Below the pieces are notes generated by a model. That model was given only the letters and a program-made list of their open reading frames with translations. It was not told where the DNA came from and ran no database searches. A stretch of DNA of 63,136 nt, counting the filler, from Stramenopiles sp. TOSAG23-3 (taxonomy: Eukaryota): the NCBI GenBank assembly GCA_900128585.1. It is 6 parts of 6 records of this genome, joined end to end, with 100 filler letters (N's around TTAATTAATTAA, not from the genome) between each part and the next. Parts side by side here need not be neighbours in the genome. Positions count along the whole stretch, not along the records: positions 1 to 14,769 come from LT642546.1; positions 14,870 to 29,636 come from LT642547.1; positions 29,737 to 44,452 come from LT642548.1; positions 44,553 to 59,246 come from LT642549.1; 2 more parts are not named here. One strand, 5' to 3'. Positions 1 to 63,136 of this stretch are shown in pieces; positions within the stretch are counted from its first letter, which is position 1, and each line of letters begins with the position of its first letter. Both the position numbers and the translations under genes were made by a program.

Positions 1-509
1 AGAAAAGAAAAAGAAAAAAAAAAGAAAAAAAAGAAGAAGAAGAAAAAAAGATCTTTTGTTGAGAATATTGTTGTTGTGTGTTGTTGTGGGAACAAAAATA
101 ATAAAGAAGAAGAAGTGGAAGAAAAAAAAATCTTCTTTTTTTTGCCGTCGAGTTTATTTAAGGCATTTGTATATTAAATAATAATATTGTATCTTTTTTA
201 ATGCAGTTATTTTCTTTATATATATATGTCCTTAATTATTAAATCTGTTTTAATCTTTTTTTTTTTTTTGGGTTAGAAAAAAAAAAGAAGAATTATTATT
301 AGAAAAGAAGTAGGAGAGAGAGAAAAAGAAATGAGTGGTCAAAGGTGTAGTAAGTATTCAATATAATAATAAGAATTTGAATGGATTGAATCATTGTTCT
401 TTTCTTTCAACAATCTTATCTTCTCTCTGTCTATAAAAAATAAAGAATACAGGGGACGAACAACCGGGTACACTCCAGTTGGTGGGGGAATACGAACAAC
501 TCGCCCGCC

Positions 510-1157
510 ATGTACGGGGACCTGTCGCCGTATGAAATAGCTCGGCTGAAAAATATCGAAGCGAACAAAAAACGGTTACAGGAGCTTGGCCTGGACAGCT
601 TGAAGAATGAGGTTCGAGAAAAAGTCGAAAGAGTGAAAGAGGGAAAGAAGGAAAAGGCTGCTTTGAAGCGCAAGCTGGCGGCAAGCCGCAGGACTCCGCG
701 GCAGCAGCAGAAAAAGCCTCGAGTGGGCGTCCGTCGCTCCTCGCGGCTGGCAGGTGTGAAGCTAACAACGGCGGAGGCCATCGATTCAGATGCCTCGGAC
801 GCCTCGGATGAGCTTGAAGGGGTACGCTATGATAGGATGCCACTGGCGCCGGAGGAATTGGACGACCACGAATTTGAAGTCTACGCGGCAGTGCGAAAAT
901 GGAGATTGCTGCGCAAGAGGGAGCTTGAAATTGAACCTTACAAGATTTGTCAAAACAGGACGATCTGTGAGCTGATACGGCTTCGACGGAACGACAAGAC
1001 ATTTGCGAACAAGGGTGCCTCAGACCGCCCGACCCAGCTTTTGCAGTGCTGGGGAATAGGCCCGTCAAAGATGGACACCTACGGTATCGAAATGATTGAG
1101 ATACTCGACGAATGGGAGACGACGATCCAGAAGAGCAGGGGGAACGCACCGAAGTGA
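510..1157 (+). CDS. Stand-alone HRDC-domain protein (215 aa)
   Basis: The C-terminus VYAAVRKWRLLRKRELEIEPYKICQNRTICEL...LLQCWGIGPSKMDTYGIEMIEIL matches the HRDC pattern. The N-terminus has LSPYEIARLKNIEANKKRLQELGL and a basic VRRSSRLAG segment. No helicase domain. A short upstream exon cannot be excluded. Confidence 0.8.
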   Translation: MYGDLSPYEIARLKNIEANKKRLQELGLDSLKNEVREKVERVKEGKKEKAALKRKLAASRRTPRQQQKKPRVGVRRSSRLAGVKLTTAEAIDSDASDASDELEGVRYDRMPLAPEELDDHEFEVYAAVRKWRLLRKRELEIEPYKICQNRTICELIRLRRNDKTFANKGASDRPTQLLQCWGIGPSKMDTYGIEMIEILDEWETTIQKSRGNAPK

Positions 1158-1230
1158 TGGATGCTGCTTAAAAGGAAAGCGCACGATTGACATTCCTGTT
1201 GTAAATTTTACAATATATTTATAATTTTTA

Positions 1231-1514
1231 AAACAAGAAAATTGGCTGTTATTATTTAAGTAATTCAAATTAATGTACTGCGAACTGAACTCTACTGGTG
1301 TGATTTCGTATACCGCGAAAATGAATCTACTCGGCTTTTGTCCATTAAAGGTTTACATTCCTTCATGTAGTGTATGCATTAGTTAAAATTTATCGTCTAA
1401 TTTTTTACTAGAACCGACTAGTATAAAAAAATGCGCTGGTAAGCTGTAAACCTCGAATGTTTAGTAGATTTCAGTTCGCAGTACATTAATTTTAATTACA
1501 TACGTAAATAACAG
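1231..1514. mobile_element. Two T-tailed element copies in inverted orientation between convergent genes
   Basis: The terminal module AAACAAGAAAATTGGCTGTTA starts at 1231. 1267-1289 AAATTAATGTACTGCGAACTGAA is the perfect reverse complement of 1470-1492. Internal 1310-1370 matches the reverse complement of 31379-31440. Confidence 0.75.
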
Positions 1515-1608
1515 CGCTTAACACTGTCTTTTAGTTTTATCATAGCAGTATTAAAACCTCTGAAGTTCAGCTTTTAATCTCTTTAACATTCACAGCCCTC
1601 GCATAAAA

Positions 1609-2646
1609 TCAAAACCCCAACGACCTTGCGGCGGTCCCAAACTTCTTCTTCTTGCCATCGTCGCTCTCGTCGGCTTTCTTTTCCTTCGGCTTTCCCCGTA
1701 GTTCGAAGGGCACTGGAAGGGGCATTTCGCTGGGGTCCGCGGGGGGCGGGGCGCCGTCGTGAAAATAATGGTGCGTTAGGGCATGCTCCGCGCTGATTCG
1801 CTTCGCAGGGTTATAATCTAGTAAACGGTTCAACAAATCGATGGAAACCTCCGTCGCGGACGCGTCGTCCGTGTTGAACGGCGTTTTTTCGTGCCTCTTC
1901 CAGCTCAACATCAAATCTTTCTGATCCCCCAAGTCCATAATGCCCGGCCAATCCGAGACGGTCGGGGTCCCCCTGTTCTTGAAAATGGCATCGATTTGGT
2001 CCATTTCTTTCAGGCTGGCGCCCCTCAAGTAGGGACGGCGCAGCATCAATTCTCCAAATATGCAACCAACGGACCACATGTCCACCGCGGCCCCGTACTT
2101 TCGTACGCAAAAGAGAAGCTCGGGGCAACGGTAATAGATCGTCACCGCCCGTATGGTCATCAACCGGTCCGGGCTTCCGAAGGAACGGGCAAACCCAAAG
2201 TCGGCAATTTTCAGGATGCCATTCGCGTTCAGAAGCAGATTGTTGGGCTTTAAGTCCCGATGCAGGACCCAGCGAGAGTGCAAAAACGCTACGCCGGACA
2301 AAAGCATTTGCATGTAGCACTTGACGTTCTGCGGGGGAAGGTCTATGCTGTCGTCCTTCACGATCGTTTCCAAGTCCGTCACGCAGTACTCCAGCGCCAG
2401 GACGACCGTGTTCCCATCGGTATGCACGTCGAACAGCTCGACCAGGTTCTCATGCTTTGTGTCCCGCAACACTCGTATTTCCCGCAACGCCGTGAAACTT
2501 ATTCCGTTGTGCGCGTCTTTTACTTTGATTCGCTTCAGTGCAACCGTGCGCCCCCCGTGCTTCTTTGCCTTTGCTTTAGTTACAACCCCATACGTCCCTT
2601 CCCCAAGGTTCTCCAAGTGGGTGTAGTCCGTCGTCAACGCCGCCAT
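1609..2646 (-). CDS. CDK7: Cyclin-dependent kinase 7 / CDKD (CAK, TFIIH kinase)
   Basis: Kinase motifs GEGTYGVV, VALKRI, HRDLKPNNLL and DFGFARSFGSP. The cyclin helix GISFTALREI and T-loop FGSPDRLMT are CDK7-type (canonical GVNFTALREI / FGSPxRxxT). Confidence 0.9.
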   Translation of the reverse strand: MAALTTDYTHLENLGEGTYGVVTKAKAKKHGGRTVALKRIKVKDAHNGISFTALREIRVLRDTKHENLVELFDVHTDGNTVVLALEYCVTDLETIVKDDSIDLPPQNVKCYMQMLLSGVAFLHSRWVLHRDLKPNNLLLNANGILKIADFGFARSFGSPDRLMTIRAVTIYYRCPELLFCVRKYGAAVDMWSVGCIFGELMLRRPYLRGASLKEMDQIDAIFKNRGTPTVSDWPGIMDLGDQKDLMLSWKRHEKTPFNTDDASATEVSIDLLNRLLDYNPAKRISAEHALTHHYFHDGAPPPADPSEMPLPVPFELRGKPKEKKADESDDGKKKKFGTAARSLGF

Positions 2647-2855
2647 CGAGGGAGAGAGTATTTACCAAACCAAACCGATTACAATACAAACACACTAGCA
2701 AGTAAATCAAAACTGTCAACTGGTCAAACGGTCTGACGTTCACACAACAACATCAAACTTTAGAGGTTTCAATATATTATTTTAATAACTCTTTCAACGT
2801 TGCAGAAACATGCTGCATGCAGTATTTTGTAGAGACTAGAAGACTTTAAATAAAA

Positions 2856-3100
2856 AAGAAGAAGAAGAAGAAGAAGAAGAAGAAAGAAAAAAAAATAATA
2901 TAATAATAAAAAAAAAAAGATTTATAAAAATAATTTTAAAAAAAGAAGAAGAAAGAAGAAGAAGAAAGAAGAAGAAGAAGAAGAAGAAGAAGAAGAAGAA
3001 GAAGAAGAAGAAGAAGAAGAANNNNNNAAGAAGAAGAAGAAGAAGAAGAAGAAGAAGAAGAAGAAGAAGAAGAAAGAAGAAGAAGAAGAAGAAGAAGAAG
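2856..3100. repeat. (GAA)n microsatellite with an internal N gap
   Basis: Long GAA/AAG runs read directly from the sequence. Confidence 0.95.
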
Positions 3101-3363
3101 AAAAAAAGTAAATAATAAAATACCTCGTACACCATACCGGCGAGGCTTGAGGCTTGCCTCTCATCGTCGGTTGGTGCTGCTGCTACGCACCACGGTATTA
3201 TTATATTTATTATTAATATTCGTCTATAATATAATAAAAATATATATACCTAGGTGGTTGTTGGAAGCTCTAGGAGGGAGAGCTGGTACCAAGATACTTG
3301 TACAAAGTAGAACGATTCAGTGTCAGTATTATAAAAATGTAGAAATGTATAAGAAAAAAATTC

Positions 3364-5163
3364 TTATTTTTGTCTTGTGGAACGGTCTGTGTCACACACT
3401 TGGGGCTTTGAATTGCCTCTCCAAGGCAACCAGACAGGGACACCTCCTGGTCCCCCGTTGGTGGAGGGTTTTCCAATTGGTCCGCCTGGGTTATCGGGCT
3501 GGCAGCGGGCTCCTGCACAGTGCGTGTTGTTGTACGTTTGAAGGCGCACCATCAACCTTTCGACAATTTCAGGATGGGCAGCAGCAAGGTCGTGCCGCTC
3601 CTCCATGTCATTGACCACATCAAAGAGCATGGTCTGCCCAGCCAGAAAGCCTGCGTTGGATGGGGTTTTGCAAGGGAGCTTGCCTTTCGAACAGTTTCCA
3701 CCCCACTTCGCGGCAACAGGCGGTAGCTGCGGCGGCTCGTAATGCCCATCGGCTCTTGGAGGCGGTATCCAGCCGTATGGACACCATGGCGCGGTCTCGT
3801 TCGGTAAAATTGGGAGCGGCGTGCGTGGTGTTGTCCCGTGAAAAGGTCCTCTCAGGGTGCAATTGCCCGCAAACACACCCTGGTGACCATGCAAGAGCTT
3901 CCAGCGCCCGACCCTGATGGCTCCACTCCCAGGCATCCGCGTTACCGAGGCGAACAGGTTGGACGCCGTCGACTCCAAGTCCAGAAGGACCTCTTCCCTC
4001 TGTGACCGCTCCCCCTCCGAAAACATAGCCCACTGGTTGATCCCGTCCAAGGGCGCAACAGGCCGAGCGCAGGTGGGGCAAGGGCGGCCAGTCGTATTGT
4101 CCGCGAGCGAAAGGCCCGCAATCCCTTCGACAATGGTCGGCAGCCAGTCCGTCACATGCATCAGTTCGTGCGACACGGTCCCCCGCAAGCTCGGGTGAAT
4201 CCCGGCCCCTGAGGCGAAAGCTATGCTTCGGACCCCGCCCTCGAACGTGGTTGCTTTCGCCCCCCTCAGCGGGTAATTGTTTCCCCCATTGTACGCAATT
4301 CCCCCGTTGTCGCCAGTAAGGATGAACAGGGTGCTGTTCAGGATGCCGAGCGCCTTGTATGTTTGAGTGATGTTGGCCACCGACTCGTCCACGGCACGCA
4401 CCATTCCACAATACACTCTCCGTACGGGTCGGTCGGCCGGAATAAGCTTCTCGCAAGGGCCTTTCACGTACGACAAGGGCACTTCAAGCGGGCCATGGAC
4501 AGCTTCGTGCGCAACGTACGCGAAAGTCCTTGCGTCCGGATTTTCCTTCACCGCCTTTGTAATCCACTTCTGGACCCCTCTGGTCACCCTGTGCGTGGTG
4601 TAGTCTCCTGCGGCCGCAACGTCCGTCTTAAAATCGCTGTGGTAATCAAATCCAGTGCCGACCATGTGATCGTAGTAGTGCGAGGCGGCGGAATAAAAAC
4701 CGTTGTAGTGGTCGAACCCACGGCAGGTAGGGGTCGAGCCCCACACTGTCATACCAGCGTCCCACTTGCCATACGCAGACGTTTTCCACCCTCCATCCTC
4801 AGACAGGCGGTCCGCTATTGTCCTGAGGTTCAGCGGCAAATCGCGGTTCTGGCCATCGATGATCACACCATTGTCCATTCCGTTCGTGTAAGCGTACCTC
4901 CCGGAGAGAAGTGCTGTTCGACTGGGCGAGCAGAGTTTGTTCACGTAATGCGACTCCAGCCTTACCCCGCCCATCGCTAGCTCGTCAATGTGCGGGGTCG
5001 GTGGAGGGGCCGTCCCTTTGTACATTTCGCGCTTGTACGAAGCGTCTCCGAACCCATAGTCATCAATCAGCAAGAACACCACATGCTTCGGCGGGGCAGT
5101 GTTTGGTGTTGCAAAGACCACCGCCAACTGCAGCAGCAGCACGAAAAGAACAGGTGTCCGCAT
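3364..5163 (-). CDS. Secreted or lysosomal formylglycine-dependent sulfatase, arylsulfatase B-like (599 aa)
   Basis: Signal peptide, LIDDYG metal motif, LCSPSRTALLSGRY (CxPxR at 4918-4932), GKWDAG, HEAVHGPL, GDNGG, PLRGAKATTFEGGVR, HVTDWLPT and LDGINQW. Confidence 0.92.
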   Translation of the reverse strand: MRTPVLFVLLLQLAVVFATPNTAPPKHVVFLLIDDYGFGDASYKREMYKGTAPPPTPHIDELAMGGVRLESHYVNKLCSPSRTALLSGRYAYTNGMDNGVIIDGQNRDLPLNLRTIADRLSEDGGWKTSAYGKWDAGMTVWGSTPTCRGFDHYNGFYSAASHYYDHMVGTGFDYHSDFKTDVAAAGDYTTHRVTRGVQKWITKAVKENPDARTFAYVAHEAVHGPLEVPLSYVKGPCEKLIPADRPVRRVYCGMVRAVDESVANITQTYKALGILNSTLFILTGDNGGIAYNGGNNYPLRGAKATTFEGGVRSIAFASGAGIHPSLRGTVSHELMHVTDWLPTIVEGIAGLSLADNTTGRPCPTCARPVAPLDGINQWAMFSEGERSQREEVLLDLESTASNLFASVTRMPGSGAIRVGRWKLLHGHQGVFAGNCTLRGPFHGTTPRTPLPILPNETAPWCPYGWIPPPRADGHYEPPQLPPVAAKWGGNCSKGKLPCKTPSNAGFLAGQTMLFDVVNDMEERHDLAAAHPEIVERLMVRLQTYNNTHCAGARCQPDNPGGPIGKPSTNGGPGGVPVWLPWRGNSKPQVCDTDRSTRQK

Positions 5164-5704
5164 TTTTTGTTGGTAATCAGTTCAAACTGTCCTCTTCATT
5201 CTTCTTATTCTTTCCCTTTCTATTTGTTTGTTTGCTTTTTCTTGTTGTGCTGAATAAAATACAGTATGTTCATTCATCAATCTCTGATGATACTCCTCGC
5301 AATCAAGTCAGCGAAGAAGAAGGTGTGTGATGATGGGATGGATGGATATGAATAATAAAAAAAGGAGAGAGGAAGAAAGAGAGACGAAGAGAGAAGCCAT
5401 CTATAATTAAGGATATATCTTTATAGAGATAACGATAGGAGAACATTCGGAATAGATAAAGCCATTGTAGATATAAGAATTTAGATGATTTATTAGAAAT
5501 GATATTTAAGAATATAGAAATAGAATTTAAAAAAGTGATAAAATATACCTCTTTATATATATACACAGCAGTGATAATTATTATAATATATATATCCTTA
5601 ATTGTATATGGATTTTTTGCCTAGTAGATAGTCTATGATATGATACATCTCTGATGATCTCTTGATCTCTTTTCTTTCTTCTTGTTTTTTTTTGAGCAAA
5701 AAAA

Positions 5705-5777
5705 AAGAAGAAAGAAGAAAGAAGAAAGAAGAAAGAAGAAAGAAGAAAGAAGAAAGAAGAAAGAAGAAAGAAGAAAG
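5705..5777. repeat. Heptamer tandem repeat (AAGAAGA)n, about 10 copies
   Basis: 7-bp periodicity read directly from the sequence. Confidence 0.9.
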
Positions 5778-6191
5778 ATAATTTTCCTTAGTCTATAATA
5801 GAGAGACTAATTATTTTGAATAAGAATTGGAATTAAATTTAAATAGGTATTATAACTATAATAATATAACAATTACAATATTTTGTAATTATTGTATTGT
5901 TTTATTTATACCAAGAATCGAGAAAATGATGATGTGATCATGATGTAGAATAATAGATCGACACGATGATTTCTTTTTTTTTTTTCATTCAAAAATATTG
6001 TTTTAATACATTACACAGCATCAAATAAGAGAAGTAAAAAGAAGAAGAAGAAGAATTATTCTTCTTGATTTTTGATTGTTGATTGTTGATTGTTGATTAT
6101 TCCCCTCCCCCGCCTCCCTTTCTTCTCTTGAAAATTACAAAAGATAATAGCTTCTAAATGAAGTTTAAATTTGAAAGTCATGGTTAAATCT

Positions 6192-6248
6192 TGTTTGACA
6201 TTGTTTGCTTTGTTTGACATTGTTTGCTTTGTTTGACATTGTTTGTTT
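6192..6248. repeat. 19-bp tandem repeat x3 (TGTTTGACATTGTTTGCTT) upstream of the 6330 ATG
   Basis: Units start at 6192, 6211 and 6230; the third has one mismatch. Confidence 0.9.
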
Positions 6249-6329
6249 TGTTTCACCTCTTTCGGTTTGCCTGACATTCAGTTTCTTTTCTGAATACTAC
6301 AACAACCACCACCACCACCACCACCACCC

Positions 6330-7430
6330 ATGGCCACGCTTACCGCACAGGAGATCTGTGAAAAGTATGGAGTTAGTGAACTAATAAAACCGAAGGAGAA
6401 GAAAACGATAAGCCTGCTGAACGTGTCGAAATGCTCCGTGCTTGAAATCAAGGAAGAGCTAGAACGCAGGGGGGTGTGCGATGAAGACGACGAGACGACG
6501 TGGAAAGCGTTCAAGGACATCGAGACCAAGATCTGGCTCGAAAGTTACCAGAAAGCAAAGGAGGAGGCGGGCGGCGAGGCGGCGAGCAAGGATGGGGAGC
6601 TTCAGACAGCGGCAGAGGTGGGGAAATTCCTGAGCAATTCTGGCGCGCTTACGTTCCAAGACATCGAGGCGTGGTCCATGTATGACCTTCGCCAACAGAT
6701 GCAGGATAGAGGGATGCTGGAGGCGGGAGAGGAGGGCGAAAAGTCGTACAAACTGTTTGAAGAGATGCTGGCGAAGCTGGTCCGTGAACTCCTCGGGCAG
6801 GGCGTTGCCCCGAAAAAGGTAGACAAGAAGCCCATGCCGGAGCCGACCGCGGAAGAGCTGGGCGACGATTGGGTGTCTGTCAACGTGAAGAAGGAAGATG
6901 AGAAAGGGAAGGCGGGCGAAGGCGGCGTGGGAGGGGCGAAGACGGACGGGGTGCCCCACCACCACCTCCTGGCCGGCCAGCGCGTGGGGCACGACTTGCA
7001 ACGCACCAAGGAGCTCGCGGAGGAGGACTTGTCCAACCCAGAGTTCATTCCGAACATCGAAGACATTACCATTGACAGCGCCCCGAAGCTGACTATTTAC
7101 CAAATTCGACAAGTCCTGGAGCGCAACAACCTGTTCGAAGAGTTCAAATCCGGAAAGAAGAAAATTAGTTACAACGCGGTCTTGAACGCCCTCGTCGCGT
7201 ACCTGGTCGAAAAGAAGGAAAAGTTTGACGTGGTTTACTCCACGACCCTGGAGAAAACGGACGATCTGAAGGCACGCTTGGCGGCAGAAAAGGCGAAACG
7301 AAAGGCGGACGCTTTGGAACGAAGCCGACTTCGACAGCTTGCACGGAAGAAGGCGGAGGAAGAGAACAGCAAGGCGCCCGCTCCGGGCGAGGAAGGTGGG
7401 CCCGAAGGCGCCGCCGCGGCTGCAGAGTAG
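6330..7430 (+). CDS. Hypothetical protein with three SAP/LEM(HeH)-like repeats and a C-terminal coiled coil (366 aa)
   Basis: GC-rich ORF with good start context (CCCATGG). Repeats: VSKCSVLEIKEELERRGV, IEAWSMYDLRQQMQDRGM and APKLTIYQIRQVLERNNL. Confidence 0.75.
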   Translation: MATLTAQEICEKYGVSELIKPKEKKTISLLNVSKCSVLEIKEELERRGVCDEDDETTWKAFKDIETKIWLESYQKAKEEAGGEAASKDGELQTAAEVGKFLSNSGALTFQDIEAWSMYDLRQQMQDRGMLEAGEEGEKSYKLFEEMLAKLVRELLGQGVAPKKVDKKPMPEPTAEELGDDWVSVNVKKEDEKGKAGEGGVGGAKTDGVPHHHLLAGQRVGHDLQRTKELAEEDLSNPEFIPNIEDITIDSAPKLTIYQIRQVLERNNLFEEFKSGKKKISYNAVLNALVAYLVEKKEKFDVVYSTTLEKTDDLKARLAAEKAKRKADALERSRLRQLARKKAEEENSKAPAPGEEGGPEGAAAAAE

Positions 7431-7481
7431 GGAGGGAGGGAGGCCAATCGAAGTCAAGTTAACCATTATTTTGTTTTTTAA

Positions 7482-7578
7482 TAAAAGTTAAAAACAAGAA
7501 AATTGGCTGTTATTTAAGTAATTAAATTTAGCTTCCTCGTACCCTAATCCTAACTTGATTCTGAAATTTAAAAGTTAA
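7482..7578 (-). mobile_element. T-tailed short element with a 10-bp flanking direct repeat (TAAAAGTTAA)
   Basis: 7491-7553 is identical to 22117-22179 at 62 of 63 nt. TAAAAGTTAA occurs at 7482-7491 and 7569-7578. It lies about 60 bp after the 7430 stop codon. Confidence 0.8.
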
Positions 7579-7636
7579 TCTTAAATATATTGTGTACATC
7601 ATATTTAAGAATTTTTCCATTTTATTCATTTTAAAA

Positions 7637-10001
7637 TTAAGACCCCGATTCGTTCACCCCACTTTTAGCCAATAAACGCCTCCGGGTTGATGACCGTCCT
7701 CGTCGTCTTTTTGCCTTAATAGTTCCGTAAATACCAAGAGACTGGCTTGCAGACAAAATACGATGATCGCGCATGGCAATAAATTTTCTCCTGCGGTCAC
7801 CCACGTCATCCTCATTGTCTTTTTCACCATCGCATATTATTGAAAACTTCAACCCTTTGACTGTAACGGCGCACCTTTCAACAAAGTTTCGATTCCCGTC
7901 GTATACTCGTACGAAATTAGTCGTGACCTCAGTATCGCACTCCCCCTTCGCAAGAGAATAATGGCACCGCATAAACCCTGCACCTTTTTCTCTGCAGTCG
8001 TAGACTACGTTCAGCGTGAAGGTTTTTGCATCCCAGGTAATGTCTTCGGGAGCTAAGAACTTCTCGCCCGTGTAGGGATCCGAATCTATTTCGAATTGCA
8101 ATGTCTCGACATCGCTCGTGTCGGCGTCAATGCGGCGTACGTCAATAGCAAAATCAACCCCGTTGGCTTTCATCAAGTCCATGTGCTTTGGAATGTCACA
8201 CATGTTGCTCTCCTTGTCGAATTCTGCGCCTTTTAAAAAGTCGAACAACTCATACTGCCAAGTGTCCAGACGATTGAGTCGGCTGCAATAGTCTGCACTA
8301 TGTTCGCGGTTAACCGTTAATGATTCGCTCATTTCGCTGTTTCGATGTCGATCAACCGTGTGCAAAGCCTTGTGGAAATGTACTATCGTGCTTATTGGGC
8401 AAGTTTTGGCGACGCCTACATCCCTGTACGTGCATTCATAGCCCGGTCTCCACTTATTACCCGGTATCCACTTATTAAAACCGAGGAATTGGGGGGGGAT
8501 AGAACACTGCAAAGCCTTCTCGGAACACATCTGGTACCTGCTGTAGTCCTTTTCCATGTCCAACATGAAATTATGAAGTTTCATCTGCGTCATGCCCGCA
8601 GCATTTCCCGACTTTCGGCGCCGTTGCACAATGTCTTTCAAGGCGCACAACAGGCACTTGACCATTGCACCTTCGGAAGCGTCTGGGTCGTCGCCTTGAC
8701 ACTTTGGTGAAGGGTTTGGTGGCTTATAACTCTTAAACCCTAATGGTTGTCGCATTCGTCTCTTCTCCACCGAATCTCCAAGAGTTCCCCCTCCATATTT
8801 TATTTTATAAAATATGGGGTCGACACCGTCGCTTTTCCAGTTCCTCGACAAGTGATGATAGTATGGGCATTGGCGCTCCAACTCGTGTTCGAGATTCAGG
8901 GCTTTTGCCAGTTGTGTGACAGTCGATTTGGCCTCCACAAGATTCAACTTAAGGCATTCCGATGTTGCTGCAGTCGCCTCTGTGAAACCCAAATCCTTCA
9001 TAAGAAAATTTACCTTTTTGTCAAACGCTTCGGCAACTGTGACAATCTTCTTAGATTGGGATTCCCTTAACAGAATTCGTCTATCCTTTGAGTAATCCCT
9101 CATCTCGTAGCTTATCACATGGTCCACTTCGACGCCCATAATGTCAAACGTGTACAGCCTTCTCTTTGGTTCACATTTGAACTCTGCCACGCAGCACTCT
9201 GTTCTTTTTTTTGTCACTATCTCGGTTTCAGTTTCTTTGTCGCACAGTCTCTGATGCTTCTTGCACTTAGCGCCTTTCTCTTTGCACTTTTTGGTAAGTT
9301 CTAGCTGGTGTTGCACGACGGACTTCATCGCGGTGTTTTTTTGGGCGAGTTCCATTGCCTCCTCTTCAAATTTCTGCCCTTGTAGTTCTTCAGCTTCTTG
9401 TATATCATCCCCCTTTTTCACAAAGTCCTGCAAATCGGTCCTGTGTTGGATCTCGCGTTCTTGAAAAGCTTGGAAGTCTGGACTCCTACGGTCCACATTG
9501 ATATCAATCGGATTTTTGACGGGTCCCGTTGCGCCCGGGGTCGTTGCATCAGCTGGGGCAGTTTCTGTGGCCGTTGCATCAGTTGCGGCGGTTTCTGCGG
9601 GTCCCGTTGCGCCCGGGGTCGTTGCATCAGCTGGGGCAGTTTCTGAGNGCGGGTCCCGTTGCGCCCGGGGTCGTTGCATCAGCTGGGGCAGTTTCTGAGG
9701 CCGTTGCATCAGTTGCGGCAGTTTCTGGGGCCGTTGCATCTGTCGGTGCTGGGGCCGTCTCCGCGGACCCTGTCACCGCCTGAACGTCTGGGCGCAGCCC
9801 GTTGCCACGTTTTGCCGCCAGCGATGTCTTTATTTTTCCAATATTTTTATTGGACATGAGCGATTTTAACATGGGGTTCTTTCCAGACTGACTGTTCAAA
9901 TGTGCACGTCCCTTCATCTGTGCTTTGAGGCTTGTATTGGCCGTCGCCGTCGCCACAAGGGCCAACACCATGACAGTGGATACCAATAACACACGATTCA
10001 T
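7637..10001 (-). CDS. Secreted Cys-rich protein with a mucin-like T/A/P repeat; frame broken only at the N at 9648
   Basis: The ATG at 10001 gives signal peptide MNRVLLVSTVMVLALVATATA. The two track ORFs (9627-10061 and 7637-9739) join across the single N inside the TAPADATTPGATGP repeat. The C-terminus is ...RRRLLAKSGVNESGS. Confidence 0.8.
9520..9741 (-). repeat. Coding tandem repeat (ETAPADATTPGATGP / ETAATDATA units), probably collapsed in assembly
   Basis: GGGTCCCGTTGCGCCCGGGGTCGTTGCATCAGCTGGGGCAGTTTCTG occurs three times, with an N at 9648. Confidence 0.9.
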
Positions 10002-10616
10002 TTCCTTTATTCGCTTTTGTTTGCACGATACAAATATTCCACACGAACGAACGAGCAACAATCAGAAAAGAAACGAACAGAAACAAAAATCAATTGGAAC
10101 ATACCTCAAAACCAGAACACGCTTTCTCTGTCATCACAGATTCGTACACAAACCTTTCTTTTATTTCTCGCTCGCATTTTTTTCGTTTATTCCGTTGTAT
10201 TCAATGTAAAACAAAAACAAATAAAACAAAACGATCTAAAGTGCAATAATTAAGGGTATCTTATTATAAAGGATTATATTTAATATATTTTTAATACTTA
10301 TTCATTATTACTTTTTGTAATCATTTCCTTTAATTTCCAAAATGTAATCGGTCTTCTTTCATAATTTATCAGTGAATTAATTTCTTTACTATTTTTATGT
10401 TAATAAATCAATACTATTTCTATGTATACTAAATCCCCCCTTTTTTTAGATTCCTCGCATCGATGTCCTGATGTCCTCGATAATCCTCATCTTTTCATAT
10501 ATAATAGGTATATATGTTATTATTAGTATACATAAATATTTACTTGTAATCTAATGAATTGGATTATTTTGCCGCAGCTGAATGATATTCATACGCAGAG
10601 CAAAATGACAAATCTT

Positions 10617-12917
10617 TTATGTAGATTTTGGTACACACATCCCTCCATCATCATCGCACGATTTTGAATTGCAATCTTCTTCGCAGTATCTATTTTTCAA
10701 CCAAACGTCCATGCATGTATAACTGCACTGTCTTCTACATCCACCATCGACTTTGTCGTCTTTCCCGGACAGAAACTGGCGCAAAGGCTCTGCGCGATCA
10801 TTAACGTTTCGGCAAAGTGCATTCCCCTCGAGCGTCACGGAAACGACGGGGGATTCCGACAGAAACTCGGAAAACCAAGACGGGAGCTCGTTCAGAGAGT
10901 TGTTCCGAAGGTCCAAGAAACTCAACCTCTTCATGCCCTTCAGGGAAGAGGGGAGATTCGTCAAGTTGTTCCCTCCGAGGCGTAACGACACGAGTTCATC
11001 GAATTCTCCAATGTCTTCAAAGAGGTGTACGAGCGCATTATCGTTCACGAACAGCACACGCAACGCTACGGAAAACTTCAGCAAGCCTTTTGGGAGGCGC
11101 ATCAGTAAGTTTTGCCCCAGGCGCAAAAACTTGACAAAGCGAGTCCTCCCCTCGTTGTCAATCTCAAGTTCTCTTAGTCTGTTGTTGGTGAAGTCATATC
11201 TGAAAATGCTTTTCAAGTCCCAGACCCCTTTTGGAATGTACGTGAGTCGCGCGTTCACTACTTCGAGGGAAATCATTTCTTGGAACGCTTCGAAACTTTC
11301 AGGCAGCCTCGTGAGGCTGCTGTTGTCTATCTTCATCACCCGTATCTTTCTGTGAGTGTTCCCAATCTCCTCCGGGAGCGTGGTCAGCGGCACTTCCGAG
11401 AACACTACTTTTTGCAGCGAAACCATTTCCGAGAACTCGGGCGGAAGCTTGGTAAAGTTACGCTTGGCCATTTTTATGGACGAACAGTCGCACCGAGGCG
11501 GTCCAAATGGCCGTTGGCAGAAGGGGACCTGCACTTCGCAGTACTGCCACAACCTGTTGCCCTCGCAGTGTTCATTGATCGTGAGGGTGTAGACCGAGTA
11601 CAAGATCCCAGCACAGAACAGCAATAGCCCAGGTATGCTTGCAATGACCCCGAAAGTTTTGCGCGCGGAGAGGGGGAACGTTGCGCGTTGCAGTTTCAAA
11701 ATAGCGTCGTGGTGCATGTCGCCAAACAAACTCTGTCGTTTGCGGTTCCGGCGTTTGGACAATGCCGTCTGGCGCTCGGCTATTGTGTTCGTACAGCTGA
11801 GACGAACGTTCTCCTCCACCAGATCGTTCACTTTTAGAAGCGCGAATAACGTGGTCGGCAATACAATTTGGACTATGTCCAACACGGCCACGGGTGTACC
11901 GTACGCGTAGTAGATGATACAGAGCGGCACGAAGGTAAACAGAAGATCCATCACAATGTCGACGACGACCTGCAAGGTGCGTCGAGAGTATGCTGTATTC
12001 CCGTCCATGCGCACCAAGTTGTGCAAAATGAACAAGCACTCTATCGAAAGAATGAAACAGATGAAAGCGTTGAACGGGAGAGGCAACGAGCAAAGGTAAA
12101 ACGTCGTCAAGTTGTAAATCTGAAGAAACAATTCGGCGCACTCAGAACCGTACAGTTTGAACAGGTAGTACTCCCCGTGCATGTCAAAATTTCTCACCAC
12201 AATCTGAATCTTGCGGCACAACCCTGGCAAAACGTCATTGCAGACTTTCTGATTCTTGGCTCCTCGAGATATAACCCTAGGATTTTCCCCTCGGTGATAC
12301 TTTCCCTTCGAAAAGCTTCCCATTGCCCTGCTTTCGAGAAGACGTTCGATGTACTGCATGTCGTTGTATATACTACGCACTCTGGTCTTCCAGAAGAGCG
12401 TCTTTCCCAATACGCTGAGAAAGCAAACGAATGCGACGATTGGAAACGTCCAAATCCAGACTGTTCTAGTAAAAGTTTGAAAATTTTCCGTATATATCGA
12501 CATTATGTAAAGCGCAGACGCGCCAAGGGCGACTTCGGCAACCATTAACAGAATGTTCGTAAACTGCCCCATTGTCTGGAAAAATGTCAAATGGACATTG
12601 TCGATTGTTACCCCGGTGTTAATTTTAAACGGGCTCCCTCTGAGCTCCCTGTCAAAGCTTCTTGAGCGGCTATTCCTTCTATAATCCATCTGCACACGCA
12701 TATGACCACGGGTTTGAAAAGTTGGCGCCCCATCCTCCTTCTTCGAATCCTGTGGACGGTTATTTCTCAACGGATTTTCCACCATCATGCCCCCTGACGG
12801 TTCGTCGGCCCCACGGGTTTGAAAAGTTGGCACCCCGTCCTCCTTCTTCGAATCCCGTGGACGGTTATTTCTCAACGGATTTTTCACCATCATGCCCCCT
12901 GACGGTTCGTCGGCCAT
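10617..12917 (-). CDS. Multi-pass membrane protein with C-terminal LRRs and an LNR/Notch-like Cys repeat (766 aa)
   Basis: About 7 hydrophobic helices in the N-terminal half, then a Cys cap LWQYCEVQVPFC..RCDC. Roughly 10 LxxLxLxxNxL repeats follow, ending in CSYTCMDVWLKNRYCEEDCNSKSCDDDGGMC (LNR-like). Confidence 0.85.
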   Translation of the reverse strand: MADEPSGGMMVKNPLRNNRPRDSKKEDGVPTFQTRGADEPSGGMMVENPLRNNRPQDSKKEDGAPTFQTRGHMRVQMDYRRNSRSRSFDRELRGSPFKINTGVTIDNVHLTFFQTMGQFTNILLMVAEVALGASALYIMSIYTENFQTFTRTVWIWTFPIVAFVCFLSVLGKTLFWKTRVRSIYNDMQYIERLLESRAMGSFSKGKYHRGENPRVISRGAKNQKVCNDVLPGLCRKIQIVVRNFDMHGEYYLFKLYGSECAELFLQIYNLTTFYLCSLPLPFNAFICFILSIECLFILHNLVRMDGNTAYSRRTLQVVVDIVMDLLFTFVPLCIIYYAYGTPVAVLDIVQIVLPTTLFALLKVNDLVEENVRLSCTNTIAERQTALSKRRNRKRQSLFGDMHHDAILKLQRATFPLSARKTFGVIASIPGLLLFCAGILYSVYTLTINEHCEGNRLWQYCEVQVPFCQRPFGPPRCDCSSIKMAKRNFTKLPPEFSEMVSLQKVVFSEVPLTTLPEEIGNTHRKIRVMKIDNSSLTRLPESFEAFQEMISLEVVNARLTYIPKGVWDLKSIFRYDFTNNRLRELEIDNEGRTRFVKFLRLGQNLLMRLPKGLLKFSVALRVLFVNDNALVHLFEDIGEFDELVSLRLGGNNLTNLPSSLKGMKRLSFLDLRNNSLNELPSWFSEFLSESPVVSVTLEGNALCRNVNDRAEPLRQFLSGKDDKVDGGCRRQCSYTCMDVWLKNRYCEEDCNSKSCDDDGGMCVPKST
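12706..12915 (-). repeat. 105-bp in-frame tandem duplication (35 aa x2) at the N-terminus of the TM-LRR gene
   Basis: 12706-12810 and 12811-12915 are near-identical and encode ADEPSGGMMV(K/E)NPLRNNRP(R/Q)DSKKEDG(V/A)PTFQTRG. Confidence 0.95.
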
Positions 12918-13511
12918 GCTTGTATAAACAAGCCAAAAAAGAAATGATGGCGGTTTTCTCTTTCAAAACAAGTTTATCAACAACAAATCCTTTTTCTACA
13001 TGCGGTTTCAAACGGGAGGCTATTTTCATTCAAAGGTTTAAACCCTGTACACGCAATTGTAAAGAACATCTAACTGTTTTTCAATATTGAAGAATGGTTC
13101 TATCTATCTGCAAACATAATGCAAACAACAGAATAATAAATCTTTATTAACCCCAACCAAAAGAACAAAATAACTTCTTCTTCTAGAAGAAGGAAGAAGA
13201 AGTAATAATAATAATAATAATATATTAAATAAAATAAAAAAATTTAAACTGCCTTCTCTTTTTCTCCTCTTCTTCCTATGGACAGCGGCAACTCTTCTTC
13301 TTCTTTTTTTTGTATAAAATATTCTCTATTACTTACTTATATTGCCAATTATTACATAGTCTATATAATTGCCAATAATGAGTGAATTAATCTAACTTCA
13401 CCCAACCACAAACGAATTATTCATATTTTTCATACCCCGTACGTAGTACACACACACATATGGGAATAATATAGACCGACTAGTATCAGAGGATAAAATA
13501 TATAGTTATAA

Positions 13512-13800
13512 AAGGAGAAGAAGACAGAAGAGGAGAAAAGGAGAAGAAGAGAAAAAAAGAAGAAGAAGAAGAAGAAGAAGAAGAAGAAAGAAGAAATAAA
13601 AGAAGAAATAAAAGAAGAAGAAGAAGAACGAAGAACGAAGAAGAAGGAAGAAAGAAGAAGAAGAAGAAGAAGAAGAAGAAGAAAAAGAAGAAGAAGAAAT
13701 AAAAGAAGAAGAAGAAGAAGAAGAAGAAGAAGAAGAAGAAGAAAGAAGAAGAAAGAAGAAGAAGAAGAAGAAGAAGAGAAGAAAAAGAAGAAGAGAAGAG
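13512..13800. repeat. (GAA)n-rich microsatellite
   Basis: Read directly from the sequence. Confidence 0.95.
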
Positions 13801-14429
13801 GTCTCGTGTCTATCACATTAGACGACTAAATCTAATAGTGGTAGAACTATGTGGCCTCTCGTAACAGTCTAATAATAGTCGTTCTAATAAATATCTATGA
13901 AGAAGAAAAGATAATTATTTTCATTCTTCTTTATAATAATAAATAAATATAGCTAAATACGAGGAGTCTCTATTTCTTCCTATTTTTATATTTAATACGT
14001 AATCGCTTTCGCCTCGCCTCGTATAAGAAGTATCATTCGAGATCTTCTAACGAATGAAAATTTTATTATCCCTTCTCTCCTCTCTCCTCATCTTCTTCCC
14101 TCCACTGAATATTGAATATATAATCATATCCTCGTATATAATTATATAGAGAAGATATAGAACGACTCTAATTTTTGATCATATTATTATTATTCTCTTG
14201 TGTATATTTTTATATTTACTTTTTATTATCAATATGTGTGACCTCTTTCATAATAATTAAAACAACATAATATTTGAAATAATGGTGGTGGGTGTAGAAG
14301 GAGTTTGTTTGGTTGCTGTTTGCAGTTTTATTTGATTATCAGAAGAAACGATTGACACAACTTTTTTTTTAGAGAGAGAGAGAGAGAGAGAAAGACGTAA
14401 TATACATTAGTGAAGAGTGATCTGACGAC

Positions 14430-14769
14430 ATGGGATTATGTGCCTCCACGCCGGACAGCGTGTCCACCCCGGGGCGGGCCGTCCAAAACCCCATGGAGAA
14501 AAATGACGACGTGTTGGAGAAAAAGATGACGAAAATTTTCCAGGCGAAGAAAAAGCGCAGGGTCATTCAGGACATGGCAACCATTGATCCGAACTTTGTG
14601 GCGCCCGTGATCCAAAAGCCGAAAGAAGTGCAGCAGTACCTTCACAAAGTGCTCTCGAATAAATTTTTCCTGTTCGAGACTTTCGACGAAAAGCAGAAAA
14701 ACGACTTCATCATGGCCTTTGAGCAGCGCGATTTGAGCGGGAAAGGGGCTGTCATCATTCAACAGGGGG
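14430..14769 (+). CDS. N-terminal fragment of a cGMP-dependent kinase / cNMP-binding regulatory protein (cut by the contig end)
   Basis: MGLCAS dual-acylation start and basic KKKRRVI pseudosubstrate-like segment. The start of a cNMP-binding domain follows (FFLFETFDEKQKNDFIMAFEQ...GAVIIQQG) and runs into the N spacer. Confidence 0.75.
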
Positions 14770-14869
14770 NNNNNNNNNNNNNNNNNNNNNNNNNNNNNNN
14801 NNNNNNNNNNNNNTTAATTAATTAANNNNNNNNNNNNNNNNNNNNNNNNNNNNNNNNNNNNNNNNNNNN
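14770..14869. other. Artificial contig-joining spacer (N44-TTAATTAATTAA-N44)
   Basis: The same 100-nt structure occurs five times; the 12-mer puts stops in all six frames. Confidence 0.97.
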
Positions 14870-15366
14870 TAAAAAATAATAAAGATTTTATAGAAATTAG
14901 GAAGAGCCGCGAGAAAAAGAAGACATCTCAATTATTTATTTTTTATTTAAAATAGTAGTAGTAGTAGATGTCTTCCGGACGGAGGAGGCGGAGAACGTAC
15001 GTAGGTCTTTTACATACATACACATAGCATATATCCCTAACAGACATATTATACTCCTTAATCGTGGCTTATTATTTTGTCCAGAGCAGCCAGCAGCCAG
15101 CTCTTGCTTCTTCTTCTTCTAAAAAATAAAAAAATAATAATTTTAAAAAAATAAAAAAGAAGAAGAATGGAGGTAGGAGAAGGAGGAATAATTGAAAGTC
15201 AGCGCATATATTTACCAAAAAGTAATTCACACATTTGAAGTGTTGTATAGCGATTTGTTTCTTTTTCTCATATTTGATTGATTTTATTTGATTGAACTAT
15301 TGATCACGTATTATATGATTTATATGTAGGCATTGTTTCTCTGAAATTATCTTATCCAAAGAAAAC

Positions 15367-17280
15367 ATGCACGGTACATATTTTTGCTTTGCTGCAGTTG
15401 TCCTTTCGTCGCTTGCTGCACTCGCGCGTTCCGAGACGTTCTACATCTCTCCAGACGGGAACGATTTGAACGACGGCAAGAGCGAAAGCACGCCATGGCT
15501 AACGCTGGCATCATTACTGACACAGCCAGCGTTGATGGTAGAAATATATTCTCCATTGAATATTATGATTCGGAGAAATGCTACCTACGTTAACGACCCT
15601 TTCCAGTTGGAACTGGAGTCGGTCCACGCACCAGTCAAGATTACCACATATGGTGACAAAAAATTGCCACGACCGCTGCTCCAACAGCTTCGCGGGCTGA
15701 ACGACCTCGGCGCTGCATGTATGAAAATCAGCGGTATTTCACAGTATGGACTTGTCGTTGATAACTTGCACATGGGAGGGTGCGCCCAAGGGCTGGTGTT
15801 GGAGGGAAGCGCAACTAGTATAGCATCCGATGTGATGGTTAGCAATTCCATTTTCGAAGATATTCGGACGCCCCTGCTGCGTTACACCCCGCCCAATCCG
15901 CGATGGGCACAAGCTATTTGGCTTTCTGCTGGGAAGTTTCAAAACCTTACTGTTCAGAATAACGTGGCAGCGAGGATCGATGTGTTTTTTTCTTCCACCG
16001 CGTTCACAAACACCATGCATTTGAATGGAAACACCGTACAACAGTGCAGTGGGAACTGCTACAGTTTTGGGCAAGGGGTTGACCTGACCATGGAAAATTC
16101 TGTACTGCTCAGGGATATGTCCACTCGTCTCTTCCTATATGGCACGACCGACGTTATCATTGGGGGGCTGAAGGGCAACAACCAGCTGGTGAACAACGAC
16201 TTTAACCAAAGGGGAGAGTACCAAGGGGGGCCAGATGGATGTGCGTTCGATTTTGAAACTGCTGCGACAGGGTTCCTGGTGTCTGGGAATACCTTCTCAC
16301 ACAGCTGGGGGTCGGGGATTATGATATTTGGCCATGAAACTACGTCGCAAAACGTGACAATAAGCAACAACGTTTTCGACCACAGTGGCTGCGTCCAAAA
16401 CAGAGACGACAGAGGTGGTATCGCGGTGATGTGCCCGAATGGCCAACGCCCATCTGGGCTTCTGAAGGACAATTCGTTCTTCACAGAGCCTGGGTGCCCT
16501 GCCATATTTGTCAACCCTGCGGTGAAGGACTGCGACGCGAACCTGAAGAAAATTGGCAATGTTATAAATGGAGACAAGAAGATGGTGGAAATGCCACAGT
16601 TAAGTTTCAACCCCCCATCTCCGCTCGACAAAGGCACAAACGGGAGCTTCAATATCATTGCCGTCACTTCTACCCCAGGCGCTTCGATCCGTTTCACGCT
16701 GGACGGTTCGCGCCCTACAGAGGCTTCCGATTTGATGCCGCAGGCTGGGATTATGCTGCCTTGGCCAGGGATCGCGACAAACGTGAACGTGCGGGCGTTC
16801 AAATCTGGAATGATCAGCAGCATCACAAACGGAGCCCTTGTCCCTTTGAATTATGGGCTGGGTCGTATGGCGCCAAATGCTGCCACTGTTGGGCCTGCCG
16901 GTAGCATCGTTGGAGCCTTGAATGGAAAATTGGAATCCGTCAAGGAAAATGGTGAAGAGGTAATCGTTTCGGGCTGGGCAGTAGATACTTTAGCAGACGG
17001 GGCCGGTGTATCTCCAGTTACCATTCTCGCAAGTGTGGATTATAAGCAAGTCTTTGCTGCACTTGCGACGGGAAACAGGCCAGACCTACCAAAAGCTGGC
17101 GTTGCGCCGGACCCATACCATGGGTTTAGCTTTGCGTTACCACAAGCCGCATCAAAGGAGTTGCTCTCTCCCGGCAAGCATATCATTGTTGTAAAGGCAA
17201 TAGGTACCCCAAGTTCGGCTATTCCAAAACTTTTGCCTGGCGGTTCCTTCAAACGTTGCAATGATGGGAAATGCGAATGA
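15367..17280 (+). CDS. Secreted right-handed beta-helix (pectin-lyase fold) protein with an Fn3-associated/chitobiase C-terminal module and a bacterial-type Ig-like tail (637 aa)
   Basis: Signal peptide, FYISPDGNDLNDGKSESTPWLTL entry motif and repeated ISNNVF/VSGNTF beta-helix coils with DGCAFDFE. TSTPGASIRFTLDGSRPT is the chitobiase-like module, and the tail reads VSGWAVD...RPDL...HGFSFALP. Confidence 0.85.
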   Translation: MHGTYFCFAAVVLSSLAALARSETFYISPDGNDLNDGKSESTPWLTLASLLTQPALMVEIYSPLNIMIRRNATYVNDPFQLELESVHAPVKITTYGDKKLPRPLLQQLRGLNDLGAACMKISGISQYGLVVDNLHMGGCAQGLVLEGSATSIASDVMVSNSIFEDIRTPLLRYTPPNPRWAQAIWLSAGKFQNLTVQNNVAARIDVFFSSTAFTNTMHLNGNTVQQCSGNCYSFGQGVDLTMENSVLLRDMSTRLFLYGTTDVIIGGLKGNNQLVNNDFNQRGEYQGGPDGCAFDFETAATGFLVSGNTFSHSWGSGIMIFGHETTSQNVTISNNVFDHSGCVQNRDDRGGIAVMCPNGQRPSGLLKDNSFFTEPGCPAIFVNPAVKDCDANLKKIGNVINGDKKMVEMPQLSFNPPSPLDKGTNGSFNIIAVTSTPGASIRFTLDGSRPTEASDLMPQAGIMLPWPGIATNVNVRAFKSGMISSITNGALVPLNYGLGRMAPNAATVGPAGSIVGALNGKLESVKENGEEVIVSGWAVDTLADGAGVSPVTILASVDYKQVFAALATGNRPDLPKAGVAPDPYHGFSFALPQAASKELLSPGKHIIVVKAIGTPSSAIPKLLPGGSFKRCNDGKCE

Positions 17281-17874
17281 ACGCAAAAGAAGGCCCCCCC
17301 CCCCACACCAAACAAACAATAAAAACCATAATCATTAACACTAATTTATAATTTATTTAAAACTCTCCTCTTCCTTCTTCTTCTTTTCAAAAATAAAGGC
17401 GTAAACATACCGGTACTACACAGCATAGGAAGAAGTACAGCTAATGGCCACAACTTCTTTGATTTACTCAAACCATCTATGAGTGATCAGTCAATGTGAT
17501 GAAATTTTCGTATGATATCAATACAGCATAGAAATTCTAATCCCAAATTTATGACTAAATTTGACCATTAAAATGTGTGATAAGTTCATCAATGCTATTT
17601 GATGTAAAATCCAATTTGCATTTTCTTTCTTTCTTGGTGGTGTTACACTTTATAATACAAATGAAACAAAACACTCTTAAAGGATTCGTCATGTACGTAA
17701 TTAAAATGAATTGGAATGAAAATGAAGAAACAAGAAAAAGAAAGAAATTGGAAAACGAGACAACTTGTTTTGAATCGAATCGATTTTATTCTATTTGAAT
17801 CGGTTCTTATAGTATTAGCAAACAATTATATTCATTAACACACCATTTCTTTACTTACCGCAAAGAACAAACGG

Positions 17875-19077
17875 ATGAGGTACGGAACGCTTCTTCTATG
17901 TTGCTTGGCCATAGCCCAAGCTCTACTCCCCGTCGTCGAAAGCAGCGATGGGGCCGAGTTCGGGGAAAGTTCGGCAAAAATTGAAATCAAGACAGGCAGT
18001 TACCCAGGAGAACAACGGTGGCTCTTGTACAAAACGGATAATTTCAGAGCGAACATGAGCGCCGATTACTACGAGAAACGCACGACGAAGTGTCCGGGAA
18101 AGTTGGATGGGGACGACACGCAGCCTTGGGACAAAAACAAGCCCGAAGCGTACAGCTATTTATGCATGCAGTACCTGCAGGACGACAATAACAACAATTT
18201 CGAAACTTCATTCCAAACTGAGGAAGCGAAGCGAATTGCGAACGAGTTTAAATGGCTTGGAAATCCTATGGGACTCCCTTTTTTGCAAGGTGACTTAAAG
18301 GTTGGCTCCAACGGTCGGTACACGGCGCAACAAACGGTTCACACGCATACCATGCCACTGGAGGCCAACACAACGTACCGTTTTAAGGCCATTGATACAT
18401 ACGGCGACGGTTGGAACGGCGGGTACTGGAAAGTATCTATTCAGAGCAATGCCACCGATTACGAAGTCGTCGTTCCGGCCACTTCCATGACCACGGGGTT
18501 TGTAAAAGACGAGAACACCTTCAGAACCAAAGAAACGAGGCTTTGCCGGGCAGGGTATTACTGCCCAACACCGCTGTCTGAAAAACCTTGTGGCAACTAC
18601 ACCGTCTACTGCCCAGAAGGCAGCAGGAGCCCCAAGCCGGTGAGCAACAGCAGCATGTGCGCTTCCGGGCTGGCGATAGCTGGCAATTACAGCCTTGGAT
18701 CAAAGCAGACCAAATGCTCTACATTAACGTTTCAGGACAAGGACGGCGAAACCTCAATTTTTCAAAAGGCGACGCAGCCAGAGACCAAAATCATCAAATT
18801 GAAGCTGACAAATACGGGAGTGAACCCAGGCGATCCCGTGTATGTCAACTCACCTGCCCATGGTGGAAAGAAGGTGAAAGTTGTTGTGCCGTACAATACG
18901 CGGCCGGGCCAACTTGTGACGATTATGGTCCCGGTAAATAACGCACCGGTACCTCCGTCGAAAATGGTCTCTAACCCGATTCAGAGTGAATACAGTGACA
19001 GTGATGATGTAGACGACGATGATGTAGACGACGATGGCTCGAGCGACAGCGAACAGGAATCCCACCTGGTTCTTTAA
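17875..19077 (+). CDS. Secreted protein with a DxYGDGWNG module, a GCC2/GCC3-like Cys repeat and a C-terminal VP-PG beta module (400 aa)
   Basis: Signal peptide, YRFKAIDTYGDGWNGGYWKV, CRAGYYCP..PCG...YCPEGS and GVNPGDPVYV...VVVPYNTRPGQLVTIMVP, followed by an acidic tail. Confidence 0.8.
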   Translation: MRYGTLLLCCLAIAQALLPVVESSDGAEFGESSAKIEIKTGSYPGEQRWLLYKTDNFRANMSADYYEKRTTKCPGKLDGDDTQPWDKNKPEAYSYLCMQYLQDDNNNNFETSFQTEEAKRIANEFKWLGNPMGLPFLQGDLKVGSNGRYTAQQTVHTHTMPLEANTTYRFKAIDTYGDGWNGGYWKVSIQSNATDYEVVVPATSMTTGFVKDENTFRTKETRLCRAGYYCPTPLSEKPCGNYTVYCPEGSRSPKPVSNSSMCASGLAIAGNYSLGSKQTKCSTLTFQDKDGETSIFQKATQPETKIIKLKLTNTGVNPGDPVYVNSPAHGGKKVKVVVPYNTRPGQLVTIMVPVNNAPVPPSKMVSNPIQSEYSDSDDVDDDDVDDDGSSDSEQESHLVL

Positions 19078-19609
19078 ACCAGCAGCAATGAATAACAGTA
19101 TTAACCTGTTATGGGTGTTAAAATAAAATATTCGTTATGCTCTCCTTTTTTGGATATTAGTTTTGCTTTATTACTGTTATCTTCTTGTTTTTTATTACCA
19201 CTTTTTATGACCTACGACTCGTAGTTCATCACTCGAGCTAAAATGTAAAAATTTTTTGATTGGTTTGTAACCATTCACCCTGCTAATCTGCTATAATCAT
19301 TCTATTTATTTATTTTTAAGTTGAAAAAAAGTGGTAGGAAAAAAGAAAAAAAAATTCGAATTTTTTAGGCGCGTATGAAGACGCACCCGTCAACCAACTA
19401 TATCCATTATTACACCGCTCGCGCGGTGCTCGCGCTCGATCGATCCGAAAAACAAAATTATAATTATCATTTTAAGCACATATCTTACTGAAATATAAAT
19501 TAATGATACATTCGCTTGAGAAATAAAATGTGGGGTCGTTCAAAACGGCAACAATGCATCGTACATTTGTTATGAAGTATCTGTGCAACGATTTAGATTT
19601 GGGAAAAAA

Positions 19610-22075
19610 ATGAAATTGCGATTAGTATTTTCCCTTGGAATTCACAGTAATGGCTTGAAGCTTTTCCGTATTTGGCTGGCCATTCTGACGATTCTTGAAG
19701 GCATTAAACTTGGTACAATACATTCTTTGATGATTGTGTCTGAGCATCGACTTTTTGAGATGCAGTGGCATATTTGGCATGGAGATAATTCAAGAATAAA
19801 TCTTTTTCAAGCGTCCTCGTCTCATCTATGGCCAACAATATTAATATCACTTTACATTTACTGCGGAATACGATTGTTTCAAGAAGCTGGTGGCTGCGCG
19901 CAATGGGTATCATGGACGTTGTTCTTTTTGAAAAACTCTATCAATGCACAAGTAAGCCACTGCTGCAGCACGGGTGATATCTTTCTCGGGGTGCTCTTTT
20001 TCATGAACGTGTACTTTCCCAAGGACCTGAGAGGGGAAGGCAAATGGCATTATACACCAACAACAGCGTGTTATTACATTATCGTGATTACGCTGTACGT
20101 TTTTGCTGGTTTCCACAAACTGTTTGATGTAGATTGGACGAGTGGAGAGGCTTTGCAGTTAATATTTTTCAATAGTTACAGCAACGAAGTGGGGTTATTT
20201 TTGGCAGAAAACTATCCAACCTTATGCATGTGTCTTACTCACTCTACTTTTGTATTGGAAATGATCGTTCCGTTTCTGTTACTAGATAGGCGAACCCGGT
20301 TGTTTGCAACTGTGAGTCTGATTGCTTTTCATTTTGGTATATCTTTAACGATGGCAATCGAAAACTTTCCGTACATTTCTATTTGCTCGCTTGTGGTTTT
20401 TTTGCCTCCATTGAGCAAATTGACGTGGACGGGATCCGCCGGAGACGCTTTGGAAATCAAAGATGATGCAGACTGGAGGGAATTTGAGGGCGAAAATTCA
20501 CCGGGGAAGGTAAGTGATAATTCAACAAAGGATGAAAGAAAGAGGGAAAGAAAACGGTCAAAGACACCCGCACGCAAACGTCCCAAGCGTTATGTTGACC
20601 ACGACGTGGCAGTGAAGAGCCCCGAAGTTGCTTTTGGTGAAAGTAATGATTTCAGCAAACAGGGGATATATGCTGAGAATTCAGAGCAGATGCGTTGGTC
20701 TGTGGCAACAGTTTGCATCCCAGCATTTTACACATTATTGTTCTTGTTGTCAGCGTGTAGTAACCTGTACGAGAAAAAAATTTACCACGTTCTGTCTGAT
20801 GAGCTAAAGGATGAACTACCTTTAAAAAGTCCATTTTTTGTAAATGTGAAACGGCTGATTAATCTAATTGACGTGCCTGGTTATTGGGGAGTTTTTACCA
20901 GCGATACCAATGTTAAGACACGCAAAGGATCCCGTACGGTTACATGGACAATCATGCCGGGAAAGCTTTGTGCTAAACAAACGGGGCGTGCGAACGGGAA
21001 AGCAGCGGGTGGTGACGCCTTTGAACCGCAATGTCGATGGGTAGACTTAAAATACAGTTTGGGCAGTGTTGGACTGAGCGAAAGCATATTTCCGCCCGTG
21101 TTGCATAAGTTTTTTAGGAACCTGTGGCTTCCTGCCCACAAATATTTCACGGTTTTTTCGGAGATCACTGCGGTCCCCTCTAGTTGGTCGATGGCTTCTG
21201 ATATCTCGAACAAGATTAGCCCTTCTGGAATGGTGTTGCCAAGTATAAAATATGGGCTCGGAAATACTGCATTTCAACACGTAAATGGGTACGCTTCAAA
21301 CAAGTGGTTCAAGTTTGTGAATGGCTGGGGCTATAAAAGTTACTACCGAGAAAAGTTGGCACGGTACATTTGTAAGCGATTGAACAAAATGGTTTCGACT
21401 GTAAATGGGGTGGAGTATGTTTTTACGATGCCAACAATAGAATTTGTCACGCAATGGCAATCCATCAATTATAATAACAGATCCATTCGGTTCATAGAGC
21501 GAGGCTGTGAAAATACTCATGGACGTTTGGTGTGGAGGTGGGGCTGCAACAGCAACCAAATGTATGACACAGACAATCACATCTTCCATAATAAGTGCTA
21601 CAACAATGACGCAGAAGAATATGTCGATGATAATAGGGGGAAAGAATTAGGCTTGGGGTCAAACAAGCAGGAAACCTCGGTCGAAAGAGAAACGCCGACT
21701 GAACAATTGCCCGAAGACTCCGTTCATCAAGATATTGACGAAGAAGACATCGATGATGATGCAGATCTCGTTCCGTTTGCTGACATGGAAGAAGGTGGTG
21801 ACGACGACGACGACGATGATGACGACGAGGGGGAAGCGTGTAAAAGTCATTGCGGCTGGAAGAAAGACTACAATGAGCTAGTAGATGATTTTTATGACTC
21901 TGAAGATGATGAATTGCTGGTTGATGACATTGAATTCGATTCCGATGATGACGACAAAGATATTCCTGCAGATGGAACAGAAGTTGGGGTTATTCCGGAG
22001 GAAGAGGACTGCCGCAAGAAGCGTTGCTCCTTTGAAGAGGTTGTATCGACATGGGATAAGGGGGAGACTTGGTGA
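19610..22075 (+). CDS. HTTM-domain membrane protein with a long acidic C-terminus
   Basis: The first ATG is at 19610. LKLFRIWLAI, LYVFAGFHKL..DWTSGEAL and LTHSTFVLEMIVPFLLL..TRLFATVSLIAFHFGISLTMAIENFPYISICSLVVFLP fit the HTTM / vitamin-K carboxylase N-terminal-like pattern. Confidence 0.82.
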   Translation: MKLRLVFSLGIHSNGLKLFRIWLAILTILEGIKLGTIHSLMIVSEHRLFEMQWHIWHGDNSRINLFQASSSHLWPTILISLYIYCGIRLFQEAGGCAQWVSWTLFFLKNSINAQVSHCCSTGDIFLGVLFFMNVYFPKDLRGEGKWHYTPTTACYYIIVITLYVFAGFHKLFDVDWTSGEALQLIFFNSYSNEVGLFLAENYPTLCMCLTHSTFVLEMIVPFLLLDRRTRLFATVSLIAFHFGISLTMAIENFPYISICSLVVFLPPLSKLTWTGSAGDALEIKDDADWREFEGENSPGKVSDNSTKDERKRERKRSKTPARKRPKRYVDHDVAVKSPEVAFGESNDFSKQGIYAENSEQMRWSVATVCIPAFYTLLFLLSACSNLYEKKIYHVLSDELKDELPLKSPFFVNVKRLINLIDVPGYWGVFTSDTNVKTRKGSRTVTWTIMPGKLCAKQTGRANGKAAGGDAFEPQCRWVDLKYSLGSVGLSESIFPPVLHKFFRNLWLPAHKYFTVFSEITAVPSSWSMASDISNKISPSGMVLPSIKYGLGNTAFQHVNGYASNKWFKFVNGWGYKSYYREKLARYICKRLNKMVSTVNGVEYVFTMPTIEFVTQWQSINYNNRSIRFIERGCENTHGRLVWRWGCNSNQMYDTDNHIFHNKCYNNDAEEYVDDNRGKELGLGSNKQETSVERETPTEQLPEDSVHQDIDEEDIDDDADLVPFADMEEGGDDDDDDDDDEGEACKSHCGWKKDYNELVDDFYDSEDDELLVDDIEFDSDDDDKDIPADGTEVGVIPEEEDCRKKRCSFEEVVSTWDKGETW

Positions 22076-22105
22076 GCTATGGTTAAATTTGTGGGTGAAT
22101 CTTCT

Positions 22106-22188
22106 TAAAGAAACTAAAAACAAGAAAATTGGCTGTTATTTAAGTAATTAAATTTAGCTTCCTCATACCCTAATCCTAAAGAAACTAA
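22106..22188 (-). mobile_element. T-tailed short element with a 12-bp flanking direct repeat (TAAAGAAACTAA)
   Basis: The direct repeat is at 22106-22117 and 22177-22188. The body is identical to 7491-7553 at 62 of 63 nt, and lies about 40 bp after the 22075 stop. Confidence 0.82.
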
Positions 22189-22330
22189 GTTGTTTTTCTC
22201 TAAAGCATACGAGCTCGTGGATATAAGAAAAACATTTGCTCATTTTCATAAAAAATTCATATTTTTGGTTCTTGAACGTGTTGACGCCCTTTTTTCTTGT
22301 TATACAGTACTTTTAAATGCCTAAATAAAA

Positions 22331-22410
22331 ATACAAGAAAATTGGCTGTTATTTTATAACAGGCATTGTTTTGTTTTCAAAACAAGACTGAACTTCCTGG
22401 TGTAAATTCA
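22331..22410. mobile_element. Degenerate nested copies of the T-tailed element
   Basis: ACAAGAAAATTGGCTGTTATTT is followed by an inverted degenerate end (ATAACAGGCATTGTTTTGTTTT), then ACTGAACTTCCTGGTGTAAATTC, which resembles 1284-1307. Confidence 0.6.
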
Positions 22411-22411
22411 G

Positions 22412-25300
22412 TCACTCTTCCCCACCGAATAATTCAGAAGTGAATGCGTTGACCATTCCTGGCGACACAATCGGGCTGAAAAAATCGGAGCGACAAATTT
22501 TGTACACGTCTCGGTACACTTCTGAACTGGCAACAATTTCGAATAAAGTTGGTTTCTCTTTTGCAATCCTTATGGCACAGTCCAACCGCATTCTAAAGCG
22601 CATTCCGAAGGGGTGCAAAAGGCCCAAGCTTGGCAAAATAAGAGGGAGGACTTCGTACAGTGTCTCTTTTTCTTTGTCTAACCTTTTAAGAGAGCTGACT
22701 ATTTCACTCGGCGGGACATTAGTTTGCATGTCCCAAAAATGCCACGGCTCGTTGTCGAAGCGATCAAGTCGAAGCGATGCCAACTCGTTCGGGTCATACG
22801 GCTGGTTGTACAACGCCGGTTCTCGCAGTTTGCCTGACCCGCTGCGCAAGAGGCAACCACCTTTCGGACCGATGCTGCCGACACAGGCCAGGAGCATGTC
22901 GCATACGCTGCCGTACCCCTCCACTTTTCCACGCCCTGCAACGCACGTTCCACCCAAGGATTTTTTCAATTCACGGCGAATGATTGCAGTAAACTTTGCG
23001 TTGTTGTCGACCCCAAGGTTGTAATCGGATGCAACAGCTTCATCAACGGCACCGGGCAACAGTCCGTTGATTTTCTCCCCAAATTTCATTTTCAAGAATT
23101 TCCGTATTTTCGCCCTGGGTCTGTACTCCCATGGCTCATCGGCTACTAGAGCAACAGTGGGAACTTCCCACGCTTTGGCAAATCCTTCCAAGCGCGTTTG
23201 GCAGTACTGCAGAATTTTTGCGCTATCCCAGCTCGCGTGTTCAGCCGACAACCAAACAACTACTGCAATCGATTCCGTCCGTTCGCTTCCGAACACGGCG
23301 GCTGTCTCGATAACAGTTTGATCGCTTTCAATGGCCCGCTCAATCTGCCCCGTGCGAACCCACTTGCTCCCCAACAAGGTGAAAGGGCAGGTCGTTTTGT
23401 CAATCATTGATATCTTCGAACCTTCCACGTCATGGGGCACCCCGTTGACAATTTCCACAATGTCTCGGGTGTGAAGATAAATTCTTCCGTGCTTTTTAAA
23501 GTAACGTTTTTTATTGAAATGTTTTTCGGGGTGCAAACTAGTGGCTCGGGTCGACAACAACAACTCCCCCTTGCCGTCCTCCTTCTTGTAAGGGCCGAAA
23601 CTCTCCAAGTACCAATCTACAACGTTTTCCTGGTGAAACGAGTAGATATTTTTGGCCCCCACTCCGATTTCCCAGCTTTCGTAGCTGCCCCAGCCTTCTT
23701 CGACTTCAGAGCAATGGCCAGTTTCGACCAAAAATTTCTCAACCAGTGGGTTGGGTGCTCCACCCCCGGTAAAGCACCATCTTAACCTGCTGCTCTGAAA
23801 AATCAAAACGTCTTTCCGTTTCAAGACCTTGGCTTTTAAATTATATTCTTCAAAAATTTGGCGTAGTTGAACAGGGCTACCGACAAGAAGGTTGGTTTGG
23901 GCGGTATAGGACAGCATTTCACCCCGTGCAAAATTATGCACCGGGTTTATGTAGACGACTCCAAGCAAAATATTTGAGAACAGTTCCGTTGTATCGCCAG
24001 ACGAGAGAGGGAACAGCCTTAAACTCATCATGGTCTCCCGAGGTGCTCCCGGATACGTTCGCAGCGATTTTACTTTAGATACAATTTCCTTTGTATTTAT
24101 TTGCGAATATCGATAATTTACAAACTCGGCTTTTCCTTGCGGATTGGTCCTTGCCACAAAGTATTGTCCCATGGTTTTGTGGGGTTTAAAGGGCTTCAAC
24201 GGTTGACGGTTGCACTTGTATTTACTTCCACTGTTTCTGACTACTTCTGTCAAGTACCCGGTCCTTATCCGTCCCTGGTTTGTTCTTTGCCCGTCTTTGC
24301 CTTCTTCTATACCACATATTATTGGCGGTTGGTTCGGGCCATCTGCAAGCGACAAAAGAACAACATTGCTCACATGCTTGGGTAAGGACACAAGTGTGCT
24401 GCATGCCTCTTCGATATAGCTCTGGGGAACCAATAATACCAGGTGCTTCAACTGTTGCAACTCGGAAGAAACGTACGGGATCGTCTGTTCTATGCCAAGG
24501 TAATTTATCATCAGAAACATGTTAAAGTTTCCCATAAAGCCTGCAAGAAACAAATTGAAATACTTGTTGCCTTTCAGCGTGCCAAATACAACAACAAGGT
24601 GGGCTTCGCTTTGGTCTCTTGGTATGCCATATCTGGACTCCAGCGCATGGATAATTCCGCATACTTGAAAATTGGTTTCTTTACCGGTTTGGGCGCTAAA
24701 GTACGCTCGATCACTGCCACCACTTGAGAAGCTGGTTTCGTCCACTGTGACGATGATGGGACGATCCGGATAAGTGGATAGAAGAGCGTGGCTTAGGGCA
24801 TGGCCAGGCGACTGCTGGAACTTTGCTACTACTCTTGCAAGCTGTAACCGGCGTTTCTTTACCTTTGACTTCGACCTAATCATAACGTCTAGCAAATTAA
24901 CAATTTCAAGGCGGTGTGGCTCTGAAATGTAAATTTGAGCACACACCTCTCCCTTTCTTTCTCGCTTCAACAAGACTGGGCAGTCAAAAGGGCTGCCAAG
25001 GAGTATACCATTCTGTCGTTTTGATGCTACATAGACTGGCGCACCATCTGTGAAATGTTTGAACTTTCCTGGCTTTGTGCTACCGACAAGCAGTTTGGCC
25101 TTGTGGAAGACGAAGTGCTCGTCCTCGGCCAACGACGCTTCGATCTCTATTTTTGTTTTGTGGCGCCGAAGCGTTTCCCTTGCAGAAAAAAAAGCAAAAA
25201 ACGAATAGCACACTACGACGCAAAGTGCTAGCCTAATTGAACAATATTTTTTTGCCATGGTAGGGCAAAACCATTTCGCATCATCGATCGTTCGCTTCAT
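22412..25300 (-). CDS. Membrane-anchored, divergent adenylate-forming (CAR / long-chain acyl-CoA synthetase-like) protein
   Basis: ATG at 25300 (alternative 25258) and an N-terminal TM helix. Motifs are collinear with ANL-family A domains: TYPDRPII, RTYPGAPRE (A3 position), FTGGGAP, EGWGSYE (A5), KGELLL (A6), YLHTRDIV (A7) and IDKTTCPFTLLGSKWVRTGQIE (A8). Confidence 0.7.
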   Translation of the reverse strand: MKRTIDDAKWFCPTMAKKYCSIRLALCVVVCYSFFAFFSARETLRRHKTKIEIEASLAEDEHFVFHKAKLLVGSTKPGKFKHFTDGAPVYVASKRQNGILLGSPFDCPVLLKRERKGEVCAQIYISEPHRLEIVNLLDVMIRSKSKVKKRRLQLARVVAKFQQSPGHALSHALLSTYPDRPIIVTVDETSFSSGGSDRAYFSAQTGKETNFQVCGIIHALESRYGIPRDQSEAHLVVVFGTLKGNKYFNLFLAGFMGNFNMFLMINYLGIEQTIPYVSSELQQLKHLVLLVPQSYIEEACSTLVSLPKHVSNVVLLSLADGPNQPPIICGIEEGKDGQRTNQGRIRTGYLTEVVRNSGSKYKCNRQPLKPFKPHKTMGQYFVARTNPQGKAEFVNYRYSQINTKEIVSKVKSLRTYPGAPRETMMSLRLFPLSSGDTTELFSNILLGVVYINPVHNFARGEMLSYTAQTNLLVGSPVQLRQIFEEYNLKAKVLKRKDVLIFQSSRLRWCFTGGGAPNPLVEKFLVETGHCSEVEEGWGSYESWEIGVGAKNIYSFHQENVVDWYLESFGPYKKEDGKGELLLSTRATSLHPEKHFNKKRYFKKHGRIYLHTRDIVEIVNGVPHDVEGSKISMIDKTTCPFTLLGSKWVRTGQIERAIESDQTVIETAAVFGSERTESIAVVVWLSAEHASWDSAKILQYCQTRLEGFAKAWEVPTVALVADEPWEYRPRAKIRKFLKMKFGEKINGLLPGAVDEAVASDYNLGVDNNAKFTAIIRRELKKSLGGTCVAGRGKVEGYGSVCDMLLACVGSIGPKGGCLLRSGSGKLREPALYNQPYDPNELASLRLDRFDNEPWHFWDMQTNVPPSEIVSSLKRLDKEKETLYEVLPLILPSLGLLHPFGMRFRMRLDCAIRIAKEKPTLFEIVASSEVYRDVYKICRSDFFSPIVSPGMVNAFTSELFGGEE

Positions 25301-26239
25301 CGTGCCGACCGGACGGGGAAGAGACAGTCGGACACCCAAACGGCTAAGCGCGTCACGTCACGCCCAGCAGCAACACGAAAAATGAAAAGAAATATGGTAT
25401 ATATATTGTACCAATCGTCTAAATCGGCGGAACAACCTATCGCGTGAATACTTACATACACCCTTTTTTCTAATAAATGCTTGAATACGTTAGACTAGTA
25501 GTAGGAGGAGGTATATTATAATTTAAATACAAAGTGTACTTCAACATTTTCTTTATAAAATATTGTACCACCACCACCACCACCAAAAAAAAAGTGTAAT
25601 AAATAATTCTTAATCTGAATGGATAAATGCACAGAAGAAGAAGGCAGGTTCTTTTTTTTTTTGTTGCTGAACCTCTTTCTTTTACTTAAACTATTTATTA
25701 GACTACTATTTTACTATTATAAATATTATACTATTTAATACCTTGGTATTACTATATAAAAATTAAAAAAATGTGCTGAATTTTTTTTTATCCGGTTATA
25801 TTTTTTTATGCCTTCTTCAATAGTCGTCTATATTTTATGCCTATAGTATTTCTATGTTATTAAAGCTCCCTTTAATATTCCAAAAATAAATAAATAAACA
25901 ACAACAAAGAAAAAACAGGAAACAGGGAACAGCAAACAGCAAAGAAAAGAAAAAGAAGAAGAACGCCGACGAGGGAGAGAGGAGAAGAAGAAGAAAAAAA
26001 AGAACAACAAAGAAGAAGAAGACGGCCGACAAACAAACGATCTCGCCTCCAAACTAAATGTATTAGGAGTCGAAGGATCATGTAAGGAAAGAGAAAAGCA
26101 TACGAAGGAAATAAACCATTTAGGTATAGAATATTTCATCGTTGAGGATTCTTTTAGTGTACACTTAGCATTGGTAAATAAGATAGTAGTAGAACGAACG
26201 GGACTTGGCAGGTTTTTTATTGATTTTTCCCTGGCTGCC

Positions 26240-28424
26240 ATGGAGACGTACCCAAAAATATTGCTGGCGAAGCGAGCGTCCGGGCCAAAGAAACCTCCGC
26301 CCCTGATCGGTATACTTGCAAGTTCTGCCATCCAACCACTTCTGCGTCCATCGCATATTAAAAAAACTGTCATACTGCCGGTAGTCAGTAAAGTAAAACA
26401 CAAGAAAAAGGCAAAGTCCACTTACGTTGTGTGCGCTTCGAGACCAAAGGTCACTCCCAACCGTTTGTCAACTAACAGTGTATGTGTACCACCGCCTAGG
26501 TCAAATACAGCGACGAGGGAGAATAAAGAAGAATGCAAAACGATAACGCCACGAAAGGCCACCACTGTCGTCCCCCCCGAGGTTTTCCCCCAAAGCAATG
26601 AAGATAGACCTAAAAGTAGAGATAAAAATAGAAGTTATAGAGTAGGCCCAGCGCCTTGTGCCCCACCAATCCCAGGCCCTGACAGCAAGAGCGCTGCGGC
26701 CGTTGTGCCGGCTCCGCCTGTGGTAGAGGAGGAGGAGGCTTTCCCAGCCTTGTTGAAGACGAACGTGTTCGTCGCGGGCGGGGGGCCGGCAGGCATGGGC
26801 ATCCTTGTGCGGCTAGAGAGAGAAGGAATATTAGAAAAGATATGCGCGGAAAAGAATGGGTTTGCGGACGAAGTTCCTTTGATCTTGGTTGAACGGTCTA
26901 ACATCGACGGCCTGGGCCGAGGCAAACTTGGTCGGTATCTGTGCCCCAGCAACACTTCCGCTGCGTGCTTTGTTAAGAACGTCAGCCGAGACGGCATCGA
27001 CGGGGCAACCCCCGGGAAAATATTGGCGGAATCGGAAACGACAGGGGTGGCGGCAGCACTTTTGAGGTGCGGCCCAGACGCAGCAGATCTGACTCAGGTA
27101 GGCCAGTACTTGAGCACAACCTCTCAGAACTTGGTTGGCGCGCGATTCGGGCGCCTTGAAAATCGCACGGAGAAGCGTGCCCTGCTGTTTGTCAGCACGT
27201 CCATCGACGGTGTCGAACTATTAAAAGATGGGACGTTCAAAATATCCTGTACAGTTACAAAATCGTGCGCGCGATCGTCTCGAAAAATGACGGTGATCGC
27301 AAAAAAGCTCTTGTGCGCCCTCGGGGGAACGCCCTACTTTCCATGCAATATTCAGAAATCTATCGATGAACACGTGCAACTAATTAACAAGCGGAGGAAG
27401 CCCGTCCGGGGAATGCCGTCTTGCCCGAAACAGAAGCAAAAGCCCCCGCTAGTATTGTCCGGGGATGAAGTATTGTGCAAGGAGGGGGTCAAGGCCGTGT
27501 TCGGCCGCCTTGGCGGCAAAAGCGAGTCAAGCAACAAGGACGCGCTGGGCGGTCCGCGCGTTGTCATCGTCGGCGGGAGCCACACCGCGTTGGCGACCGC
27601 GTACGTGCTGCTGAAGGCATCGGGGGGGGGACGAGCGGATGGTAAATATCATAGAAAGCGATCCCGTCGACTCGAAAGCGGGCGCTCAAGATGCTGGCGA
27701 CAACAAGAAGACTAACAAATTGTACTCTTTCAAAGGGGGGGACATTGTAATTGTCCACCGGAGTTCGTTGTCACTGTTTTTCCACTCTGTTGATAATGCC
27801 AAGCGCGCCGGGTTCACGGTGTCCCCGGGGCAGATCAGCAAAAAGAACAGGGTCAATCCGCACGGGGGCCTTCGCGGCCCGGCGCGAAATTTAGCCATAA
27901 AAATAAAAAATGGGAGGGAAGGGAGGGCCAAATTTTTGCTTTGCAAGCAAGAGGAAGGCCTTTTAAAACATTTGGAAAAATTGAATCCGGTGGTAATCGT
28001 CTATGCAACTGGGTACAGTGCAAACTTGAACAACGTCCCGTTTTTGCTCGGTGGCGGAAGCAGTGCAATTGAGTTGAAGACCAACCGAGTTAAATCTGTG
28101 CAAATATCAGACAACGGAGAATTGTTGCGAAGGGTGAACGCGGACTCCTACGAGCCAATACAAAATTGTTTCTCGGTGGGCTTAGGAACGGCTTACCCGA
28201 CGGATCACCCTGCCGTTGAAGGGGAGAAAGGTAACGATAGGAAAAGTGCAGACGGGGTCAATCTTTACCAAAATGGTTTCGCCAAGTTTTTGATTCCAAA
28301 GCTGTGGCCGGAGTACTCGCGGTTCCGTCCAACGCCTCCTGAAGTGCCCGAAAACCCCAAGGACGAAAGCGTGGCCGTCAAAAGTTCCGATGCACCAGAA
28401 ATAGGACAGAGTGTCCCGGCTTGA
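26240..28424 (+). CDS. FAD/NAD(P)-dependent oxidoreductase (pyridine nucleotide-disulphide superfamily-like), split by one extra G in the G9 run at 27622-27630
   Basis: VFVAGGGPAG, GKLGRY..PSNT and VVIVGGSHTA lie in the first frame; HGGLRG, YATGY, SVGLG and DGVNLYQN lie in the second. Removing one G gives ...KASGGDERMVNII... in a single frame. Confidence 0.78.
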
Positions 28425-28634
28425 AAGCTTTCGCAGGGGTATTTTTTTTTTGAAACTGCCTGCATCGTTTATCATACATTTGACTTACATTTGAACTTAC
28501 TGGAAGGAGGATAAATTAATAAGATAAACAGGCGATAATAAGTAGATTATTTAATAAAATATATTATACCACATTACATTTTATATATACACAGCAAAGA
28601 AAACGAAGAAAGGCTTCGATTTGCAATTGACGAC

Positions 28635-29121
28635 TATCTTTGGCGCGGAATTGAAAAATGGGAAAGGATTTTGTGTTAACTATTTAAAACGAATAGATCT
28701 TTACGAAAAAAACATAATTTTTGCAATTTTAAGCAGTCAAAAGTGGTTTGAGATATATAAAATCATGCCGGTCCTGTTCGTTTTGCCAATGCCAACAAAT
28801 GAACAAGTAGTTGTTTGGGTGGCGTTTGGTACAAATCGTCAATTTCACATAAAATTGTCCCTTGGAACTGTAATTCCAAGTCAATTGAAGGCAAACAATT
28901 TATAAACGTTCGTAGACGGTCGCACATGGAAAGCGGAACAGTTGCATGATCTAAACTTATGCAGTTAGGCATCTCCCTTGCTTTAATTTGTCGTGATCGT
29001 TCAAAGTGCTTCCATACTTTAAAATTCGAGTCGGATTTTTTTTCGCGCCAAGGACACTGAACACTTTATCAAACAGGTGTCTACGATGGCATTTTACTTA
29101 AAAAAAAAGTACGACGGTCGT
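28635..29121. repeat. Dispersed repeat of about 487 bp, copy 1
   Basis: Essentially collinear alignment to 36835-37321, from TATCTTTGGCGCGGAATTGAAAAATGG to ...ACGGTCGT. Confidence 0.9.
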
Positions 29122-29154
29122 CTTTTCTATTTTTTTAAGAAAGTGGTGTTTTGT

Positions 29155-29520
29155 TATTTTTTGTTGTAAGTTCTTGTCGAGTTAATAAATTTCTTTCATA
29201 TTTATAGCGAAGAGAAATGTAATATTTAAAAAGATATGCTGTGTCTATGTAAAATACTCAATGTAAAAACAAAAAGAAAGAAACAAAGAAATTGCAAAAG
29301 AACAATTGTTGTTGTTTCCTTTTTTAGTTTTTTTAGTGCTGTGTATATGTACTTTTCTTTTACCGAAGTTCATTTTTTGTTGTAAGTCTGTGTTGAGAAA
29401 AATTTCCTTCATATTTTGCATCAAAGAGAAATGCTAAATTAATTTAAAAGATGCTGTGTTAAGGTAAACAACTAATTGTAAATACAAAACAAACAAACAA
29501 ACAAAAAAGCATTGCTGTTG
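29155..29520. repeat. Degenerate tandem duplication, period about 215 bp
   Basis: TTTTTGTTGTAAGT...AATTTCYTTCATATTT...AAGAGAAATG...TTTAAAAGAT..GCTGTGT...TGTAAA occurs near 29157 and again near 29373. Confidence 0.75.
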
Positions 29521-29636
29521 GTTGGAACAGAAAACAGATAAAAACCATTGCATTTAGTTATTGTTGATTGCACGATTAGTGCACAGGGGGGGGGTGTGTG
29601 TGTCGATAAAATTTCATTTTTTTACCAACTTGTTTA

Positions 29637-29736
29637 NNNNNNNNNNNNNNNNNNNNNNNNNNNNNNNNNNNNNNNNNNNNTTAATTAATTAANNNNNNNN
29701 NNNNNNNNNNNNNNNNNNNNNNNNNNNNNNNNNNNN
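29637..29736. other. Artificial contig-joining spacer
   Basis: N44-TTAATTAATTAA-N44. Confidence 0.97.
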
Positions 29737-29915
29737 AGGAAGTTGAAGTTGAATGAATGAATATATAATATAGAACAAGATGGAAGGAATATAATTAAAA
29801 TGGATTGTGTTTAATGATGAACAAAATTAGTAACGAAAGGAAACAAGGCGTATTTGGCTACTGTTCCTAAAAGGTTTGGGTGTTACTTTTATCTTTATTT
29901 TTTTTACCGGAAAGT

Positions 29916-31094
29916 ATGTCAACGGGTGCGTTGAAGACGGCTGCTGTCTACATTTGTGCGACGCGTCAGCACATAGGAAAAAGCTCTGTGTGTATGGGCG
30001 CCGTTTCAGGGCTAAAAAGGAGGTTCCGTAATGTGGGCTTTATGAAACCTGTCGGGCAGCGGCATGAATTCGTTGATGGAAACAGGGTCGACTCAGACGT
30101 TTGCTTGATTAAGGAATGTTTTGGATTGACGGATCACTACAGGAATATGAGCCCCGTGGTAATACACCCATCGTACACACGAGACCTTTATGCTGGCTCC
30201 GACTACCTAAACAGACTTGCCGAAGAGAAGAGTAGAAATCAAGAGAAAATTGTGAATGCTTTTGAGAACATTCGGAAGGAGAAAGATTTTACCGTTGTAG
30301 AAGGTACGGGTCATACTGGAGTAGGAAGCGTTATTGGGTTCAGCAATGCGCAAGTCGCAGCCATGCTCGACATTCCTATGGTAGTGGTTGCGAACGGTGG
30401 CTTCGGCAGGACGTTTGATGAGTTGCACGTGGCAGTAGAGTACGCGAGGTCTGCTGGTGCCGATGTACGGGGAGTCATTATAAACAAAGTGCAGCCAAGC
30501 AAAAGGGATGAAGTTAAAGATTTCTTGGAAACGTCATTTTTGCAGCAGATGGGGCTGGAAAACATGGGCATCATCCCGTACGGGGATCTCCTGGACTCGC
30601 CCACTATGAAAGATTTCGAAGACTTGTTCAAGACGAAGTTGCTTGCAGGAGAAAATCACAGGTTCCAACACTACAAGGATATTCAAATTGTAGCCACGGG
30701 TTTGCGACGGTTTATAGAAAAATTAGGGAGCGGTTTGTACGATAATGCAGCGTTTGTCACGCACGCTAGCCGTGCTGACATTGTCCTAGGCTTTATATCC
30801 CACAGCCGGGTGTATGAAAAAAGGACGGGGGAGCGTTTCCCTGGGTGTCTGATCGTGGCGGGCCAGGACATTGGGAGCGCTGGCGGGGGGAATATCACCA
30901 AAGAGTTTCCGCACGTCATGTCTGCTATTCGACTTGCTGATGCGCCTGTTCTCTACGTCGAAACTACAGTCTACGAAGTGATGAAGGAGATTAATAATAA
31001 CGTTAGCAAGCTAGATGCACAGGACAAAAAACGAAATGAAGCGGCAATTGATTTGTACGAAAGTCATATCAATTTTGACAAACTAATTCGTTAA
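29916..31094 (+). CDS. BioD-like P-loop (AAA_26) plus DRTGG protein (phosphotransacetylase N-terminal region without the catalytic PTA domain)
   Basis: ATRQHIGKS P-loop, VGFMKPVGQ, VVEGTGHTGVGS, SNAQVA, GGFGRTFDEL and GVIINKV, then a DRTGG-like VTHASRADIVLG and C-terminal KLDAQDKKR. Confidence 0.88.
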   Translation: MSTGALKTAAVYICATRQHIGKSSVCMGAVSGLKRRFRNVGFMKPVGQRHEFVDGNRVDSDVCLIKECFGLTDHYRNMSPVVIHPSYTRDLYAGSDYLNRLAEEKSRNQEKIVNAFENIRKEKDFTVVEGTGHTGVGSVIGFSNAQVAAMLDIPMVVVANGGFGRTFDELHVAVEYARSAGADVRGVIINKVQPSKRDEVKDFLETSFLQQMGLENMGIIPYGDLLDSPTMKDFEDLFKTKLLAGENHRFQHYKDIQIVATGLRRFIEKLGSGLYDNAAFVTHASRADIVLGFISHSRVYEKRTGERFPGCLIVAGQDIGSAGGGNITKEFPHVMSAIRLADAPVLYVETTVYEVMKEINNNVSKLDAQDKKRNEAAIDLYESHINFDKLIR

Positions 31095-31232
31095 ATATTA
31101 CAGTACTTTTCGTAAAATATAACATCTCCATTTAATTCTTGTAATATTATTTTAAGGGAATTTATAATTAAAAGTTTACAAGTATTTGGTGAAAATAAAT
31201 AATACAAGATCCAATCCTTTTTAGGAATACGA

Positions 31233-31296
31233 ATCGGATGAGGAAGGTGATTACTGGTCATTTGACATCGACGCAAATCCACCTACCGATTCGGAT
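31233..31296 (+). repeat. 64-bp dispersed repeat homologous to 44576-44639, just 5' of a T-tailed element
   Basis: Gap-free alignment, 48 of 64 identical by hand count. Confidence 0.75.
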
Positions 31297-31349
31297 CATG
31301 CACATGGGAATGACAGTCAATACTAAGTGTCAAGGTTATATTGATTAGT

Positions 31350-31495
31350 AAAACTACAAGAGCAGAGATAAGTTCGCAGTACATGAAGGAACGTAAACCT
31401 CTATTTAATGGACAAAAGGAGCAGATTCATTTTCGCGGTACATGAGGAAGATAAATTTTAATTACTTATAAAAAAACAGCCAATTTTTTGTTTTT
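31350..31495 (+). mobile_element. Longer, diverged T-tailed element copy
   Basis: AGATAAGTTCGCAGTACATGAAGGAA matches the reverse complement of 48871-48900. GTAAACC..TTTAATGGACAAAAG..AGATTCATTTTCGCGGTA matches the reverse complement of 1311-1356. It ends AACAGCCAATTTTTTGTTTTT. Confidence 0.75.
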
Positions 31496-32137
31496 ATAAT
31501 CATATCATTATTGCAGAAAGAGAGAAGAAAGCATTATCTATATTATTGCGCCAACAAAGCAGCACAACAGAGGAAGAAAAAAAGATTTTAAAAAATTATA
31601 CGACTATATTTTTTTTATACGTATAATATTAGTCGTCTAACCTACAATATTTATTAATAATTCGTATGATGAATAGACTAAAATATTTAAATTATTATTT
31701 AATATAGTCCTAATAATATGAAAATATAGTATCTGAAGAACAATATTAAATCGTAAAACTAACAGTGCCGAGGAAGAAGAAGAAGAAGACCGTTGGTTAT
31801 TTTTTTATCATATAAAAATATGAAGTGTAATTTAAAAATTAATATATCTGTACCCAAAAAGTGGAAAGTGGACCAATTATTAATAATTTATTGATGATGA
31901 TGATGCTGTGTTTATGTTATTTTATGTATATAACAAATAGTCGAATATTATTAGTCTATTAATGAGTAAATCAATTGTGTATATATACACATGTGCATAT
32001 GAATGCAAACGTATGATACACGCACTCAATTCATGATGGAGTTTGATGAAAAACGGACGAACCAAATGCCTTGGTGTTCATTTTGATTCCATCTGGACGA
32101 ATCTGAGCGCTTGTGCGGTGGCGTGAAAGTCAGTAAA

Positions 32138-34012
32138 ATGGCCGGGTATAGGAGACACAAGCCGATTGGAGCGTCACTGTTGGGCTACAAGACGTTCAAG
32201 AGCAACGTCGATACTCGATCGCTCCCCTGTAAGGCTAGGCGGCGTCGGAGGGCGAGGACGGACGCTCCGCCGCCTCAGAAATCCTACGCAAGGGAACAAT
32301 TAGACAAGTTGGCTGGGCAAAAGGTGCCTGGGAATCGGCGAACACGGGGGCGCAAGCAAAAGTTAACAAGTTCGCCGTCTTCTGCAATCTCGCCCCCAAG
32401 GGAAGAGCGAGATGTCAGCCCTGACAATATTGTTCGGCTTACGCCTGAGACACCTCCTTGGAAAGATCCTCTGGACGAATGGGAGCCACCCACGCTACCC
32501 GTCCGTAAGATTCACAGTCGCAAAATGCACAAAAGAATGAGGCACAAAATTGGAAAGACCAACTTATCACCGCAGCACTTGAATACAATGATTAAAGGTA
32601 AATCATGGAAAGACATCCAGTACGAGATTAGAGAACACAAACACCGTCAAGCGAAGGTAGATCACCATAGAAAGGTTCTACACAAGATCAGAGAAGAGAA
32701 AGAAGCCTTGTACAACAGCCCAAATGCTCGCGCAAACCGACAGTTGCGAAAGAATTTGGCTTGGGGAGGTGCCATGGGGGAAATCGCGGTCGTGGTTGAT
32801 GCATCGACGAATGAAGGGGGGGACACGAGCCATTTTACTTACGAATTGAAGAAACAGCTTCGCAAAGATAAAAAGTTAAAACGCGAAAAGATGCTCAAAC
32901 AGAAGAAAATCGAAAAGGCCAAAAATTTCGCCGACACTCTGCCATATTTACTGGAACCGGTGCAGTTTGACAATGTTAGGCAGAAGGATGAAGCCCTGCG
33001 CCAGAACGTAATGTTGGAAAAGAACACGCTGAGGAACATAAGGCAGAATCTAGAACATAACCTGCTGCGTAACAAAGGCGCAGCCAAAAGAATGAAAGGT
33101 TTGTTCCGGTCCATTGATAACCGCGGGCGTGGTGTCATCTCCAGAAAGGAATTTTATGGCGTTATGAACGAAATGAACCCGAACTTGCGGATGGCAGATA
33201 TTGACAAAATTGTTCGAAACTTAAAATCTCGAGATGGAGTTGACGGTGGAGGCATCGCTTATCAAGAGTTTACGGCCAGTCTCCTGAATGAGAAGGTCCC
33301 TGGCCCCCCGAAACGAGTAAGAGTGAAGTGGCTTGGGGAACGGAACGATTTTTATGAAGCTGGGCAAGGAATGGAGACCGGCAGAGGTGGAGCACTACAG
33401 GACACATCTAGAATGGATTCAGTTTTGACCATGCGAAACGCTGTGTCTCTGCCTGCTTTGGTACCGCCGCCACCCATAAATACGAAATCGCTCCGCTTTG
33501 GCTGCACACCAGGGAATGATACCACGCAGCTACTTCAGAACAAATTATTCAGCGAGAAAGAACGGTTCGCCAGACACCAAAAACTAGAAGAAAAAAAGAG
33601 TCGAAGGAAAGTAGACGGCTATCGAGAGCATTTTAAACAGTTGAGCAAGTCAAATGACATGAAAGCTTCGCTGAGAGAACGGAAAAAATTAGTGGCCAAA
33701 CTGAAGGTCAAACAGGCCTACGATGAACCTATCATGGAGAGAGCAAAGATTGAGTACGAATATGCTATGAAATCTGGGGGTGGTGGGAAAAGATTGAGTG
33801 AGACGTATCTGGATCATCGGGCGCACGGGCGCGGGGTCGTTCAAGTTGGGGGTGTAGACGATTACCGAGAAGCAATGAAACGTAGAAATCCCAATGCTAG
33901 CGTCCATGTCCGCTCGCCTGAGTACAGGAGGGTATTTAACCTTCCTCAGAATCCAAAGATCATGGCGCATCATCGCACAAATAGTGAAACACGACAACGA
34001 CTTTTCGGTTAG
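32138..34012 (+). CDS. Basic coiled-coil protein with an EF-hand pair (624 aa from the first ATG)
   Basis: Long ORF with EF-like loops LFRSIDNRGRGVISRKEF and DGVDGGGIAYQEF. Confidence 0.75.
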   Translation: MAGYRRHKPIGASLLGYKTFKSNVDTRSLPCKARRRRRARTDAPPPQKSYAREQLDKLAGQKVPGNRRTRGRKQKLTSSPSSAISPPREERDVSPDNIVRLTPETPPWKDPLDEWEPPTLPVRKIHSRKMHKRMRHKIGKTNLSPQHLNTMIKGKSWKDIQYEIREHKHRQAKVDHHRKVLHKIREEKEALYNSPNARANRQLRKNLAWGGAMGEIAVVVDASTNEGGDTSHFTYELKKQLRKDKKLKREKMLKQKKIEKAKNFADTLPYLLEPVQFDNVRQKDEALRQNVMLEKNTLRNIRQNLEHNLLRNKGAAKRMKGLFRSIDNRGRGVISRKEFYGVMNEMNPNLRMADIDKIVRNLKSRDGVDGGGIAYQEFTASLLNEKVPGPPKRVRVKWLGERNDFYEAGQGMETGRGGALQDTSRMDSVLTMRNAVSLPALVPPPPINTKSLRFGCTPGNDTTQLLQNKLFSEKERFARHQKLEEKKSRRKVDGYREHFKQLSKSNDMKASLRERKKLVAKLKVKQAYDEPIMERAKIEYEYAMKSGGGGKRLSETYLDHRAHGRGVVQVGGVDDYREAMKRRNPNASVHVRSPEYRRVFNLPQNPKIMAHHRTNSETRQRLFG

Positions 34013-34020
34013 TAAAAATA

Positions 34021-34181
34021 AATACAAAACATTGGCTCTGTGTTATTTAAGTGATTAGGGTATGAGGAAGCTAAATTTAATTACTTAAATAACAGCCAAT
34101 TTTCTTGTTTTTTTTTTAATTACTTAAATAACAGCCAATTTTCTTATTTTTATTTAAGTGATTAAAATTCATGTACTGCGA
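34021..34181. mobile_element. Nested insertion: a young T-tailed element with a doubled end and 15-bp direct repeat, inside an older copy of opposite orientation
   Basis: TTATTTAAGTGATTA occurs at 34043-34057 and 34150-34164. Removing the insert restores ACAAAACATTGGCTCTGTGTTATTTAAGTGATTAAAATTCATGTACTGCGA. Confidence 0.82.
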
Positions 34182-34183
34182 GG

Positions 34184-36340
34184 CTAAATTTCCTCAGGTT
34201 CTCTAATAAAAGCCGACGCCCCTGGCGCCGTTATTGCCGCTCTTTTTTTCCCCTTGTACTTGTCCTGCACGTACCGTCGAACACGATATGTGGAAACAAA
34301 TCGGCGCCAATTCTGGATCACTTTTCGTCGACGTTTTGCCATGTATTCTTTTTCCCTTTGAAACTCCATCTCGTCGTGAGCGGCCAAAACTGCATCTTTC
34401 ATTCCCTGCAATATCAGAACACCGTTGCGTACGGGAATCGTTCTTCCTTTCTTGCGCTCGAAACCTGCCACACACGGGACAAACTCTATATCTAATTTTT
34501 TCACCGTCAACTCAATCTTGGGTAAGTTCAAATGCAAAGCCCCTGAGGGCACGTGCCCGGCAGTCCACACTTCCCAGTTACCAAAGTCGTTTCGGGGAAT
34601 TTTTCCATCTGTCACGGGAGGTGGCACGTATACCTGCGTTTGCCAAAATCCATACAAGGGTACTTCTACCGTTCTTTTCTGGGCGTGCTCTTCATCTTCG
34701 TCGTCTTCGTCACTAGTGAGTCTATCAGATAGCATTTGCGGTCCGCCCTGACCCTGTGGCAAGCTTTTCGTCGCGAACTTTGCAGGAGTGTTGTACTCGC
34801 CTTCTTTCACTTCGCGGCACTCGCGCTTCCAGTATTTTTCCGTGTGCAGAGTCGTCACATGCTCCCGTTTATACACCGGAGCCCCACGAAAATATCCCAC
34901 AGCCTTGTCAGCCCCGTGAATGACTTGATTCTGTGTCAACAGCGACTCCAGAGCATATAATGGGTGTGTTCTAAACGCATTCTTCGTTGTTGGGATCTGC
35001 TCGTTAAGCCGAAGGGTAGATAGCTCCCTCTGCTCCTCTGATGCCCGTTTTCCCGAGGGGTAGGCCTCGCCATTTCCTTGACCACGAACATCGGCAGCCC
35101 GATTAAACGATGACATGACATATGGCAACCAATTTTCGTACTCCTTGTACTTGTCTGGAAAGTGCTGCTTGCGGGCTGCAGATGGACGGAAGGAGTACCT
35201 CTCGAGCACGTCGACTAGCTTTCCAGCATTATCAATTGCAAAGACGTACATAAGATTCTCCGTTTTCGGCCGTAACCATTCCACAGAGCTGGGCCGATCG
35301 ATCAAATGACGCACAACGTCTACATGGATCCATCGCTCTATAGTTTTGTCCGACCTCCTGACGGTACCCTTTACTGCACCTATCGATGCCGACGACTCAC
35401 CTCCGCCACTAGGTCCAGCACGCTCTGTGCTTTTCTCTATCATTCGCTTGGACTTTTTCGGGGTGGAAGACAGTTTCTTTTTGGCCCCATACAATAAATC
35501 AGCGTCCATTTGGGGCGGCAAGGCCTCCCCAAAGGCCCCTCCGTAAACTTCCACCCATGTAGTTGGGGCATTCTTCGAGCGATTGAAAGATGAGCGTGGG
35601 GACAGTAATTCCGATGCCATGTGCTTGTCCAACGATTTCCCCTTTGCACTCCCATTCGACTTCTTGCGTGTCGTGTCTTTGATTTTTTTCCTAACCCTAG
35701 TCGGTGTAACGGCAGCGACTAGACGTGCTGGTTTGCCGACGGCACGAAACAACGAACACAAGATCAAGTGCAGCTCTAACTGTGTTCCAGATTTCTTCTG
35801 GCAAACACGTATTAAACGGTCCAGTGAGACTGGTAGAAACCCTTTTGGGTGGGAATTAATTTCGCAGTTGAAGTTCTTCGCGAAATAATCTACGATCTTC
35901 TCAAGCGTGGAGGCTTTCAGAACTTTTGAATCCTGCAAAATACTCTGCATGACATCTGGACTTAAACAATAGAAGCACGCGTCGTGTACACGGGCGTCGT
36001 TGCAGATTTTGTTTTCGCGGCGGAGCCTTGCAAGTGCGAACAGCAGTTGGATTTGGTGAAGGGACGCGGCATCCCTGTGACTTCCAGGTACCACTTTCTT
36101 CTTTTTCTTCTTCTCGCGCTCCTCATCCCTTTTTCGCTTCTTGTCTATCAAAATCTTGATGCCGTCCGCAGGTATATCGACAGGTGCGCTTGGAGGTTCA
36201 ACTGTCGAACTCAATCCACCAGCAGGAACGGAAGCCTCTTCCCAATCATCGGACGAGTCACTTCGAAGTTCCAAGTCAAAACTATCATCACTACTGTAGT
36301 CACTTGAGGAGGCAGCCTCCTCTTGAACCAGAGAGCTCAT
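34184..36340 (-). CDS. XPC: DNA damage recognition protein XPC/Rad4
   Basis: Transglutaminase-like region (LFRAVGKPARLV, WVEVY, WIHVD, YVFAID, DVLERY). BHD domains: PTTKNAFRTHPLYALESLL, VYKREHV, LYGFWQT..YVPPPV.DGKIPRNDFGN and CVAGFE...PVRNGVLI. Confidence 0.93.
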   Translation of the reverse strand: MSSLVQEEAASSSDYSSDDSFDLELRSDSSDDWEEASVPAGGLSSTVEPPSAPVDIPADGIKILIDKKRKRDEEREKKKKKKVVPGSHRDAASLHQIQLLFALARLRRENKICNDARVHDACFYCLSPDVMQSILQDSKVLKASTLEKIVDYFAKNFNCEINSHPKGFLPVSLDRLIRVCQKKSGTQLELHLILCSLFRAVGKPARLVAAVTPTRVRKKIKDTTRKKSNGSAKGKSLDKHMASELLSPRSSFNRSKNAPTTWVEVYGGAFGEALPPQMDADLLYGAKKKLSSTPKKSKRMIEKSTERAGPSGGGESSASIGAVKGTVRRSDKTIERWIHVDVVRHLIDRPSSVEWLRPKTENLMYVFAIDNAGKLVDVLERYSFRPSAARKQHFPDKYKEYENWLPYVMSSFNRAADVRGQGNGEAYPSGKRASEEQRELSTLRLNEQIPTTKNAFRTHPLYALESLLTQNQVIHGADKAVGYFRGAPVYKREHVTTLHTEKYWKRECREVKEGEYNTPAKFATKSLPQGQGGPQMLSDRLTSDEDDEDEEHAQKRTVEVPLYGFWQTQVYVPPPVTDGKIPRNDFGNWEVWTAGHVPSGALHLNLPKIELTVKKLDIEFVPCVAGFERKKGRTIPVRNGVLILQGMKDAVLAAHDEMEFQREKEYMAKRRRKVIQNWRRFVSTYRVRRYVQDKYKGKKRAAITAPGASAFIREPEEI

Positions 36341-36834
36341 CAGAGTTTCAATTTTTTAAAAACCCCGCACGTGTGTCTATTCTCTCCCCGGCGTGAAACG
36401 TAGTCATGTAGAAGATTAACGTTACGTTGCCGGTATGTGCAACTGTAGCTCGTAGAGTATGCGATGCTTGATGGCGTTTCTGACAATCTGTTTTTCGAAA
36501 TGATTCGATTATATTTATAAACTAGCAAAATTTTCACATGTTCTTGAGTATTTACGATGAGCACACCCAAGAATACCATTACTGCTGCCGTCGCCACGCA
36601 AGTTTGTCCCCCCGATTATTATTATATTTTTTACCAACAACAGCCACAACAACAAAACAAACAAATTGCCTTTTTGCTGTTGTCGTTGTGTCGCTCGCCC
36701 TCCATTTTTTTTGCTGCTTTTTATTTATACTGTGCTGTGCATATATACTCTATTTGTTTTTACATTTAATATAAACACAGCAACATCAGAACCGTCGATT
36801 TTCACATGGTCAAATCTTCTTGGGAGGATGCAAG

Positions 36835-37321
36835 TATCTTTGGCGCGGAATTGAAAAATGGTGAACGAATTTGTGTTAACTATTTCAAACGAAGAGATCT
36901 TTATGAAAAAGGGATAATTATTACAATTTTAAACGGTCAAAAGTCTTTTTAGATAAACAAAATTGTGCCCATACCCCTTGATTTCCCAGAACCCACAAAA
37001 AAAATAGTGATTGGTTGGTTGGCGTTTGGTCCAAATCGTCCATTTCACACAAAATTGTCCCTAGGAACCGTAATTCCAAGTCAATTGAGGGCAAACAATT
37101 TATAAACGTTCGTTGAAGGCCGGACATCGGGATCGCAACGATAGCTTAATCTAAACTTATGAAGATGAGCGTTCTCCTTCCTTTCTTTTGTCATTTTTGG
37201 TCAGAATACTTCCATACTTTGAAATTCGAGTTGGATTTTTTTTCGCGCCAAGGACACTTAACACTTTATAGAACAGGTGTCTACTATCGCATTTTACTTA
37301 AAGAAAAACAACCACGGTCGT
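36835..37321. repeat. Dispersed repeat of about 487 bp, copy 2
   Basis: Collinear with 28635-29121, on a different contig. Confidence 0.9.
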
Positions 37322-37426
37322 GTATTTTTAATCTGGTGCAAGGGGGAGATGTACAGGTACACAGTATGGATGATTTAGATGAGCTAAAATTAAAATAAGT
37401 AGCAAAAATGCCAACAAGACGGTACT

Positions 37427-40400
37427 TTACTTCTTTTTAAACCCACTTTTTGTCCTAGATCTATCGCGTTTCTTTCGTGACACTCCAGCCTTTAGAACAT
37501 CGTCGCCTTTTTTGCTTTGTTGCATGTTAGGGTCTGACCCGTCATCGCGCATTTTTTTTACCATTGCCCTCGCCCGCTCCATCATGACTTTCTTGTCTTC
37601 CCAATACTTTTGCCCAAGAAACTTTCTCTGCAAAGCGTGCTGCAATTTGAACGCTGGATAAAGGAATGGTGGCATCTTCACGCACAATTGGTAAAAATCC
37701 TTGAATGCTACCATGGATTCCATAGTCTTGGGGTTCATGTTCAACTTCGTATTTGCGAGTTTCATTGCGTTTCGGCTCAAGACCCCGGGTGCTTGTCTGT
37801 CCATCATTTGAAGAAGACCCTGGACGTCGTGAGCTGTGGCATGCCTGGTTCCATCCGGGTCAATCATGCTCCAAAAGAAGCGCGCCATGAGTTCAATGTC
37901 GAACAAGCAAAAGTGGGATATTGCTTTCACAAACATTCCAAAGTCAAGTATTTCTCCCGTCACCTTCTCCCCGACTGGGTGGTCGTGGAACTTGAATATG
38001 TGTTCGGAAATAGTTGTTCGGAGCTCCCCAACGTACTCGAAAAACTCGTCGAGGTCCACAGTGCCACTGTAATCAGCGTCCATCTTGTGGAACGCACCCC
38101 GCAGAAATTCAATATCGTCAGTCGAGTATCCAACGAATTGGACCTGCTCGAGGAGAAGCTGCCTGCTATGACCGTCCATGGACAGACTAGCCACGTCCAT
38201 TGCATCACGAGGGATCAGTGCTTCTGTTTGCGCGTGTTTTTGCTTGGCGGTCATGGCCGGGGTCGTGTGCTTCAGGAAAAGGTGGCACCCTTCGTCCATC
38301 CCAAACTCTTCAAAAGAGGGTTCGACCTTTTGCCAGCCTTGTTTTACAATTTTTTGCCTTGTTCGGGCATCTGTCACTGTCCGCACCCCACGGATCAGGT
38401 CCGTGCCGTCACGTCTGAACTGAATTTCAAATTTGCACTTCGGGTTCCACACAATGTTGAAGCCTTGCTTTCGCAACTCCAACCGACGAAGCTCCGCCTC
38501 GTGTTTGTTGTGTAACTTTGGGGGCTTGACAATCATCACATCGGTCAAAATATGAGCAGTTCTTTCTTTCCCAATTTTTTGCCATATCTGAATATACTTC
38601 GGGCGGTGAACTTTTTGCCCCTGCGACATCTTGTATGCCGTGTGATGGACGTCTGGTCCCACCTTTTCGAAATATTCTCTTTCCTCGTGCATGTGCACTT
38701 TCTGTATGTCGAAGAAATTGTCCAGTTCCGTTTGGCCGACTGTGATCATCAGGTCCACAACCCCAGTTTGAGCTACCATAATCTTTTGCCTGGCTTGAAT
38801 AGAGTATATCATATTCTTTAACTCTTCTTGCTCCAGCTGCTCTTTCTTTTCATCGTCAAAATGGGCTTCGACTTTTTCCAAAACAGACTCTGCCTTCTCC
38901 AGCGCAATGTAAGGGGCTTTCTTCACCAGCATTCGCACTTTCTCCGGGTCAGACACGAGCTCTTTTGCCCTTTTGAGCTTGCCCTTCCACGTTTTTCTCT
39001 CCAAGGCTTCCTTTGCTACCTCTTCTTGGTGCTCCTTGATTCTTTGTTCCTCCAGTCTCTTTGCTTCGAGCGCTGCGCGTGCAGCGGCCATTCTGATTTC
39101 ATACTCGACATGAATTCGCCAATGTTTTTGGATCAACGCAGCACTTCGATGCTTAATTTTCCTCATAAGAGCGTCTCGCCGCCGCTCCCACGCCAGCTGA
39201 ATGAGTCTCCGTTTCTCCCTAAGCGCGGCTGCCCTTCGTTCCGCTTCCCTGTTCTTCAGAACAATTCGGTACGCCCACTTTACCTTCAGCGACGTAAACC
39301 ACCGTTTCAACCTCGTGGCGGCCGCGTGCGCTGCGACTTTGAACTCGTTGAATCGGCGCTTCCCTAGAAAGCCCCTCATGACTGCCTGTATCTTTGTTGC
39401 CAGTTCGGTTTCTTTGACAAACTGCTGGTACCTTTGTATCGCCATCTGGTTCCGATTCCACAGAATCGTCCTCCGCGTTCTCTGGATAATGATAGCGGCG
39501 CCGTTTCGAAGGATCATGTCCAACCTCCGTCCCTTTGGAGTAGATCTTTCTTCCTCCCTCCACACATTGTACAGTGCCTTGGCCTTGGCCTTCACTTTGT
39601 CGTCGGCCCGCTTGTTGTACCGTTCGTACAATTTATCGAAACGGATCTTCCGCTTGTACAGCCTCGCACGATAATGTTTCTGCAGCAACGTCGCTGCATC
39701 CCTCCGCTCTCTGCGAACCCCCAGTTCGTGGCGAGCAAGCAGTCGTCTTGCGTGCTTCTGTATTATTGTCGCCGCCTCCTTCTCTATCTTGTCCCTAAAC
39801 TCTCTGGCTTTCTTTTTCAAGTACAAGTGAAAGCGGGCATCCGACATTCTGTACGCGTTCTGTACCTTTTTGACGGCTGTCAGCAACTTGACTCTCCAAA
39901 CAGCAAACCATCTCCTCTTCGACGAACAGCGATAGAATGTTTGTATTCTCAGGGCCGCGTAGTTGTACTTAATTCTTCGGTTGTGCACAAAATGTATCGC
40001 AGCATATCTTCGCCACGCCGTCTGAATCCTCAGGCTTTTCTCCAGCTCCAATCCTTCTCTAAAAAGCCTCGCTTCGCGAGCAAGGATCAAGTGTAATCGA
40101 CCAGAGTGGCATCGAAACGACCGTTGAACCCTTACGCATGCGCTGGTGAGCGCTTCCCGCCACTCCCTGGCTCGTCGGATTGCCAGAAACCCTCGCATTA
40201 GTGCCTGTATGGCAATGGCGGCCTCGATCTCCCGTACACGCCTATTTTTCTGTCCTAGGAACTTAAAGTACCCGACATGCCCTCGGTATGTTCGCTGTAC
40301 CAACAAGACTGCATTTTCTAGCTTAATATTCCACAACCGGATTTCCTCTCTCCTGTTGATTGCGGCTATTTTACCGTACCGGTACATCCTCCACATGCTC

Positions 40401-43400
40401 TGTATTTTGATGGCGCTCAGAATTTCGAATGCGCGGAAGAGGGTTCGTCTATCGTTCAAGCTGGCCTTGGCGGATTGTCTCCTGCAGTACTGCATCCAGT
40501 GATATTGAATGATTTTCGCCGCATCGATGATTTCTTGCTGTTTTTTTAAATACCTCTCTCGCGTCCGCATGTATGCCCCTTTCGCCAGTGGCCGAAGCCC
40601 ATTAAACCCCGCTGTTGCAACAGAGGCCACTTGCGCAAGTGGGAGAATTGCAGCAGCAGGCCGAAGGCAACCTGGGTCTACATCGGTACACTTCGATATA
40701 TTCAGGAGCTGCAGAGATGGGCAATACTTTGCCATCGACAGGACGGACTTCGAAGTAATGTCCAGAAGATTACCAGCGTTCACGTGAGACAGCAGCGGAA
40801 GACACGGGACAAGATCACAAATGGACACGTCCGTTATCCATTTGCAACACCGAATGTTGAGCCTGGTCAGGTTGGAGCATTTTTGTAAGCATAGCAACCC
40901 CCTATCGTGAATATCGGAGCAGCGAAACAAGTTTAATTCGCGCAAGGAAAGCAGCGGCTCAATGTCTGGGAACGTTAATGAACAGCCTCCCAAGCTGGCC
41001 ATCCCCTCGTCGCTAATTTTTACACACCCAGACACGTTCAATGACGATAGTCTCGTGCAATAGGTCGCGATAGTCGTCAAACTGCTGTCTGTGACATTCC
41101 CGCACCCAGATATATTTAAACTTTGCAGTTTTCGGCAATGTTTTCCGATGGCATGAACAGAGGAATGCCCGACTTGAAACAAACCACACAAGTTCAATTT
41201 CGTCAAATTTTGCATCTTTGAAATAGCACCACCACCTGCATCCGTAATGCTCGCAATGCCGTAAAAAATGTTCAGACCTGAGTTGCTAACGTTGTACCTC
41301 CCCGAGACATTTAGATCTGTCAATGATTTGCTTGCCGGAGAGTTCGCCAAAGCTATGAGTGACCTTTTTGTCAGATGGTCTACTCCAATCAGAACTAGGG
41401 TATTCAACCTCTTGCACTCCCCAAGCGAAGCAACTCCGTAATCTGTGACCTGTTTGCAGTCTTTTATATTCAAACGCTGAAGCCCGGGCCCGGGGTCTCC
41501 TTCAGCACCTTTTTTCTGCAAAAAGTTAACGACTTCGATCTTACCCAAAGAAGCGGCGATCGACATAGCGGTGAGCCCATCCTTTCTAGTCGCATTTATG
41601 TCAATCCCATTTCCGACCAGCAAAACGACAATGTCTAGGTGCCCCAGACGGGCCGCAACGTGTAGCGAATTTTCGCCGGAAGACATGACCTTTCTTTTTA
41701 TTTCACTTTTTCGTTGTATTAAGAACAGTGCCAGGTCCAAGTGGCCATGTTTGCACGCATGGTATAGCGGAAAAGTAAGGTCTCGTTCCTTCAGGTTGAC
41801 ATCGGCTCCATTGTTTAACAGCGTTTCCACTAGTTTGGACTCACCTGCAATAACAGATTTCGTTAGAGTGGTGTATCGAGCACTGCTCTCATTATCCTCC
41901 TCATCGCCCTCCTGATCATCATCTTCCCCCACTGAGTTGCTGCTTTTCCCGTTTAAATATTTCGCCAGGCAGAGGAGAGTTTGGTCGGTTATCAACGAGC
42001 AGTCGGATAGGTTCAATGCGGTTATATTGGTGCACCGGCCAGCCAGTGCTTGGATACCCGTGTCACTTATTTTGCTACAGCCACAGAGATTAAGCTCTAT
42101 CAGACCACTTCCACAGCCCTCTGATATCCAATCTAGACCAGAATCACCAAGCTGCATATTGGAGACGTCAAGAAATCGCAAACATTTAAACGAATTCGGG
42201 CCGTGATGGTGTAACGCAGAAAGTGCGATGTCAGTTGTTCCATGCGCCCCATGAATGTTGAGGTACTCGACATGACCCCGCAGAGACGTTATCAATTGCA
42301 TCATACCTGCATCAGAAACATTTGTGCACCCCGCTACGTTCACTTTCTTCATCTTTGCTGCAAACGGTATTTTCGAATGGCCAGCAATGGCTTGCATCGC
42401 ATAATCACTCACACTATTGCACTGTGCTATTTCCAACGTGTTCAGATGTCGACATCCCATGACCAAGGCTTCTATTCCTGTGCCAGTAATATTCTGGCAC
42501 CCAGAAAGATTGAAATACTCTATTTTCGAGTGTGTCTTTACAAATTTAATTACACCAACGTCCGTAATATTCTGAATATCAGAAATGTCTAAGGACTTGA
42601 TGCTTCTGCAGCCATCCAGAGCTTCCAAACCTTGGTCTGTAACAAGAGTACAGAATTTTATGTGCAACAACGTGATGTTCTTATGGTTTGATTTGGAGTC
42701 TGCCAAAGATTTCAAAAATGCGTCGTTAACGGGCCAGTAAGACAGGTTCAATTCCATCATCGGCACAGTAAACAATAAATCCCTGTACAAAAGTTGTTTG
42801 GGCAAAGCGACCGTGAAAAGCTCTTTCAAAGTGCATTCCTCCCTGACAATATTCATCCGTTGCGAGGGAACAATTCCGTCTGTAATGTCCTCCAAAATGT
42901 CTGTGCTGACATGTCGATCTTCTGGGTTTGCTGTAGATGGGTGATGTATAACGCTGGGTTTAGGATAATTTCCGACCATTTTTCTCCCCTCTTCGACTTT
43001 TTTGGATTCGAAGAGAGGTGAAGAGCCAGGGTTGACGGGGCGTTTGCCCGAACGAAGCGTTTGTATCCTATCAAGTTTTCGCGCGAGCGCTGCTTTTCTC
43101 CTCCTGATGACCGCCTCATCTTTTGTCTCCGCCCGGCCCTTAGGAATATCAAATTTCGATTTACGTGCTCGTCTCTCATTTGGAGCTGTGCTCGGTCTAG
43201 AACTCCTCCGACTGCTTGCAATGCTACCATTATAGTCCAGCGTCCTCCGCGGGGTAGCGTAAGGAGAAGGGACCCCAGAGCCCCTGTTGGACCGGCGACT
43301 TTTAGCAGACTTGGCAGACTTTGGCCGTCGTTTTCGTCCGCTGCCCTTTTCTTTAGTTTTATACGGAGAATCAAAACCGCTCCAAATTTCGGGCAACGGA

Positions 43401-43576
43401 TCGGTTCGTCTCCTCTCCTTCTTCCTGCGGTACACAAAAGCTATGGTAGGGCTTCCGGTCACCTCGTTTTGGGCAAAAACTGCGTTACCATTTGGTCTAC
43501 GGAACTCATTGTCCTTCCCGTAGTCTCTTGGATGGAGCAACGGCTCTCGCCTGCCAAAAGTATTCTTATTTGACAT
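37427..43576 (-). CDS. 2049-aa protein: cysteine-containing LRRs interrupted by ankyrin repeats, many IQ motifs and C-terminal EF-hands
   Basis: Many LNLSGCxxITDxG repeats, ankyrins (PLYHACKHGHLDL, SLHVAARLGHLDIVVLL) and more than 10 IQxxxR motifs. EF loops are MDADYSGTVDLDEF and IDPDGTRHA. Confidence 0.9.
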   Translation of the reverse strand: MSNKNTFGRREPLLHPRDYGKDNEFRRPNGNAVFAQNEVTGSPTIAFVYRRKKERRRTDPLPEIWSGFDSPYKTKEKGSGRKRRPKSAKSAKSRRSNRGSGVPSPYATPRRTLDYNGSIASSRRSSRPSTAPNERRARKSKFDIPKGRAETKDEAVIRRRKAALARKLDRIQTLRSGKRPVNPGSSPLFESKKVEEGRKMVGNYPKPSVIHHPSTANPEDRHVSTDILEDITDGIVPSQRMNIVREECTLKELFTVALPKQLLYRDLLFTVPMMELNLSYWPVNDAFLKSLADSKSNHKNITLLHIKFCTLVTDQGLEALDGCRSIKSLDISDIQNITDVGVIKFVKTHSKIEYFNLSGCQNITGTGIEALVMGCRHLNTLEIAQCNSVSDYAMQAIAGHSKIPFAAKMKKVNVAGCTNVSDAGMMQLITSLRGHVEYLNIHGAHGTTDIALSALHHHGPNSFKCLRFLDVSNMQLGDSGLDWISEGCGSGLIELNLCGCSKISDTGIQALAGRCTNITALNLSDCSLITDQTLLCLAKYLNGKSSNSVGEDDDQEGDEEDNESSARYTTLTKSVIAGESKLVETLLNNGADVNLKERDLTFPLYHACKHGHLDLALFLIQRKSEIKRKVMSSGENSLHVAARLGHLDIVVLLVGNGIDINATRKDGLTAMSIAASLGKIEVVNFLQKKGAEGDPGPGLQRLNIKDCKQVTDYGVASLGECKRLNTLVLIGVDHLTKRSLIALANSPASKSLTDLNVSGRYNVSNSGLNIFYGIASITDAGGGAISKMQNLTKLNLCGLFQVGHSSVHAIGKHCRKLQSLNISGCGNVTDSSLTTIATYCTRLSSLNVSGCVKISDEGMASLGGCSLTFPDIEPLLSLRELNLFRCSDIHDRGLLCLQKCSNLTRLNIRCCKWITDVSICDLVPCLPLLSHVNAGNLLDITSKSVLSMAKYCPSLQLLNISKCTDVDPGCLRPAAAILPLAQVASVATAGFNGLRPLAKGAYMRTRERYLKKQQEIIDAAKIIQYHWMQYCRRQSAKASLNDRRTLFRAFEILSAIKIQSMWRMYRYGKIAAINRREEIRLWNIKLENAVLLVQRTYRGHVGYFKFLGQKNRRVREIEAAIAIQALMRGFLAIRRAREWREALTSACVRVQRSFRCHSGRLHLILAREARLFREGLELEKSLRIQTAWRRYAAIHFVHNRRIKYNYAALRIQTFYRCSSKRRWFAVWRVKLLTAVKKVQNAYRMSDARFHLYLKKKAREFRDKIEKEAATIIQKHARRLLARHELGVRRERRDAATLLQKHYRARLYKRKIRFDKLYERYNKRADDKVKAKAKALYNVWREEERSTPKGRRLDMILRNGAAIIIQRTRRTILWNRNQMAIQRYQQFVKETELATKIQAVMRGFLGKRRFNEFKVAAHAAATRLKRWFTSLKVKWAYRIVLKNREAERRAAALREKRRLIQLAWERRRDALMRKIKHRSAALIQKHWRIHVEYEIRMAAARAALEAKRLEEQRIKEHQEEVAKEALERKTWKGKLKRAKELVSDPEKVRMLVKKAPYIALEKAESVLEKVEAHFDDEKKEQLEQEELKNMIYSIQARQKIMVAQTGVVDLMITVGQTELDNFFDIQKVHMHEEREYFEKVGPDVHHTAYKMSQGQKVHRPKYIQIWQKIGKERTAHILTDVMIVKPPKLHNKHEAELRRLELRKQGFNIVWNPKCKFEIQFRRDGTDLIRGVRTVTDARTRQKIVKQGWQKVEPSFEEFGMDEGCHLFLKHTTPAMTAKQKHAQTEALIPRDAMDVASLSMDGHSRQLLLEQVQFVGYSTDDIEFLRGAFHKMDADYSGTVDLDEFFEYVGELRTTISEHIFKFHDHPVGEKVTGEILDFGMFVKAISHFCLFDIELMARFFWSMIDPDGTRHATAHDVQGLLQMMDRQAPGVLSRNAMKLANTKLNMNPKTMESMVAFKDFYQLCVKMPPFLYPAFKLQHALQRKFLGQKYWEDKKVMMERARAMVKKMRDDGSDPNMQQSKKGDDVLKAGVSRKKRDRSRTKSGFKKK

Positions 43577-44239
43577 TAGTTGTTCCTTCAGGCAAAGGTT
43601 TTCATTTTATCGAAATGGAGCGGATAGCTGATTAAATAAGAAATTGATAGCAGAGCTTGTTTTCAAAACTTTAACGTAGAAGAATTTCCCGATTGACCAC
43701 ACTCGAGCAGGAAAGAAATGACACCAATATAATTGCAGGTTGAGACCGAACTCCTTGTAAATATTTGTTATTTTACCATCCAAGGTATCGTTTTCCAATT
43801 ATTATTACTATTATACTACATACACTGCTGTAGTAAGGTGGTGGGTGGTATTTTTCTTACTTCTTCGTTCGTCAGTATTATTTCGTTCCTTTGTATTTGC
43901 TTATACATGTAATATAATAGACGACAAACAATAAATACGGGATCATTCCTTCTGGTCTGCTACGAGGAGTCTATTCCATTGCAGAATAGTTGCTATGACA
44001 ATTAAATAGTTAGGAAGTTGATAGTATTTTATCGTTGTGCATTATAGTAGACGATAAACTAATTATTATTATTTTCTCCGAAAAAATAACATTGGTGTAG
44101 CAGCATCTCAACAAATAGTTGAACTGCAACGTCCCGCAAAAAAATACTTCATTTTTTCAGCGAAGAATTGGGGTATATATGATAGGGGTACTGTCCGCAG
44201 GACTACAAAATATTCGTACTGTACAACCTGTTCCTCCAG

Positions 44240-44452
44240 TTATTGTGCTGTGGCTCGCTGCTCTGCTTTTTTCTTTCTCATATTTTCTAAGAAAGCCTTG
44301 TCTCGTGAAGCTTGCTCAGAATCCCGGGCTGCTTTTGCCCTAGCTGCTCTCATGTGGCGCACATACTGTACTAACTCTACCAACATTTCAATATGCAGGT
44401 CTTTCTGATCTTCTTCCATCTTCTCCAGAGCCAATTGCCGTCGCAGGGCCAA
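44240..44452 (-). CDS. C-terminal fragment of a coiled-coil protein (5' part lost at the contig end)
   Basis: Open frame from the spacer edge to a TAA, with a charged helical composition. Confidence 0.55.
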   Translation of the reverse strand: MALRRQLALEKMEEDQKDLHIEMLVELVQYVRHMRAARAKAARDSEQASRDKAFLENMRKKKAEQRATAQ

Positions 44453-44552
44453 NNNNNNNNNNNNNNNNNNNNNNNNNNNNNNNNNNNNNNNNNNNNTTAA
44501 TTAATTAANNNNNNNNNNNNNNNNNNNNNNNNNNNNNNNNNNNNNNNNNNNN
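44453..44552. other. Artificial contig-joining spacer
   Basis: N44-TTAATTAATTAA-N44. Confidence 0.97.
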
Positions 44553-44575
44553 ATTGATTTATCTCTGAGTGAGAT

Positions 44576-44639
44576 ATCGGATGAGGAAGTTGATTACGGT
44601 TCATCTGCAAGCATTGCCAATTCAGATACCGCTCCGGAT
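44576..44639 (+). repeat. 64-bp dispersed repeat homologous to 31233-31296
   Basis: 48 of 64 identical. It lies in a frame open from the contig edge (44553) to TAA at 44667-44669. Confidence 0.75.
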
Positions 44640-44695
44640 AGTTCATGGACTCCACTTAAAAAAAAATAAAATGATTGACAACCATCAATGAGACG

Positions 44696-44779
44696 AAATT
44701 ACAGAACCAAGTTAGGATTAGGGTACGACGAAGCTAAATTTAATTATTACTTAAATAACAGCCAATTTTTCTTGTTTTT
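44696..44779 (+). mobile_element. T-tailed element copy
   Basis: AAATTACAGAACCAAGTTAGGATTAGGGTACGACGAAGCTAAATTTAATT(ATT)ACTTAAATAACAGCCAATTTTTTCTTGTTTTT aligns with the reverse complement of 7491-7569. Confidence 0.82.
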
Positions 44780-44888
44780 AATAAAACTTGTACGAAAACT
44801 TAACAAATTCTTAATAAAAGAATACTCAAATTCCCCATCTTGGTAAAAATGAAGATTCTTTCTTTTCCAATGCTATAATTACAACCAG

Positions 44889-46851
44889 TCATCTCCAGAG
44901 GGCTTTCTTTGGCAAATGCAAAACGTCGTTTGCGACAGTCTGTTTTGAAAATACCTGTGCCTGGCTTGTAAGCTCCAAGAGTTCGCCATCTGGGCCAAAA
45001 AAATATACAGACCTCCAATTAACCCTTGGGTCTCGCGAGTTGCCCACGTACCCGCTGGTCACATCGGCATGGTAAACAACTGGGGAAACATAGCCACTTA
45101 GCCCCGAATTCATGATCCGCTTCCTGTATTCTATGATTTTGTCCTGGGGTACATTTAGAGCGACGTGATTCATACTGCCCATTGCACTGGGGTGCTTTTG
45201 TTCCTTCAGCATTTGCCGTTCACTGGGAGACGACACGCCTCGGTGCGCTGCTGGCGCGTCGGGAAAATAGAAAAATGCTAAAGAGTTTCCATCAAGAAGC
45301 TCAAAAAAGAAGTGCTGGCCACCCATTGGAAGCTCGATGGTTTTTGATAATCGCAGCCCCAAAACATGTCCATAAAACCTACATGTAACCTCCATGTCCG
45401 AACACACCATTGCCAGGTGATTAATTCCATTGATAGCCATTGCGTTCGAACCATCATACTTTTTTCTCAGCGCTGCAATCGCCAGTTGACTGTTGGGTAA
45501 GTTCCTTGCACCGGACCGCTCAGAAATCGAGACAAATCCTCGCTCCGCCAACCACTTCAAGATGTACCCACACGACTCTTCCAGTTTCTTGGGCTGCCCA
45601 TTGTAGTAGTGCTTTGCACCTTTGATAGTTTTGTAGCTCTTATCTGAAGAAACACACTTGGCAAAGACACTCTTTGGGTGCTCCACCGGGCAGCCGTCAT
45701 CAGCACCATTTTCCAAGACTAGAACTGGGACTGTGACGTTGGTAATGTGCTCAAGTGCATCAGCATTTGAGTCGTGAAAGCTGAACTGGCTTAGCCACGA
45801 GGCCGCGCTAGAGAATCTTGCCAGGCCGGTTGGCATATCGTTTGCAGTTTCAGGGTCCCCCAGATAGCACCATGGTTTCTCTCTGTCACGGTCGTTTGGA
45901 TCAACGCTGGCGTCGAGCCAGCGAGGATCCGCCATGGTCCCCTCTAAAACGAAGCAAGCCCCCCCATTTCTTTCACTTACCTTTTCTCTCGCCCATTTTG
46001 TAATACGGAGACTTCGCGCAACCTGGGCTTTCCTGAACTCTTCCAAGTAAGCAGTGGAAAAGGGTGGCGAGGGAGAATCCGGCCCGTACAGATTTAAGTG
46101 CTGAAGCGACCTGTCCAGTTCAACATCACGCCGGAACATGAAAATGGACGGGTCTAAACACTCCGTCAAAATTCTCGCCCGACTCGCGTGTGCTGCAAGG
46201 CAAAGCAACGCGTCGGCGGCCGGCAAATCAACGTCTACTAAACTTATTGGGTCTTTCACTCGCATACTAGGCAAAATACTGGCCTGGCTTTGATAAAAAA
46301 CGGACAAAGAGCCACCGCCTGACCACCCTGCCAGTACAACCTTTTTATACCCTAGCTGGTTTCGGGCGTGCAAAATGAACTTACCCAAATCTTTCACGCA
46401 TTTCTCCATCATGAGACTGCTGTCGTTACCACCAGTGTAACGAGAGGAACAAATCAGAACATGGCACCCACTCCGCGCCAGACCAACAGGCATCGAAAGA
46501 GAGTTCACTGGTACATTGAAAAGGAAGCATAAAGTTAGAACGTTGCCGACAAATTAAAAAAGGTGTTGGTTACTTACTCGATGCAGCAGGGTGCATAAAA
46601 ACTAAAACAGTTTCTTGTGTGTCTCTGCTGCTGGACGAAGGCACAAGCAACTCTCCTTCGAGGACAAAAACGCCTGAAACCCCACCATATTTATCCTTGA
46701 CCCCCCCGCCCCCAGATTCCCTCACTGTTATCTTCACAATTCGCCTACTATAAATGAACCGGAAGAGTCTAATTTCTTTCAAACTATTTTCTCGAATCGT
46801 ATTATTCTCTTCCCCTAAGACCATCCGACGATTTAAAAATGCCCGGGACAT
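44889..46851 (-). CDS. Alpha/beta hydrolase-VOC (glyoxalase-fold) fusion; exons 46851-46578 and 46507-44889
   Basis: A 70-nt GTAAGT...CAG intron at 46577-46508 restores FMHPAASMNSLSMP in frame. The nucleophile elbow is GWSGGG, with ADD and GAKHYY triad positions. VOC motifs are GINHLAMV, QHFFFE, MNHVAL and SVYFFGPDGELLE. The start codon is uncertain. Confidence 0.88.
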
Positions 46852-47390
46852 AATGGAACGAAACGAGTTCAAGAGCAATGCAATGTCTGCTAAACTCTTC
46901 CCTTTTCCTTTTGGGATGAAAATTCAAAAAGAAATATCAGGATAATCATTCTGTTCATTTCCTTTTGAAAACATCGTTATTAAAAACAAGAATAAAATAA
47001 TTCTGTTATTATTCTTCTTTTTTTTAAACTTCCTAATGTAATGTGACACCACCTCCTCCTCCTCCTCCTGGCAATATTCTGTTCTGTCTATGTGGCACTA
47101 TGTCCTCGTCGTACAGGAAGATTTCAACACTTCAGCTCTGAAGTAAATAATATGATCCTCAATAGTTGTGTACCGTAGTAGGTACACAGTATGAGGCCAG
47201 AAGAGAATAAAAAAGGTGTTTTGGATTTGTTTCGTACATTGAGTCTAATTGAGTCTGACATGTAAAAATATACATAGAATTACTTCTTCTCTTTTCATGG
47301 TTTACTACGAAATGATATGCTTGTTAGAATATAATCACAGAATAAGGAATCTTTACTAAACATATTTTTTCACCTGACGTACGAACGAAA

Positions 47391-48290
47391 ATGGCTTCCT
47401 TGGCACAAGATACGGCAGCGGATGAGCTGGCCACTGATATGGAAAACCTGAGTACGGACGCTGGCCATGGTCACTCGCACGGTGGCAAGCCTTGCGGCCA
47501 TTCGCATGCTCCTCCTCCAAAGCCGAAGCAAGAGACGCCGCATGGTCACTCACACAATGGCGAGCCATGTCACGGCCACGGGCACTCCCACGGGGATCGG
47601 GTCTTTAGCGTCTTTCCTGACGAGAAGCGAGACGACGTTCAAAAGTGGTTGGTGTGGGCAACGGAGCGCTTAAAGAGCGAAGACTTGATGAAGGAGATTG
47701 CAAAAGAGTGCGAGGGCAAAACGGAGACGGACGATCGAGTCCTCGTCATCCAGGGCAAATTCAAAGAAGAATACGACGCCGAGTGGAAGAAGCTTGTGGA
47801 GACAGAACTGGAGGTTTCCGCCGAGGAGCGGCTCGTAGCGGCTTTGGAAAACTTCGTCAACGGCCAACAAGACCGCGAGCTGTATACCCTCTACCAAGAG
47901 TTTAGGACGAGCGAAGAGGAAGTGTTTATGGTATCACTTCATGGGAAAGACGAATACGACGCATTGCAAAAAAAAGAGGAGGAAATTGAAAGTTATGCGA
48001 AGAAGACTCGAGAGGTTTACGCCAAAATTGCCATTGGCGAAGACGGAATCAAGAAATTGAACGACATGGCGAAAAAGATACTCCCAGAGGTTGACGCATT
48101 TCAGTTGAAAATGCAAGAAATGTCACCAGACGAACGGTCTAGTTTCACCGCTAACATGAGCCTGGATGACGTCAAACCTATGGTGCAGTTCAGGACGATC
48201 CAAACGTTGCTTGGCCAGCTTTCTGGGGCTGGCGCACACGGCCACACCCATGGAGGAAAACCCTGTGGAGGCCATGGTCATTCCCATTGA
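47391..48290 (+). CDS. Helical protein with His/Cys-rich HGHSHGGKPC motifs at both termini (299 aa)
   Basis: GHGHSHGGKPCGHSH and HGHSHNGEPCHGHGHSHG near the N-terminus, and HGHTHGGKPCGGHGHSH at the C-terminus. Confidence 0.85.
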   Translation: MASLAQDTAADELATDMENLSTDAGHGHSHGGKPCGHSHAPPPKPKQETPHGHSHNGEPCHGHGHSHGDRVFSVFPDEKRDDVQKWLVWATERLKSEDLMKEIAKECEGKTETDDRVLVIQGKFKEEYDAEWKKLVETELEVSAEERLVAALENFVNGQQDRELYTLYQEFRTSEEEVFMVSLHGKDEYDALQKKEEEIESYAKKTREVYAKIAIGEDGIKKLNDMAKKILPEVDAFQLKMQEMSPDERSSFTANMSLDDVKPMVQFRTIQTLLGQLSGAGAHGHTHGGKPCGGHGHSH

Positions 48291-48339
48291 TCTTTTGTCA
48301 AGTTGACTGATCGGCAACAAGGACAATCTGGACTCCGGA

Positions 48340-48582
48340 TATGCGCATGCGAAAAGAGGTAAAACCTTTTATTGGACCAAAGTGTTTTACATGGCGGAGG
48401 CATATTTAGAAACAGTTGTGGTGCGAAAAAAAATTAAGAATTAAGTCGAAAGAATATGCACGTACGAAAAAAAAGCAAAACCTTTCATTGGACCAAAGAG
48501 TTTTACAATGGTGCCGGCATATTCGAAAGTCTCAATTTTACTCCGTAAAAGTAAAACCTTTTATTGGACCAAAGTGTTTTAC
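48340..48582. repeat. Three copies of a 32-bp hairpin repeat GTAAAACCTTTTATTGGACCAAAGTGTTTTAC
   Basis: Copies at 48359-48390, 48475-48506 (3 mismatches) and 48551-48582, with GTAAAAC/GTTTTAC and CTTT/AAAG arms. Confidence 0.9.
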
Positions 48583-48690
48583 ACGGGGGCTCAAATTTAA
48601 AATTTTTAATTAAAATGTTTTTCGTGCAATATTTTTAAAAAGCAAAAAAAATATCTCTTTAAGACAAATTTAGTTTGGAGTTTTTAAATC

Positions 48691-48956
48691 TAAAATAACA
48701 GAGCGAGCCAATTTTTGAGTTTTCAGTTCGCAGTACATTTAACTAATATAATTTGTTTTTCTAATTCAAGAAAATTGGCTGTTATTTTAAACAAGAAAAT
48801 TGGCTGTTAATTTAAGTAATTAAAATTAATGTACTGCGAACTGAAATCTAGATTTAGACATTCTAGGTTTGCATTCTTTCATGAACTGCGAACTTATCTT
48901 TGCTCTTTTGGTTAATTTTAATTTTACTCAAATAACAGCCAATTTTCTTGTTTTTA
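48691..48956. mobile_element. Cluster of at least four T-tailed element ends in both orientations
   Basis: 48789-48809 and 48933-48953 form a perfect 21-bp inverted pair. There is a doubled end at 48767, and 48721-48739 is inverted relative to 48828-48846. Confidence 0.8.
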
Positions 48957-49031
48957 AAGAATGAGTTACAGAATTTTTTTAAATCTAAAGTTGAGTTTGA
49001 GTTTTGATTTTTTGTTTTGTAAAATTAGAGC

Positions 49032-50339
49032 TCAGATTCGTTGCTTTATCATATCCGAACGCACCTTGTTCTTTACTTCATTTTGTTCCCTAAGTCGTTT
49101 ATCAACGGTCGCTTGTATTAATGTTTCGATCTTTTTTGAGTTTATGTGGTAACGCGGTGTCGGGTGCAGCGCATAAGAAACCTTTTTTTCAAGTGCCTTT
49201 TTCAACGCTTTGCGAACGCGATTCGCGTTTACATATGGTTCATACCTGTTGTTTGACAGGCTTTCTTTAACGCCATTGATCAAAGACGCTTCCATCTTCT
49301 CTGAGGCAGACGGTTGCTCTGTCGGCAACGAGCAGGGTCTATATTTTGTTTGGTTCCACTTCTTTCCAGAATCAAAGTTGTATTTACTGTATTTGTTTAC
49401 CGCGGATTTAATTACATTTTGAAGAGATTTGGGGAGCGCATGACCGTTTGGATCAAAATCCTCCGAGGAATCACCCTCATGCACTTGCAAGCATGGGGAA
49501 TGGTAAATGAGTTGCAATGCAAGATGCTCTGTGTCTCCAGCAATGTCTTTCCTCTCCGTCCATGGCATTAACTGGGCAACTGCCATTTTGCGCGCTTTTT
49601 TACTTTTAATGTGAAGCGCTTCGAACTTTCCTTCTGCCTCAGGGTTGTGAGCCGAGCGCGTCTCAAGAAACAATGTTGTTTTAGACAAAGGAAAATCGAG
49701 CACTTTCTTCACGTATTTGGAATTTTTGGCGGCCATCACGGTTTTCTGGACCAGTTCGTCCACTTTGGTCCTGTTTATCGCGCGTGATTGCTGCCTTGCC
49801 TCCATTTTCTCCCGAATTTGCTTCACCAATGATGTTTTGAGGGCGCTGCGAACGCGTTTTCTATCAACGTACGGCAAGAAAATAGGCCTATCTATGTTGC
49901 GTTTGACAGCTCTAATTATTAGAGCATGCAGCGAACGGACTGTAGAGTTCCCAGTCGGGGGACTCGCCCGTGTTTGATCCGGACACCTTCTATACTTTGT
50001 TTCATTCCAAACGCTCCCGTCGTCAAACATATACTGCTTGAACTTATTGTACGCCTTCTTTGCCACAGTCTGGAACAGTGGGCGTACATAATTTCCCTTC
50101 CCATCATCGTCAAAGGGCTCCAAGTCCAGTTGGTGGTCATCCAATTGAATACAAGGCCTTCTCGATTGGTCTTTAGCAAAAGCCTGCCCCTCACCACCAT
50201 TATCGTCGTTATCGTCGTCATCAAAAAATTCATAATCCCCCCTTTTTAAGTCATAGGCGAAAGACCCATTGCAACAAAGAGCCAAAAGCATCAGGTATGC
50301 AACGACGCGCCCTCCTCTGTTCTTTTGATTACCCCGCAT
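49032..50339 (-). CDS. Secreted protein made of two copies of an unrecognised domain of about 150 aa (435 aa)
   Basis: Signal peptide. PCIQL..FDDDG..AYNKFKQYMFDDGSVWNETKYRRC..LPYVDRKRVRSALK..INRTKVDELVQKTV aligns with PCLQV..FDPNG..AVNKYSKYNFDSGKKWNQTKYRPC..EPYVNANRVRKALK..INSKKIETLIQATV. Confidence 0.85.
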   Translation of the reverse strand: MRGNQKNRGGRVVAYLMLLALCCNGSFAYDLKRGDYEFFDDDDNDDNGGEGQAFAKDQSRRPCIQLDDHQLDLEPFDDDGKGNYVRPLFQTVAKKAYNKFKQYMFDDGSVWNETKYRRCPDQTRASPPTGNSTVRSLHALIIRAVKRNIDRPIFLPYVDRKRVRSALKTSLVKQIREKMEARQQSRAINRTKVDELVQKTVMAAKNSKYVKKVLDFPLSKTTLFLETRSAHNPEAEGKFEALHIKSKKARKMAVAQLMPWTERKDIAGDTEHLALQLIYHSPCLQVHEGDSSEDFDPNGHALPKSLQNVIKSAVNKYSKYNFDSGKKWNQTKYRPCSLPTEQPSASEKMEASLINGVKESLSNNRYEPYVNANRVRKALKKALEKKVSYALHPTPRYHINSKKIETLIQATVDKRLREQNEVKNKVRSDMIKQRI

Positions 50340-51018
50340 GCTCGCTCAGGTCTTAGCCCAGCATGAAAATTCTGAAATAACCCGAACGTTTTATAATGTT
50401 TTTTGATCCTTTAAATCGATATTTAAAGAGGGGTAGGAATTGTAAAATCACATCTGGTACCTCTTCTTTTTCCCCGAATTCTCAATAATAAATAGAGTAT
50501 ATTATTAATCAGTAAAATAAGACAATATGAGAAAAGAACGAAAAGAAGAAAGAAATATGAAAAGAAAAATATGAATGAATGAAGTAGTTTCAGTATAGGT
50601 TGTAATGAACTGCCTTGTTTGTGCCCACCAACGCCCCTCCCCCCCCCTCTTTTCCTCCGTCCTGTCGTCAGAGTGTTCTCCTTCGTTGTTGTGGGTGTTC
50701 TTGTGTTCGTTTGCTTTTTGCTTCCTATTATATGAATAGCGCTGTGGTGATGATGATGATGGTTTGTTGAGAATAATAATAATAAAATAAAATAATTTAA
50801 AAAAAAAAAAAGATTTTTTCTTGATGATTATTTTTTCTCGTACGTCGAATTTTCACTAATACTACAGTATATTATAGTATTGAAAAAATAAATTGAAAGA
50901 GTAGTGTGCGAAGAGAGAAGAAGGGATAGATTTAACGAGCGTGATTGCTTCGTATACGGAGAGGGCAAACGTGTTGAACCCATTAAACCGTTCGGTTCTA
51001 CGTCTTTGCGGTTGAAGA

Positions 51019-52059
51019 ATGTCACGTGCTCGTTTGCGAATGGGTAGGACGGAGTCTTCCTCGTCGACGAAAAGGTATGTGATTGTTGTCGGCTGCAGTG
51101 GGGCTATAGGTCAGCGGCTCGTTCGTGGTTTGTTGCAACGAGGGTACGCTGTGGTCGCTCCGTTGCATAGAACGCCTTTGCCAGATGATCTAGCCGGTAA
51201 AAAGCATGTTCATCAAGAGTTTGGTTTTGATATTCGATCCCTTGAAAAAGTCGATCAGCTTTTCAGAAAGTATGCTGGAGATGTGTGTTGTGTTTGGAAC
51301 TTGGCGGCACCTCTGTCCGTGCAGTCCGAAAGAGACCCTAGCTACGCGGAGGACATTACGGTTAAAGGGATGGAGCGCATTCTTGCTTGCATGACTAAGT
51401 ATGGTGTGAAGAAGATATGTTTTAGCGATAGCATAGGCAGCTTTGGAGAATCTTCCCCTCGGGAAAATTGCCCTGGCAAGTGGTTGGTTGAAAACCCTAA
51501 ACAAGATCCAGGGAGTACTTACGGCCGACAAAAACGAAGCTGCCGCGAACTCTTAAACTCGTTTTCTAGGAGGGTTGATGGCGGAGACACTCGTTGGGCG
51601 ATAATTCCTGGCGTGCTACATGATAATAAAGAGTGGGGGGCAGGAACAACGGAGTATGCGTTGGCGGCGATAAAGTCTGCCGTCCAAGGCATCCCATTCA
51701 AATGCCCCGTTCCAGTAGAGAAGGATCTCCCTATGATATATTCGGACGATCTCGTGAAAGGTTTAATGGCCTTGATGGAAGCACCGCGCGGGGATTTAAA
51801 AGAACCAGAGAACGGTTATTCAATATGCGGGTTCAGCTTTAGCGCAAAGCGCCTTTTTCAAGAATTGAAGAACAAATACTACCCGAACTTCCGGTGGACC
51901 CTGCAGTTGGATGAACAGGGAGCCGCTTTGTTTGCTGACGCTTGGCCATGTTCATTATCAAAAATAGAGGCCCAGCGGGATTTGCTATTTGAAAGTAGGA
52001 TCCACTTTGCCGAAACTATAAAGAGGATAGTCGATGCGCACGCCCGCATGTTTCAGTGA
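51019..52059 (+). CDS. TDH: L-threonine 3-dehydrogenase, extended-SDR (GalE-like) type
   Basis: GCSGAIG Rossmann motif, NLAAPLS, SDSIGSFG, YGRQK (YxxxK), GAGTTEYA (TDH GGGTTDYA), LPMIYSDD and FADAWP. The Arg/Ser-rich N-terminus may be a mitochondrial presequence. Confidence 0.85.
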   Translation: MSRARLRMGRTESSSSTKRYVIVVGCSGAIGQRLVRGLLQRGYAVVAPLHRTPLPDDLAGKKHVHQEFGFDIRSLEKVDQLFRKYAGDVCCVWNLAAPLSVQSERDPSYAEDITVKGMERILACMTKYGVKKICFSDSIGSFGESSPRENCPGKWLVENPKQDPGSTYGRQKRSCRELLNSFSRRVDGGDTRWAIIPGVLHDNKEWGAGTTEYALAAIKSAVQGIPFKCPVPVEKDLPMIYSDDLVKGLMALMEAPRGDLKEPENGYSICGFSFSAKRLFQELKNKYYPNFRWTLQLDEQGAALFADAWPCSLSKIEAQRDLLFESRIHFAETIKRIVDAHARMFQ

Positions 52060-52143
52060 TAATTTTTTTTCGCGCCCACAGGCAAAGTTTGTACTAAGTA
52101 CAATATATTCTCTTATATTATTAATATTCATATGTTCTTTGTT

Positions 52144-52295
52144 AAATAAGAAAATTGGCTGTCGCCAAATTATTATTATGTTGTTTTATAAGACTCTCAT
52201 TTTATTAAATCAATTATTATTACTATTTCAGTTCCAACCCTAATCCTATCTTGATGGTTTTAGGCTGTTATTTTATATAGTAATAATTAAAATTA
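52144..52295 (-). mobile_element. Old degenerate T-tailed element fragments
   Basis: AAATAAGAAAATTGGCTGT, ACCCTAATCCTATCTTGAT and GGCTGTTATTTT...GTAATAATTAAAATTAA lie downstream of the TDH stop. Confidence 0.55.
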
Positions 52296-52496
52296 AATAA
52301 TCATCTTAAGATAAGATCCTTTTTGTGTATGATATCTTTTTTGTTTTCATTTCGTATGATTCGTTAATAATAAGGGAGTACGATTGACTTTAACTTTATT
52401 TTATAAAAATTTATTAAAAAAGATTTAAAAAGTTTACCACCACGAGCAGGCAGACGACCAGCAAAATCGAAGAAGATTCTTCTTCTTCCTCCTTCC

Positions 52497-54434
52497 CTAC
52501 CGCTCGCTACCGCTGTCGCTCATCTCCGACTTTTTCTTACTTGAAGCCCTCAATTTATTGAGCAAACGCGATGGTTTCTTCGGGGTCTCCGACCTGCGTT
52601 CAGGGGAAAGTCCGCGCCTCGAGCCACCATCACGGGAAGTCCGAAGCTTGGAGTACAAGCTGGACAGTCGTTCGTTTCCGCCAGAGCGGGCCTTGCCCAT
52701 GACCGATTTTAAATTCACCGAACGGTTCATTTGTAAGCTGTCTAAGATATCGTTTACCCCCCGGGACTTCTTCACCTTCACCTGGGGCGCGCTTGCGCTG
52801 CCAGCCTTGGGCAGTATCGTTGGGGCGCGTTCTTTGTGTTGCATGACAACGTGGACGCGCACCCGTATGTCACCCGACGTTTCACTAGAAAACCCATACT
52901 TGTTGAGGAACGGGCCTCGCTCGCTGGGCTTTGGCAAACCTATGTAGTTCACTGGGTCGGAAAGATGCCTCGAGCCACCAAGGAAGAAGTCTTCCATTCG
53001 CTGACGGATGCTACCGTGCGGCTTCCAAGTCTTCAGGGTCAAATCGTACGACCCTGCTCGCCTCGGAATCGTCATGTAGCCGTAGCCTTGGTTGTAATGC
53101 CGACCCCAGGACCCGGCCGCCCCAACTTCAAAAAATATTTTGGGCCAGTTGTGGATCCGTTCGGCATCGTGGTGAACGCTCGACACTAAATGTATATCTA
53201 AGGGGTGGGAGAAATTGGCAGTCGGGCAAATGAGGCTATCCTTTGGCGTCTTCCCGGTCGAGTTGTACGAGCACGTGGAAATTTGAGTGCTCCCGGAGCT
53301 GCACCGTGCGATGTCGCCCTCCGAAAGCTCTGGGCTCCACTTCCACCCTACCTGGGGAATTGCCACTTGGTACTGCACGTACAGCGAGTCCTCTTCAAAT
53401 CTCGTCGCAGAGACAATCTCAACGAAGGCCGACAGCGCGACGTCCGTTTCCTCAAAGACGGCCCGGGGAAAGCGCGTGCCCTGACGGTTTCTGAACTCCC
53501 CCACTTTCAGAACATCCGCGGCGATGTCTTGCTCCTCGACTTCCTCCGCCGCGATCTCGTCTTTCGCGGCCGCGGCGTTTGCGAGCGTGTACTCGTAAAT
53601 GGCACCGCTGTTCGTCCGGAATTGGTACGTTCCCCTGCCTCGAATGTCCCCGTTGTTTGTCGAGATATCCCCCATTGGGTTGGTCAATGACCCCCCGCTT
53701 CCAAACTCTTCGTATTTGAACGGTGGTTTCGTTTCTATTAAACCAGTCTTTTCGTTCATTTTTATGGAGCACAATACTATTTCTTTCCCCTCGAATTTGG
53801 GCTTCGTTCCCGACAAATCCGCTTCGCTCAAGTCGACCGTTGCCATAATGTGCATGGTGGTGAACTGCAGCTCCCGTTTGAGCCGAGACTTCGTTGCCGT
53901 CTGCCGCTGGTGCCCAGTCCGCGCACTAATCATGACGACGGACTTTCCAAGTTCTGTCATACCGCTGTGGGACGTTGTGATCTGTTTCTTCTCTTCCTTC
54001 GGGACGTACCCATCTTTGTCAACTTTGCTCGACAAAGTCACCCCGGCCTCGGGCTTGACGTCCACGTTGTCGTTCTTGAGGCGCACCAACTGTCTATGGT
54101 AACCCCCTTCGATGCGGCTCCAACGACTTTTAATTTTAGACTCAGGGCGATAGTTCCACAGCTCCCTCGGCGAGAACTTTTTCTCTTGCCAACCGAACGT
54201 ATACGTCCGCATCTTGCCTAACTCTGGGTCCTGTACTGTATCGGAGCTGTCTTCGTTCTCCTCGTCGCCTTTCTTTCCTTTCTTTCCTTTGTGTTTCTTC
54301 TTCTTCTTCTCGTTCATGATCGACTTGCTCTTAAAAGCATCGCTGGACCGAACTTTCTTGATCGTAACCTTTACCCCAAAATTATGGATGGGGTCGACTG
54401 GGCGCGCATACGCCGGTTTGTGCGTCAGCATCAT
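52497..54434 (-). CDS. MKS1: Meckel syndrome type 1 protein (ciliary transition zone, B9-C2 domain)
   Basis: Motifs DPIHNFGVKV, FGWQEKKFS and TMHIMA. B9 domain: EIVSATRFEEDSLYVQY..SGSTQ..ANFSHP..WPKIFFEV..WGRHYNQGYG..TWKP..FFLGGS..NKYGFSSETSGDIRVR. The start is taken at the first ATG. Confidence 0.9.
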   Translation of the reverse strand: MMLTHKPAYARPVDPIHNFGVKVTIKKVRSSDAFKSKSIMNEKKKKKHKGKKGKKGDEENEDSSDTVQDPELGKMRTYTFGWQEKKFSPRELWNYRPESKIKSRWSRIEGGYHRQLVRLKNDNVDVKPEAGVTLSSKVDKDGYVPKEEKKQITTSHSGMTELGKSVVMISARTGHQRQTATKSRLKRELQFTTMHIMATVDLSEADLSGTKPKFEGKEIVLCSIKMNEKTGLIETKPPFKYEEFGSGGSLTNPMGDISTNNGDIRGRGTYQFRTNSGAIYEYTLANAAAAKDEIAAEEVEEQDIAADVLKVGEFRNRQGTRFPRAVFEETDVALSAFVEIVSATRFEEDSLYVQYQVAIPQVGWKWSPELSEGDIARCSSGSTQISTCSYNSTGKTPKDSLICPTANFSHPLDIHLVSSVHHDAERIHNWPKIFFEVGAAGSWGRHYNQGYGYMTIPRRAGSYDLTLKTWKPHGSIRQRMEDFFLGGSRHLSDPVNYIGLPKPSERGPFLNKYGFSSETSGDIRVRVHVVMQHKERAPTILPKAGSASAPQVKVKKSRGVNDILDSLQMNRSVNLKSVMGKARSGGNERLSSLYSKLRTSRDGGSRRGLSPERRSETPKKPSRLLNKLRASSKKKSEMSDSGSER

Positions 54435-55104
54435 AGTTGCAACGAGGCGAGGCGGCAGGCCGGTGTACGCACTTCCCAAACACAAGCGAGACCAGTAGCG
54501 AGCGAGCTCCCTTTCTTTTCGATCAAGTCGCCCTGTTGCTTACAACAAAGAAACCCAGGAAACGTTTCCAACACAATCAATAAAACACAACGTCTCCCTC
54601 TCTCTCTCTCACACACACGTACCCAATGATTCTTAAAATGTACAATAATAATACCACCACTTTAAACCTGTTTCATGTTTCAAATTTAAATTGTTTGTTT
54701 GTGTTGTTGTACATATGTTCCTCCTCCAACTACATTTTATTATTATATTATTATATTTTTTATTGTTTACTGTATTTCTATTATTTATTATTTCTATTTT
54801 ATTATTCATTCCATACTACTGTACTGTTATAATAGTAGTTGGCACTCTGTAGTAAAAGTATTATTATTATTTATTTTTTTTTGAAATTCTTCTTCTACAG
54901 GTAGTACTGTAGTTAAAATATTATTATTACATTATATTTTTAAAATAGACGTAGTAGCAGAGGATAGTAAGTAAAATAAGAGGAAGTTTGAATTTTTCAG
55001 ATAGGTTAAGTCGTGTAGAGAAGAGCGTATACTTTAAGTCTACTTATAATACAATCGTAGTAATGAAGGCGATAATGTACAATTTAAATAGTCGTTCTAG
55101 CTAA

Positions 55105-55156
55105 CCAGAGGGGACCAGGGGAACCAGGGGACCAGGGGACCAGAGAGGGGGGGACC
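55105..55156 (+). repeat. G-rich CCAGGGGA repeat, potential G-quadruplex
   Basis: G tracts at 55110-13, 55118-21, 55127-30, 55135-38 and 55147-53, in otherwise very AT-rich DNA. Confidence 0.7.
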
Positions 55157-55880
55157 TATCTATTTATACTTGGTATTACAATGAACACTAACCTGATTCT
55201 ATTTATAATCCAAATTATTGATTTTTTGAATATTTAATATTTATTCTATTTTCGGTTCCTACTATTTATATATTATATGCTATTGTAATGTTAAATAAAA
55301 AATGTTATTAATGTTATATTTAGGGTTTTAGACAAGATCAGCTAACGGCCAGGACAGGCCAGGCACCAGGCAGGCGTTTCGCTGTTTTTTCTGTCGACAC
55401 AGGATCACAGGATGGATTATGTAACGTAACGAACACTTGTATCTCTATCCTATTTATTAATGAATTTAAATAATAATTTATATAAATAAGTATAGATATA
55501 AATACATAACATAACTAAATGAATTTATCATATATCCTATACATTATGTGATTTACTTCCGTTGCACGGCGGTGCTTTCTTGTTTTTAGTAGTGGATGGT
55601 GTGTTGGGTTTTTTTGTTCTTCATCTTCTTCTTTTCGCGCATATAATAATAATAATTAATAATTTTATTATACGCGCGTAATTAATATATTGTAATACTA
55701 CATTATTATATCAATTACATAGACGTGGTTAAAATACATCCCATGCATGATATAAGGCATTAATCTAGTCTTTCGTTACTATTTGAAGAGAGTCTGAGTG
55801 ATGCTGAGTAGTTTTTCATAATTCGTTGAGGAAATTGTAAATTAAAATCAACCGGTACATTCTGCTGGAGTAAAGTAAGA

Positions 55881-56804
55881 ATGGCGGGCAACAACGGTGA
55901 TATCCTACGACCAGCAGCGGACCCGCTGCAGTTGACAATGGGTAACGCTCACAACTACGAGCACTTGGGACAACCGGCGGTGTGGCCGGAAGCATACGTT
56001 GATAACAACCCTGAAAAATTCGAAGGGGGCGATAATTCATGGGTACAAATGCCCCAGGAGGCTGAGAAAGGGGCAGGGAAGAAACCATTTAACGCGCAGC
56101 ACGAGTACCTAAATAATGATTACTTGAAACGCAAGCCGACGGAGCAGTTCAAGACGAAGCAGGGGCTCTCCGAAACTACGTTTCACAACGGTTTCTACCG
56201 TAGGCCAGCACACAAGATTCAAATTTTTGAGGAAGGAAAGTTCGAAAAAGAAGCAGCTCGGATGCAGCTTCGAGAGAAAAGGACAGACTTTCGTAGAGAA
56301 GAGCTGCGGGCCAAATATTGTAGACGGGGGGCCTCGAACGGGATCTTGACGGGGAACTACGACGACGCAGCGAGTCACCGCGCCCGTGGACGCCGCAACT
56401 TTCGCAACGTTTTGTCGAAGGAAACCCAAATTGAGGGGCAAATAAAATTAAGGCAGTCTAGTAGTCGGTTTCATATGCCATACAGTGATTGGAACTATGA
56501 CAACCGCCGCAAAAACTTGGGAAATGAAGGTGTATTGGCAGCCCGCAAATCGTCTGAGTTAGGAATTGGCCGTGGGGACCTTCCGTCCAATGGAACTGCC
56601 GACAACTTTAGTAAATCATACTATTTGAAACAGGCAAGGGACGAGGCAAAAGGTCAGTACGTTCCATCGTTACGATATACACAGCGTTCCGCAAACGCCG
56701 GTGGAAACAGTAGGGGGGGCACTGCACGAAGTAGAAATGCAAGTAGTAGACAAGCGACGGCAAGGCAGCAGGAGATTGCGGCAGTGAGTGCCCTGCCGAA
56801 ATAA
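55881..56804 (+). CDS. Hypothetical hydrophilic, basic protein (307 aa)
   Basis: GC-rich ORF bounded by AT-rich spacers; no domain recognised. Confidence 0.75.
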   Translation: MAGNNGDILRPAADPLQLTMGNAHNYEHLGQPAVWPEAYVDNNPEKFEGGDNSWVQMPQEAEKGAGKKPFNAQHEYLNNDYLKRKPTEQFKTKQGLSETTFHNGFYRRPAHKIQIFEEGKFEKEAARMQLREKRTDFRREELRAKYCRRGASNGILTGNYDDAASHRARGRRNFRNVLSKETQIEGQIKLRQSSSRFHMPYSDWNYDNRRKNLGNEGVLAARKSSELGIGRGDLPSNGTADNFSKSYYLKQARDEAKGQYVPSLRYTQRSANAGGNSRGGTARSRNASSRQATARQQEIAAVSALPK

Positions 56805-56959
56805 ATTAAACCTTAGGCGCTCTATTTTGCGTGTCTTGCAGAAAAAAAACAACGCACACGTAATTCGTAATTCTTACTAAAATGGACCACATAAGATATC
56901 AATTACAATATATTATATATAGGCATGCTTTCATACATTTCATATACTATCTCCGTACT

Positions 56960-58429
56960 TTAGGCCCTGCTTTTGACAATGAAGAAGGGAACGTTCAGCG
57001 CATCCCCAATCTTACCCCCCATAGACATACAGAAGTGAAGGTGGGAAAGGATCGCCGCAATCGACAAGCAGCGGACCGTCAATATCATGTTGGCGGGGTC
57101 GGAATAGTGAAGGGCAAGGCCAATCGCGACCATCCACAGGAATGCACGGTGGCGGTAGAACCGATGAAATGGGATGCGAGTCACCCGGATAACAAGAAAG
57201 TGATTGCAAAAGTCACCGTAACTTGCCGCCCACGCCAAAAACCACGGCAGCAGCAACGAGGTGAAATATTCTTCCCCACTGTGGGCCATGAGTTCATGCC
57301 AGCTCCACATTCCAATGCAATTCCATACCAAGAACGAGAGGGCTTGGTTCCAGAAACTCTTAAGCCCCTTTCCGACTGCGTATTGATCGTTCTTACCATC
57401 ACTCCAATACATTGAGTAACAACGAATGAGATCGAACAGTGCATTTTTCCACGTGGAGTAGATTGCACCGGCGACCAGCAACCATCGTACTTGAACCCCG
57501 TCGGCTGTGACAGCTTGGACGTCGACGCCGTGGGAAAAAGACTCTAGTCCGACGGCTGTGAGCCCGTCCAACAACTTGCTGGAGAAAAATTCCGGCACGG
57601 GGACGCGCGTCTCCAAAATCACTCGACCAGAAGTCTCGTATACCGTGTTCCACACGAAAACAAAGAAAAGCATTACCTGCCCCACCACTTGGGCTTCTTG
57701 AGCATCCAATTGAGAAAACGCTTGGGAACCTTTGTGCAAGAGTGTGGTGTTGCTGCATATGAACGCCATCTGTGCTCCAATGATGAGCAGTGGAAAATAC
57801 ATCGAGTCCATCCCAACGCCCGTCAACTCGGCCATGGACAGCGAAAACAGGCAAGATATGATGGCGTCTGCACCGTGGTCCACCAGCTCTCCCAATGCAG
57901 ACCCGCACTTTAAACGCCTAGCCTGCGGCCCGTCCGAGCCGTCGGCGCTCTGGTAAATAAACTGGCACACGCAAGCCAGCAATAGGAACCAGTTCGGGGT
58001 TTCTCCGTTTCCAATTAAGTAGCCGTTGTACATGGCAACGAAGAGCGGGCAAACGAAGGCTGCAAAACCCGTCAATGTGATAACATTGGGAGCTAGCCAC
58101 TTGGGGTATTGCGTAGCGAGCCAGTTCCAGTACTTGATCAGGAACAGTCGCTCCAATATCGTCGTCGTCGGGCTTACATATTTGTAGTCTTGCACCGCCG
58201 ATTTCAGATTCTTTTCATCTATGTAAGACGTGGTGAACTGAAACAAGGGTATGTTACTTTGCGTTGTAGATATTACAGTGTACCGATCCGTTTTTTTTGC
58301 GACCACCTTCTTCTTCTGGACACTGTCCGATCGCTTCTGGGCATTTTTTCTCTTCGAGGAGCTAGGAGTGCTCGACCTAGACTTCCTTGCAGGCGTCTTC
58401 CTCTTCACAGAAGTTGAACGACGAGGCAT
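56960..58429 (-). CDS. Choline/ethanolamine phosphotransferase (CEPT1/EPT1 family)
   Basis: DYKY, YWNWLA..PKWLAPNVITLTG, the CDP-alcohol motif DGSDGPQARRLKCGSALGELVDHGAD, multiple TM helices and C-terminal IGDALNVPFF. The ATG is at 58429. Confidence 0.9.
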   Translation of the reverse strand: MPRRSTSVKRKTPARKSRSSTPSSSKRKNAQKRSDSVQKKKVVAKKTDRYTVISTTQSNIPLFQFTTSYIDEKNLKSAVQDYKYVSPTTTILERLFLIKYWNWLATQYPKWLAPNVITLTGFAAFVCPLFVAMYNGYLIGNGETPNWFLLLACVCQFIYQSADGSDGPQARRLKCGSALGELVDHGADAIISCLFSLSMAELTGVGMDSMYFPLLIIGAQMAFICSNTTLLHKGSQAFSQLDAQEAQVVGQVMLFFVFVWNTVYETSGRVILETRVPVPEFFSSKLLDGLTAVGLESFSHGVDVQAVTADGVQVRWLLVAGAIYSTWKNALFDLIRCYSMYWSDGKNDQYAVGKGLKSFWNQALSFLVWNCIGMWSWHELMAHSGEEYFTSLLLPWFLAWAASYGDFCNHFLVIRVTRIPFHRFYRHRAFLWMVAIGLALHYSDPANMILTVRCLSIAAILSHLHFCMSMGGKIGDALNVPFFIVKSRA

Positions 58430-59246
58430 TGTTGCTACGTCTAGTGTGTGTGTTCGTTTGGTTTGACAATTTTTTGTACCGATGTTCAGGGAGAACAAAT
58501 TTTAGTTTAAATCTCTATGGTTTTTACATATCGATCTATGTTTGCTTTCCATAAAAATTGTTTGATGACTATTGCCTCTTACCGCTGATTTAGTAGAGTA
58601 CGAAACTGCTGCATTTTTTTAATATATTATATACTACTAGCTACAAACTACTCGCTCAACAATAATAATAAATAATATAACGACGACGACGTTCATCATT
58701 ATCATAGACTATTATTTCGTAAATACAAGAACACAACAAGGACGACTAAAAAAAATAATTACACCTCCTCCTCCTCCTCCCTCCTCCTCGCTTTTTTTTT
58801 GTCATCTACGAGGAACGAGGAGAGGCTATTAAACAACTAGACTATTAACCACAGTACGAAAGGAAATATTTGTACCAGGTTCCTGTACCTTTACGTTACA
58901 TACGTACCACACAATTGTAATTTATCTTCCTCAAAACTCCTTCCTCCTCCTCCTCCTTTTAATCGATTCCGATGCTATGTAGATGTTAATCGCAACGTTC
59001 TTTTAATTTTTAGAAAGCTCCTTCCTCCCTTCCCTTCAGTCCCTTCAGTCCCTTCAGGCCTCAGTGTCGTCGAGGAGTTTATCTTCTGACTTCATTTCGG
59101 AAGGAGGAGGAGAGGAGGGAGAGTGAATGAATGAATGAAATCACGAAGAAGAAATAATAAATAGTGTCAGCATGGCAGCAAGCACGGCAGCCTTCCTTAA
59201 TATTTCTTTTTTTTCTTCTTCATCAATCATCAACAACAATAATAAT

Positions 59247-59346
59247 NNNNNNNNNNNNNNNNNNNNNNNNNNNNNNNNNNNNNNNNNNNNTTAATTAATT
59301 AANNNNNNNNNNNNNNNNNNNNNNNNNNNNNNNNNNNNNNNNNNNN
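59247..59346. other. Artificial contig-joining spacer
   Basis: N44-TTAATTAATTAA-N44. Confidence 0.97.
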
Positions 59347-59961
59347 AGTTGATCGTTCGAGTATGACGGACAGGAGTGACACATGTCACTGGAATCGAAA
59401 AGAAGAAGAGTGCTTTAAAATAAGTACGTAAGTAGTCCTTAGTCCTTTAGACTGACTATAAACAACCTTAAGAAGAAATAGCTTTACGACCAGTTTTCTA
59501 CAAGCGGCGTCGGCGTCATTGAGCATGATGTGGACTGTGGACATTTATTTTTTAAAAAAATCGATTACATGTTATTATATGATAACTGTGTATGAACTAG
59601 TAAAGAATTTTTTGTTGTTGTAGTGTATATATAGTATTTGGTGTAATTTAAATTATAAAATATTTTAACGTTAATATAAAATAAGAAGTATTATTATAGG
59701 TATTTTTTAAGCTTTTTTTTTTTTTTAATAATAATAATATAAACACAACAACAAAAAATAATTATTAAAAACAAATTTGAATGATGGAAAAACATGACAA
59801 AGTATTTTTTCAATTGTATGTGTTTTTTCATTTTTCTAAAATCATTCAATCAAGCACAATAACGAAAAGGTAGATTGATGATGAAAATGATTTCAAATCA
59901 TCTCTCGAACACATATCATAAGTATCGAAAACGCATTTGCATTCGTGCTACCATTTATCCC

Positions 59962-60810
59962 ATGGCCTATTTCATCACCATTGCGGCAATGTTTTTTGTT
60001 GCCGCCGTGGCCGGTGAAAATTACGACCGACCTCTCCAAAACTTCGGCTTTCAAGCAAGTCGTCTCACTCCCGAAGAGAATGACCTTATAGAAAGCTTAG
60101 ATTTCGTGCCAACATGGTGCAAACTGTACAAGACAACAAATGACCACGGGGAGTCCGCAAATGGGATGAAAATCCCGTGTAAACCAGCCCTGTTCGGCAT
60201 GGATCGGGCAAATATTCAATCTGCAAAATTACGTCTATTAGCCCCTCGATCTGGGTGCGGAACTCGAGTCAAGCTAAGTGAATACTATGGCGACGAGGAG
60301 ACAGACACGATTATTGCTGTCGCGTTTCGAGGGCAGTGCACTTTCTTGGAGAAGGCACAGAATGCAGCAAAGACGAACGCAAAGGCGTTGATAATCGTCG
60401 ACAATCAAAAAGGTGCCAAACTAATCCAACTTATCGCCAGTGGAAAGGATGAAAATGTTACTGTTCCTATTCCAGTCGTAAGCGCTTACGAAAACAGTTC
60501 AGAACCGCTGTCGATTAACGGTTACTACATGAACATTAAATTTGGGCAAAGTGAAAACCAGGAACTAACTTGGCAGGAAGAAGAAAGTGTACATTTCTGG
60601 GACACCATAGTTAAGAAGTTTCCCACTAACCCGAAGTACAAAATGAGGTTGGCGAAGCAACTTTGGCGCGCTAAAAACGATCTGAATGGCGCCGAAGCCC
60701 TCTTTCGGGATGATTTTCTGCCTCTGTGGTGTACCCCCCGCGGCGAAAGAATTTGTCCTTGCAATACGAGACAGCTTCCGCTGCTTGTGCTTTCGCAAGG
60801 AACCTTCTAA
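59962..60810 (+). CDS. Secreted PA (protease-associated) domain protein; 3' end doubtful
   Basis: Signal peptide MAYFITIAAMFFVAAVAG and PA motif IAVAFRGQCTFLEKAQNAAKTNAKALIIVDN..IPVVS. A TPR-like helix pair breaks off near 60710. Confidence 0.72.
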   Translation: MAYFITIAAMFFVAAVAGENYDRPLQNFGFQASRLTPEENDLIESLDFVPTWCKLYKTTNDHGESANGMKIPCKPALFGMDRANIQSAKLRLLAPRSGCGTRVKLSEYYGDEETDTIIAVAFRGQCTFLEKAQNAAKTNAKALIIVDNQKGAKLIQLIASGKDENVTVPIPVVSAYENSSEPLSINGYYMNIKFGQSENQELTWQEEESVHFWDTIVKKFPTNPKYKMRLAKQLWRAKNDLNGAEALFRDDFLPLWCTPRGERICPCNTRQLPLLVLSQGTF

Positions 60811-61060
60811 ATTCACCATATTCCCAAACCCAGCCCTCGCAACTTCCCGAAAGGGGTCGCTGCGCCCATCAGAGGCGGTGTCCGCCCCCCAGTAATCATC
60901 GGTACTCTCAAAGGTCCGCATTCGCCCAGGCGATTCCTCATTACTGGACGCGCCAGCCACGGGAAGCGCTTTAATACCATCCTCTTCAACGTCGGAATCA
61001 CAATCCCCGAGGTCAAAATCGTCGATGACTTTGTCCTCGTCCTCGACCTCTTCCATCGCC
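60565..61060 (-). CDS. Internal or terminal exon of an unknown gene with an acidic, disordered product
   Basis: On the minus strand a branch-point-like TACTGAT and a CAG acceptor end at 61061. A GC-rich frame AMEEVEDEDKVIDDFDLGD... follows and overlaps the PA gene tail. Confidence 0.55.
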
Positions 61061-61191
61061 TGAATCAGTAATCACCACAATTTCTTATCAACAAAAATAT
61101 TATTTTCCACCACAAAGAATTCTTTACTTCTAAAATCATTCAAATATATGTGGTTGAACAATGTGATGCTAACAAACTCCAAATGGTGATG

Positions 61192-61291
61192 NNNNNNNNN
61201 NNNNNNNNNNNNNNNNNNNNNNNNNNNNNNNNNNNTTAATTAATTAANNNNNNNNNNNNNNNNNNNNNNNNNNNNNNNNNNNNNNNNNNNN
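61192..61291. other. Artificial contig-joining spacer
   Basis: N44-TTAATTAATTAA-N44. Confidence 0.97.
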
Positions 61292-61292
61292 C

Positions 61293-63136
61293 CAGGCCTT
61301 GCACCCCGCTTACACCAGGCTTATGGGCCTATTGTTCAAGGTCATTATGCTCGGGCATGTTCTAGCATGCCTGTGGCATTACATCCCCCTAATAGAAGAC
61401 GGAAGAGATAACTGGTTTACTAGCTACGGCATTGACGAGCACACTGGAGCGTTTTCCACCAAGTACACGGCGTCCCTGTACTGGGCAGTTGCCACCCTGA
61501 CAGGGGTGGGATACGGGGACATTCATGCCACCACAACTTCTGAGCGTGTGATGTCCATATTTGCAACTATTTTAGGGTCTACTGTATTCGGTTTCATCAT
61601 TGGAAACATAGGCTCAATCATGGACAGCGTGGACGTTCGGGGTTCCCGTTTAAAGCGTAAACTGATGGACGTGAAGAACTATATGATAGACCGTCGAATG
61701 CCATGGGGTTTACAAAAGAAGGTTATAAAGTACTATGAAACATACTACGAATGGAAGTCTGTGTTTGACGAGCCGGACATACTGGCCAACCTGTCAGGCG
61801 GAATCAGAGCCCGCGTTACGAAAGCCACCACCATCCAACTTTGCTCCAACATCAACTTCTTCAACCGGTGGTGTTCGCGCGACATGGAACTTATGGCTCT
61901 CATATTCGAATCGTTAAAACCCATGCACGCGGGCGTCGGGGAGACTTTATCGGTCCAGAATGATATAGGGCGTGAAATATTTTTTTTGCTGAACGGAACA
62001 GTAGCCTCGTTGTGGCAAATGCCGACCATTAAGAAAAAGATGATCGAAGAGAGCGAAGAGGAAACGCAAACATTGGAACACCTCGCGAGGCAAACGCTCA
62101 TACGCACAGTCATGCACAGGGAAATGGAGATTTTTGAAGGTTACGAAGATGTCTTTCAAAAGAAACTGAATTCGTTGAAGGGAGATTTGAAGGCGACAGG
62201 AACGAATGCGAAGAAACGTCGCCCCGTGCAGAAACCGGGGAAACTAAAACGGTCAAATTCCAGAATCGCTCGTCTGAGTTCGAAAATCAAGGACGCGTTT
62301 CAAACCAGCCACAACATGCCGGAGCGCGCAAAGGAGGGCACCATGCACTTGATCAAGGTGCACCGGAGCGGGGACCATTTTGGCTTGATGAGCGTTTTAC
62401 TTGGACGGCCCCAACCAACGCGCTACGATGCTGTGAGTTCTTGCACCCTGTTCACCTTGCGGTTGGATTACTTGCTGGAAATATTCGCGGAAGGTTACAA
62501 TCACATAGAGCAAGCTCTCATTGCGGACGCAGAAAAAAGGTACAGCCATTTCGATACCATTTCCTGCACGCTCGTTGCTAATGAAATTGTGAAGCGAACG
62601 GGAAGATCCGAGCTTGACCTCATACCAGAGCTGGTCAGCGTTTGCGACCCTGTCGCAAAAGCTTCGTCCCCAGGACGCTTAAAAAAAAGGTTGACTTTCA
62701 ATAGACGCAACCCGCCGAAAACGCATGAAGACAAACTCATCCCTAAGGAACGCGCCTTCAAGCATGGAAATGATTACTTGACCCGAGAAGAGTATGAACA
62801 CGTCCGCTATGTAGAGCACGTCGTACGGAAAAAGAAACTCTTGCGCAAAAGGACTAGCTACAACAAATATGCGGTATCTATTTTTACCCCGATCAGAACC
62901 TTTTTTGTGTACGTATTCAACATGTCGAAAGTGACGCGAAAGTTTATGTCACGGGTTCCCCATTCCATTTGGAAAATGCACGCCGCTCAGAAGGACACAA
63001 AGTTTAATCTTGCGATGCTCAACAAGGGCGAGCAAGCCCATTACTTGGAGGAATCCGACGATGACCTTTACGCGCGACTTATTGTTCACCCGTCTGCGCC
63101 TTACAAAGTCGCTTGGGATACGTGCACAATGCTGTT
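61293..63136 (+). CDS. Partial cyclic-nucleotide-binding-domain K+ channel (KCNH/HCN/CNGK superfamily), open at both ends and absent from the ORF track
   Basis: The frame from 61293 gives S5 GHVLACLWHY, pore KYTASLYWAVATLTGVGYGDI, S6 FGFIIGNI, C-linker VKNYMIDRRMPWGLQKKVIKYY and a CNBD. It ends LIVHPSAPYKVAWD, a new S1. Confidence 0.9.

Follow-up and report, generated by a model that had tools for sequence, protein, structure and literature searches.

Truncated 3′ ends of a putative R2-like LINE form a repeat family between convergent genes of a marine flagellate

Results

We analysed a 63,136-nt stretch of DNA (the window) from Stramenopiles sp. TOSAG23-3, an uncultured marine flagellate, made of genomic pieces with runs of N between them. 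A BLAST comparison with long reference copies delineated 14 intervals of one repeat family, representing at least 16 insertion events, on four of the pieces; this tally counts 34015–34057 and 34150–34181 as a single old copy that an insertion has divided. For the three inserts with flanking duplications described below, the BLAST limits were 7485–7569, 22115–22179 and 34053–34154. It is close to the initial annotation, which had described about 15 copies on four contigs. The 32-mer CAAGAAAATTGGCTGTTATTTAAGTAATTAAA matches at four places with at most three mismatches (7495+, 22121+, 34076− and 34115−), where 100 shuffles of the window gave an expectation of none, and a 15-nt core has eight matches in the window.

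At 1224..1372 (minus strand) lies a type A copy of 149 nt, whose 3′ end, ..CCAATTTTCTTGTTTT, falls at 1228–1243. Head to head with it is a type A fragment at 1445..1515 (plus strand) with an absent or degenerate terminal 12-mer; near 1505 the last 12 nt are missing, and therefore no fixed end is displayed there. Two minus-strand type B copies, one of 77 nt and 5′-truncated (7492..7568; sequence comparison and BLAST) and one of 59 nt (22118..22176), are identical at 62 of 63 nt (98.4%), as had been reported. By direct reading, the former is enclosed by the 10-bp target-site duplication TAAAAGTTAA (7482..7491 and 7569..7578) and the latter by the 12-bp duplication TAAAGAAACTAA (22106..22117 and 22177..22188). 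No flanking repeat was found at the tail fragment of ∼31 nt at 22324..22354 (minus strand; BLAST). An older type A copy of 268 nt (31233..31500, plus strand) extends into the final codons of the element's ORF, is 79% identical to the copy at locus L019 and sits in a tandem intergenic region.

The 3′ part of another older type A copy (34015..34057, minus strand) was the target of a further insertion. The 92-nt insert at 34058..34149 (plus strand) consists of two tandem copies, a type B copy with T10 at its end (about 34058–34117) and a tail-only copy of 32 nt (about 34118–34149). Its left 15-bp duplication, TTATTTAAGTGATTA (34043–34057), lies inside the older copy, and the right one (34150–34164) is followed by the remainder of the interrupted copy (34150..34181, minus strand). 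The type B copy at 44553..44786 (plus strand), cut by a piece boundary, is at least 234 nt long and comprises, in order, ORF interior (..IDLSLSEISDEEVDYGSSASIANSDTAPDSSWTPL), stop codon, 3′ UTR and tail. The remaining copies are an internal 3′ UTR fragment of 27 nt (48713..48739, plus strand; BLAST), a short tail copy (48767–48790) adjoining a type A copy of ∼125 nt (together 48767..48913, minus strand), a type A tail copy of 49 nt head to head with these (48912..48960, plus strand) and a 19-nt tail fragment (52144..52162, minus strand).

On the element strand, the copies have in common a fixed end, ...CCAATTTTCTTG plus 0–7 T, and the opposite end stops at differing points. The fixed T-rich end described initially thus stands for the copies generally and fails near 1505. 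Read from this end, the A, A′, B and B′ types are collinear, with a continuum of stopping points, and the insert sizes, from 16 to more than 500 nt, bear out the variable 5′ truncation noted before. The flanking repeats of 10, 12 and 15 bp were likewise recovered where they had been placed (from 7482, 22106 and 34043), and the microhomology at these three sites, put earlier at 1–5 nt, measures 1, 3 and 5 nt. We observed neither terminal inverted repeats nor a constant copy length, and the two ends of each of the three inserts in the window show no relationship. In the window we found no tRNA genes, no Rfam family (hammerhead included) and no encoded reverse transcriptase (RT).

Longer copies run unbroken from the C-terminus of a large ORF (..SEISDEEVDYGS..) across the 3′ UTR as far as the T-rich end. 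The T-ending strand is the sense strand of this ORF; therefore, the tail is oligo(T), as had been proposed, and not a reversed poly(A). The last ∼35 nt of the 3′ UTR are common to the sublineages, and the sense strand terminates in ..CTTG followed by 0–7 T with no poly(A) or simple-repeat tail. The longest proteins with the element C-terminus are P0123 (1689 aa), P0151 (1655 aa) and P0137 (1422 aa). The RT-like ORFs come from contigs outside the window, consistent with the earlier claim that the mobilising RT is not encoded in it. Among the contigs we saw no DNA copy that was full-length and had both ends.

In P0123, RT-like motifs stand in canonical order (IRPIAIGE at 396, DAKNAFNS at 460, QGDPIG at 532 and FADD at 586). 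All three long ORFs carry the four motifs in this order, and none of 483 other ORFs of at least 200 aa from the loci and the window does; the patterns were set post hoc, after the sequences were seen, and partly from general consensus motifs. Downstream of the RT motifs, the residues invariant in 10/10 aligned sequences (C1235, C1245, H1254, C1258, H1268-N1269, D1333, D1391, K1409, K1412 and Y1413) form a CCHC knuckle and then a D..D..K..KY nuclease-like block; the corresponding motif chain, also defined post hoc, occurs in 13 of 160 stored proteins. For the R2 endonuclease, PMC4838377 describes CCHC, then (R)H, xxD, D and K..KY, an order with which that of the element residues agrees. The R2 ‘RH’ and ‘KPD’ positions read HN and QAD in the element, and an RG.W motif was not found in its ORF. 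An acidic, Ser-rich C-terminal extension continues for ∼280 aa past the nuclease block.

Profile searches gave no assignment. Pfam returned no RVT_1 match on the element ORFs even at E-values up to 10, no GIY-YIG domain in P0123, P0137 or P0151, and no APE match; NCBIfam, PADLOC and a phmmer search of PDB sequences also gave no match for the element ORF, and the hhalign probability for a phage DGR reverse transcriptase was 0.6%. Extension of the long copies, suggested initially as a route to an RT with its endonuclease, led to an ORF with RT-like and nuclease-like motifs that no profile matched. We consider the assignments as reverse transcriptase and PD-(D/E)XK-like nuclease putative. Two NCBI records containing the element ORF carry the label of proteins from gammaproteobacterial MAGs. 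A related protein is named ‘Stramenopile-MAST_4’ in one source.

The motif is carried by at least 120 metagenome contigs, which provided a set of 161 non-identical copies. Among the contigs listed, exact flanking repeats of 10–17 bp accompany 48 of the 161, where permutation of the flanks among copies predicts 8.19; no flanking repeat of at least 8 nt is present in 100. The variable duplication length described earlier is evident from the counts: 10 bp (7), 11 bp (12), 12 bp (13), 13 bp (5), 14 bp (5), 15 bp (5) and 17 bp (1). The 48 duplications are nearly all different in sequence and represent dozens of AT-rich targets. In 33 of them the base just ahead of the insert is A, in 15 it is T, and in none is it G or C. 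The median insert in these 48 copies is ∼50 nt, and many copies measure 16–60 nt.

A search for empty sites, also proposed with the initial annotation, gave a single one, from one orthologous pair. L054, 97.1% identical to L069 over 2686 nt, lacks 42 nt exactly where L069 carries a 23-nt copy between two AGCTAAGATAAATTT; small sequence differences adjoin this site. For the insert at 34058–34149, no empty-site joint was present among the metagenome matches listed. In two metagenomes, contigs run from unique flank into this insert. In two DNA metagenomes, 20–33 contigs (X5) and 25 contigs (X8) diverge directly past the T run at 34111–34112, with a flank agreement of just 0.41–0.46. Metagenome contigs entering at 34053 bear longer element sequence. 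Depth in X5 is 1500–9400 over the element and ∼8 for unique sequence.

Copies are present in 56/73 convergent, 11/68 tandem and 0/50 divergent intergenic regions, and their median distance to the closest stop codon is 107–112 nt. The accumulation noted initially at the 3′ ends of genes is strong: mostly very short, cut-off copies are piled up almost exclusively in the gaps between convergent genes. Their orientation relative to the nearest gene is biased (54 to 29; p = 0.008), and the module is present in RNA contigs.

Discussion

The initial observation is real and its interpretation as a retroposon is supported. We consider it very likely that the module forms the 3′ terminus of non-LTR retrotransposons (LINEs) of one family with an R2-type (RLE)-like layout, inserted through target-primed reverse transcription (TPRT) in the genome of a marine heterotrophic flagellate. 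The window copies are best regarded as 5′-truncated, dead-on-arrival copies of an autonomous element with at least two sublineages and not as a separate SINE, because the long copies exit an ORF that bears the RT motifs, the CCHC knuckle and the nuclease-like block. Of the claim of a new short retroposon family, retro-insertion has held up, and a distinct non-autonomous retroposon has given way to truncated 3′ ends.

The full element would be ∼5.5 kb long, with one ORF of at least 1689 aa and a 3′ UTR of 100–200 nt. The ORF would encode an unclassed N-terminal region, a very divergent RT, a CCHC knuckle, a PD-(D/E)XK-like block and the C-terminal extension. We infer an RNA intermediate, a nick site and enzyme activities as follows. 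The element protein would nick AT-rich DNA after A or T, and the A-rich 3′-OH would pair with the element RNA at its U-rich end, priming cDNA synthesis. Synthesis would mostly abort after 12–300 nt, leaving variable 5′ truncations; the cDNA end would be joined to the other break by 0–5 nt of microhomology, and a second-strand cut 10–17 bp away would produce the variable duplications. Copies survive, or are aimed, almost exclusively between convergent genes, and new ones often hit the tails of older ones, giving tandem and head-to-head clusters.

A retroelement outside the RLE/R2-like kind (Penelope-like, a LINE of APE type or an RT lineage of no known class that bears a different nuclease) is unlikely. 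No domain was recognised by Pfam, NCBIfam or PADLOC, and the nearest named atlas cluster, a lead only, bears zf-RVT alone (score 0.87). Tandem and head-to-head partial copies are also seen in Penelope-like elements, as they are here. Against it, Pfam gives no GIY-YIG or APE match, hammerhead and other Rfam matches are absent from the window, and the RT motifs are followed by the invariant CCHC and then D, D and K..KY, in R2 order. It is improbable that a separate SINE-like retroposon borrows the last ∼35 nt of the LINE and is mobilised in trans. The mostly very short copies (median ∼50 nt in those with duplications) and the lack of an RT in the window would suit such an element; however, the copies have no common 5′ head and show a continuum of truncation points, the longer ones are collinear with the LINE 3′ UTR and ORF end, and the tRNA and Rfam searches of the window revealed no tRNA-, 7SL- or 5S-like part.

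The occupation of 56/73 convergent regions at 107–112 nt from the nearest stop codon, the orientation bias and the presence of the module in RNA contigs could also be read as a native conserved 3′-end signal of host genes, a terminator or poly(A)-region motif and not mobile DNA. We regard this as very improbable, given duplications whose sequence and length change between sites, insertions nested in older copies, the empty site in L054 and the continuity of the module with a 1689-aa ORF. Copies may, secondarily, have been co-opted as a host 3′-end signal. A MITE or other cut-and-paste DNA transposon is scarcely credible: the inverted pairs at 1224–1515 and 48767–48960, which might suggest one, are each two independent copies of unlike length, only one of the two ends is fixed, the other being ragged, inserts go down to 16–25 nt, and the duplications span 10–17 bp. 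The constant length, inverted repeats and fixed duplications of a MITE, named initially as the contrary picture, were not seen; the distributions of insert and duplication length contradict that reading.

If the module is the 3′ end of such a LINE, it offers a testable picture of retrotransposon life in a gene-dense protist genome. A bolder proposal, which we put forward as doubtful, is that the element represents a deep unclassified branch of endonuclease-bearing LINEs with a profile-evading RT, recognising a 12-nt unstructured RNA terminus, CCAAUUUUCUUG, with integration actively aimed at convergent termination zones, and that the clusters, in about three quarters of such zones, act in 3′-end formation or insulate convergent transcription in an abundant ocean predator. 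Searches of Pfam, NCBIfam and PDB sequences do not recognise the coding element; elements of its kind consequently go unnoticed in marine metagenomes or carry wrong labels there. Fragments of 16–60 nt with a constant end of 12–35 nt are also easily misread as regulatory motifs in 3′-end annotation. R2-like elements are reportedly under development as gene-insertion tools, and a related element whose RNA terminus is short and defined and whose target rule differs could inform such work. The element is not mentioned in the searchable MAST-4 genome literature, most of which is silent on retrotransposons, and the main text of PMC5778133 has no mention of transposons, repeats or reverse transcriptase.

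Several features are those of L1-type insertions, namely the fixed 3′ end with variable 5′ truncation, duplications of ∼10–17 bp, junction microhomology and an AT-rich nick site. Unlike L1, the tail is 0–7 T on the sense strand and not poly(A), Pfam finds no APE domain, and truncation is extreme, many copies being 16–60 nt long. A poly(A) or simple-repeat tail is not universal in LINEs, R2 being without one. With the R2/RLE LINEs (R2, R4/Dong, NeSL, Utopia and CRE) the element shares the absence of poly(A), a conserved specific 3′ terminal RNA sequence and TPRT-like insertion. It also resembles them in a single large ORF in which putative RT motifs precede CCHC and a D..D..K..KY nuclease-like block, the R2Bm order in PMC4838377. 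It differs from them in having no single target such as rDNA or snRNA genes, in making 10–17 bp duplications and ending in an oligo(T) run, in the ∼280-aa extension past the nuclease block, in HN and QAD for ‘RH’ and ‘KPD’, and in an RT that escapes Pfam RVT_1. Retrotransposons of compact genomes are reported to use safe havens, for example tRNA genes in Dictyostelium and yeast (PMC5006619). As in those systems, the genome is gene-dense and the copies occupy a site class of low harm; however, this class is the gap between convergent genes and not Pol III genes, a ‘safe haven’ unlike the known tRNA-gene and rDNA havens.

Short inserts as truncated copies of a LINE-like element

The short T-tailed inserts of the window are best read as truncated copies of an autonomous element, a candidate non-LTR retrotransposon. 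The initial annotation had proposed a new T-tailed retroposon family of short retro-insertions; our analysis supported this interpretation, with the refinement that the inserts derive from the autonomous element itself. The repeated module itself is real, as the annotation's 32-mer occurs four times in the window with up to three mismatches (0.00 expected), and a 15-nt core of the module occurs 8 times. When the window was compared by BLAST with long reference copies, 14 intervals on four pieces were found, agreeing with the places where copies had been listed. The copy near 1505 is present, but it lacks the terminal 12 nt, unlike the fixed-end module under which it had been listed.

The three direct repeats were read directly in the sequence, exactly where they had been placed: TAAAAGTTAA flanks a 77-nt insert (7492-7568), TAAAGAAACTAA a 59-nt insert (22118-22176) and TTATTTAAGTGATTA a 92-nt insert (34058-34149), the last consisting of two tandem copies inside the tail of an older, oppositely oriented copy. 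The reported junction microhomology at these sites was also recovered (1, 3 and 5 nt), as was the near-identity of the copies at 7492 and 22118 (62 of 63 nt).

Four 3' UTR variants of the element (A, A', B and B') have only the last ~35 nt in common. In longer copies of all four, the same ORF end, ..SEISDEEVDYGS.., precedes the 3' UTR; two window copies, 44553-44786 and 31233-31500, reach these last codons. Therefore, the T-rich end is the 3' end of the coding strand, and the truncation is a 5' truncation. The tail is accordingly oligo(T), as claimed, rather than poly(A) seen from the opposite strand.

Fixed ends, target-site duplications and an empty site

A 22-nt stretch of the module was used to scan public metagenome contigs, of which at least 120 matched. 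Those listed total 810,590 nt and contain at least 133 exact matches, and a 16-nt core gave at least 188 matches in the listed contigs and the window together. These copy counts rest on the contigs listed and on one mapping of metagenome contigs onto the window. All copies have the fixed end AAAACAAGAAAATTGG.. (..CCAATTTTCTTGTTTT on the opposite strand), and their stops on the far side form a continuum.

Exact repeats abutting the fixed end were sought in 161 non-identical copies from the listed contigs, with flanks permuted between copies as the control. Repeats of at least 10 nt were found in 48 of the 161 (8.19 expected from permuted flanks). In these 48 copies the repeats are 10-17 nt long (mode 11-12), the inserts range from 19 to 528 nt, and the base preceding the insert is A (33 copies) or T (15 copies). 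Of the 161 copies, 100 lack any repeat of at least 8 nt; these are old, nested in others, or have repeats blurred by mutation. The tails of older copies are the target of many insertions. A 16-nt copy, made up of the terminal 12-mer and four T, is the shortest observed; it is flanked by two AAAAAGTTAT in contig L069 at about 2455-2500. A descriptive tally of microhomology (n = 32, no chance control) gave 1-5 nt in 11 cases, 10 nt in 1, 0 nt in 3, and negative or unaligned values in 17.

The check for empty sites gave one, in the orthologous contigs L069 and L054, which share 97.1% identity along 2686 nt. At the place where a 23-nt copy of L069 is flanked by two AGCTAAGATAAATTT, 42 nt are absent from L054, and a few further sequence differences lie beside this gap.

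Contigs from three DNA metagenomes were also mapped onto window positions 29737-44452, where unique depths were ~3, 8 and 5. Bins containing element sequence had depths of 200-9400 against these ~3-8, and the family therefore numbers at least in the hundreds of copies in the populations sampled, although part of this depth may come from other related organisms. In two runs, contigs cross from unique flanking sequence into the insert at 34058, so that the site is filled in those two populations. At 34111-34112, 20-33 contigs from DNA run X5 and 25 from X8 diverge to unrelated sequence, and contigs entering at 34053 bear longer element sequence; together these give independent support for the fixed 3' end and for local 5' truncation. 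Among the joints listed, none corresponded to an empty site at 34058-34149, which is uninformative either way. Element sequence is also present in RNA run X15, in contigs that do not reveal transcript ends.

The parent element and its ORF

Whole-library HMMER with a 225-aa ORF fragment returned 107 proteins, all of them short fragments. Word-index searches gave element ORFs of 744-851 aa, and the 90% clusters of these contained three long ORFs: P0123 (1689 aa, on a 5554-nt contig), P0151 (1655 aa) and P0137 (1422 aa), with mutual identities of 56-83%. P0137 had no tblastn match among plasmids. In a distant lineage on contig L034 (34% amino acid identity), the same 12-mer, CCAATTTTCTTG, overlaps the stop codon of the ORF (152-165, minus strand). 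This single case points tentatively to the 12-mer as the essential terminus, and the lineage may be almost without a 3' UTR.

Several candidate features were set aside. The 5' end that two copies of ~1.5 kb, in L019 and L034, seem to share is not the start of the element, since longer ORFs extend upstream of it. An OTU-protease-like appearance of L019:3-920 was dropped, having no Pfam support and being absent elsewhere, and a resemblance to a chromodomain at the N-terminal end of P0123 (35 residues) is not claimed, having no Pfam support and occurring in one sequence only. The big ORFs adjoining copies are host genes (HAT_KAT11, kinases, kelch, NPR3 and others) and not element parts. Separately, P0091, a 419-aa gene call, joins an N-terminal part resembling FAE1/type III polyketide synthase to element ORF sequence; it is probably a gene prediction running across an insertion.

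The three long ORFs carry a chain of motifs resembling those of a reverse transcriptase (RT). Read directly, P0123 has IRPIAIGE at 396, DAKNAFNS at 460, QGDPIG at 532 and FADD at 586 (spacings of 66, 69 and 54 residues), which we take to be motifs 2, A, B and C of a LINE-type RT. This four-motif chain, in the same order, was present in 3/3 long ORFs and in 0/483 other ORFs of at least 200 aa from the loci and the window. Downstream of it follow, in order, a CCHC, a helix-1 H, a D, a D and a K..KY block. Invariant in 10/10 aligned sequences are C1235, C1245, H1254, C1258, H1268-N1269, D1333 (QADGL) and D1391 (WDVHF), and likewise K1409/K1412/Y1413 (KGQKY). The same CCHC, H, D, D, K..KY order is reported for the R2Bm restriction-like endonuclease (PMC4838377). 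The literal RH, KPD and RG.W motifs of the R2 endonuclease are not reproduced in the element ORF.

Profile searches of the long ORFs gave nothing in Pfam except a sub-threshold zinc-finger match at the knuckle, and no domain in NCBIfam or PADLOC. With phmmer against PDB, P0123 gave nothing and the element protein P0122 chance-level rows only. Comparison of the RT alignment with the Bordetella phage BPP-1 reverse transcriptase by hhalign (probability 0.6%) is uninformative, given how remote this relative is and how shallow the profile. AlphaFold models were of low confidence (mean pLDDT 42.6 for P0122 and 33.7 for the RT part, modeled with three sequences); as both were unusable, the putative RT and nuclease assignments stay at the level of motifs.

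Source of the DNA and other repeats

The 63,136-nt window consists of several joined genomic pieces. Between its N separators (14770-14869, 29637-29736, 44453-44552, 59247-59346 and 61192-61291), ORFs are long, intron-free and of ~45-50% GC, with AT-rich gaps between them, and include eukaryotic genes such as those for a ciliary B9 protein, a CDK-like kinase and Rad4. Rfam and ARAGORN found no family and no tRNA gene in the window. Many marine metagenome runs contain DNA nearly identical to that of the window, as do three small assemblies from a single organism. A relative of the element protein, among the cluster members of P0123/P0137, is named 'Stramenopile-MAST_4' in one source (eukprot). 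P0123 and P0137, two of the long element ORFs, are filed at NCBI as gammaproteobacterial MAG proteins; their contigs are probably eukaryotic and misbinned.

Other repeats were encountered in the same DNA. A ~500-nt repeat at 36830-37330, unrelated to the element, has 6-7 further matches within the loci retrieved, and a depth of 670-826 in X5 against ~8 for unique sequence. Its ends resemble short inverted repeats (..TTGGCGCGGAA / TTCGCGCCAAGG..), and it is possibly a MITE. A further repeat family, often adjoining LINE fragments, is found at window 52175-52275, at 832-1316 of L019 and in L059, L016, L111 and L073. Window 43900-43998 differs from the orthologous contig L043 (96.4% identical) by the presence or absence of 99 nt that contain no element sequence.

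Copies accumulate at gene 3' ends

Taking ORFs of at least 250 aa in the listed loci and the window as genes, we observed that convergent gaps are far richer in copies than tandem or divergent ones, in line with the accumulation at gene 3' ends claimed initially. Copies lie in 56 of 73 convergent gaps (83 copies, 1.73 per kb), in 11 of 68 tandem gaps (14 copies, 0.22 per kb) and in 0 of 50 divergent gaps (0 copies in 55.7 kb), with 1 copy inside ORFs; the window by itself gave 6/7, 1/6 and 0/5, respectively. The loci were selected for carrying a copy, and the contrast between gap classes within loci is unaffected by this selection. Among the 48 duplication-bearing copies, 23 are in convergent, 3 in tandem and 0 in divergent gaps; the remainder are at contig edges beside a 3' end (13), beside a 5' end (2) or without a gene call (7). 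The median distance to the nearest stop codon is 107-112 nt, and the antisense strand of the element runs with the nearest gene in 54 versus 29 cases (p = 0.008).

AT content was rejected as the cause of this bias, as GC is alike in convergent (0.343), tandem (0.365) and divergent (0.335) gaps. The distribution could reflect either targeting or the loss of harmful insertions.

A model for insertion and comparison with known elements

The anatomy of the copies fits target-primed reverse transcription, every step of which we infer. A nick following A or T in AT-rich DNA would provide an A-rich primer that pairs with the U-rich end of the element RNA. Synthesis of cDNA would then mostly abort within 12-300 nt, the cDNA end would be joined via little or no microhomology, and the second cut would be staggered by 10-17 bp. 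Tail RNA of five sequences (one as the opposite strand) did not fold better than shuffles (z 0.09 to 1.5); therefore, recognition would be by sequence.

Literature searches and a term search of one MAST genome paper found no description of the element. The element would work as LINEs do, and the closest layout to its ORF is that of the RLE (R2-like) group. Unlike members of that group, it has no site specificity, makes L1-like duplications and ends in oligo(T), and its ORF differs in a long C-terminal extension and an apparent RT that is invisible to standard profiles.
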